DNA of 62,996 bases, counting the filler, from Octopus bimaculoides (Eukaryota): assembly GCF_001194135.2 (NCBI RefSeq). It is 4 parts of 3 records of this genome, joined end to end, with 100 filler letters (N's around TTAATTAATTAA, not from the genome) between each part and the next. Parts side by side here need not be neighbours in the genome. Positions count along the whole stretch, not along the records: positions 1 to 27,978 come from NC_068981.1; 3 more parts are not named here. One strand, 5' to 3'. The notes under the pieces are model-generated. The model was not told where the DNA came from, did no database searches, and was given only the letters and a program-made list of their open reading frames with translations. A program made the translations under genes and the position numbers. How positions within the stretch are numbered: the first letter of the stretch is position 1; the number at the start of each line of letters is the position of its first letter. Of the stretch, positions 1-62,996 are shown one piece after another.

Positions 1-101
1 GTGGCACCTTGGGCAAGTGTCTTCTACTATAGCCTCGGGCCGACCAAAGCCTTGTGAGTGGATTTGTTAGACGGAAACTGAAAGAAGCCTGTCGTATATA
101 T

Positions 102-134
<33 letters not shown>

Positions 135-350
135 CATATGTTTGTGTCTGTGTTTGTCCCCCCAGCATCGTTTGACAACCGATAGTGGTGTGTTTACATC
201 CCCGTAACTTAGCAGTTTGGCAAAAGAGGCCGATAGAATAAGTACTAGGCTTCCAAAGAATAAGTCCTGGGGTCGATTTGCTCGACTAAAAGGCGGTGCT
301 CTAGCATGGCCGCAGTCAAATGACTGAAACAAGTAAAAGAGTAAAAGAGA
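1..350 (+). mobile_element. tRNA-derived SINE, family A (cut by the window start), with internal (TA)n
   Basis: gtggcaccttgggcaagtgtcttctactatagcc...gaaactgaaagaagcc and tail gcatggccgcagtcaaatgactgaaacaagtaaaaga, both repeated many times in this window. Confidence 0.85.
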
Positions 351-714
351 GAGTATATATTTGAATCTTCTATTCATTAATAAAAAACACATCTGAAACA
401 GCTGTAGTGAGTGAAGCACATATTTTGATGTCAGCATAAAACAGTTATTCAGGTTATGCAATATACCATGCAGCTCCCAAGCTTGTCAGGCAACTTTTTC
501 AAAACAGAATGATACAACAGCTTGTTGAGTAATCCACTGATTTTCAACATCTGTCGTATTGTGCATGGAGAATTTGTCCCCCAGTGCCAGAGCATCTATT
601 GAGAGTGCTGTGCATGTTTTTCTACATGTATACCTTTGTAACTCCTGTCTTGTAATGAAACACATGCAACATGGAATTAAAAATTTGCCAAACTTTTCCA
701 GTCTTCTGTTTTGA

Positions 715-1220
715 TATATGAGGTGGTATCAAAAGTTCCCAGACTAGATCTGTAGTGCACCAACAGATGACAGCATATGGTTGCGTGCACAGTGAGAGCT
801 AGCAGTGACCTTCATGAGGCAGTGTGCTGAGTGACATCATTGTGTTTACTTTGCAAGTTGTGAAATTTGTGTTTTTGTGATCATGTATATGTTGTAGTCT
901 GCAATTTTGTCATGGACAGGAAGTTGGAACAAAGAGCCAACGTGAAATTTTGCATAAAACTTGGATAGTCTGCTACAGGGACATCGAGCATGCTTCAGCA
1001 AGCTTATGGTAACAGAGCAATGGGTCATATGCAATGTTTCAATCAGCACTGGCACTTCAAAATCTGACATCCGTAGTATTGGGTATCAAAAATTTGTCCC
1101 CTGAGGCCAGATCATCTATTGAGAGTTCTGCTGCGATGTTTTGAAGTGTTTGAGGGAACACATTTGGTGAAAGTAACTGGACCTATAGAGCATGAAGAAC
1201 TGGATTCTTCATGACAACAA
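715..1220 (+). mobile_element. Degenerate mariner (Tc1/mariner) 5' fragment
   Basis: Decayed EQRANVKFCIKLG-type transposase N-terminus; truncated at (TA)n. Confidence 0.65.
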
Positions 1221-1221
1221 C

Positions 1222-1291
<70 letters not shown>

Positions 1292-1459
1292 TTATGTATT
1301 ATGTGTGTGTTTGTATGTGTGTGATATTGATTTTGACTTATAAATAGGTTTCCTTTGACTAATAGAAACAAATTAACATGAACTGTGTAAGGAAGTAAAG
1401 TTTGGATGATCGAAGACAAAGTAAAAGTACAATGATAAAAAAAAAAACTATATATTTAC

Positions 1460-1526
1460 AAATTTATGACAACGACATATTCCAAGAACGCAGTCTCCTC
1501 GGTCAGAACAGACACTTGAAGTGTTA
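1460..1526 (-). CDS. I-EGF array exon A2 (67 nt, phase 2 to 0): NTSSVCSDRGDCVLGICRCHKF
   Basis: Acceptor ctttgttttattacag, donor TTT|gtaaat; paralogous to A1, with the C-x8-C spacing to E2 preserved. Confidence 0.9.
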
Positions 1527-1716
1527 CTGTAATAAAACAAAGACACAAAAAGATAATTGCAATTATATGTTCTTTGCCAACAACTGAAACATATATACAT
1601 GTATGTGTGTGTGTGTGTGTGTTTATGTACATGACATGTATGCATGAATGAAAGTAAATATTGATTTCATAAATAAATAACAACATTTGAAGAATCAAGT
1701 ATTTTACCCATAAATA

Positions 1717-2987
1717 TTGGGTCATGCCATAAATAATGTGATCTTATCAATTGCATGAACTAAAAGTTGGAGGGAGACGAAATAAACTACTTGCATCAAC
1801 TTCCTATGAAAGCAGGTAGTAATTTTACCTTGGACTTATCCTTAGTGCAAGTTCTGAAGAGTGCAGTTCGATTTTAACAGTTATTTTTCAAAGCTATAAT
1901 GGAAGTGACAAAGGGGCATATTCAGCATATTTTGCTTTATGAGTTCAATAAAGGCAACTATGCAACAGAAAGTGCGAGGAATATTGAAGCAGTATATGGG
2001 TATTAGACAATAAGCATAAACATGTGTCAACAATGGTTCCAGAAATTCCGTGCCAGAAACTACAGTCTAAAAGATGAGCCACATCCTGGAATATCTGTAG
2101 AGTTCGACAAGGACGTCCTGCAAACCCTGGTGGAATAAAATTTCATCGTAACTATTGAGGAACAGAGGTTTGGATTTAGTCATTCAACCATTCATTGACA
2201 CCTGCATGCCATCAGAAGAAAAGTCAACAAATTGGGTCGATGGGTGCCTCACGAAGTTTCTGAGTCTAATCACATGCAGAGCGTGCATGTGTGCTCTTCT
2301 TTGCTGTCAAATCTCACGAATGAACCATTTTTGGACCAAATAATGGGTGGTGATGAGAAATGGGTTCTCTATGAAAATGTCAAATGCTGAAGACAGTGGG
2401 TAAGGAAAGGAGAAACATGGGCACCCCAGGCTAAAGAAGGTCTTCCCCCACGTAAGGTATTGTTATCTGTTTGATGGGTTATGAAAGGTTTAGTCTACTT
2501 TGAACTTTTAAACTCAAACCAAACAATAACAAAGGAGATTTACTTCAAGCAGCTTGAATGGCTTAAGTCAGTGCTAGAAGAAAGACGACCATCTTTGATC
2601 TCAAGATGAAAGGCGTTCTTCCATCAGGATAATGCTCAGCCACATACAACGAGGATGACATTCCAAAGGCTGGAACAGTTTGAATGGGAAATGATACCCC
2701 ACCCTCCAAATTCGCCAGACATTGCCCCTTCTGTTTATCATTTATCTTGTAGTCTTCAAAATCATTTGGACAGAAAAAATATGAATTCTGTAGACGAGAT
2801 CTGGACAGTACTGGGGGAGTATTTTTCATCACGGACAAGTGAATTTTGAAAGAGGGGCCTTGCAAGTCTACAGATAGATGGAAAAGCATTGTAGAAAAGG
2901 AAGGAGAGTATATTTTAGATTAAAAAAGAATTTTGTTTATCTTAATTTTGAAGTATAAAACACTGCATTATTTCTGAGATGACCCAA
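1717..2987 (+). mobile_element. Full-length but inactivated mariner transposon
   Basis: TIRs ttgggtcatgccataaataatg / cattatttctgagatgacccaa, each flanked by TA; broken transposase with WVPHE, DEKW, HQDNA and HPPNSPDIAP motifs plus stops and frameshifts. Confidence 0.92.
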
Positions 2988-3899
2988 TATAATGAAATGC
3001 CTGCATTGGAGTTGAATACAAGACTTTTGAGTTGAATACAAGACTTTTGAGTTGACCATTAGGCTAGTGTTAATGTATTTAATTTGGTGAATAACAAATA
3101 TCTAGTTAGAAATACTTAGATGATATAATATTAGTACAAATACTGATATTGTTTTGATAATTTCAGCAAATATAGAAGATAACTCTGAGTATGTTCCAGT
3201 TTTATTAGATTTCCTTAGTTAAGCATATACTTCACTGTACTAACTGAAATTGTGATGAGAGAATAACAATATTGTACATATATAGTTGTGAAACATTAGC
3301 ATATTTAATAAAAGTGTATCATTATGCTATGTATGAGAGTCCAACACCTTATACGTTTCAGCTTTTAAGATTTGGGTTCAAATCCTACCATGGCCTATGT
3401 GGGTGGTATATTTAACTCATCACCTCACATCTTCAGTGCATTTAATGGAGTCTACTTTGTTACAAGCATTCAAGGGCAGGTTACCTGCTTGAGGATACCT
3501 CCTTTTCTCTCTCCTACAAGTCTTGAAGGCCTATAAAAGGTCATAGGGAATGCCTTCTCTGTTGATTAAAAAAAATTAAAATGCCATGAATTTTATGGCA
3601 TTGGACCTATCATCTGAAATGCTAGTGGACCTATCATCTGAAAGACGTACCATTCTATTAGTGATATTAGTCTGAGTTTGTTAACAAAGATTTGACCATT
3701 CAGATCTAAACAGATACCATATTCAACAATACAAAATGATGACACTACATGGTTAATAAGAGTTTCAGTATCTTGGAATATAATCTTCACATCCTCCAGT
3801 GTGCAGGGAAGCTAGGGTTTGCAGCAGCAGTACAACAACAACAACAACAGTCAGATAATGTTCCCTATGTTCATGTGACACATATGGAAGGATCAAAGT

Positions 3900-5000
3900 A
3901 AATCAAATACCTTATATGGAAATAGTGCTAGCAACAAGCAACACGAAACATATTCATGTGATAAATATATAGATACATACTACCATCAACCTCACCAACT
4001 GTTCCATCATGCTCAAAACTTTAATATGAATCTCGCAAAACTAACTATAATAATTCCTTGCTAAGCATCACTTCACCATCATAACTATACCAAAAACAAT
4101 CTCCCATTTCACTTCTTGGTACAAGATAGGGAAAATACAACATGTATGATATGAATATTATATCATGTGCTTTAACTTTCCATTAGACACTGGAAGAGTA
4201 GTAAAAAGTCTCAAGGCCATTCAAAAACACAGATTTCAGAGTATGAAAATCACTTAAAATTTTAACAATTACCATAAACCTGAGAAGCACTTATCTGAAA
4301 TCAATGTACATAGCCCATCCCTTATGCATATCCTTAAAAGATACAATAATAATTTGTTCTTTGACATCTACATTCACTTTCCAACTCACAACTCGGATTC
4401 AGACTCTTACTCTCAACACTCAAGTACCTTACTACTTACAAATGTTACACTCGATTATAAAAGATGAAAGATAAATGACTGCTTCAATAACACTCACAAA
4501 ACAAAAGCTTTAAAAACACCATCCTAACAACCATTGATATCAACTAAATATTTGGATTCCATTCTTTACTACCTACTTTTAAACAAAATACTGACTAACA
4601 AGCTGTTTTGGAGGTTTCAAATTCTATGTAGACTATATCTAGAATCTCCAAGTTCCTAAATGGTGCTCCATCAGAATCCATTTTTCACCAGATTTTTTAA
4701 CTTATGTCTATCTCATCTTTCCAAAAAACATACACACAGTAACATCAGCCACACATGCAAATGATATTCAAGTAAAATTCTCTCATCATTCCCCAGGTAT
4801 AACAGCAAGCACACCTACTCCAACCTACAAACCTGGATCCAAACAAAAACATTAAAAGTAGCACATTCTAAATCCATGAACTTTCTTCTCACCAGAATGT
4901 CCAATACATCAACCGATCATGCTCAACATCATAAACAACATAAATACAGAAGACAAACATTCTAGAAATCATGTTATAATACCTTTATAATATTTACAAC
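3900..5000 (+). mobile_element. Highly decayed LINE reverse-transcriptase remnant
   Basis: Fragments resemble GVPQGSxLSPxLF (aatggtgctccatcagaatccatttttcacc); many stops. Confidence 0.4.
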
Positions 5001-5829
5001 ACAAAAAGAAACATAATAGAGAGCTTGTTAATGAGAGCAAATGTGTTCAAAGCTCTCACAGAAACCACATTTGATCAATACAAAAAAAAAAGAAGAAAAT
5101 AATCAACAACACTAATATTCAGATTGATATATTAGATCCATCACAGATCATGCTTTGTAATATTCAGTTATGGTCAATTACATTCTAAGTTCAAATCATT
5201 CTAGGGTTGACTTTGACTTCCATCATTCTGGAGCTGATGAATGATATCACAATGATATCAAATTACAACCTTAATCTATATTTCAATGAGTGGTCTAGCT
5301 AAGAAAAAAAATAGGTAAGATACAGTTGATAATGTAGTTTCTGATCTAGAAAAAGACAGGTTGATTGTGGCTTGACTAACTTTGATCATAAATCTACCTA
5401 ATCAGAGTTGACCTGGGACTAAATCACAACTGACTGCCTACATGCCACAGGGCTACTTAATTAGAACTGATTTGGGCTTAAACATTGGCATCAACTACAA
5501 CAGCAGCAGCAATTCTGGTCTATCACATTATATATCAAAACTGAAAGTGCATTTTATTAGTATAATGATGCATGAAATGCATTCCAGAAGTCTTGAAACT
5601 TTTTTTTTAGGAGTGGCAGTTATAACTGTCCTAGATTGTTGTAATTTTAGTATATTATTACAATACATCTGATAAACTGACCTCTCAACTTTTGTTATTC
5701 CAGATTGTAGGAGACAGATGTAACAGACAGAACACTGCTTGTCATAGCTGATTAGTTTGCAGAATGCATTTAGGAAGTTTAAAAGCTCACTATGCAATAA
5801 GCTTTGTGTTAAATTAGGCAAAAAATTAA

Positions 5830-6400
5830 AGAATGCTATTTTGCTGGCACAGGAGGTTCAAGGATTGTAGATTGGAGATGAGAGGCAATGAGAGGTGTGG
5901 GAGGGAGAGAGGTATCAGAACAACAGAGCGGGTTGAGAAAATTTGCAATTTTATGGATGAAGACCATCGTGTATCTATAAAGTCAATAAGCATACAACTT
6001 CGAGCTGGTGCAACAAGTGTAGGCAAAATTATGAATGAAGATCTGAACATGTGCAAAATTTGTACAAAGTTGGTTCCTATGGTACTCAGTAACAAGTATC
6101 CTGATAACCAACTGCTTGACTGAGAAGGACATCAAAAACTGTCCCTTACCCTCCTTACAGTCCAGACCTTGCTCCCTGTGACTTTTGGTAGTCCCCCAAG
6201 TCGAAAGACAAGATGAAGGTGGCTGTGGCAAGGATTGTAGACACCTTCATTTTCGAGGACTTCCTTAGGGGCCTTCATGAAGTGACTGGATTGCCACAAG
6301 TGAATTGAAGTCAGAGAATCCTACTTTGAAGGAGATTTATGAGTTTTCTTCTTTGAAAATAATGTCTTTCCTGAAAAAGTCTGCAAACTTCTGGAATGTA
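5830..6400 (+). mobile_element. Internally deleted mariner remnant
   Basis: WHRRFK...ICTKLVP helix-turn-helix region followed by a PYSPDLAPCDF-like segment (ccttacagtccagaccttgctccctgtgactt) and a terminal repeat. Confidence 0.75.
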
Positions 6401-6489
6401 TCTAGTACGAAAGCCACTACATCTGCTACTAATGAGGGTGGTAATTATCATCACTCTTTCTTATCATAATTTAATGTTCAGTTTTCTAT

Positions 6490-6700
6490 AATTGCAAGGG
6501 TCTGATGGAATTTGTTGAGGTAGATTTTTCTTTAGCTAAATGCCTTTCCTGTCACCAACCTTTGCTTGTTTTCAAGTAAGATAATATTTCCCTGTGGCCA
6601 AACATGTTTTTCACAGAAGGAAACAAACATCACGTGTATGATGATGACACTCATTTACAACCATCGTGTGATGTCAACAGAAAGGCATGCATAAAAACAC
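6490..6700 (-). mobile_element. SINE family A variant tail
   Basis: Reverse complement of the tail seen at 10890-11015. Confidence 0.6.
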
Positions 6701-6707
6701 ACGCACG

Positions 6708-6748
<41 letters not shown>

Positions 6749-7465
6749 ACACACTCACACACACACTCACAGACACTCACACACACACACACACTTTCAC
6801 ACACACCAACTCACACACACATGCTACAAGGGGGAAGGGAAGAAGCTATGTTAAATTGGAGGCTTGGCTTTAATGATTGCAGCAGAGTATTCTTTGCCAA
6901 GGACATATTAAGTCTACCACCAAGGAACTAAAAACAAAAAGGTGAAACAGATATCATAAGGCTCCTTATTTGCTGCCCTAACAATTCTGCTTCCACTGCC
7001 TGGATTGATACTTAATTTTATCAAAGGATGACCACTGCAGAAATTAAACTCAGAGATTAAAATATTTATACAAACTTAAAACCAGTTCAAATATGTTTGA
7101 GAGATACTTGAATGTGTAAAGGTTTTTCACTGCAGTTTTTCGTAAACAAAAATTCTCATTCAAAATAAAAAGGAGTTAAAATACCATAATCATCTTGGAG
7201 CACTCTCTAAGATTGATGGATGCATTTTGAACTTGTTTGCTTTCTTAAACACCAACACCAGAGGGACAACTCTGAGCTGATTAGCAAGCAAAGCTTCCTT
7301 TATCATAAATTAGCATATATAATTTACTGTTTGCATGCCTATACATGAGTAAAATAATTATGTATTTTAAGGTGATCACATACCTTAAAATGGTCCTGTA
7401 ATGTAGTGCAGACATAGAAACAACAAAAGAAAAAAAAAATAAACTAAGCAAAAAATATTATTTAC

Positions 7466-7503
7466 CCATCGATACATCTAGCTGTAAGATTTTTTTCTGA
7501 TTG
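7466..7503 (-). CDS. I-EGF array exon E2 (38 nt, phase 0 to 2): QSEKNLTARCID(G)
   Basis: Acceptor ttattttgtgacag, donor GG|gtaaat; same length, phases and Cys position as E1. Confidence 0.85.
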
Positions 7504-8022
7504 CTGTCACAAAATAAAATAAAAAACTGGTATAAACATATTAACAAGCTGTAGGGTAAAGAAAACAGTAAAATATTGGCTCTTAGCTCCAGGCTTTATG
7601 GCACTAAGTGGAAGTCAGTTTTAAACAGACTGTCTCTCATATGTATCCTGTTGACCAGTATATGAGTATGAGATAGAAAACGGTACTGTAACTTCCTTAA
7701 GCCTTCATGAATTTTGCTCTGATCTTATTCATTTTTATATTTGATAAATGAGAATGGGTGTTTTAGATTCTTTCTTAGTTTCATGTTCAGCGTGCAGCAT
7801 TAAAACATGTCACGAGATGCACATTCACAAACTTTCTGCTGAGTTGTCAATCATTCATTCACTCAGCAATTATGTTCTTTATTAAAGATTAACAAATAAC
7901 ATGTTTATCAAAATGAAATTAAAAGTAAAATATCTATTTACATACATTTATTGAAAGTAAAAGCTAATTTGAAATATGAGAAAAAGCAACAAGGTACAAC
8001 TACTGGAATAGTAAGAAATTAC

Positions 8023-8106
8023 CAAACGGAATTCACATTTTTTGCCAAAATAATTAGGTTGACATATACAGCGATTATTTTGGCAGTTACCACGTCTACT
8101 GCAGAC
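8023..8106 (-). CDS. I-EGF array exon D2 (84 nt, phase 0 to 0): VCSRRGNCQNNRCICQPNYFGKKCEFRL
   Basis: Acceptor tttatctttgacag, donor TTG|gtaatt; paralogous to D1 (shared GNC..NRC.C...YFGK.C). Confidence 0.9.
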
Positions 8107-8323
8107 CTGTCAAAGATAAAATATATTAGTTAAAAGCAATATATATATATATANNNNNNNNNNNNNNNNNNNNNNNNNNNNNNNNNNNNNNNNNNNNNNN
8201 NNNNNNNNNNNNNNNNNNNNNNNNNNNNNNNNNNNNNNNNNNNNNNNNNNNNNNNNNNNNNNNNNNNNNNNNNNNNNNNNNNNNNNNNNNNNNNNNNNNN
8301 NNNAAGATAAATAGTTGAATAGA

Positions 8324-10510
8324 TGAAATATTTTTATTGTGTCTGGAGAGAGTCATTCTGTTTTAATGCCTAATCAATTAACACATTCACCAATTTGATA
8401 TTCACTCATTTACTTATTTATTTTTTCTAAAATTTTCATTGCTTCTTGCAACCTCTTCAATAGTCATTGACTGTCAGTTATCAGAGTCGCATTCTTTTTG
8501 TTTGTTTGTGCACATGTGTGTGCATCAGTGTGCATGAGCATGCATATTTGTATGTATGTATGTATGTATGTATGTATGTGTGTATGTATGTATGTATGTA
8601 AGTGTGAAGTGTGTGTGTTTATATGGTCATGTGTTTCAGTCTTCTTTTGTGTATGTGTGTGTGTGTGTGTCCGTATTACCTATGTACCCATCTTTCTACC
8701 TATCTATCTGTTTACTTACATATCCATTTACCTACTTACATGTATATGTGTGTGTGTGTGTGTGTCTACATAACGACCTACTAACAAATCTACTTGTGTA
8801 TGTATAAACTGTGGGTATTGGGGTATCTCTACCTTCTATGTATATCTCCTATTTAGTACTGGGGTTGCTTCATTTATGAGGACATACATCTGTATTTGTT
8901 AGAGTGTTGGGTCCTTCAGGTACTTGGATAAAATGCGGATGTCAAGTTGACTCAGTGTGCCTCCATGTTGGTCTTTGGCATGTTGGTTGAGTATGGAGGA
9001 CTGTTTTTTGTCATTATATTGTCTCAAATGTTATTTAATCTCTCCTTGGCTTTTCAACGATCTTAATGTTGAGATTGGCCTCCTTCAGAGCTTTCCTAAA
9101 TCTTCGGGTTAGTTCTCCATAGTCTGTGGCCTCTACAAATATCATTCCTTGATATTTGTTGGCCTTGTACCATGTGTTCACCCTGTTTGCTTTGTCACAA
9201 ACTCTCTGTATCCTATTCCAGTCTTTACTTCTGTATCTAGGGCAGGTACCACTAGTTTTGTTACATATAATGCTATCTCACTTTTTTCTAGTTTCCCTGT
9301 ATACCTGAATCCTATCTTTCTGGTCATATCCAGAGAATTGCATGTGGTGCATGAAGTTTTGTACATGTTTCCTTGTTTCATAGGGTTCACATAGGTGGGG
9401 ACATGTTATTCATTATCCTAAGACTGCTATCAGTATGTTGAATTTCATGTTGTATGACAAAGCCGAGTTCTTGTGAACAACATATTTAGAAGCTATGGGC
9501 TTCATGTAATAGGAGTGGAGGAGCTGCACTCTGTTGTTCACAGTCTTTAACTAAAGTTCAGTATCAAGGACAGGGAGTTTATTGTTAGGGTGTCTAGTGA
9601 GGTAATCTACAGTTACCTTGATACTTTGATGGATGGAGTTAGCTACGTGCTTGATGCTCTCCATAATGCTCCTCTCGGTTTCTACTCTACAGTTACTAGA
9701 GTTTGTCCTAACTAGGATATAAATGTCATCTACATACCTACAGCAAAGCAAATTAGTTGTGGATTGTTCAGCTAAGGATTGTTTAAGCTTTCTGTCCCAC
9801 CAGCCACACTTCCAGCCACACTGACACCAAAAGCTACACCTTGAACCTGCATGTATAGTTTCCTGTTAAACTTTACTATGTGGTTCTTCAAGGTGGTTCT
9901 TATGCTAGCCCCTGTTGCATGTGCAATTATTCTTTTCACCTGATTGTTGTTCTTAGGGCCCTGAGTGGGTATGGTCCAGCTACTCCAGTGCTCTGCGGTG
10001 CTTTTCCTTACTGCTGAGGTAATAGTGGGTGGTCTTCCCCTCAGTGATCTGGTGGGGCAGAATCTACTATGGGCATGATTGTCTAGGTAGTTACAGTCAT
10101 AGTTTAGACTAAGGAGGAGGCTCAGTTCCCTTGTGTTGACTTTGCAGAACTCTGTCTCACTCTCACAAATAATCTCAATACATTTTTTCACAGCAAAATC
10201 TATGTCTATAGATGGGTAAAGTGAAACTACATCCATACTACCCACTACACAACCTGTGAGGTTGTTGGAGTGGTTGCAACTACTGATTCTACTGAGGAGA
10301 TCCTCTGTACTCAGACAGACATCCGGGGACATTTCAATGAGTAGTCGTAACACCTGTGAGAAGAAGTAGGATAGCCTGTAATTGCTGGAGATATTCACTC
10401 TGCAAACTAGCCAGGTTGGAGGCTCCATAACAGGGTTTATGTAGGGTTTATGGTCCTTATGTAACCCACATAGCGTATGAACATAAGAATCTTGCAAACC
10501 AAATACAAAA
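8324..10510 (-). mobile_element. Penelope-like retroelement (RT plus GIY-YIG side), degenerate
   Basis: ORF fragments carry SMDVVSLYPSID, LYMQVQGVAFG, CRYVDDI and LPVLD. The 8324-8480 tail recurs at 12920-13100 and contains a decayed hammerhead-like core. Confidence 0.85.
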
Positions 10511-10734
10511 ACGAAATGAAATATCTTTAAAAATCAAAAACAATTATGGTATATTTTATTTTGATTTTTAATGGTGGGCAAATAAATATGCTGTGGATTT
10601 TTGTAATGTATGTATGTGTGTGTGTGTGTGTGTGTTTGTGTGTACTTGTGTGTGCTTGTGTGTGTGCTTTTGTGTATATGTATATCCATCCATCTATCCA
10701 TCTGTCCGTCCGTCCGTCCGTCTATCTATTGATT

Positions 10735-10849
10735 TTCAACCATGTGGTCTTGGATTCATTTTAGCTGGCAAGCATCTTCTTCTATAGCCCCAGGTTAACC
10801 AAAGTCTTGTGAGTGAATTTGGATGACGGAAACTGAAAGAGGCCCAGTG

Positions 10850-10891
<42 letters not shown>

Positions 10892-11015
10892 CCTTTGTCT
10901 TGACATCATGTGATAGTTGTAAATGGGTGATATTGCTCATTTCTAGTCTTCCACAAAAAAACAAGTCTAGCCATGGGGTAATATCTTGCTTGGAGACAGG
11001 TGAGGGTTAGCAGTA
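10735..11015 (+). mobile_element. SINE family A variant
   Basis: caaagtcttgtgagtgaatttggatgacggaaactgaaagagg head region, (TG)n, variant tail. Confidence 0.7.
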
Positions 11016-11311
11016 TGATTAGTAGCATGAAAAGCTAGTTTAAGCTTTGCAATACCAATCTGCTTGAGACCATCTCTGGTTCTATGTTGCAAAAGTTTTG
11101 TTTTTTAAAGTACCTATATCTAAATCAAAACGTTCCCTCATAATTTGATGTAGGAACCATACATTGCAAGCTGCTGGTTAATTAAGAAAATGTTATCTAT
11201 TTTACTAAAGACTTCCAAATTTTTTATCACTTATAAAGGGATTAAGAAATATAAGCTATGTATTTTATTAGAAATGTACTAATGAAAAGGTTAATAGAAA
11301 AAATAACTTAC

Positions 11312-11421
11312 GCCTTTTGGTGAGCTGCAGTTTTGAGACTGAAGATCTCTTTCACAGGCTTTGCCTTTGTAATTAGCATGGCATCTGCACTTGCCACATT
11401 GGCAGATTCCTTGTCTTCTAC
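11312..11421 (-). CDS. I-EGF array exon C2 (110 nt, phase 1 to 0): RRQGICQCGKCRCHANYKGKACERDLQSQNCSSPKG
   Basis: Acceptor gattatttattctag, donor GGC|gtaagt; same length and phases as C1, 18/36 residues identical by manual alignment. Confidence 0.93.
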
Positions 11422-11575
11422 CTAGAATAAATAATCACCACTTTGGAATAATTGCAATCTTTGAGAACGTTGAGGGACAAAACAGCAATCATAAACACAG
11501 ATTTATTTTGTGAGACCAATTTGTAGTGATAAATTACACTCTATAAAATTGATTCCAATATATTACTGGTACTGT

Positions 11576-11790
11576 AAGGCAGTGAGCTGGCAGAATCGGT
11601 AACTTGGCAGGCAAAATACTTAGCAGCATTTCACCCATCCTTACGTTCTGAGTACAAATTCTGCTGAGGTTGACTTTACCTTTTATTGTTGTGAAGTCGA
11701 TAAAATAAATACCAGTTGAGCACTAGGGTCAATGTAATCAACTATTCTATTCCCTTAAACTTGCTGGCTCTATGCCAAAATTTGAAATCA
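11576..11790 (+). mobile_element. tRNA-derived SINE, family B
   Basis: Head aggcagtgagctggcagaatc; homologous to 44855-45070. Confidence 0.8.
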
Positions 11791-11906
11791 ATATATTACT
11801 GGTACTTATTTTCTTGAATTCAGGATAAGGAAAGTCAAAATTAGATCTAGTAGTGATGAAACCAGGACTTCAATGAAACAATATTGTAAGCTATTTTAGT
11901 CTAGTA

Positions 11907-12426
11907 CAGGGGTGGGGGAACCCTTGCCTGCAGGTGCAGTTGCACCCGTGAGCCCATTTTATTGCGCCCACAGACTGGCATACTCATATGTACAAAATAT
12001 AGTCAATTTTTCAATCATAAAATTTATACAATACTTGTATGCTTCTATGTGATGTAGGTCGTGTTTCCACTATGACTTAAAATGGTTAGACTTGAACAGA
12101 AAATCATCCCGTAATTGCCATTTGAATAGAAATTTTCTTTTCACTATAAAACACATATCGCTAGGCTTGTACCATCCCCCTGAGACCCAACTACGCTCTC
12201 ACTGAAAAATATAGAATACCTCATAAGTAATATAAACGTCCTAAATTCAGTGGTGGCATTAATGAAGATGTTACATGTTAATTTAATGTGTTAAACTTAT
12301 CTTTATTAATGTATATTGAATTATGCAAGATTTACACAGATATAAGAGTTAGAACTCGTCATCTGCCCATGGACCTTTTTTTGGGGAAATGTTTGCCTGC
12401 CACACTAAAAAGTTTCCCCACTCCTG
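11907..12426. mobile_element. hAT (Charlie-like) MITE, 520 bp
   Basis: TIRs caggggtgggggaac / gtttccccactcctg and a perfect 8-bp TSD gtctagta (11899-11906 and 12427-12434). Confidence 0.9.
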
Positions 12427-12449
12427 GTCTAGTATATCTGCCAATTCAG

Positions 12450-12897
12450 CTACCAACAGGGATTATCCATTACAAATTGTTTGAACAGAACCAAACAGTC
12501 AATGCGGAACTCTATGTTCAACAGATGGAACGACTCAACACGGCTATTCAAGAGAAAAGACCTAATTGTCAGCATGGAGTTCTTCTGCTGCCACACCTGC
12601 CGTACTCTCCTGATTTGGCACCAATGGATTTCCACCTCTTCCGATCTCTTTCAAATGCTATGTGTGGAGTTTCGTTCAATACTGATGCAGAATTGAGAGC
12701 TTAGTTGGATCAATTTTTCGAGTGGAAATCAGGTGATTTCTACCAATGAGGTATTGCAAATCTTGTTGAACATTGGGAAGAAGTTGTAAACAACAAGGGT
12801 GAATACATTATGGATTAATTAGTTGTCATTTTTTATTAAACCATTTAAAAAATTTAAATTCTAAAAAATGGCAGGAACTTAGTTGCCAACCCAATAT
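12450..12897 (+). mobile_element. Mariner 3' fragment
   Basis: GIIHYKLFEQNQTVNAELY...PYSPDLAPMDFHLFRSL and right TIR ...gttgccaacccaa-TA. Confidence 0.88.
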
Positions 12898-13239
12898 ATA
12901 TATATATATATATATATATTGTTTGCAAGATTCTTTATGTGAATCTGTGTGTTGAAGCATATATTGTTGTGTCTGGGTAAAGTCATTCTATTTCAATGCC
13001 TTAATAATTAACACACTCACAGGTTCAATTTCCACTCATTCACTTATTTATTTGTTTATCCTAAAATTTTCGTCACTTCTTGCAACCACTTCAATACTTG
13101 TTGACTGTGTGTGTGTGTATTTGTGTGTTTACCTCTGTCTCCCTGTGTGTGCGTGTTTGAGTATGTCTATGTGGATGAGTTTGTGTGTGTAAGTGTGTGT
13201 GTGTGTTTGTGGAGTGTGTGGGTGTGTATATGGTTATGT

Positions 13240-13535
13240 TAATTGACCCCAGAACTTTTTTTTTAGCCTAGTACTTATCCTATAAGTTTTTGTGTTTTTT
13301 GGCGAACTGCAAAGTTGCAGGGACATAAACACGCCAACACTGGTTTTCAAGTGGTGATGGAGGTGGCAAGGATAAATATAGACACAAAGACACACACATA
13401 AATATAGTTTCCGTCTTCCAAATCTATTCACAAGGCTTTGGTCAGCCCAAGGCTATAATAGAAGGCACTTGCTCAAGGTGCCACACAGGGGGACTGAACT
13501 TAGAACCATATGGTTGAGAAGCACACAGCCCATAC
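13240..13535 (-). mobile_element. SINE family A
   Basis: Reverse complement of the family A body. Confidence 0.75.
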
Positions 13536-13624
13536 CTCATCACAAGTACTTTACTATATCTCCAGAAAAGACACTTAACTATCGAAAACAAGTCCTGGTC
13601 TAATTATAAATATGCACCAGTAAC

Positions 13625-13685
13625 TAGTACTAAGTAGTACTTAGCAGTACTTATAAGTACTACTAAGTAGTACTTAGTAGTACTA
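13625..13685. repeat. AGTACT-based imperfect palindrome
   Basis: Perfect centre agtacttataagtact; arms extend to about 24 bp with two mismatches. Confidence 0.75.
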
Positions 13686-13923
13686 AATAGAGATAGTTAA
13701 ATTTCACTGCAGTATCCTCAATGTTAACTATTGTATGTTCTGGTCTACTTAATCAAGCCATTTGAAAGTTTAGTGCCTTGATCATAAACATGACCAGCAT
13801 GTTGTGATTAGAATATGAGCTGTTAAGCTCTAGCGATTTATATGCATGCAATATCCATATATGAATATGGTAAAGAGTAAGTCATTAAATATTTCTCATA
13901 TTTCTTACAGAATCAGGTTTGGC

Positions 13924-14320
13924 TATGTGGCAAGAAGGTTGCTTCCTAACAACACGGCTGCAGGTTCAGTCCCATTGTGAAGCATACTGGGCAAGTGTTT
14001 TCTACTATAGCCTTGGAGTGACGAAAGCCTTGTGAGCAGATTTGGTAGATGGAAATTGGAAGAAGCACTTTGTGTGTGTGCATGTGTGTGTGCGTGCCCG
14101 CATGCATGTGTGTGTATGTTTCTGTGTGTGTGTATTTGTGTCTGTGGTTGTCCTTCGCCATGGTTTGACAAGTGATGTTGACAAAAGAGGTTGATAGAAT
14201 AAGTACCAGGCTTTAAAAAAAATAGGTTTTGGTGTTGATTCATTCAACTAAAATTTCTTCATGGCAATGCCCCAGCATGGCCGTGGTCTAATGACTGAAA
14301 CAAGTCAAAGATAAAAGAGA
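13924..14320 (+). mobile_element. SINE family A, near full length
   Basis: Head through tail homologous to 1-350. Confidence 0.85.
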
Positions 14321-14593
14321 AGTAATTTTCTCTTCTTGTTAAGAGATTTGATCACTGTTTTAGATCATAAGAATCCATAATTTCTGATGAAAATATAAAA
14401 GAAAACATTTATTAGTAATTCAGCTGCATTCTTTCAAGAAATATGTTAACCTTTGTAGTATAAGCTCATAAAGCTCTGACGAGATTCTGCCCCATATAGT
14501 TGAAAATGATGATCATTTCTTAGCATATGACCCTTCCCAAATGCTTAGAATTACTAATCGCCTTGGGATATGAATCAAAACATGTATATAGTT

Positions 14594-15293
14594 AAGATAT
14601 AGAAATAATTAATTCTCAAACACTGAATAATGCTAACAGAATAGCAGGAACAGGATAAAATATCCATATTTTTGCAGTAAAATTTGCCAGCAGTCAGCCA
14701 TGAGACTCGAACTCACATTCCTGTGATTACTGGTCATAGTGCTTTACCATTAAGCTAAACTGTCCACTGACAATTTAATCTGCCATTTATGAGCTTATAA
14801 AGCTAGCTTTATAAGACGTTGATGGTAAATTCAAATTATGATGAAAGTAAACAAATTTTCTGCAAAATATGGATATTTTATCCTGTTCTTGCTATTCTGT
14901 CAGATTTATTCTACTTTTTAGAATTAATTATTTTTGTATCTTTCAATATATCTCAACTCTTCTCAAAAAATAAAAAAAAGCAAACTTTGTTTGTTTACTT
15001 TCATCATAATTTGAAATTACCATCAGCGTCTTATAAAGCTAGATTTATAAGCTCAAAAATTGCATATAAACTTGTCAGAGGGCAGTTTAGCTTAATGTTT
15101 AGCACTATGGCCGGTAGCCAAAGGGATGTGAGTTTGAGTCTCATGGCTGGCTGCTGGCAAACTTTTCTTCAAACATATGGATATTTTATTCTGTTAGCAT
15201 TATTCTGTGTTTGGGAATTAATTATTTCTATATCTTTCAATACATCTCAATGCTTTAATAAAAAAAAGCAAACTTTGTTTACTTTCATCATAA
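14594..15293. mobile_element. Foldback element: an inverted pair of tRNA-Thr(AGT)-like units with a partial tandem 3' duplication
   Basis: 14594-14853 is the reverse complement of 14992-15236. Each arm holds TAGCTTAATGG (A box) and GTTCGAGTC (B box), with anticodon loop CCAGTAA in the minus copy. 14862-15010 duplicates 15165-15293. Confidence 0.75.
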
Positions 15294-15473
15294 TATATGT
15301 AGGTATTTGGTATCAGCCATTTCTTTTAGAGATTTATAATTTATTTGTATTGTTTTTATAAAAAAATCTTTCAACCTCATTATATCATACAAATAAATTA
15401 TTTACACATCCATAATTCTCCATTTTCTTCCTTTCATCATTATTAACTATATATATATATAGATATAAATATT

Positions 15474-15517
<44 letters not shown>

Positions 15518-15530
15518 NNNNNNNNNNCAC

Positions 15531-15561
<31 letters not shown>

Positions 15562-15590
15562 TACATACATATATATATAACACTACATAC

Positions 15591-15672
15591 CTCCACAAAT
15601 CTTTCCATTTGAAGTAGGACAGCTGAAATCATCACACTCACAATACATGCCACTGTATGCACGATTAGTTCC
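15591..15672 (-). CDS. I-EGF array exon B1 (82 nt, phase 0 to 1): GTNRAYSGMYCECDDFSCPTSNGKICG(G)
   Basis: Acceptor gcatttgattttag, donor GAG|gtatgt; hallmark integrin beta GxYCECDDFSC motif. Confidence 0.93.
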
Positions 15673-16189
15673 CTAAAATCAAATGCAAAAATTACAAATT
15701 AATAACAGTTAATGATTTTGCAAACTACACATACAATTATTTTCTTCAATGATAATAAATCATATATCCTGACTTAAAGAAAATGACACCGACTAGTAAT
15801 ATAAAATAACAAAGGCATAAAATAACAAAGGAAGTCTCTACTTAGGGATCTCCGAAACTAAGACAAATTTAACTCCAGAAGAAATTTCACTTACTTATAA
15901 TATAAATTGCTGATTCTGGATTTGTACATATATTTTTCCCAATTAGAATTTTTAAAAATTCAAAGTTAGGAAGAAAATTTGAAGTAGGTTTCTTTTGTTT
16001 TTTTCTTTCTATCTCTTTGGATTTAGAGAGTTTATGTAATGCACCTGAGTAATTATACAATAAGCTCATAGTAATAATAATAATAATAATAATGATAATA
16101 ATATTAATAATGTGGAGAGATAGCAGAATTGTTAGTACAATAGACAAAAGATTAGTAGAATTTCTTCTAGCTTTACAGTCTTTACTCTT

Positions 16190-16592
16190 TTACTCTTTTA
16201 CTTGTTTCAGTCATTTGACTGCGGCCATGCTGGAACACCGCCTTTAATCGAGCAAATCGACGCTAGGACTTATTCTTTGTAAGCCTAATACTTATTCTAT
16301 CAGTCTCTTTTGCCAAACCACTAAGTTATGGGGATGCAAACACACCAGCATCAGTTGTCAAGCAATGCTGGGGTGACAAACACAGACACTAACATATACA
16401 CACAAATACATATGTATATATATACATATATACGACAGGCTTCTTTCAGTTTCTGTCTACCAAATCCACTCACAACGCTTTGGTCGGCTCGAGGCTGTAG
16501 TAGAAGACACTTGCCCAAGGTGCCATGCAGTAGAAATGAACCCGGAACCATGTGGTTTGTAAGCAAGCTACTTACCACACAGCCACTCCTTA
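16190..16592 (-). mobile_element. SINE family A, near full length
   Basis: Reverse complement of the family A head and tail. Confidence 0.88.
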
Positions 16593-17849
16593 TTCTATTA
16601 TGGTAGAGCTGTAAACTGAGATTACTCAACAAAACAGTGAAGAGAGAAATTATAGTTTCAAAAAGTTGCCAAGAAAGTATATGGAGCAAAAAGGTTAAGA
16701 ACCTCTGCTCTGTGAAGTTACTCAACCTTCTAGAAATAATATCTAAGTCTCTCTAACAAAGAAGTTTGTAGTGGTTCAGGTAATCTTATTGACTTTGTCT
16801 GTTAAAAAGGTAGGATGGTGATGGTTGATATGCCTCTGATCATAACTGTATTCAGTCATGACTGACTTGGGGCTAAACACAACATCAAGTGTAGCAGCAG
16901 TGACAACAACAAGAGCAACATATATAAAAAGTGTAAGAGATACAAAAATGTAACTGAAAGTAGTAGTCAGTTTGAAAATAAACTAAAGGTCAGAGTATTT
17001 GAAAAAAGTATTGTACTTAACCCTTAAGCATTACTCTGTCAAATTTAATATTTATTTATTCACATTGTTTTGAATTAATCATACATTATTTTGTAGCTTT
17101 GAGTTTTCGATGATGTGGTTGTCTATTTTTAGAACGACAATGTAGCATAGATGTGAAAAGCCAGATCTTGACAGTTTGAACGTAAAACAGGTAGAATTTT
17201 TGGGCTGGATTAAGGAAATTCTCAGTTTAAGTGATAAAATAGGCATTTTAATTAAAATGAATTCTTGCAGAATCTTTAACTTTCTGTATTTAAATATAAC
17301 AATTATAATTTTCTATTGGTTTGTAATTTTTAATTTTATAAATCATAACTTATTATATAATTTATCATCTGTTCAAGAATGATAGTTAATACTTGAGAAA
17401 AAGAATAGTATGTAATGCAACTATATAATTCTTTCTAATTTTGGCACAAGGCCAGCAATTTTGAGTGGAGGGTTTTGCTGATTATATCAGCCCCAGTACT
17501 CAACCGGTACTTTATTGACTCTGAAGGACAAAAGGTAAAATTAACCTCAGTGGAATTTGATCTCAAAATGTAAAGAGCCAGAAGAAATGCTGCTTCGCAT
17601 TTTGTCCAATGACTAATGTTTTTGCCAGCTTGTCATCTCATAATTATACATTACAATGATTGTACTATAATGCTAATTATGATAATTAATTCTCTATTCG
17701 TTTAAAATTTTAGATTTTCTAAATTTGTCTGAATTTTTCTAAATTTTCTAAATTATAATGTATATCATTTACAAAAAAACATTCTTTTAATATCTGTTCA
17801 AGAATGGTGGTGAATGTTAGAGAACAAGAAGTTGCTGAATGACTGAAAC

Positions 17850-18068
17850 CTGGTTGAAGATATTTCTTTTGATACCAATCCACCTCAGACTACCCCTAAT
17901 TCTATGATGCAAATCTTCTGTTTTAAAGTGAACTAAATGAAAATTCCATCAAAATTTCATGATAATTTATGTTCAAACAAATTATTTTACTAAATTCTTT
18001 GTAATTTTCAAAATTAACTAAAACAAAGCCTGTGCACTTAAACAGAAATATGGCAGCAAAAAGGTTAA
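17850..18068 (-). mobile_element. Partial copy of the TTAA-flanked MITE at 26526
   Basis: Reverse complement matches the left ~200 bp of 26526-26991 and ends aaaaggttaa. Confidence 0.7.
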
Positions 18069-18726
18069 GCTGCTTAAAATTCTTTGGAAAAGGAAAAAAT
18101 ATCAACATTTTCCATTTTAATTTTCTCTAAAATGTTGATATTTTGTACAATATTAAAAGAAACAGATATCTGATAAAGCATTTGTTTGGAAACCTATAAC
18201 AAGAAAGCTCATCACCAAATATCATCAAAAAATTAGAAAAATAAGAAAAGGCTAGAATTTACAAATAAAAGTTCATCTAAAGAATCAAATTAAAATGGTT
18301 ACTCTTGTTGTTGCTGTTATTGCAGTCTTCATGTGAGAATCTAATTAAAGAGATTTATGATCAAAGCATTCTAATTATAATCATTTCGTTTTTTTCATTA
18401 TTATTTTTATTCTTTGGCTGTGGTGTCTCTTAGACTGTGATATTAAATATGTCTTTTCCATTTTTTGAGAAAAACTTGGCTACTATTTCTTGCAGGTGTT
18501 ATTTATTGATAACTCAGAAGTCGTAGTGTGTCACAAGAGACCAAAATATTAGGAAAATAGTAGTCTTTAACTTTTATGTGTTTCCATGAGCCATAGCAGC
18601 ATACCACAATATGGCCAGCAAACACATTAATTGAAAGATGAATGTTAATCAAAGGGTAGAATGAAAGTAAAGATATTGAACTTTTCTAAGGAAACTTTAT
18701 AAAACTAGAGATGTTATTATAAAATC

Positions 18727-18952
18727 AACCTTTTAGCATTCAGATTATTCTGTCAAATGTAATGTTTGTTTATTCACATTGCTTTGAGTTAATCATACAT
18801 TATCTTGTAACTTTGAGATTTCATTGATGTGATTGTTTACTTTTGGAATGACATTGCAGAGTAGATGTGAGAGGCCTGATCTGGCCAGTTTGAACATAAA
18901 ACTAATAGAATATTTAGGCCAGATATGGCCAGTTTGAATATGAAAGGGTTAA
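18727..18952. mobile_element. piggyBac-like MITE (second family; related partial copy at about 17017-17210)
   Basis: aaccttttagcatt ... aatatgaaagggttaa termini; internal homology with 17020-17200. Confidence 0.6.
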
Positions 18953-19589
18953 AGGTTTCTTAATATTAATTCAGTATAAAAATTTCAGTATATATTTAGC
19001 ATTGCTGTGAAATATTTTCTGGGTTTAAAACTTTGAATCTAAAACTGAATTATTATGATCTTTGATTTTGTTTGATCTTTCTGAGTCAATACAGTCTTGA
19101 TAATTTGTTTCCTAGTTAAATTGTATGAAATTCCCTAACACATGATGTTTTTTATGTAGTGTCATAGATTTACTGGTAATTGTATGGTTCATGAAAAAGA
19201 AAATAATTCTGTATGAATAATTTGCATAATTGCTTTCACTATCTGAATTATGGGTGATAGTCACAAAGCTAATAATTACATCAAAGAAATTGACTTCATG
19301 GAAATTATGAAGACTTTATAAATGAGTGGATAAAAATAAAATAGTCGAAGAATGATGGTATGCCTATTGTAACTAAAACCTGAGCCTTGGGAGAGCTTCT
19401 GTACAGTTGCTGAACCCACTAGAACTAGCAGGGAAATCTCCTTCATACCACATGATATCCTACTATCTTTAAAAAGGATGGACAGATTGATAAATAATTT
19501 CTAGACATACTATATCTGAAAATAAAATGGGAGTCTTAACCGTAATGCCTTTGATCATAAGTCTGCTTGGTCCGGGCTGACCTGGAACT

Positions 19590-20045
19590 GTTGTTGTTGT
19601 TGTTGGCACTCTGTCGCTTATGACGTCAAGGGTTCCAGTTGATCCGATCAACGGAACAGCCTGCTCGTGAAACTAACGTGCAAGTGGCTGAGCATTCCAC
19701 AGACACATGTACCCTTAATGTAGTTCTCGGGGATATTCAGCGTGACACAGTGTGACNNNNNNNNNNACACATGTACCCTTAATGTAGTTCTCGGGGATAT
19801 TCAGCGTGACACAGTGTGACAAGGCTGACCCTATGAATTACAGGCACAACAGAAACAGGAAGTAAGAGTGAGAGAAAGTTGTGGTGAAAGAGTACAGCAG
19901 GGTTCGTCACCATCCCCTGCCAGAGCCTCGCGGAACTTAGGTGTTTTCACTCAATAAACACTCACGACGCCCAGTCTGGGAATCGAAACCGCGATCCTAT
20001 GACCGCGAATCCACTGCCCTAACCACTGGGCCATTGCGCCTCCAC
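19590..20045 (-). mobile_element. tRNA-derived SINE, family C
   Basis: Minus-strand head ggaggcgcaatggcccagtggttaggg...gtttcgattccc (A and B boxes); tail shared with 50820-51070 and 62190-62500. Confidence 0.85.
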
Positions 20046-20108
20046 TGACCTGGAACTAAACAACAACTAAAGTCTCTGTTTGAAATGTAACAACATAAAT
20101 ATACTTAC

Positions 20109-20178
20109 AGGTTTGGTACTACAATGACAGTAGCCTTGGACACAGTTACCTCTATTTGAGCAGACAGGTGATGTACGG
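20109..20178 (-). CDS. I-EGF array exon A1 (70 nt, phase 2 to 0): RTSPVCSNRGNCVQGYCHCSTKP
   Basis: Acceptor gattttattattcag, donor CCT|gtaagt; I-EGF2-like CSNRGNC motif. Confidence 0.92.
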
Positions 20179-20719
20179 CTGAATAATAAAATCATAAACA
20201 AAGTTATATAAACCATTTAACATTATGATTTGTTCATCAATAGAATTAATTACTATATGATCAATTTTATTTTAACTGCTTAGATTTGGGAATAAAGGAT
20301 AATCACTCATGGCCCTTTATTCTTTCAATGCCTCTGAAATGGGCAAGTGAAAAGAAAGATGTTACTCTCAAACAAGAGAGCTGTTATGAATGCTTACAAC
20401 TGAGTGAATTCTGTAAAATGCTCTCGAAGAACAAATGATGGTATTAAACCAGCCAACAGATAGTGTTTACCACACTGGAACCCAGACTGTTACAAGACAT
20501 CACATCCTATGCTCAAAGCAATTCCACAAATCCATCATCCTGCATTGTTACTTTATCGTTAAACCTGAAAGAGCATCAAGAAATACAACAAAGCTGTTCG
20601 TCTTATACTCTAATGATCATAACCTTGCTTTTCACCATGTCACTGACTAACTCTCTCTCTCTCTCTCTCTCTTTCTCTCTTTCTACTTCTCTCTTTCTCT
20701 CTCATCCCTCATCTATCTA

Positions 20720-20752
<33 letters not shown>

Positions 20753-21259
20753 ATGTATGTATGTATGTATGTATATACACGTATGTATGTACATGTATGT
20801 GGTATGTACAGTCGTGTATGCTTGTCAAGAGCAGGGCTCATTAGCCACCAACAGAGCCGCAAATGCAAAATATAAGTTAGTCCTAGCGCGCACAATGTTT
20901 CTGAAAGTCGGCAATGGTCTTCCTCGGTCACGAGTGGACGGCCATCATCATGTATGTATGTATAGTTCACAGATGAGATCCAAAGACACTGTATAGAAGA
21001 GACCTAATAGTGCTCAAAAGATTCAGACTTAAACTTGAATGTCTTTACAGGGAATCATCCCACACAGTAAAGAATGACTATAAGAGAGGGATTGAGTTTA
21101 GCAGTTATAGAGGCAATTATACAAATAAACAGATAAGACACATTAAATATATTAAACATAATAAATACATCAAATGCAAAATATGTATACTTCTTTTATT
21201 CTTTTACTTGTTTCAGTAATTTCTTTCAGTGGCCATGCTGGAAATTTGTTGGATGCACA

Positions 21260-21530
21260 TTCATTGATGTGCTGGCTGAGAGATATTTTCCTGTATTCTG
21301 GAATTCATTTGAGATTTGTGCACCGATGGTGGTGCACGAATCTCAAATTAGAATTCCGGAATACAGGAAAATACCTGTCAACCAGCACATCGATGAATGG
21401 GCATCCAACAAATTTCCCAAATTCACAACATTTCCATTATACAAATGCAAAGACAATGCTAGCCAAGATAAACGCATTAGCAAGGAAATGCATTTCATAA
21501 GAAAATATCAACCGAGTCTAAATTCTTTAA
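21260..21530 (+). mobile_element. Penelope-like GIY-YIG endonuclease C-terminal fragment
   Basis: HESQIR..EYRKIPVNQHID...[18 protein letters not shown], a typical Penelope-like EN ending. Confidence 0.7.
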
Positions 21531-21671
21531 ACTCGCACACATATGTATGTATATGTATGTATATATGTATGTGTGTATATATGTGTATGTGTTTATGTAT
21601 GTATATGTGTATATATATGCATGTGTGTGTATGTGTGTGTGCATATATATGTGTGTATGTGTATGTATGTT

Positions 21672-21722
<51 letters not shown>

Positions 21723-23314
21723 GAGAGTGTGTATGTATCTGTATGTGTATATATATGTATATGTACATATGGGTGAGTATATATATATGTATGTGTATGT
21801 GTATATATATATATGGATATATGGATATGCAAGTTATTCATAAGAAGTAAAGATAAGGGGTTGAAGAACCCGATTTCTATTAAAACCCCAGGGGGAACAA
21901 CTTCCCCATGACGACTATTATTATTACTGCTGCTAGTTACTCGACAGCTACAGTCACTCTTATAGAAAACAAGTCTTGACCACACTACTTAATTTACCAT
22001 CACAGATAGTAGTCATTTGCAGTCACATACAGTAATCGAAATTACTTGCAGAAAAAAGGACAGTAAACTATGAATGTTTATTTTAATTTTAATTTTAATT
22101 TTATTTTATTAATAGCTCTTTTCTCTCTACATATTCCATTTTAGTACATATTTTTGATAAGGTTTTTTCAAAAACTGAAACATGTAAAACAAAACTAAAA
22201 TATTCTTCTTTTAATGTATTTATATAAAGAAAATTAAAATGTACCTGATTTCAAGAAGGTAGCATTTTCATTCTTCTTTTTCATAAATACATACATACAT
22301 ACATATGTCTTGCCCGCTCACGTTTTTGGTATGCTGCTATATTTCATGTTGAGAACAATTTAGGTTTTAATAGACACAAGATGTGATCTATTTCTAGCGC
22401 ATCAATTGTCCACGTTAGTGGTCGACGTTATTTTTTAAAATGTACCTTAATCCCCTGAGATTGCAGATAATATTTCTGAATCTCTTTGATTCTTTAGATG
22501 TGCTGGCCTACTGATAATTAATCGATATTAATTGATATATGACTAATTACCAGATTTTACAATAATATTTTAATACATATATANNNNNNNNNNNNNNNNN
22601 NNNNNNNNNNNNNNNNNNNNNNNNNNNNNNNNNNNNNNNNNNNNNNNNNNNNNNNTATATATATATACATACACACACACACATATACATACACACACAC
22701 ACATATACATACACACACACACATATACATACACACACACACACACATATATATATATAAAATACATTTGAATTGAAATAGTTTCCCCAAATTAAACATA
22801 TCAAATATGATAAATGTGAATGTCGGTGTGTCAGTGTGTCACACTTTTTCAACTTTAATCCTAGAACCATTTTGGAATCAGGCTGACTCCATGAGTAAAT
22901 TAAAATCATTCCAAGCCGAATCTGGTCCTACAATCCTGAAATTTGGGATTCCTATGTTTTCATTACTGCAATTCTTTTCGGTAATTTTCTTTACATGATT
23001 GTTAGCAACGAATGTGATCATCATTGGGATATGACTCTGGAGAAAGCAATTGCAACAAATTCTCCAAAACAAGTCAGAGATGTGTTTGCAGATCTTCCCA
23101 TTCGGGGTTAGTTGCTTACAAGCTATGTAAGAGCTTAAAAGCTGCCTGATAGGTAGATAGATAGATAGATATACATATGCATGATATATATATTTAAACA
23201 AAAACACACACATACAGATATATATACACAGACATATATAACTAAAAACAACAAAATGAATGTTCTTATTTAGTCATACTCTATGATAGAAAATTTACAA
23301 TGAGATTTTCTTAC

Positions 23315-23352
23315 CTCTGTTTACAACCTGAATTCTCACTACTTCTAGATTC
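23315..23352 (-). CDS. I-EGF array exon E1 (38 nt, phase 0 to 2): ESRSSENSGCKQ(S)
   Basis: Acceptor cctttaccttttag, donor AG|gtaaga; supplies the single Cys and the phase shift needed between D1 and A1; same length as E2. Confidence 0.85.
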
Positions 23353-23549
23353 CTAAAAGGTAAAGGTTTTGATTTAATATAAGAGGTATTGCTTTTATAA
23401 AGAAAACATTACGAGGCTTATTTCAAATGTTTTCAGTGGAAACAGGAAAAAAATAAATAAATAAAATAAAAAATACAAAGGCAAAGAAAATAATTCATTC
23501 TGCATAAATCTAAGTTCATTCTAATGAATCACTGAGTGAGCCACTACAT

Positions 23550-24235
23550 CAGTGGTTTTCAACCATTTTTTTGTCTAAGGACCCCTTTGATTCCAATTTT
23601 TACTTTACTAGACTTCCATAGCTAATCAATGTATATAAAAAGCATCCTACTATATTTTAATAATGAAATATTATTAAGAATTATATAAAAAATAAAGATA
23701 TTTTGTATATAAGATATTTTCTATAAAATCAATTTATTGCAGTCAAAGGCGACACATGAAATCTTTCGAGCGGGATCGTTGCCAGTGCCCCTGGACTGGC
23801 TCATGTGCGGGCGACACATGATATCTTTCGTGCGAGATCGTTGCCAGTGCCCATGGACTGGCTCTTGTGCGAGTGACACATGAGGTTTTTCGAGCGAGAT
23901 CGTTGCCAGTGCCCCTGGACTGGCTCTTGTGCGGGTGGCACATAAAAGACACCATTTCGAGCGTGGCCGTTTTCGTGCGGGTGACACGTAAAAGCACCCA
24001 CTACACTCTCTGAGTGGTTGGCGTTAGGAAGGGCATCCAACTGTAGAAACTCTGCCAAATTAGATTGGAGCCTGGTGTTGCCATCCGGTTTCACCAGTCC
24101 TCAGTCAAATCGTCCAACCCATGCTAGCATGGAAGGCGGACATTAAACAATGATGATGATGATGATGAAATTTTGACAACAAAATCTTATATGGACCCCT
24201 AAGGGTATATGAACCTTGGTTGAGAATGACTTCTC
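23550..24235. mobile_element. hAT-like MITE interrupted by a nested retro-type element with 62-bp tandem repeats and a (GAT)n tail
   Basis: cagtggttttcaacc ... ggttgagaatgactt ends with a near-TSD (cactacat / ctctacgt); nested segment at about 23745-24170. Confidence 0.65.
23749..23985 (+). repeat. 62-bp minisatellite, three copies plus a degenerate fourth
   Basis: gacacatg recurs at 23751, 23813 and 23875, with a variant at 23937. Confidence 0.9.
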
Positions 24236-24559
24236 TACGTGGTTGAGGAACCTGCTAAAAATAGTATCTAAATCTTCATGAAATTACCTCGATTATTTTT
24301 TTTAAATAGGTCACACATTAGATAGTAAAATGCAAGATAGCAACACAAGATGTGATGGCCATGACTAGACTGCTTTGATCAAAGAGCTGCTGGAACAAAG
24401 TTGACCTTGGCTAAGTAACAAAAACAGCCTAAATTCATATTACCATTTTATTAAAAATATTAATATTGCTCTGTCACTAAATACATTCGACATTGTATTT
24501 TCTATGAAAACATGGCAGTATATAGCAAAGGACTTTGATACTGAATACTATATATTTTC

Positions 24560-24915
24560 TACATTATTTACATTATTTACATTGGACAGATATGTGTCCT
24601 CATCTTCTTTGTTGTTACCACAACATTTTGGCTGATTTACTCTCCAGCCTACATCAGGTAAAATTTTGAACCCAACCCTAGGTTCTCATTCCTAAGGTAT
24701 TTTTTGCTGATGTTACTGTTATTATTATTTATTCAAGGCACTACCTGAAATTGAACTTAGAATCTTGGAGTTAGTAGCCCACACTCTTAACCATTACACT
24801 ATATACCCGTGGACATCCTGATGAAGGCTGGAGAGTAAATCAGCCGAAACGTTGTGGTAACAACAAAAAAAATGAGGACACATATCCGTCTAATATAAAT
24901 AATGTGAATAATGTA
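24560..24915. mobile_element. Foldback element: about 100-bp inverted arms with a hammerhead-like core, enclosing a tRNA-like segment
   Basis: 24560-24658 is the reverse complement of 24817-24915. The right arm has CTGATGA-a-GGCTG..CAGCC-GAAA. Loop 24735-24808 (minus) reads atagtgtaatggttaag...gttcaatttc. Confidence 0.75.
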
Positions 24916-25244
24916 CAGAATTCCTCATCTCTAAAATATAGAACTATATATTTTCTGTTTTAATAGGTTGAAATCAAAGTAGATAAAGCTATGAATAAAT
25001 AGCAAATATTGGGTAAAAAAAACCCTTCAGGTAGGAAAAGTTGAAGGCTGCTTGTGGGATTTAAACTCATATCTGTAAACATGACAATCTTTGACTTTTG
25101 CAACCCAAAGAGATTTAAAACCCAGTATTTACCCACTACATTTTAATTGCATTATCAACAGTTCAACTATTAAAAATGAATTATTTCATGTTCTCTCAAA
25201 GTTTCTAAATTCTTGACATAAACACTCTATATTTTAATAATTCT

Positions 25245-25635
25245 TTCTAAATTTTGGCACAAGCCCAGAAATTTTGAGGGGACGGAGAAGTCAGTAACCT
25301 CAACCCCAATACTCAACTGGTACTTATTTTATTAACCCCTGAAAGGATAAAAGGCAAAGTCTAACTTAACAGCATTTGAACTCAGTATGTCAAGCCAAAA
25401 GAAATGCCTCTAAGTATTTTTTCCAACATGCTAACAATTCCATTAGTTTGCTACCTTATGCTATATAGTTTAATGATAATTTCAAATTTTTGGCACGTGG
25501 CCAGCAATTTCGTATAGGAGGCAAGTTAATTACACTGACTTCAGTGCTCAAATGAAACTTATTTTATCAACTCTGAAAGGATAGAAGGCAAAGTTGACCT
25601 TGGTGCCATTAAGCATTTTCCAGGTATGATAACAA
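25245..25635 (-). mobile_element. Two adjacent decayed SINE family B copies
   Basis: Both show the ttttggcac...caactggtacttatttt...gcaaagt pattern. Confidence 0.65.
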
Positions 25636-25986
25636 CTATATATTTTAATGATAAAGAGGCTAATGAAGAACAATTCCATTAATACATGTGTTCATTATTG
25701 GAAAAAACATGGCTCTCTCAAATTACAAGCACCTTATAAGCATTGCAATTCTGCTTCCATACATACATCCTACAAGTAGTGTATCTTCAAATCTACTTGT
25801 TCTGTATATTAATCATTTAAACATTGTATCCTCCAGACATATATTTAGATGTTCTTCATAGAAATTAATGAAGGTGACACAGTCATCATGGTAGAATATA
25901 TCCGTGTGGGCTTTATAGATTTCCAGCATGGCATCTTGCAATTATTTTCAATATAAGTAATCAAAAATTTTTCTTCATTTACAAAC

Positions 25987-26073
25987 CTGTGTCTTTTGAC
26001 AGAATTTGCCAAAATATGGTGATTCACATTGGCACCGATTTCCAATACAGTTTCCATGTCCACTGCACAGTTG
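25987..26073 (-). CDS. I-EGF array exon D1 (87 nt, phase 0 to 0): QLCSGHGNCIGNRCQCESPYFGKFCQKTQ
   Basis: Acceptor caatactttatag, donor CAG|gtttgt; continues in frame from C1 (SNG-QLCSGHG). Confidence 0.9.
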
Positions 26074-26525
26074 CTATAAAGTATTGTGAAAATAATTTTA
26101 TATGATTAAAGATATAGTTATGAAGAGAAGGTAATGATTGACAATTATTACAAAAAGAATCTTAACAATGACTTCTTACATATGCACATGATTATAAATT
26201 GTCAGAGAAAGTATTTGTTGATTAGTTTATGAGTGACAGTGAATTTATTGACCTTTGTGGAGCGAAGACTTACATCAGCAATAATGGATTTGAAATAATT
26301 GTATTAAGAATATATCTTGAGCCTTGATATGTCTTGTGAGACAGTGGATCTGTACCCAAAAAGTTTCCTTATAAGGTGCAGGCCTGAGCAAGGTTTATTT
26401 TTATAGAAACTGCTCATGCAAGCAAGTCTCTCAACACTGATATCATCCAAGGGACTAGTATCATCATAGGTATTACCATCAGAATAAGAAGTTTGAAAAC
26501 AGTTACTGTAATGCAGCATATTTAA

Positions 26526-26991
26526 CCCTTTTCTTGCAATATTTCTGCTGAAATACAGTTTATATTTCAATTAATTTTGAAAGCAATAAGGAATTTATTA
26601 AAATAATTTTGTCATTATTAATCTTGTGTTTGGAACATGAATTGGTATGAAAATTTTGATGGAAGGTTTTAATCAAAATCACTTTAAAACAAAATATGTA
26701 TTATAGGATTAGGGGCAGTTTCAGATGGGTTGATATCAGACAGGATCTTTTATAAATACAAGCCAATCCTCTGTTCTAGACTCAACCCATCCAAAATTAC
26801 TCTCAGTTCTACAGTAAAATTTACCGTTTTAAAAGGAATATAAATTATAACCTTCTACTGAAATTTCATGTGAATATATATTCCAAATACCTGTTTGATA
26901 ACAACACAATTATTTCACTAAATTCGTCATCATTTTCAGAATTTATTGAAATAAAGGAAATGTATCTAAGAGATATACAGTTACAAAAGGG
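26526..26991. mobile_element. piggyBac-like MITE, 466 bp
   Basis: TTAA|ccctttt ... aaaaggg|TTAA with imperfect TIRs. Confidence 0.8.
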
Positions 26992-27226
26992 TTAATGAAG
27001 CCTGACAAACAGTCAAAATTGGCCTGAGTGGAATTTGAACTCTGAGCACAGAGTGCTAGAATAAAATTGCAAGGCATTCTATCTGATGCTTTAATGAATC
27101 TGCCAATTTGCTGTCTCCTTGTATGTAAAGGTGACTAAATACTAAGAAGCATTTAGTCTGGCATTCTATCTTTCTTATATATATGAAGAATATTTTATAA
27201 TAAACAATATTATAAATTCTACTTAC

Positions 27227-27336
27227 TCCATTTGATGATAAGCAGTTTTGATTAGCTTGATCAACATCACATGCTTCCCCACTATATGACTGTTGGCAAT
27301 GGCATTTTCCACATTTACAATTTCCATGGTTTCTCC
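27227..27336 (-). CDS. I-EGF array exon C1 (110 nt, phase 1 to 0): RNHGNCKCGKCHCQQSYSGEACDVDQANQNCLSSNG
   Basis: Acceptor ttttatgtcttttag, donor GGA|gtaagt; resembles integrin beta I-EGF3 running into I-EGF4. Confidence 0.93.
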
Positions 27337-27739
27337 CTAAAAGACATAAAACCATAACACCTTATATTTTGTATCATAGTTTCATTGTATTTTCTTTGTA
27401 TTTTCCTAAATAATTTTTGATAATTTTGTTTTGCATGCAAGTGCAGTATCTATTTTCCTGTAAGATTTACTTTGAGATCGTTTCATTACTATTTGCTGGG
27501 CTTATCATGATTATTACTGGTTTGCAGATATCAGTATGCATCAGCAACAATTTGTTTACTGGAGTTATAAACAAGATACATTAGTCTGACATGCCTTTAA
27601 CAGACAAGACTCAATGATATCAAAACAGTGGGTGACCTTGAGTCCCCTTATGCTAATGAATCATGTATGTTATGAACACGCTTTCATATTAAAGGAAAAG
27701 TTGTTCTCTTATGATGAAATACAACAGCAATTAGCATAC

Positions 27740-27978
27740 TTTTTTACTCTTTTACTTGTTTCAGTCATTTAACTGTGGCCATGCTGGAGCACTGCCTTTA
27801 GTCGAGCAAATCGATCCCAGGACTTATTTTTTGTAAGCCTAGTACTTATTCTATCAGTCTCTCTTGCTGAACCACTAAGTTACAGGGATGTAAACACACC
27901 AGCATCGGTTGTCAAGTGATGTTAGGGGTACAAACATATACACACACTTACATATATGTATATATATACATATATATA
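27740..27978 (-). mobile_element. SINE family A 3' part, running into a gap
   Basis: Reverse complement of the family A tail. Confidence 0.8.
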
Positions 27979-28131
27979 NNNNNNNNNNNNNNNNNNNNNN
28001 NNNNNNNNNNNNNNNNNNNNNNTTAATTAATTAANNNNNNNNNNNNNNNNNNNNNNNNNNNNNNNNNNNNNNNNNNNNTGGGTGAGACTTGGATCCAACT
28101 TGTACAAATGCAAAACAAAAGTCAAACATAA

Positions 28132-28194
<63 letters not shown>

Positions 28195-28201
<7 letters not shown>

Positions 28202-28615
28202 GAAAATTGCACTACTGTGCACTGCACACCTCCTACGCAAAACACTTTGAATACAGTAAAAATAAGAGCATCACAGCAAACCACAGGACATACCCAAGGT
28301 ACACAGAGCTGCGCTCGGTAGTGAAGTGAAAGCACGTTATAAAAATAAAACTACTGATTAATAATAATAATAATTTACCACTGAGAAAAATCTCTCAATG
28401 GCAAATACCCAAAGAGAGCTAATAATGCCGATATTGACAAAGCCCTTACCCATCAATGGTTGGTGTCTTCTGGCTTAAAATCAGAGACAGAAGGGTTTAT
28501 CATAGCAGCCCAAGATCAATGCCAACCCACAAGAAGCTAACAGGCCAACATCTTAAAGAACGGCAGTAGCCCAACATGTCGTGTATGTAAACAACAAAAT
28601 GAAGCAAGTGGCATA
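28195..28615 (+). mobile_element. R4/Dong-like (RLE) LINE fragments flanked by (TAA)n
   Basis: KIALLxTAHxLRKT 3' end plus 3' UTR, then SGLKSETEGFIIAAQDQ..TCRVC; homologous to 58400-59275. Confidence 0.75.
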
Positions 28616-28639
28616 TGATTGATCCTTATTTTGCTTCAT

Positions 28640-28960
28640 GGGTTTGATCTTCATGATGTGTGTACATGTCATGCAGGGAGCTGAATGCTGGACTGACTAT
28701 CATCTTCTTTGTGCAAAGTTGAAGTTTATTATAAAACCGAATGTGAGATGCAATGATGTGATGCAAAGAAATCAAATGCAACTCGTCTGAAAAATGATGC
28801 TATTAAGGAAGAGTTGAGGAAGTGCATGGACAGCATTCATTTCAATGAAGCAGAAGAATAGGTTTCCTGAGATACAGGATACTTGGTGGAGGAAGAAAGC
28901 CGATTCAATCTGCATCTGACGCCGACAATATGAAACTGTACAACTTGTTGCGGTAAGTTT
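28640..28960 (+). mobile_element. RTE-like LINE remnant
   Basis: WTDxHLLCAKLKF and WWRKKA..Q.ASDADNMK-like segments typical of RTE ORF2 after the endonuclease. Confidence 0.5.
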
Positions 28961-29920
28961 GCAGGTTACGCGGAACATTTTGGAAAAATGTGGGAATCAC
29001 GGTAATTTTGTCTGCTGGGGGATAAGCTCTCTAATCCAATTTTGATCGAAAATGAGGAAATACCAGCGCTAACTGTTTGCATTATACTTTTCTATGGCTC
29101 TTCATAGCTTTTGAGGTTTGCCTACATGGGGTCTATATCAGATACTAAAACTTATGTAGCATGTAGACTGTAAGATGGCTTACTACCATAAAGGCACAAG
29201 CTTGTAAAAATGGCAGATGGCAGCAACACCTAATTAAGTCTCGTCTAATGGTCACTTTGCTCATAGGTTTTAATTATGTAAATTTTCTCATTTACTACAT
29301 CAAATACATTCGCACCTTCTTTTCTATAATTTTTTTTCCAGCAGGCGACTCTGTAATTTCTTCCTATGTTTAAATCCTTGACCTGCAGTCATGTTCATCT
29401 TCAACTCGGAGCGGCATTAAGTACCTGTACAATACTGTGTATAATGCAATTGAATTCATCACTCTCCTAAAAACATTAAATCTTGTTTTATTTATAATAT
29501 TAAGACACTTGTAGATACTATAATTGTAATTGCTAGCGAGACACTTGGAAATTCCTCGTTTTATGAATACTTTTATTTCTACTTTGATGCATAAATTTAT
29601 CGATCTTCATAACATTGTTTCCTTAAGTAGACGATTAAGACAATGATTTTGTTTCTATTTAAGGTTGTTAAAATTGTAACACTGGAAAACACGCACAATA
29701 ACATTCATATATAATTATTGTAATTGTTATAATTACAATTAGCATTCATCATTATGATCATTTTTACTATTCAAAATTCATTACTATACTCACGATACAT
29801 TCATAACACAACTAAATGCAGTAACGTAATACAGGCCTATTACATCTTTCTTTTGATAAAAAAATAAACATGAAGAATAACACCTTGGGCTCCAAGACAG
29901 AAAATATTGTTTCTGGTTAC

Positions 29921-29998
29921 CCGCCAGGAATGTGAATGATTGATGAACGATGATAGAAAATATAGTAGCCAAAAATATTTTTCCAATCTTGAACGCAT
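29921..29998 (-). CDS. Candidate first coding exon with a signal-peptide-like sequence MRSRLEKYFWLLYFLSSFINHSHSWR (alternative in-frame ATG at 30028)
   Basis: ATG, basic N-region, hydrophobic core and small residues, ending in CGG|gtaacc (phase 0); lies upstream of C1 where CpG decay fades. It could not be linked in phase to C1 because a B-type exon is missing. Confidence 0.25.
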
Positions 29999-32900
29999 CA
30001 ACAAAAGCACTAACACAACAGTCAACATTATAACAACATGTTTACAACGATATTAACAATGATATACGATGCAATGTTATACCGATACTGTTGTCAAGAG
30101 CGTTATTTGCATTTTTTAAATTTTCGTACTCCTTCAATTAAACTTTATATAAACTCTGTCATCATTCAGTCTCTGTCTTTCTCTTTCTCTCCTCTTCATT
30201 TAACTCTACATCTCTCTTTTTTTTTTCACTTAAATCTTACTTCACACCGTCAGTTTTATTTTGTAAGAACTCTCACTAGCTCTCGCGTGCGCATGCACAC
30301 ACATACATATACGCTATACGTATGTATGTACCCGTGCATACTTGTGTGTAAGAGCTATCAATTAGTGACCAGAATAATTTCATTTAGTGGAAAAGGAAAA
30401 GGCGGCTGGTGGTGAAACTCTAGTAAATATCTATGACAAATTTTATTTCTTCAAGAGGACAAGAGCTCACAATCGCCGATGAGTCACCCATACAGATACA
30501 CACACCTATAAGGTCATGTATGCTTTTGTGAATATATGTATGCATATATTCACAAAAGCACACACGCAAAGGCACCAGCGCAAGGAAAGCACATATATAC
30601 ATACACACTTATATAACAGTAGGTAAGAAAGGACGAGTCAATTATAATTTCCGCAGTAAGGGGTTGGTAATTTAGTTTATCGACTACAAAAAGATGAAAG
30701 GCAAAGTTGACACCAGTGGGATTTTCATGCAGAATATAAAGAGCTGGAACAAATACTGCAGATAGTTTTGCCCGATGTTCTAATGATTCTGCCAGTCCCT
30801 ACCCTAGTATGGTTCCTAATTTAGGCACAACACCATCAGTTTTAGGGGAGGGGGCTGTTCAGTACCATCGACTCCAATATTCAAATGGTATTGTATTTTA
30901 TTAACCTTAAAACATGAAAGGCTAAGTTGACCTTCACACAGATTTTGAATATAGAACGTAAAGAGACGGAACAAATACCCAAAGGAACTTATACAGTACC
31001 CTGCCAATCCACTACTCTTAGGTACAAGAACAACAGTTTTCCGGGAAGGGGTTTGTCGATATCATCAGCCATAATAATAGGCTGGTACTTTATTTTATGG
31101 ACCCCAACTCAAAGCGAAGAAAAACAGTGCAATAGACAAGACAAAACACAGTGAGAGGTTTACATAAAAGTGTCCGAAAAGATTAGCAAAAAAGAAACAC
31201 AATTCCAACAAAAATCACGAAAGGATACAGCTGCCTGAGGACAGTTGAGGAAACTCCTCAAAATTTGGGTTACCTTGACTACCAAGAGCAAGTACCTTCT
31301 CATATCTCCCATGTCCTGCCTCCAAGAACATGCTTTGAATAAGCCAAATTTATTTGTACTATTTTCGTAACTTACAACCAGTCTTCAAAGAATTCCTGGG
31401 GATGAGGGCAGGACAACATCGAATAATAAATCTTTTGTTTTGTAACTGCATATCGGTGATACACTGGCAATTGTGTAAAACACGCACTCTAGAACACCCA
31501 GTGTATTGAACACCCTCTTCGACGTAAGACGAATGGAAAGGAGTTTTGGTTTGAGATTATAGTGGAGATCCTCTACCAGATAATGTCTCTACTAGACATT
31601 ACCTCGCTATTCATGGAGTGAAACTGCATGTTTGAGTTGAAATCAGAAGATCAAGATACAACTTGTGTGGTACAGAAAGTTAGTTAAGCGTTTTCTGTTT
31701 TCATCAAAACACAGAGAAAAGGGGAGTCCCACTACTGCCGATAACACAACCCCAGTATACAGCAGCAACAGCAGCAACAGCAGTAGTGAAGACAACGAGA
31801 CCAACACAAGAAGCACCAACACAAACAACAGTAACAAAACAAGAGCAGTTAGAGCAACGACAAGCACAAGAGAACGAAAATTTACCAGGTAGGAAAATCC
31901 CCACCTTAACTACATGTTTATTACTCTCTCTATCTTGGTCGCTCCTCTTTTTCGAACGCAAACAGATAAACCAAAGTCTGATGTCACGTTTTGAAGATAA
32001 TGCTATATTTTATTGCTGGTCACTCACAAAAATACAAGCTAAATAGCTTGTATTTTTGTTGCCTGATTGGTTGCCGGCTTTTAATGTTCCTTAATAGTTA
32101 ATTGTTGAAAATTGTTAGTAATTATTACACCACACCCTCCTAGCTGGAGAATTATTTATTCTGGTCACCTTCGCATTCAAACAGTTTAATTGGTCATTTA
32201 AGATAATATCTCCGACCTACACTAATTGTCTTGTTGCAGGTTGTTCGTGATAAAAAAAAAAAATACCCTTCCTCCATGGATTTATCATATTCTAGCCTAC
32301 ATATTCGCTGGAATATCATCTGATTATATATTTTAATAATTATTACTTTGTATTTTATTATAGTTATTTTTAGTGTATTTACTCATTAATTTTTTTCTAT
32401 ATGTGACTGTGGATTTTCATGGATGAGTTCAGGAATTGTGGTTCTTTTCTCTAAATTATANNNNNNNNNNNNNNNNNNNNNNNNNNNNNNNNNNNNNNNN
32501 NNNNNNNNNNNNNNNNNNNNNNNNNNNNNNNNNNNNNNNNNNNNNNNNNNNNNNNNNNNNNNNNNNNNNNNNNNNNNNNNNNNNNNNNNNNNNNNNNNNN
32601 NNNNNNNNNNNNNNNNNNNNNNNNNNNNNNNNNNNNNNNNNNNNNNNNNNNNNNNNNNNNNNNNNNNNNNNNNNNNNNNNNNNNNNNNNNNNNNNNNNNN
32701 NNNNNNNNNNNNNNNNNNNNNNNNNNNNNNNNNNNNNNNNNNNNNNNNNNNNNNNNNNNNNNNNNNNNNNNNNNNNNNNNNNNNNNNNNNNNNNNNNNNN
32801 NNNNNNNNNNNNNNNNNNNNNNNNNNNNNNNNNNNNNNNNNNNNNNNNNNNNNNNNNNNNNNNNNNNNNNNNNNNNNNNNNNNNNNNNNNNNNNNNNNNN

Positions 32901-33106
32901 NNNNNNNNNNNNNNNNNNNNNNNNNNNNNNNNNNNNNNNNNNNNNNNNNNNNNNNNNNNNNNNNNNNNNNNNNNNNNNNNNNNNNNNNNNNNNNNNNNNN
33001 NNNNNNNNNNNNNNNNNNNNNNNNNNNNNNNNNNNNNNNNNNNNNNNNNNNNNNNNNNNNNNNNNNNNNNNNNNNNNNNNNNNNNNNNNNNNNNNNNNNN
33101 NNNNNN

Positions 33107-33159
<53 letters not shown>

Positions 33160-33674
33160 CATGTGTGTGTGTGTGTGCGTGTTTGTGTTTGTGCGTGTGT
33201 GTATAGTGAAGGACACAAAATAATGTAGCTGGATATCAATATCTCTTGGAAAATGGTTCTGATAGGATCAAGTTAGCTCGATTCTTTGATAAAGAACAAA
33301 ATCCTTCTCACTATTGTAATGTTGAAACAACGAGAGAGCCCCTGCATGATCAACCTTTTAGAAATAGTAGCTTATTTCCTAAAAAATTGCTAGGACATCT
33401 TTGACCAATAGATCTGCTGGATGAGCAATAATAAGCAATAGAAACAATACTATAATAACATTGATCCAATGATATTTTACAGGTTTCGGCTGGATATTAT
33501 TTCCGAGAAATCTTTCTATACTCTAATAGTTGCTCAAAAGAAATCATTATATGCCATTACTGGTTGCCATTTTTTTTTACCCTACATCCAATTCAGTTTT
33601 TCAACGGTAATTTTCCACTAACAGCTCGTATTTATATATCTAGTCCCCCTTCGTACATTATGTCTCATTTGTGC

Positions 33675-33747
<73 letters not shown>

Positions 33748-34693
33748 TATGTTGCATGGATTGATGGATGGATCTGCGTGTATGTGTGTGTGTGCGCGAA
33801 TGTGTGTGTGTATACATCAACGTATGTATATAAACGTATCTCTGTAACTGTGTACATGCCAAGTAGTTTTTGTTTTCACTTCTCCGATTTAATCCAGCAA
33901 GTAGGGTCTCCAGATTAAATTTTGCCGTGATATATGGCCAAGATGTCAGTGGGAAATCTAACATTTTGACCTCCAACGAAATAACATTTTTCAAAGCCGA
34001 GTCATTCAAACCATGTGTGTATGAGCGTGTATGCTTTAGTGAGTACGTATATTTGTGTCTGCTGGTGTGTGTGTGAATGTGCGAGCAAGTGTGTGATTGA
34101 GAATGTATATGTATGTGTGTGTGCACGCACGTTCATGTGCTTGCCCGCGTGCGCACGCGCGTGTGAGCGTGTGTGTGTGTGTGTGTATTTTTGCGTACGT
34201 ACTCGCTATCATATGGTAGGGAGGCGCGAGTTGGTGATGATACATGATAGAATCGTAACGTACATATATGACTCAAGCTGGTCACACGTGGAGGGCAACA
34301 ATAACAAAAACAATGATAACAGTAGCCACAACAGCAACAACAACAAAATTGATAATAACAACAAAGCAATAAAAGCAACACGAGATGGCAGCAGCAACAG
34401 AATTATCATCTACAGTAGCAACTGCAGCACATCGGGAGAATCTCTATATGATTGTTGGACATGCTAAAAACAACAGCCAAATATCTCTTAAATCATAACC
34501 TAGAATCTAAAATGTCCGAGTAAACCAAAAATATTCTCCAGATACACTAAACAACAAAAAGAATGTTCAGCTATAAATGTCTTTGAATATAAGACTGCGC
34601 TATCAAAGTCGAACATCTACAATAATAACAGCAGCGGTGAAAATAACAAGAACAGTTTGAAGGCTTCTGCTATAAGAACCATGTATGCAGCTA

Positions 34694-34732
<39 letters not shown>

Positions 34733-35399
34733 TGTGTTCGCGCGTGCGTACGTGTGTGTATTTGCGTAAATACACACACACATATATATATATATGGATA
34801 TATAAATATATATACAGGGTGTCCCAAAAGTCACTGGTGGGTTTCAATTTTTAATAACTATATATATATATATATANNNNNNNNNNNNNNNNNNNNNNNN
34901 NNATATGTATATGTATATATATATATATATGGCAAATGAAAGACGGAAGATGGAATATACGAGAATTTACTATTAATCACGATAATTGTTTCTATACATT
35001 TAGCATCGATCTCTCATGGGTGGGACACTCAACAACTGGTTCAGGAGCATCCGGTGGTGCAGATGTATCTTGTCGGGTGATAAATAGATACAACTTGTTA
35101 AAATAATAGTTCCGCAATGTAACTTCTCGTTTTGTAGAAAGAAAAGCAGCCAGACGGAGGAAATATTTTCATTTATGTAGAAGATCAAAAATAAAATCAC
35201 ACATGGAAAAAAAATCAGACATAGAAAAAAGAGAAACGAACACGCAATCCAGTGAGAAAAGTATTAAAAGTAACCGTTAACAAATATGGATGTATAAACG
35301 CCCTCGGGCAAGCTGCACTCGCTCATACAAGCATCCGCAAAAATGTGAGCATACGCACACGTGAAGTTTGGTGCACTCATGATCATAAAGCGAGATAAC

Positions 35400-36860
35400 T
35401 ATCTACTTAGTGTTTGTAAGAATGGGGAGGTTAAAAGTAACCTTAAGTCATCCATACCTTAAAGTAAATTCAATCATGTTAACGGCTAATCAAAATCCAT
35501 TCCCACTGCATTGTTCGAAAGTACATTTATATTCATGTAGGCATCTTGAGAGTATTTCAGAAATTCTATTATTGATCTCTTTAGTCCACAGAATAGACAG
35601 GGATTCATCGGAGCAGAGACGGCATCTCCTGGAAATTATATTGTATGGTTTCGCGTACCTTACTATGGACCAAGTTATGCTGTAATTTATTTTATCTTCC
35701 TTCAGTCGACATACAAAATCTGCCAAAGATGTTGAATATCTCTTATTGATTGTCTTCAAGCTGGCGACATGGTTACGATAACAATTCTTAAATGAATCAA
35801 CTGTCTACCCAATGTAGATATACGGCTCTCCCCTTGTGTGCACGGTACATTTATATAGAAGATTTATACTCAAACAGATTCATCAAAGGACATTTTGATT
35901 TTTCTCTCTATCAGCATTTATCATATTTATTTGTATATAAAGCAGTCCCGACTCCATTTACCGACGTTGTTACTGAGTTAGCAGTACCAAAAGTATTTCT
36001 ACTACAACAGTTTGGTCGTAATTGGTGTTTATCATTGCGGTTTACACCTCCTTGGTTGGTATTTAGATACATATGTTTGCTAGATCCAGTTGGTGAGTTA
36101 TTGAGCCTTTGCCGCATTTTGTTATTGTTCATGCGATGAATAAGTTGCTCTAAATTAGCAGAGCTGGCGTATTAAGCCTCCATGGCTTGCCGATTAAAAA
36201 TAGCATGATACCGATTAAATTTAGGAAAACATTTGTCCAAAGCGGCAAAAAGTTTTTCAGCGATCTTGGTTGAAACGTGGGAATTGAAAATCAGGTTGAA
36301 CCAGAGGACATCCTGATTCCTATATCTGTTATAAGGCTTATTTGGTCGAGTGTGTTGTACAGGATTGGAGCAAGCAATTGGATTATTATGTCGCATGTTT
36401 TCGTTGGTAGTTCATTGATATGACCAATTCTTCCTGGCTAGTATTCTTTATCTGAGTAAGTTCTCAAACCATGATGTTGTGGTGGTGTACAATGTCTAAT
36501 ACAATTGGAGGAATTATCAGTGTTGTGAATGACTGCTTCTTGTATATATTGAATTTCTTTACGGTACCCAGTCCTAGCTCAAGCAGCATTATAATAAGTT
36601 GCATGTGATTCGAACATTTTATTATTAGCAGATAATCTAGAAATTCTTGTAGAAATATTCTTAATTAAACCCCGTATAAACGAGGGTGGATGGTTGGATG
36701 CTACGTTAACGTACTTAATATAATCATTTGGCTTATGAAATTGTTCAAATAATCCAGTGTCAAAACAGAAGGTAGCGTCAAGAAAAGTCACTCTACGATA
36801 ATCTTGACCCAGAGTCCTAAATTTTTAAGAAGTCTAAAGAAATTAATCCTATGCCTTTCT
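35400..36860 (-). mobile_element. Penelope-like retroelement (RT thumb plus GIY-YIG), degenerate
   Basis: VTFLDATF..KPNDYIKYVNVASNHPP, LWFNLIFNSHVST and WSIV..AKPYN..SRRCRLC..E...SEILSRCLH. Confidence 0.88.
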
Positions 36861-36934
36861 AATTGTACTTTATTACTTCTGCCCAGAAAAAATAAAGGCG
36901 CCATCCCTATATAAACCCCCTGTTACTATATAAC

Positions 36935-36966
<32 letters not shown>

Positions 36967-37287
36967 TGTATGTATCTATCTGATATAAATAATATATAAA
37001 TATATACATATATACATACATATATGTACATACCTACATATATATGTATATATACATGCATATATGGGTACAAGACTTCAAAAAAACGCCAAGATGAGAA
37101 ACGAGAACATAAAAAACAAAAACATAGAAAACGAACATTTTTTCGAACAACGAAAGAAACAGATAGAGAGATGAGATAAGCAACATANNNNNNNNNNNNN
37201 NNNNNNNNNNNNNNNNNNNNNNNNNNNNNNNTTAATTAATTAANNNNNNNNNNNNNNNNNNNNNNNNNNNNNNNNNNNNNNNNNNNN

Positions 37288-50819: not shown

Positions 50820-51070
50820 GGTGGCGAACCTTGCTGTACTCTTTCACCACAACTTTCTCTCACTCTTTCTTCCTGTTTCTGTTGTACCTGTATTTCAAAG
50901 GGCCAGTCTTGTCACACTGTATCACGCTGAATATCCCCGAGAACTACGTTAAGGGTACACGTGTCTATGGAGTGCTCAGCCACTTGCACGTTAATTTCAT
51001 GAACAGGCTGTTCCATTGATTGGCTCAACTGGAACCCTCGACGTCGTAAGCGACGGAGTGCCAACAACAA
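50820..51070 (+). mobile_element. SINE family C 3' part
   Basis: Reverse complement of 19600-19900. Confidence 0.8.
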
Positions 51071-51189
51071 ACATGTTTCAATACTAATAGGAATGATATC
51101 TTTTTAGTAATTCTTCAGACAAAGAATTAAAATAATACAAACTTACACAGGATTGAGCTACAATATATAGAATTGAATATTAACCATAA

Positions 51190-51480
51190 GTCACATTGAG
51201 GAAGATAGACAAGAAATAGTTTTCCGTCTTAATGTCATTCTTGTAAGTCCAATATAGTTCTCTCGACATCCTGAACAAGTTATAACGCAAACTAAATTTT
51301 CGGTTGCACAAGTAAAGCCATTCTTTATTTTGAAACTTTGACCTTGTTTAAAATGGAATTCCGAACCTGCAAGTAAGTTAGGACAAGTTCCACAGTTTGG
51401 TCTCCAACTTTCTCTGACTCTTGATTCCGTTATTGTTGAGTATAGTTTTGTGTCTGTCAATATTCCTTTTAGTGATTTTG
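51190..51480 (-). mobile_element. Penelope-like zinc knuckle plus GIY-YIG fragment
   Basis: RPNCGTC...FTCATENLVCVITCSGCRENYIGLT. Confidence 0.8.
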
Positions 51481-52001
51481 GTTGTTGCTTTTGCTTTTAA
51501 TGATCATATGTACGGAGAGAATTTGATGCTTCTTGCTATCCTTAGCCAGCATTGGTAAATGTTAAGGAATAATGTTATGTCCCATTATTTCTAGAATTAT
51601 GGGTGGAAAAGTTAATTGTATTGCAAAATGGTAAAAATTGATAAATAAAGAAGCTGACAAAAGGGGACACTGTAGAGCTAATTGGCGTAGAATACTACAA
51701 AAATCTAGTGCTGTTCATGCTAGAAAACGATTCGCTCTACGAAGACAGGCTAAAAACTACAAACAGCAGAAAATAAAGAGAACCCTTTCAACCTTATTAC
51801 AGTTACATCGAAAAGGATTGACAGACAAAGAAATTGATTATATAGAGCTTTCCGTAAAAAAAAAAACAACTTTCAGGAATAATAGTGGTTTATTGACGTA
51901 AAAGTGGTGTAAATTTTTCCTGTATCGAAGTTTGAAAAACTGAAAAGATTGTTTTATAACTTATGGTTAGCAGTAGGGATTGCTGGGTATGCGAACAAAA
52001 A

Positions 52002-52221
52002 TCCCAAATTTGGGAATGGAGTAGTTAAAATCCAGGCTACATATGTTTCATAACTAGTAGAACCGCAGAAGTAATTGATCCAAACGAGGGGTAATCCGCT
52101 AGCTACTCGCCGGGCCGTCCCTCAAGAGGATTTCCCCTCGTTTGGATCATTACTACTTTCCAGGCTCTGCTAGTTATGAAACATGTATAGCCTGGGTTTT
52201 ATCTGCTTCATTTCCTTATTT

Positions 52222-52225
<4 letters not shown>
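52002..52225. mobile_element. Foldback MITE with about 95-bp inverted arms and a 30-bp GC-rich loop
   Basis: 52002-52097 is the reverse complement of 52128-52225 (ccaggcta..tgtttcataactag..gatccaaacgagggg). Confidence 0.8.
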
Positions 52226-52278
<53 letters not shown>

Positions 52279-52391
52279 GTATGTATAGTAGAAGACACTT
52301 GCCCAAGATGCCACGCAGTAGGACTGAAACCGGAATCGTGTGGCTGGGAAGCATACTTCTTACCACATACATACATACATACATACATACA

Positions 52392-52424
<33 letters not shown>

Positions 52425-52881
52425 TTACCAACTAAGTGTAGCGTCCTATACGTACATAAATACATGGATGCATACATACATGCATGCATGCATTCATGCA
52501 TGTATGTATGTATGTATTCATGCATGCATGCATACATGCATACACAATACACACATGCATACACACATGCATACATACATACATACATACATACATACAT
52601 ACATACATACATACATGCATGCATGTCCATTGTATAGTTTAAAAAAAACATAAATAACATGATAACATGCAGCTAGTGACTAGATGATATTTACGAACAA
52701 AATGCTAATATGTATACATATGCTTACTCAGAGACTGCTCCATACACAAACAGAATCAGGAAGTCTGTTTTACCTTTTTTAATTTTGCCGACGCGAAAGT
52801 GGTCAATCATAATAAGAAATATCGTGTATGATGTTTAAAGTAAATTTAGTTCAACCATAATATTTATTTTAGCTTCCTGAA

Positions 52882-52995
52882 GTATATGCACTCAAAATAG
52901 ATAGGCAGGACTTATTTTGAAAAGAGAAAACTGTGAATAAGTATATGCAATCAAAACGGATAGGCAGGACTTATTTTGAAAGGAGAAAATGTTTG
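52882..52995. repeat. 59-bp tandem duplication
   Basis: gtatatgca.tcaaaa..gataggcaggacttattttgaaa at 52882 and 52941. Confidence 0.85.
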
Positions 52996-53480
52996 AAGGG
53001 AAACAAATGAAAAGAAATATAAGAAAGAAATGTTTGTGTTATGTGTGGGAGATCAGATTTTGCACTATAAGAATATATATATATATATANNNNNNNNNNN
53101 NNNNNNNNNNNNNNNNNNNNNNNNNNNNNNNNNNNNNNNNNNNNNNNNNNNNNNNNNNNNNNNNNNNNNNNNNNNNNNNNNNNNNNNNNNNNNNNNNNNN
53201 NNNNNNNNNNNNNNNNNNNNNNNNNNNNNNNNNNNNNNNNNNNNNNNNNNNNNNNNNNNNNNNNNNNNNNNNNNNNNNNNNNNNNNNNNNNNNNNNNNNN
53301 NNNNNNNNNNNNNNNNNNNNNNNNNNNNNNNNNNNNNNNNNNNNNNNNNNNNNNNNNNNNNNNNNNNNNNNNNNNNNNNNNNNNNNNNNNNNNNNNNNNN
53401 NNNNNNNNNNNNNNNNNNNNNNNNNNNNNNNNNNNNNNNNNNNNNNNNNNNNNNNNNNNNNNNNNNNNNNNNNNNNNNNN

Positions 53481-53560
<80 letters not shown>

Positions 53561-54823
53561 TTATATGTGTATGAATACATAAAGATATGGAGACAAGAAA
53601 ATAGAGAGGCACATAACTATTTCAGCATTTGTGAGCTTAAAGCAACAAAAATATTTAACTTTTGTTGACCTTATATGTTTAGCAATGTAATGTATTATCA
53701 GAAACTTTGGTCTGTCCAATTAACTTAATGTTGTTGCAGAGAAGTAAATAATTACAGACGACTATGATTGTTAGAAATGTTCATTTCCCGGTTGAAGAAA
53801 GAACTCAGTTGTAGTTGCTGCTTATGTCGGCTTTTAAAATATAGTCTTTACACTATTTGCATATATGCCCCCCGACCAACGATGCAATTCGTTTCTCGGT
53901 GAGCTGAGTATACGACACTGAAGAGCTAAAATGATAGCGAAATAACGGCATCTGCCATTTTTGTTCACCTTCAGGGTGAGTTGTCTCGCCTGGTCAGAGA
54001 TATCAGTGTTCTTTAACACTCGACGTCGTGAAGTGATGTTTCCCAGTACGCTGTCCGTAGCTAAAGGGTGTATAAACAAAATACATACGCTATATAAGTG
54101 TCTAGAATGTGACACAAGTGTATTTATGTATGTCTCTTCTGTTTTTAATCATGTAAATTCTTCCTTTGAAGAAAGAGCTGGTTTCTAACAAAGATACAAA
54201 GCTCTATCATTAGAATGCAGATAACGAAAACAATGTTATATGTTAAACCTGGGAAAAGTCTTGCATAGTGTTACTGTTCTGCTTACAGATTGTATTTGTA
54301 AGGTGCAAATCAGTTGGTTGATTTCTTTTTCTGAAAATCCAAGCTTATTCAAACTGACAGGCATTTACTTACAAAACCAAATCCATCAATTATGATTGGT
54401 ATAAATGTAAATTAGTAATCCGAATATAGAAGCTAGAGGTTTCGAAGCAGCTATCCATAGTTATCTTCTTTCTCTGATTTTCAAATATATTCACATCAGC
54501 AGAACAGTATGTATGTATGTATGTATGTATGTATGTATGTATGTATGTATGTATGTGTGTGTGTCATTATTCAGTTTATTTCAAGATTTCTTGCCAATAG
54601 AGAAAGGACCGGTTTCTAACCTAGATCCAAGGCTCCTTCATTAGAATTTCAACATCAACAACAGGGTATTTTTGTTTGTTTGTTTGTTTGTTTGTTTGCT
54701 TGTATGTATGTATGTATTTATGTATGTATGTATGTATGTATGTATATATGTATGTGCAGATTTGTATATTTTATGTATGTCTTTTTATGCATATAGTTGT
54801 ATGTATGTACGTATGTATGTACG

Positions 54824-54854
<31 letters not shown>

Positions 54855-56019
54855 TTATGTATGTGTGTATGTATTATGTATGTATGTATGCATGTACGTA
54901 CGTACGTATGTTTGTACGTTATATATTTGTGCTTTTGTATGTCCATGTATACATTTATATATGTGTATGTGTGTGCGTATCAGTCAGTTTTAAATATATA
55001 CCAACGGACTTGATTATGTTATCATGGGATTTCATTATTTTTGTTTTTTACTATGAAAACAATTGGTAATTATGCAGTATTATTATCTTAGCTAATAAGT
55101 GATTCTTTCATTGTTCACGATAATAGAAAGTGAAATAAACCCGTAAGATTTATTGAGCTTCAGTGGACAGAACAGTGATAAAATGTAAGCAGAAACTCAT
55201 TGTAAATTACTCGATAATTCAACATAACGCTTTTAGAAAGTGTCCATTTACTACATTTATTAGAACTGAAATAGTAGTAAAGTGACCAAAAATAGAACTT
55301 CCGATTACTCAGAATTGCGATGGCTCGTCGAACTAAATCAAAATTACTGACGTATTTGTTATCTTTGTAGCCTATCAAAGTTATTACGATAAAGTCCTTT
55401 TATTCTCAGACTAACTGTCAAAGTAAATTTTGCTCATGTTATATAAATATGTTTAACAAAAAGTAAAACGTTGTGAATGCACGGTAAAAATTGTTTTTGT
55501 ATTAGTAATGAAAAATATCCTGACGATATGAACAATTGAGTAAATAGGTGGTCAACTTTAGAAATGGTCATAATAATATATCAAATGAGTGAAATATATA
55601 ATGACTAAGTGCAATATTGTTAAGTTTTGTCTAGAATTCATGCTATTTTGTTCTTACAGCAAGTCTTTTAGCACCGCAAATAAAAGAAAAACAAATGAAT
55701 CAACAAAAAGATTTTCATGAAAAGCTGTTTCTAAGCACGTATAAATAATGTTTTATCCATACATACGTCAATTATGATGCTAAAAACAGGTAAAGCAAGT
55801 TCGCTTACAAGCTAACTATAAAGACATTATTTTATTCGCGCAATTCGGTAATTCATGTAAAATAAAATGTGCTATTCACTTAAATCTCAAGTTTTAAAGT
55901 GCCGATCTTTAGCTTCTATGTTTAACATATTCGATTAAATACGTAACATTGTTGTGGTTTAACATCCTAATATATTCCAGAAAATTATCCATTATATCCT
56001 GCAGTAACTCATCATTTTA

Positions 56020-56155
56020 TACTTATTTTATCAAACCCGAAAGGATGAAAAGCAAAGTCAACCTCGGCGGAATTTGAACTCAGCGTAATGACGAGCTAAG
56101 TGCTTCTAAGGATTTTGCCAGGTGTGCTAACGGTTCTGTCAGATCGCCGCCCTAG
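56020..56155 (-). mobile_element. SINE family B 5' part
   Basis: caaagtcaacctcggcggaatttgaactcag...gctaacggttctgtcagatcgcc. Confidence 0.7.
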
Positions 56156-57495
56156 CAACAATCAATATATTATGATCGAAATCTGCTTGAACATGTTGAC
56201 ATGTTTAAAATGAATAAGCACATCGTCATAACGCATGAATAATTGCTAAGAAAGAAAATCAATGGATATTAATACAACAGTTGTACAAGTAATATATTTT
56301 ACGACAAAAAATGAAAATAAAAACAGGAAATTGATTATAAAATTTATAGCCAAAAAAAAGAAAGCACTAAGAGCTTATATTTCTCAAGAGTATAAGATGG
56401 AATGGGATTTTATGTCTGAAAACACTGGGAAGATAACGATCATAAATTCACAACATTACATTATATCAATGTAACTCGCAAAAGGAAATCGTTCTTCCTT
56501 TTCAAGGAGGTTGACACACAACAAAGAATAAGAATGAGAAAATATTACGGGAAAGAATTACAGACAAAATATAAAAAAAGAAAGGAAAAATCTTTTACAC
56601 TGTTAGTACTTTAATCATTGTCCAAACTACTAAATAGTGATCACACCACTGACTCTGTAGGGCGTGGATATATGCACCTATTCATTACCTGGATTATGAT
56701 GCGAATAGCTTAATAAAGTATAGCAAATAATTATGTGAGGAGTAACTAATGTTTCACGGTGACTAACAAAAAACTGGGTATATAAAGAGACATTATCATT
56801 CTGTATACGACGATAAAAGAATGATACAAATATACGAAGTTTCTAAAGCCTCAGAATTACTTCAGCTACGCATAATAAATATTATTTTGATGCGCTGCAT
56901 ACTACGACTCATATTCCATGTTGGTGAATTTTGTATATCTTGTTAAAAATTACAAAGAAATACATATAATGTAAATGAGACGATATGCAGAAACAAAACA
57001 CGTAGATAATATATAGAATACCCTGCACAAATTGGCCATTGTAGTTTGTAAACGCAGTGAAATGGTAAACTAACACGTTACAACATTTAGCGTTGCCTCT
57101 GGGCTTTCTGAGTTGAAAAGTCACCTATATTGGTATTAGCTTACATCTCTTGATAAAATTAAGTATTAATTATTTGTTGATTCGATTCAATTAATTGTAC
57201 TGCCTGTAAAATTTTCCAGGAATCCCAGTAAAAAAAAAGGAGTATATTTCTAAATTTAAAATAACAATGCTTTTTCAAGAATAGTCTTAGGATTATTGGA
57301 ACCAAGCAGAACATGTCCAGTTTCAGCCAGTTTGCTGCATAATGTTTGTGATGAGAAATGAAATGACCATGTGAAGATGATTTTATTATAGCCTTGTATA
57401 TCTATGAGTAATGGTTTTTACCTCCTTCACTGTTCAACCAAAGCATGTAAGTAGCTTAATATATATAGGACATACAATATCAGAAGACGGTACTC

Positions 57496-57590
57496 TAGAG
57501 AAGCAGCCTAGAGAAGCAACCTAGAGAAGCAACCTAGAGAAGCAACCTACAGAAGCAACCTACAGAAGCAACCTACAGAAGCAACCTAGC
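57496..57590. repeat. 13-bp minisatellite (agaagcaaccta[g/c]), about 7 copies
   Basis: Directly visible tandem units. Confidence 0.9.
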
Positions 57591-58300
57591 TTGTACCAAC
57601 GAGTTTATACCGTTAGCGCTTTTCTCAAGAATACTAGTGACGTACGCGAAATAGAAAAGTCAAATTTACAACGTAAAACAGAAACTAGTGACAAACTCTA
57701 CTTACAAATGTTAGATTTTTCCATTTTAGTGTTGCTAGCATGAGTAAATTTCACTTTTAAAAGCTGAACTTGTTTAAATATTCAAGTATATACGTTCTTA
57801 ATGTTTTTTCTTTGTCATTTCAAAATGAAACTGGATATAAAGGTTATGTAATTAAGAATCACATTAGTAGATGTGACTCTAAAATATTTTGACATTTTCA
57901 AACGAATCGTTTCATTTCTAATGTTGTGAAATATATTATTTGTCTGTTTAGATAGAAATTGTCGACCAAGATTTCTTTTTAGTTACACAAGCTAGTTACA
58001 TAAAGACTATTAAAATAATGTGCTTGAAGCATAAGTCAGGAACGAAATTGTAATCATACTTAGGTTGATGATGATGATAAGAATGATGATTGTGTCAATG
58101 ATAATTGATGATAAAGATGCTGTTAATTACAGTGACATATTTGTAATATGCGTTAAAAGTGATTATTACTCATATAAGAATAATCCATTAGTTATTCACT
58201 AAAGCCACAGTATATACAAAAAGGATAACGGCAAAGAACCCCTATAGAAAGGGACAAAATTGCTCCAATATTAAAAAGACTGAGAAATTGTTGAAAAATC

Positions 58301-58370
<70 letters not shown>

Positions 58371-58399
58371 ATAATGATAATAATAATAATAGGTATTTA

Positions 58400-59275
58400 A
58401 GAAAGCTGGAAAATGCCAACAAAAAGTCATACTACCTAACAAACATGAAGAAGAAGAAGAAACAACAACAGCTATAAAACAAATGAAATCCAAACTAAAA
58501 CTAGAACAGCAACGGACCATGATAAAACGATGGCAAGAAAAGCTTCTTCATGGCAAATACTGTGCTAAACTAAACGCAAAAGCAATAGACAGAGAAAAAT
58601 CCCAGCAATGGCTGAGAAGCTCAGGACTCAAAGCAGAGACTGAAGGATTTTTAATTGCTGCACAAGACCAAAGCCTCTCTACCAGAAATTACCAAAAACA
58701 TATAATCAAAAGAAACATAACAAGTAACTGCAGAATTTGTGGAGATGGACAAGAAACAATAAATCATATTATCTCTGGCTGCCCAGTCCTGGCTAAGAAG
58801 GGATATATTCACAGACACGACAATGTTGGGACCTACATACACTGAAAGCTATGCCAACATTATGTTATAACAACAGAAAAGAAATGGTATAAGCACACGC
58901 CAGAAAAGGTCCCAGAAAACGAGAAAGCAACCGTACTCTGGGATATGCCAATACACAAGCCAGATATAGTTGTCAGAGATCATGAAGAAAAAAAATGATT
59001 TCTAATCGATGTATCAATACCAGCAGATGACAACGTTTCCCTAAAAGAAATGGAGAAACTTTCAACATACAAAGACCTGGAAATAGAGGTAACTCGAATG
59101 TGGAATCTAAAAACAGAAACAATTCCTATCATAGTGGGCACATTAGGTATAATAAAAAAATATTCAGACAAATACATAATAAAAACACCAGGACTTACAA
59201 ATATATATAACATACCGAAAATTGTACTACTGGACACTGCGCACATCCTACGCAAAATGCTTTCAATACAATGAA
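58400..59275 (+). mobile_element. R4/Dong-like RLE LINE 3' portion
   Basis: WQEKLLHGKY, SGLKAETEGFLIAAQDQSL, CRICGDGQETINHIISGCPVLA (CCHC), LWDM..KPDIV and IDVSIP..KYKDL..IIVGTLG. Confidence 0.92.
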
Positions 59276-61632
59276 GATTGTGACGATGGTGACGATGATC
59301 ATGATGATGATGACGACAACGACGAAGACTTTGATGAGGATGAAGATGATGATGAAAGTGATGTCTAAGATAATAAGTTATTGCAATTCTTTTAAAGGAT
59401 TTAAGTATATCATTTCAGCGTGCGTTGTTACCGCTTCTTGTTTACACTCTTACAGATTACAATATAGTGTTGTTGCCATTGGTGATGGTGGTGATGATGA
59501 TTATGATGATGATGATGATGATGAGGAGGAGGAGGATTATGAGGATGATATTAATGAAATTAATTGCATTGCTAATATTAATCTTCATCATTGACAACAA
59601 TAGACCTGCACATAAGGCTCACTGCATAATATTTCAAGCATTTCTCTACAATAGGGAACAAAATACAAAATATTTACATGGCAGCGAATTATGAGAAAAA
59701 ATAGGACACTTTTACAAATATCAGTTTTATACTGACAGGTATATATNNNNNNNNNNNNNNNNNNNNNNNNNNNNNNNNNNNNNNNNNNNNNNNNNNNNNN
59801 NNNNNNNNNNNNNNNNNNNNNNNNNNNNNNNNNNNNNNNNNNNNNNNNNNNNNNNNNNNNNNNNNNNNNNNNNNNNNNNNNNNNNNNNNNNNNNNNNNNN
59901 NNNNNNNNNNNNNNNNNNNNNNNNNNNNNNNNNNNNNNNNNNNNNNNNNNNNNNNNNNNNNNNNNNNNNNNNNNNNNNNNNNNNNNNNNNNNNNNNNNNN
60001 NNNNNNNNNNNNNNNNNNNNNNNNNNNNNNNNNNNNNNNNNNNNNNNNNNNNNNNNNNNNNNNNNNNNNNNNNNNNNNNNNNNNNNNNNNNNNNNNNNNN
60101 NNNNNNNNNNNNNNNNNNNNNNNNNNNNNNNNNNNNNNNNNNNNNNNNNNNNNNNNNNNNNNNNNNNNNNNNNNNNNNNNNNNNNNNNNNNNNNNNNNNN
60201 NNNNNNNNNNNNNNNNNNNNNNNNNNNNNNNNNNNNNNNNNNNNNNNNNNNNNNNNNNNNNNNNNNNNNNNNNNNNNNNNNNNNNNNNNNNNNNNNNNNN
60301 NNNNNNNNNNNNNNNNNNNNNNNNNNNNNNNNNNNNNNNNNNNNNNNNNNNNNNNNNNNNNNNNNNNNNNNNNNNNNNNNNNNNNNNNNNNNNNNNNNNN
60401 NNNNNNNNNNNNNNNNNNNNNNNNNNNNNNNNNNNNNNNNNNNNNNNNNNNNNTATATAATTATTTCATCTATCAAAAACAAAATACCTTTTCGCAAAGG
60501 AGTATATGAGGTATCCTATCGATTCTGACACGATGAATATCACATATTTGGACACAGGACAAGAAATAGCAAATTAAAAATCCGTACGCTCTCTAATCTG
60601 GTGTTCTACTGCTAGCTCCACATTTTTGTTCCACCACCAAAATTATAATAACGATAATACGAAGAACAATAAGGATCTTATGATGGAGAAGAATATCATT
60701 CATTTTATTGTTTCTTCTAAATATTTTCTCCAATTTAACGATAGAAGGCTTCTACAGTTTCACCATAAATATTATTAAATTTCCAGATACTATGCTAATC
60801 CTGTTCGCCTGACTCTATGTGTGCCAAATCCGATATTCGAACAAGTGATTTTGTAGTTGCTATTGGATAGTTCTAGGACAAAATTAACGCCTAATGACGG
60901 TCAAGAAAACGAGTACCAGGTTAACAAGTAATACCAATGGCAGAATGGTGGATGATACAGACTTCCTTCATGCTGACTGATTATGTAAGTAAACAGTGAT
61001 TAATTACTAACTGTTATTTAACAAAATTATGAGAGATAATAACCGATCTTGTTAGCTGCAGTGTTTTTGCAAACATCCATGACCAATATATTTTTCACAG
61101 TTGTATGAAGAATACACATACATACATACATACATACATACATACATACATACATACATACATACGTGTGTTGTGTGCGTGCGTGCGTGTGCGTGTGTGT
61201 GCGTGCGTGTGTGTGCGTGCGTGCGCGTGTGTGTATATGTGTGTGTTAGTAATGAAGTAACTAGAAAACAAAATCGAAAGGTTATAGTCATCCAGTTGAA
61301 GAAAATGTACATTAAAATTGGATTGAATTGCTTTTTTTTTTTTATTTGAGGATGTTTTTGGTGTTGGCTTTGTTTTTGTTCAACTTCACGTGATAAAAAA
61401 AATGTATTATTATTATTATTATTATTATTATTNNNNNNNNNNNNNNNNNNNNNNNNNNNNNNNNNNNNNNNNNNNNTTAATTAATTAANNNNNNNNNNNN
61501 NNNNNNNNNNNNNNNNNNNNNNNNNNNNNNNNATAGACATAAACCTCCAGCGTTCATAACGTCTACATATGCACACACACAAACACATATGTATGTACGT
61601 ACTCATGCATACATACATATCTGCACACACAC

Positions 61633-61870
61633 TCACACATTGTGGATCCTAACATGTCTTTTAAGACCCCCATTGGATTTGCAAACCCTCTGGTACACAC
61701 CACATTCAAACGTGTGCACAGACATATAATCAGAATAGCTGGATGAGGTTTGTTTTCCATGGGTTCGCAGGTGAGATTTGAGGCCAGCCAAGGACAGACA
61801 TGGTCTGTCACAGACTGTGCACACAAAAAGGTCCTTGTCATTCACCTTCTCAGTCTTTACATTTTTCCTT
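61633..61870 (-). mobile_element. Two tandem C2H2 fingers, most likely the C-terminus of an RTE-type LINE
   Basis: CTVCDRPCLSLAGLKSHLRTH and CGVYQRVCKSNGGLKRHVRIH match the C..C.R.C.S..GL..H.R.H RTE tail pattern; the second finger has Cys to Tyr; there is no TGEKP linker. Confidence 0.55.
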
Positions 61871-62189
61871 AAATATCTCTGTAATATATATATATATATA
61901 TACCTATATACATACTTATGTACATACTTATATGCATATATATTTAGTATATATTTACAAAATACACAAGACTTTCCACACACACACACTCCCCCTCACA
62001 CACACTCACATGCACACACACACACACACACACACACGCATACACGCATACATATACATATATACATGCACACATATATTCTCTACGTAATCGTTAGGTT
62101 TGCTAGCAACAGTAGCAAGACCTTTCTTGGATCCAAACCTGAAACCACTTACAGAATGGTTGATTCAACATCACTTCAGCAATACTATG

Positions 62190-62500
62190 TGAAGGCGCTT
62201 GGCTTACTGGGTAGTGCACTCAGCTCATGCTCGTAAGGTGGCGAGTTCGATTCCCGGAAGCGCATTATGTCCTTGAGCAAGACATTTTACTTCACATGGT
62301 TCCAGTCTTCTCAGCTGGCAAAAATGAGTTGTACCTGTAATTCAATAGGGCCAGCCTTGTCATATTCTGAATCTCCCTGAGAATACGTTAAGGGTATGTG
62401 TGTCTGTGGAGCACTCAGCCACTTACACAATTTACGAGCAAGCAGTTTTGTTGACCAGATCAACTGGAATGCTCGTCGTCGTAATCGACGGAGTGCCAAC
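62190..62500 (+). mobile_element. tRNA-derived SINE with a family C-type tail
   Basis: ggcgcttggcttactggg...gagttcgattccc head; tail homologous to 50950-51065. Confidence 0.75.
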
Positions 62501-62965
62501 TAACCATTCCCAGAAGAAGCACACTCAGTTTTAAAACAAAAGTAAATAAATATAAAAAAATTACGGAAATTAACGAACTCCGGATGATGAAATCACATTC
62601 AGTTAAAAATATTTCTAAAGGATGAAAATATTGTGTACTTCAAAAAGTCAACGGTTTTTCTTTTTCTTAGAGGGTGTGAAGACAATGTGTGTGTATATGT
62701 CACAGATAGTGAATGTGTGTTTGTGTTGATTGACACGCCATGACATTCATTATATGTGAATGTATTCTGTATGTATGAATGTATGTGTGTTGACATCACG
62801 GAAGCCATGTATATTTTTCATCAAGAAATAACAAAAATTGTGTTTAATCATTTAAATAGAGGTTCAAATGTCACAAAATGTTGTACTGCACTGCCAAAGG
62901 TATGAAAATAAATATGTAAAAAAAAAATAAGATAAAATATAGTATTTCTGAGATATTTCAGTTAC

Positions 62966-62996
<31 letters not shown>

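Follow-up and report, generated by a model that had tools for sequence, protein, structure and literature searches.

What does a gene encode whose exons carry an integrin-type EGF leg past the module after which a beta-tail is expected: an integrin, a secreted stalk, or something else? The exons in question lie in a window (the whole stretch of Octopus bimaculoides DNA that was analysed, 62,996 nt with filler, positions 1 to 27,978 of which come from NC_068981.1) for which a sequence-only reading had proposed a nine-exon chain encoding either a long-legged integrin beta or an ITGBL1-like protein.

Nine exons form an in-frame chain of EGF modules

The proposed chain proved correct at every coordinate. 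Nine minus-strand exons occupy window positions 27336-1460, all of them bounded by AG acceptor and GT donor sites and preceded by a polypyrimidine tract; in splice order they measure 110/87/38/70/82/110/84/38/67 nt, and spliced together they read in frame for 229 aa, 36 of them cysteines. Residues 197-425 of the O. bimaculoides RefSeq protein XP_014791256.1 match this peptide at 100% identity, and Octopus vulgaris exons 23-31 have exactly the lengths of the nine window exons. Besides the splice sites, the exon calls draw on identity to XP_014791256.1 and on O. vulgaris exon lengths.

C1 (27227..27336, minus strand like all that follow, 110 nt) is entered in phase 1 and corresponds to O. vulgaris exon 23, to which it is 96% identical in nucleotide sequence; it contributes the latter half of an 8-Cys '3-like' I-EGF and the first Cys of the next, 6-Cys '4-like' EGF module, the remainder of which comes from D1 (25987..26073, 87 nt, phase 0 to 0), a call also backed by nucleotide comparison with O. 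vulgaris. E1 (23315..23352, 38 nt, phase 0 to 2) encodes a linker and the first Cys of a 6-Cys '2-like' module, and the AF2 model has low pLDDT over this stretch, as would fit a flexible linker. A1 (20109..20178, 70 nt, phase 2 to 0) supplies the core hairpin of this '2-like' module (CSNRGNCVQGYCHC), and B1 (15591..15672, 82 nt, phase 0 to 1) supplies its end together with the start of the next 8-Cys '3-like' I-EGF (CECDDFSC...CGG); a single blastn HSP to O. vulgaris covers B1 and the assembly gap at 15518-15527. The second set consists of C2 (11312..11421, 110 nt, O. vulgaris exon 28) and D2 (8023..8106, 84 nt), both also identified by comparison with their paralogues C1 and D1, E2 (7466..7503, 38 nt), a paralogue of E1, and A2 (1460..1526, 67 nt), a paralogue of A1; D2 is one codon shorter than D1, and is 84 nt in O. 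vulgaris too. Both E exons were also recovered independently: within the right introns, no other candidate combined AG/GT flanks and a good splice context with a stop-free sequence containing Cys.

The C, D, E, A and B exons together make up one unit of 387 nt (129 aa), and the five-exon, three-module, 129-aa periodicity seen at the outset recurs in the exon lengths of the orthologue. The '4-like' module is followed by a '2-like' module with no beta-tail between them, again as first read, and the estimate of at least six modules in the window resolves into four complete and two partial ones. Past the left edge of the window the gene runs on through exons B, C and D and then the beta-tail exons; after A2, XP_014791256.1 reads 'GSYRYTGQFCEC...' and continues to the beta-tail and a stop.

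The gene is annotated in cephalopods under inconsistent names

The nine exons are numbers 23-31 of a 36- or 37-exon O. bimaculoides gene, which RefSeq splits into XP_014791255.1 (the N-terminal part) and XP_014791256.1 (the C-terminal part). Orthologues include O. sinensis XP_029637747.1 and O. vulgaris CAI9716324.1, and the gapless alignment of the window peptide with residues 569-797 of the O. vulgaris orthologue (976 aa in all) shows 86% identity. Full-length orthologues of 976-983 aa were found in O. sinensis, O. vulgaris, Argonauta and a cuttlefish-like mRNA; the last is an unbroken 983-aa ORF, recovered on contigs of 2-5 kb in 50 blocks of Logan sequencing-run assemblies, where in-frame stops precede it and a 3' UTR follows, and the mRNA evidence is accordingly that of a cephalopod other than O. 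bimaculoides. Automatic names range over 'integrin beta pat-3', 'integrin beta-2-like', 'integrin beta-like protein 1' (XP_014791256.1 itself, and a Haliotis protein) and 'tenascin-X' (O. sinensis, NCBI). Our literature search found no paper on the protein and no functional study. The novelty at first supposed survives in part: the exact architecture is already annotated and public in cephalopods, shorter members are annotated in other molluscs, likewise under inconsistent automatic names, and the exon-cassette expansion and domain loss make a tidy but modest case.

The product is a headless, anchorless integrin-beta paralogue

The affinity with integrin beta stalks that had been claimed agrees with the profile searches. 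EGF_integrin is the top Pfam family of the window peptide (2e-24), and the peptide matches I-EGF1-4 of integrin beta-2 in the PDB (residues 431-590) at 2.9e-22, a signal that is in both cases far above chance; the top 25 Foldseek matches are integrin beta chains, and integrin beta outranks other EGF proteins in sequence and fold searches.

The full-length orthologues begin with a signal peptide, a PSI domain, a hybrid domain lacking an inserted beta-I domain, and I-EGF1, continue through canonical I-EGF2-3, a 6-Cys module 4 and four further (2'-3-4) blocks, and end with a beta-tail and a stop codon, making 16 EGF modules in the leg. The two halves of the hybrid domain are joined directly, and the ~240-aa beta-I/VWA ligand-binding domain is missing: against integrin beta-7 the N-terminal profile gives two separate alignments (query 22-111 with chain 25-125, query 115-208 with chain 363-459), with ~237 residues skipped, and it aligns in a single stretch to the beta-2 PSI/hybrid/I-EGF fragments 2p26, 5e6v and 5e6w, which are also the top Foldseek matches of the N-terminal AF2 model (itself of low confidence, pLDDT 52.6). 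Together with 2p28, 5e6v, 5e6w and 2p26 are the sole PDB chains matched in one stretch by this profile; like the octopus protein they are contiguous polypeptides without an inserted beta-I, but they were made in the laboratory from a canonical integrin and have neither an extended leg nor a beta-tail.

The beta-I domain is missing from six gene models produced by different pipelines and from the assembled mRNA. PF00362 (Pfam) was found in no family member and in every canonical integrin match, and when the 113-kb O. vulgaris locus and its 10-kb flanks were searched by tblastn with canonical molluscan integrin beta, exons for beta-I, TM or tail did not turn up. At the other end, an end-to-end match of the C-terminal profile to beta-3 residues 598-688 (1.5e-11) marks the point where the protein stops; the orthologues have no TM segment and no NPxY/cytoplasmic tail, and the sole strongly hydrophobic 19-mer window sits N-terminally. 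The domains that the first reading proposed to look for are present in part, with PSI and hybrid domains upstream but no beta-I, and with further units and a beta-tail past the left edge but neither TM nor NPxY. The product is very probably a ~976-aa headless, anchorless integrin-beta paralogue, and the architecture as such (PSI, split-free hybrid, 16 EGF modules, beta-tail, no TM) is a shade more certain still. Such a paralogue should be secreted, as predicted from its sequence.

The leg grew by a frame-preserving cassette

An A-B-C-D block (70+82+110+87 nt) occurs five times in the gene, its copies linked by four 38-nt E exons, and the E exon equals the last 38 nt of the exon before the first A in length and phase. 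With D ending in phase 0 and A starting in phase 2, the frame would be lost if D were spliced straight to A; the conserved E exons bridge the two phases and are required for that reason. The cassette E-A-B-C-D is 387 nt, or 3 x 129, and therefore every addition preserves the frame. The leg grew by four such added cassettes of 387 nt each. The five-unit layout is common to Octopus, Argonauta and the cuttlefish-like mRNA, one such mRNA carrying all five units. One-to-one orthology of units between octopods and the decapodiform is supported for unit 5 alone, and the five-unit state could be partly a product of concerted evolution.

The assumption that all modules are I-EGFs has to be given up for two of the three in each unit. 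The 8-Cys I-EGF signature is kept by the '3-like' modules alone; the C1 and C5 cysteines, and with them the C1-C5 disulfide, have been lost from the '4-like' and the repeated '2-like' modules, which are 6-Cys EGFs. This 6-Cys type accounts for 9/15 motif-scored modules, I-EGF1 falling outside the motif. All 36 window cysteines are conserved in O. vulgaris, and the cysteines are invariant over 10 orthologous and paralogous segments; dN/dS against O. vulgaris is 0.55, which indicates that constraint outside the cysteines is only moderate.

Relationship to ITGBL1 and to shorter molluscan proteins

Vertebrate ITGBL1/TIED, described as a 'stand-alone integrin stalk' (Berg et al. 1999, as cited in PMC8921176), is secreted and reported to inhibit integrin activation (PMC8921176). 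The octopus protein shares with it a signal peptide, the lack of head, TM and tail, and a tandem integrin-type EGF array longer than the four of integrins; frog and mite ITGBL1 match the window peptide well, and NCBI gives the ITGBL1 name to the O. bimaculoides and Haliotis proteins. That it is the cephalopod orthologue of ITGBL1 is nonetheless improbable, as ITGBL1 consists of a signal peptide and ten EGF-like repeats and nothing else (PMC7563769), with none of the PSI, hybrid, I-EGF1 and beta-tail found here. Frog ITGBL1 (an incomplete model) has 8-Cys modules in 8/8 motif-scored cases, against the 6-Cys majority in the octopus protein, and by our own reading of its sequence its repeats alternate 2-like/3-like with a two-module instead of a three-module period. 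Scores for the first four EGFs are 138 bits against a chiton beta-I-less protein (their best non-cephalopod match), 110 against a canonical Haliotis integrin beta and 76 against frog ITGBL1; by sequence, ITGBL1 is a more distant match to the octopus protein than either the molluscan beta-I-less proteins or canonical integrin beta. Neither of the original pair of readings fits as it stood: a long-legged integrin beta is contradicted by the absence of beta-I, TM and tail, and a plain ITGBL1 agrees poorly with the presence of PSI, hybrid, I-EGF1 and beta-tail.

Outside cephalopods, short molluscan proteins of the same family lack beta-I and TM as well (signal peptide, PSI, hybrid, I-EGFs with a 6-Cys module 4, beta-tail, stop): chiton Liolophura XP_064594424.1 and XP_064617978.1, Lottia XP_009044231.1, Haliotis XP_046562643.1 and H. 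rufescens 'integrin beta-1-like X2'. Where the cephalopod leg has 16 EGF modules, theirs numbers 4 in chiton and limpet and, through a two-module insertion, 6 in abalone, and the 387-nt five-exon cassette repeat is absent from them. Zebrafish beta1tr-1/2/3, truncated beta-1 paralogues without TM and cytoplasmic domains whose authors suggested that they might be secreted antagonists, show the opposite loss: they keep the A (beta-I) domain, lack the beta-tail and have the usual four EGF repeats (PMC1538996).

Possible function and competing interpretations

The lack of a MIDAS-bearing head would leave the cephalopod paralogue unable to bind ligand or to pair with an alpha-subunit propeller in the canonical manner, and the lack of TM segment and tail would leave it unable to signal. 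It would most likely form an extracellular, disulfide-rich, semi-rigid rod with flexible E-encoded hinges, displaying a PSI/hybrid end and a beta-tail end. By analogy with ITGBL1, its likeliest activity would be modulating cell-surface integrins or matrix interactions through leg-domain contacts; as a biochemical role this is a tentative proposal, the similarity to ITGBL1 being below that to canonical integrin beta.

It is very unlikely that the gene is instead a decaying integrin-beta duplicate, whether transcribed pseudogene or neutral relic. The loss of head and anchor, the relatively high dN/dS and a literature that yielded no functional study would fit decay, but at least four cephalopods have an intact ~2.9-kb ORF, spread over at least 36 exons and with its unit count kept, every window cysteine is retained between species and among paralogous units, the family architecture is conserved in chiton, limpet and abalone, and the mRNA occurs in many sequencing runs.

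A true, heterodimer-forming integrin beta with an extra-long leg, its beta-I, TM and NPxY exons lying beyond the window, is more doubtful again. The top PDB and Pfam matches, the PSI, hybrid, I-EGF1 and beta-tail of the orthologues, and the names 'integrin beta pat-3' and 'integrin beta-2-like' all point towards integrin beta, and canonical subunits, such as human ITGB2/ITGB3 (PDB 3k6s_B, 3fcs_B) and Haliotis cracherodii integrin beta-PS-like (P0184), have the same extracellular order of PSI, hybrid, I-EGF1-4 and beta-tail, with octopus module 3 being a full 8-Cys I-EGF. However, the octopus protein differs from them in having no beta-I/VWA domain, hence no MIDAS, no TM and no NPxY tail, in its 16 EGF modules against four, and in a module 4 and repeated module 2 without the C1-C5 disulfide; the gene models, the mRNA, the O. 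vulgaris locus with its flanks and the stop straight after the beta-tail all speak against missing exons.

That the units are separate tandem genes, or that assembly or annotation created the repeat (through a scaffolding echo over N gaps, for instance), is scarcely credible. The region is repeat-rich, RefSeq splits the model in two, and four N runs fall within the span, all of them intronic; those at 15518, 22584 and 8154 adjoin or sit near microsatellites, and none is listed near the gap at 19757. Yet the window is collinear with the independent, gap-free O. vulgaris locus over every gap, with identical exon lengths. At the gap 8154-8303, an intronic gap 48 nt upstream of the D2 acceptor, O. 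vulgaris is ~2.6 kb longer and has no exon in the extra sequence. DNA identity between paralogous exons is 45-61%, and protein identity between the two units is 47%, as expected of the old duplication first suggested, and a duplication rather than an assembly echo is indicated because the introns of the two units share dispersed repeats only; the five units on a single mRNA of a related cephalopod and the frame-correcting E exons also tell against separate genes.

Finally, a tenascin/teneurin-type EGF matrix protein that is integrin-like by convergence, as the name 'tenascin-X' might imply, deserves hardly any credence: the array does contain runs of 6-Cys C-x-x-G-x-C-x-C EGFs, with Pfam EGF_Teneurin matching the 4-like modules and above cut-off for window peptide and full-length orthologue, EGF_TEN passing for the orthologue only (window peptide 58.5 bits, cut-off 65) and EGF_Tenascin giving a weak, sub-threshold match of the window peptide alone (24.8 bits against 25), but Pfam shows no FN3, fibrinogen-like, YD or other tenascin- or teneurin-specific domain, EGF_integrin and integrin beta chains rank first, and the PSI, hybrid and beta-tail flanks are specifically those of integrin beta.

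Exon structure of the integrin-beta-like chain

A six-frame scan for cysteine-rich open segments returned candidates on the minus strand only, and the splice context of these segments was then read. Nine exons, each with an AG acceptor, a polypyrimidine tract and a GT donor, follow one another in the order C1 (27336-27227, 110 nt), D1 (26073-25987, 87 nt), E1 (23352-23315, 38 nt), A1 (20178-20109, 70 nt), B1 (15672-15591, 82 nt), C2 (11421-11312, 110 nt), D2 (8106-8023, 84 nt), E2 (7503-7466, 38 nt) and A2 (1526-1460, 67 nt), all on the minus strand. The two 38-nt E exons were sought blind, by enumerating AG...GT/GC segments whose length is 2 mod 3 and which are stop-free in the required frame; in each intron, only one candidate had a cysteine together with a good acceptor and donor. 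Joined, the exons make 686 nt that translate in frame into 229 amino acids with 36 cysteines, and one C-D-E-A-B unit spans 387 nt, or 129 residues. The sequence-only reading had proposed this in-frame chain with these lengths and this period, and the splice sites and the blind E-exon search bear it out in every particular.

Four assembly gaps interrupt the introns: 22584-22655 in the E1-A1 intron, beside or near an (AC)n tract at 22663-22747; 19757-19766 in the A1-B1 intron, where no microsatellite is listed; 15518-15527, 64 nt downstream of the B1 donor and beside or near a (TA)n tract at 15448-15517; and 8154-8303, 48 nt upstream of the D2 acceptor, with (TGTA)n at 8549. The position of three of them (8154, 15518 and 22584) by microsatellites is consistent with read-through failure and less so with misjoins. 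An independent O. vulgaris chromosome assembly without gaps is collinear with the window between 63.9 and 90.3 kb, and every gap is flanked or spanned by alignments. The O. vulgaris intron at gap 8154-8303 is ~2.6 kb longer and the extra sequence holds no exon; exon lengths are the same in the two species, and their proteins align without a gap. None of the four gaps conceals or displaces an exon.

Paralogous exons share 45-61% of their DNA sequence, and protein identity between the two units is 47%; their introns resemble each other only in dispersed repeats, copies of a SINE-like element. An assembly echo is rejected on these values and on the collinearity in O. vulgaris, and separate tandem genes are rejected too, a single mRNA of a related cephalopod carrying all five units.

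One gene under four names

The best Pfam family on the window peptide is EGF_integrin (2e-24), above EGF_2 and EGF_Teneurin, and the closest PDB match is to residues 431-590 of integrin beta-2, the I-EGF1-4 region (2.9e-22). An exhaustive HMMER search of 1.84 billion representative proteins matched a 976-aa protein at 1e-238; it was needed because a word-indexed search with the 229-aa peptide gave zero matches despite an exact match in the collection. Cluster look-up identified the 976-aa protein as O. vulgaris CAI9716324.1, named 'integrin beta pat-3', and placed with it O. sinensis XP_029637747.1 ('tenascin-X', 976 aa) and two O. bimaculoides models, XP_014791255.1 ('integrin beta-2-like', 379 aa) and XP_014791256.1 ('integrin beta-like protein 1', 604 aa). 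Residues 197-425 of the last are 100% identical to the window peptide, and the hand-built splice chain is therefore the RefSeq model; identity to the O. vulgaris protein is 86%, gapless. The two O. bimaculoides models are parts of one gene with artefactual ends, the break falling at the first E exon: XP_014791255.1 ends '...CERREVCT', and XP_014791256.1 starts 'MCNCYTFTGSVFIFCC' and is back on the orthologue at 'SGTTEICSNQG'.

The gene itself is not new. Orthologues of the same architecture are in public databases, which takes away part of the novelty that the sequence-only reading had attached to it; what stands is that their automatic names contradict one another across species and that the O. 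bimaculoides gene is split. The names ('tenascin-X', 'integrin beta pat-3', 'integrin beta-2-like' and 'ITGBL1') could mislead censuses of molluscan integrins and transcriptomic studies. A tenascin identity is ruled out, as Pfam returned only EGF-type families on the 976-aa orthologue, with no FN3 domain and no fibrinogen-like globe. For molluscs and other invertebrates, a literature search found no relevant description of ITGBL1 or of an 'integrin beta-like protein', and the searchable literature gave no account of a beta-I-less integrin-beta family that keeps PSI, hybrid and beta-tail, of a 387-nt cassette expansion, or of a mixed 8-Cys/6-Cys pattern.

An integrin leg without head or anchor

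Full-length relatives were found in Argonauta hians (983 aa, 65% identity) and as a cuttlefish-like protein (983 aa, 48% identity), and shorter ones in Haliotis (537-540 aa) and Mercenaria (771 aa). In precomputed Pfam annotation no family member carries PF00362 (beta-I) or PF08725 (cytoplasmic), whereas every canonical integrin-beta match in the same list carries both.

Pfam at E<=0.01 made no PSI_integrin or Integrin_B_tail call on the full-length orthologue, and both domains were settled by profile searches against the PDB. A profile of six family N-termini matches the PSI domains of integrin beta-1, -3 and -7 (1e-16); the corresponding part of the octopus protein lies outside the window, in XP_014791255.1. 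Against beta-7 its alignment falls into two segments, query residues 22-111 on chain residues 25-125 and query residues 115-208 on chain residues 363-459, whereas against the beta-2 PSI/hybrid/I-EGF fragments 2p26, 5e6v and 5e6w it aligns in a single one. In these alignments the N-terminal region is PSI, hybrid-N and hybrid-C adjoining, with ~237 residues, the whole beta-I domain, absent relative to beta-7. An AF2 model of the region, built from four sequences only, has low confidence (pLDDT 52.6), and its top Foldseek matches are the same three fragments, a result that agrees with the sequence evidence and is not independent proof. At the other end, a profile of the last 92 residues matches residues 598-688 of beta-3 from end to end (1.5e-11), and a stop codon comes straight after this beta-tail in all orthologues and in the cuttlefish-like mRNA. 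The best-scoring 19-residue hydropathy windows all lie at the N-terminus.

The beta-I and transmembrane (TM) segments were not merely missed by gene prediction, on three lines of evidence. The 983-aa orthologue is an uninterrupted open reading frame on 2-5 kb contigs in 50 blocks of Logan run assemblies (e.g. SRR29271466, SRR8281663 and SRR20545814), in which the ATG is preceded by in-frame stops and the beta-tail is followed at once by a stop, and which also have a 3' UTR; this is mRNA-level evidence in a cuttlefish-like cephalopod whose closest named relative is Acanthosepion pharaonis. When a canonical Haliotis integrin beta was used in tblastn, the 113-kb O. vulgaris locus gave EGF matches alone, with no beta-I, TM or tail exon, and its flanks likewise gave no TM or tail. 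Finally, the O. vulgaris exon map has an ordinary 2-kb intron between the hybrid halves.

One of the two identities first proposed for the chain, a long-legged integrin beta whose beta-I, TM and NPxY tail would lie beyond the window, thus fails in the gene models, the mRNA and the O. vulgaris locus. The canonical order of four I-EGFs followed by a beta-tail is present and indeed exceeded, with I-EGF1 and 15 further modules, but a canonical integrin beta is ruled out by the absence of both the beta-I domain with its MIDAS DxSxS motif and the TM segment with its NPxY tail. The product is a headless, anchorless and presumably secreted integrin-beta paralogue, in which a 16-module EGF leg joins PSI and hybrid domains at one end to a beta-tail at the other.

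Cassette structure and history of the leg

All three full-length cephalopod proteins contain five modules resembling I-EGF3 (CxC-x4-C...CGG), at residues 294, 423, 552, 681 and 807 of the O. sinensis protein; in the other two they differ from these positions by a few residues at most. The period is 129 aa. In O. vulgaris, exons 1-9 encode the signal peptide, PSI and hybrid, and exon 10 (134 nt, ending in phase 2) encodes I-EGF1 and the start of module 2. There follow A (70 nt), B (82 nt), C (110 nt) and D (87 nt), then four rounds of E (38 nt), A (70 nt), B (82 nt), C (110 nt) and D (87 or 84 nt), the last copy having an A of 67 nt and a B of 79 nt, and the final exons encode the beta-tail. 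The nine window exons are exons 23-31 of the gene, taking in the whole of unit 4, with part of unit 3 before it and the beginning of unit 5 after it.

If D, which ends in phase 0, were spliced straight to A, which starts in phase 2, the frame would shift. Exon E restores it: at 38 nt (2 mod 3) it equals the last 38 nt of exon 10 in length and phase. The added cassette E-A-B-C-D is 387 nt (3 x 129). The locus is thus a clear example of frame-preserving amplification of an exon cassette by means of an adaptor exon.

On the diagonal of the Octopus-Argonauta comparison, units 1, 2, 4 and 5 have 63-70% identity and are orthologous by position; Octopus unit 3 has its closer match in Argonauta unit 2, not in unit 3. 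Within O. sinensis, units 2 and 3 (residues 423-680) have 71% identity over modules 3-4, the other pairs 41-59%, a pattern that suggests gene conversion, or else a more recent duplication inside the array. In the comparison with the cuttlefish-like sequence, the matrix of unit identities gives one-to-one orthology for unit 5 only. The five-unit layout is common to octopods and a decapodiform and the expansion is consequently old, as the sequence-only reading had proposed.

Module chemistry and constraint

We scored modules by their core motif, as 8-Cys (C-x-C-x-x-C-x-C, the I-EGF type with C5) or 6-Cys (C-x4-C-x-C, without C5, the C1 position after the preceding C8 also being non-cysteine). 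After I-EGF1 the octopus modules read 8,8,6,6,8,6,6,8,6,6,8,6,6,8,6, and those of the window 8,6,6,8,6,6. The two 8-Cys modules in the window are the 3-like ones (peptide positions 7 and 136); in the other four, which are 4-like or repeated 2-like (positions 46, 91, 174 and 219), C1 and C5 are both replaced. The replacement is constant in 10/10 aligned segments, the C1-C5 pairing itself being predicted. By this motif count, strict I-EGFs are the 3-like modules and the very first module 2 only. Module 4 is also of the 6-Cys type in the chiton, limpet and abalone family members, whereas it is of the 8-Cys type in the canonical Haliotis integrin; in a frog ITGBL1 model, all eight motif-scored modules are 8-Cys.

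Every window cysteine (36/36) is invariant among ten orthologous or paralogous two-unit segments and between O. bimaculoides and O. vulgaris, and dN/dS between these two species is 0.55 at a dS of 0.13. Such values point to a conserved scaffold with loops that evolve fairly fast. A pseudogene or decaying duplicate is rejected, given the conserved cysteines and a reading frame that is intact in at least four cephalopods.

An AF2 model of the window peptide (mean pLDDT 68.8, pTM 0.26) has the expected hairpins at each G-x-C...G-x-C-x-C; only the linkers encoded by E (residues 67-75 and 197-203) are of low confidence. Foldseek with this model returned integrin beta chains as its top 25 matches, followed by the EGF arrays of Notch and Jagged; TM-scores to integrins were low despite good E-values because of the low pTM, as expected of a flexible rod.

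Relatives and comparison with known systems

The octopus protein has the features of a family (signal peptide, PSI, contiguous hybrid, I-EGFs, beta-tail, stop, and a 6-Cys module 4), and is the long-legged cephalopod form of the short proteins without beta-I and TM in chiton, limpet and abalone. Members differ in the number of EGF modules: four in chiton, six in abalone and 16 in cephalopods. Alignments of cephalopods and abalone have 34 invariant columns in the N-terminal part and 18 in the C-terminal part, cysteines included; the chiton and limpet members were read and motif-counted as sequences.

In the abalone member (Haliotis rufescens and H. rubra), which has six EGF modules, a single 6-Cys module begins module-4-like and ends module-2-like, and an extra module 3 follows. 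This two-module (88-aa) insertion is a different route of leg extension from the three-module cassette of cephalopods.

The second identity first proposed, an ITGBL1-like protein, survives in part. ITGBL1 is a signal peptide plus ten EGF repeats of the integrin type, with nothing else (PMC7563769); it is reported to be secreted and to inhibit integrin activation, in a way not yet explained (PMC8921176). Like it, the octopus protein has a signal peptide and lacks the TM and cytoplasmic domains and the ligand-binding head; unlike it, it is not made of EGF repeats only, having PSI, hybrid, I-EGF1, a beta-tail and 16 EGF modules. In pairwise comparison its first four EGFs score 138 bits against the chiton beta-I-less protein, 110 against the canonical Haliotis integrin beta and 76 against frog ITGBL1, which makes orthology with ITGBL1 less likely. 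In domain loss, the truncated beta-1 paralogues of zebrafish are its mirror image: they keep the A domain and have lost the beta-tail, TM and cytoplasmic tail (PMC1538996).

Many teleosts have beta-I-less 'integrin beta-1-like' proteins of about 360-450 aa; examples without a beta-I Pfam domain are those of Leuresthes tenuis (450 aa) and of Scomber, Trachinotus, Centropristis, Pungitius, Nothobranchius and others (~360-370 aa). The Leuresthes protein reads signal peptide, PSI, hybrid, I-EGF1-4 and beta-tail, with no TM, and in it module 2, not module 4, is of the 6-Cys type. A word-indexed search with the N-terminal profile returned these teleost proteins alone and missed the molluscan queries themselves, and is thus unfit for mapping the distribution of the family. 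Two or three tandem copies of I-EGF modules plus beta-tail within one polypeptide, with no beta-I, occur in proteins of Mercenaria mercenaria (771 aa) and Penaeus vannamei (971 aa, Integrin_B_tail x3) and in a Logan protein of 453 aa; for this distinct architecture, likewise derived from integrin beta, we found no published account.

Possible roles

Lacking MIDAS, the protein would be unable to bind ligand through that site, and lacking beta-I it would be unable to pair through that domain with the propeller of an alpha subunit; it would also be unable to signal. Its most likely mode of action is extracellular, as a rod rich in disulfides, with hinges that are short and flexible. The leading hypothesis, to which we nonetheless give a low probability, is an ITGBL1-like modulation of integrins via contacts of leg domains, and the main alternative is a structural role in the matrix or as a spacer. 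More broadly, and still tentatively, the gene may represent a conserved, previously undescribed molluscan family of secreted headless integrin-beta paralogues, possibly kin of the percomorph 'integrin beta-1-like' proteins, that would regulate integrin conformation in soluble form or act as rods in the matrix, with the rod length tuned in cephalopods by four frame-neutral cassettes. Its members would be natural equivalents of engineered PSI/hybrid/I-EGF fragments.

Integrin legs are usually viewed as passive supports of the ligand-binding head; a conserved, expressed protein with all leg domains and neither head nor anchor suggests an independent role for the leg outside the cell. To our knowledge, ITGBL1 is the only stand-alone stalk that has been studied. 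If the molluscan family is its sister or ancestor, the stand-alone stalk would have arisen stepwise, head and anchor being lost first and PSI, hybrid and tail later. The series from chiton through abalone to cephalopods offers natural variation for testing the effect of rod length.

Intron contents

An ORF screen of the introns found no second gene on either strand, the sole identified ORF being a mariner-type transposase relic: 138 codons at 12288-12704 (+), in the B1-C2 intron, with a Pfam match to Transposase_1 (partial DDE domain, 2.7e-9). An ORF at 5833-6123 (+) resembles the mariner N-terminal HTH region by eye, with no Pfam match, and a 241-aa ORF at 9772-10497 (-), in the C2-D2 intron, has no Pfam match and is possibly a degraded retroelement ORF. 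The B1-C2 intron also contains, at 14690-14765 (-), a tRNA-Thr(AGT)-like sequence (ARAGORN; Rfam tRNA at 35 bits, against a gathering score of 29 bits) that could be a tRNA gene, a pseudogene or the head of a tRNA-derived SINE. In the D1-E1 intron, a 62-bp tandem repeat at 23748-23947 (3.2 copies, 87% matches) is probably part of a dispersed element, since related sequence occurs at three sites of the O. vulgaris locus. A SINE-like dispersed element of ~350 bp is found at 2-349, 16185-16525, 13406-13484, 13988-14066, 14178-14329, 10767-10856 and 21179-21222; its two longest copies are 90% identical, and further copies lie in the O. vulgaris locus.
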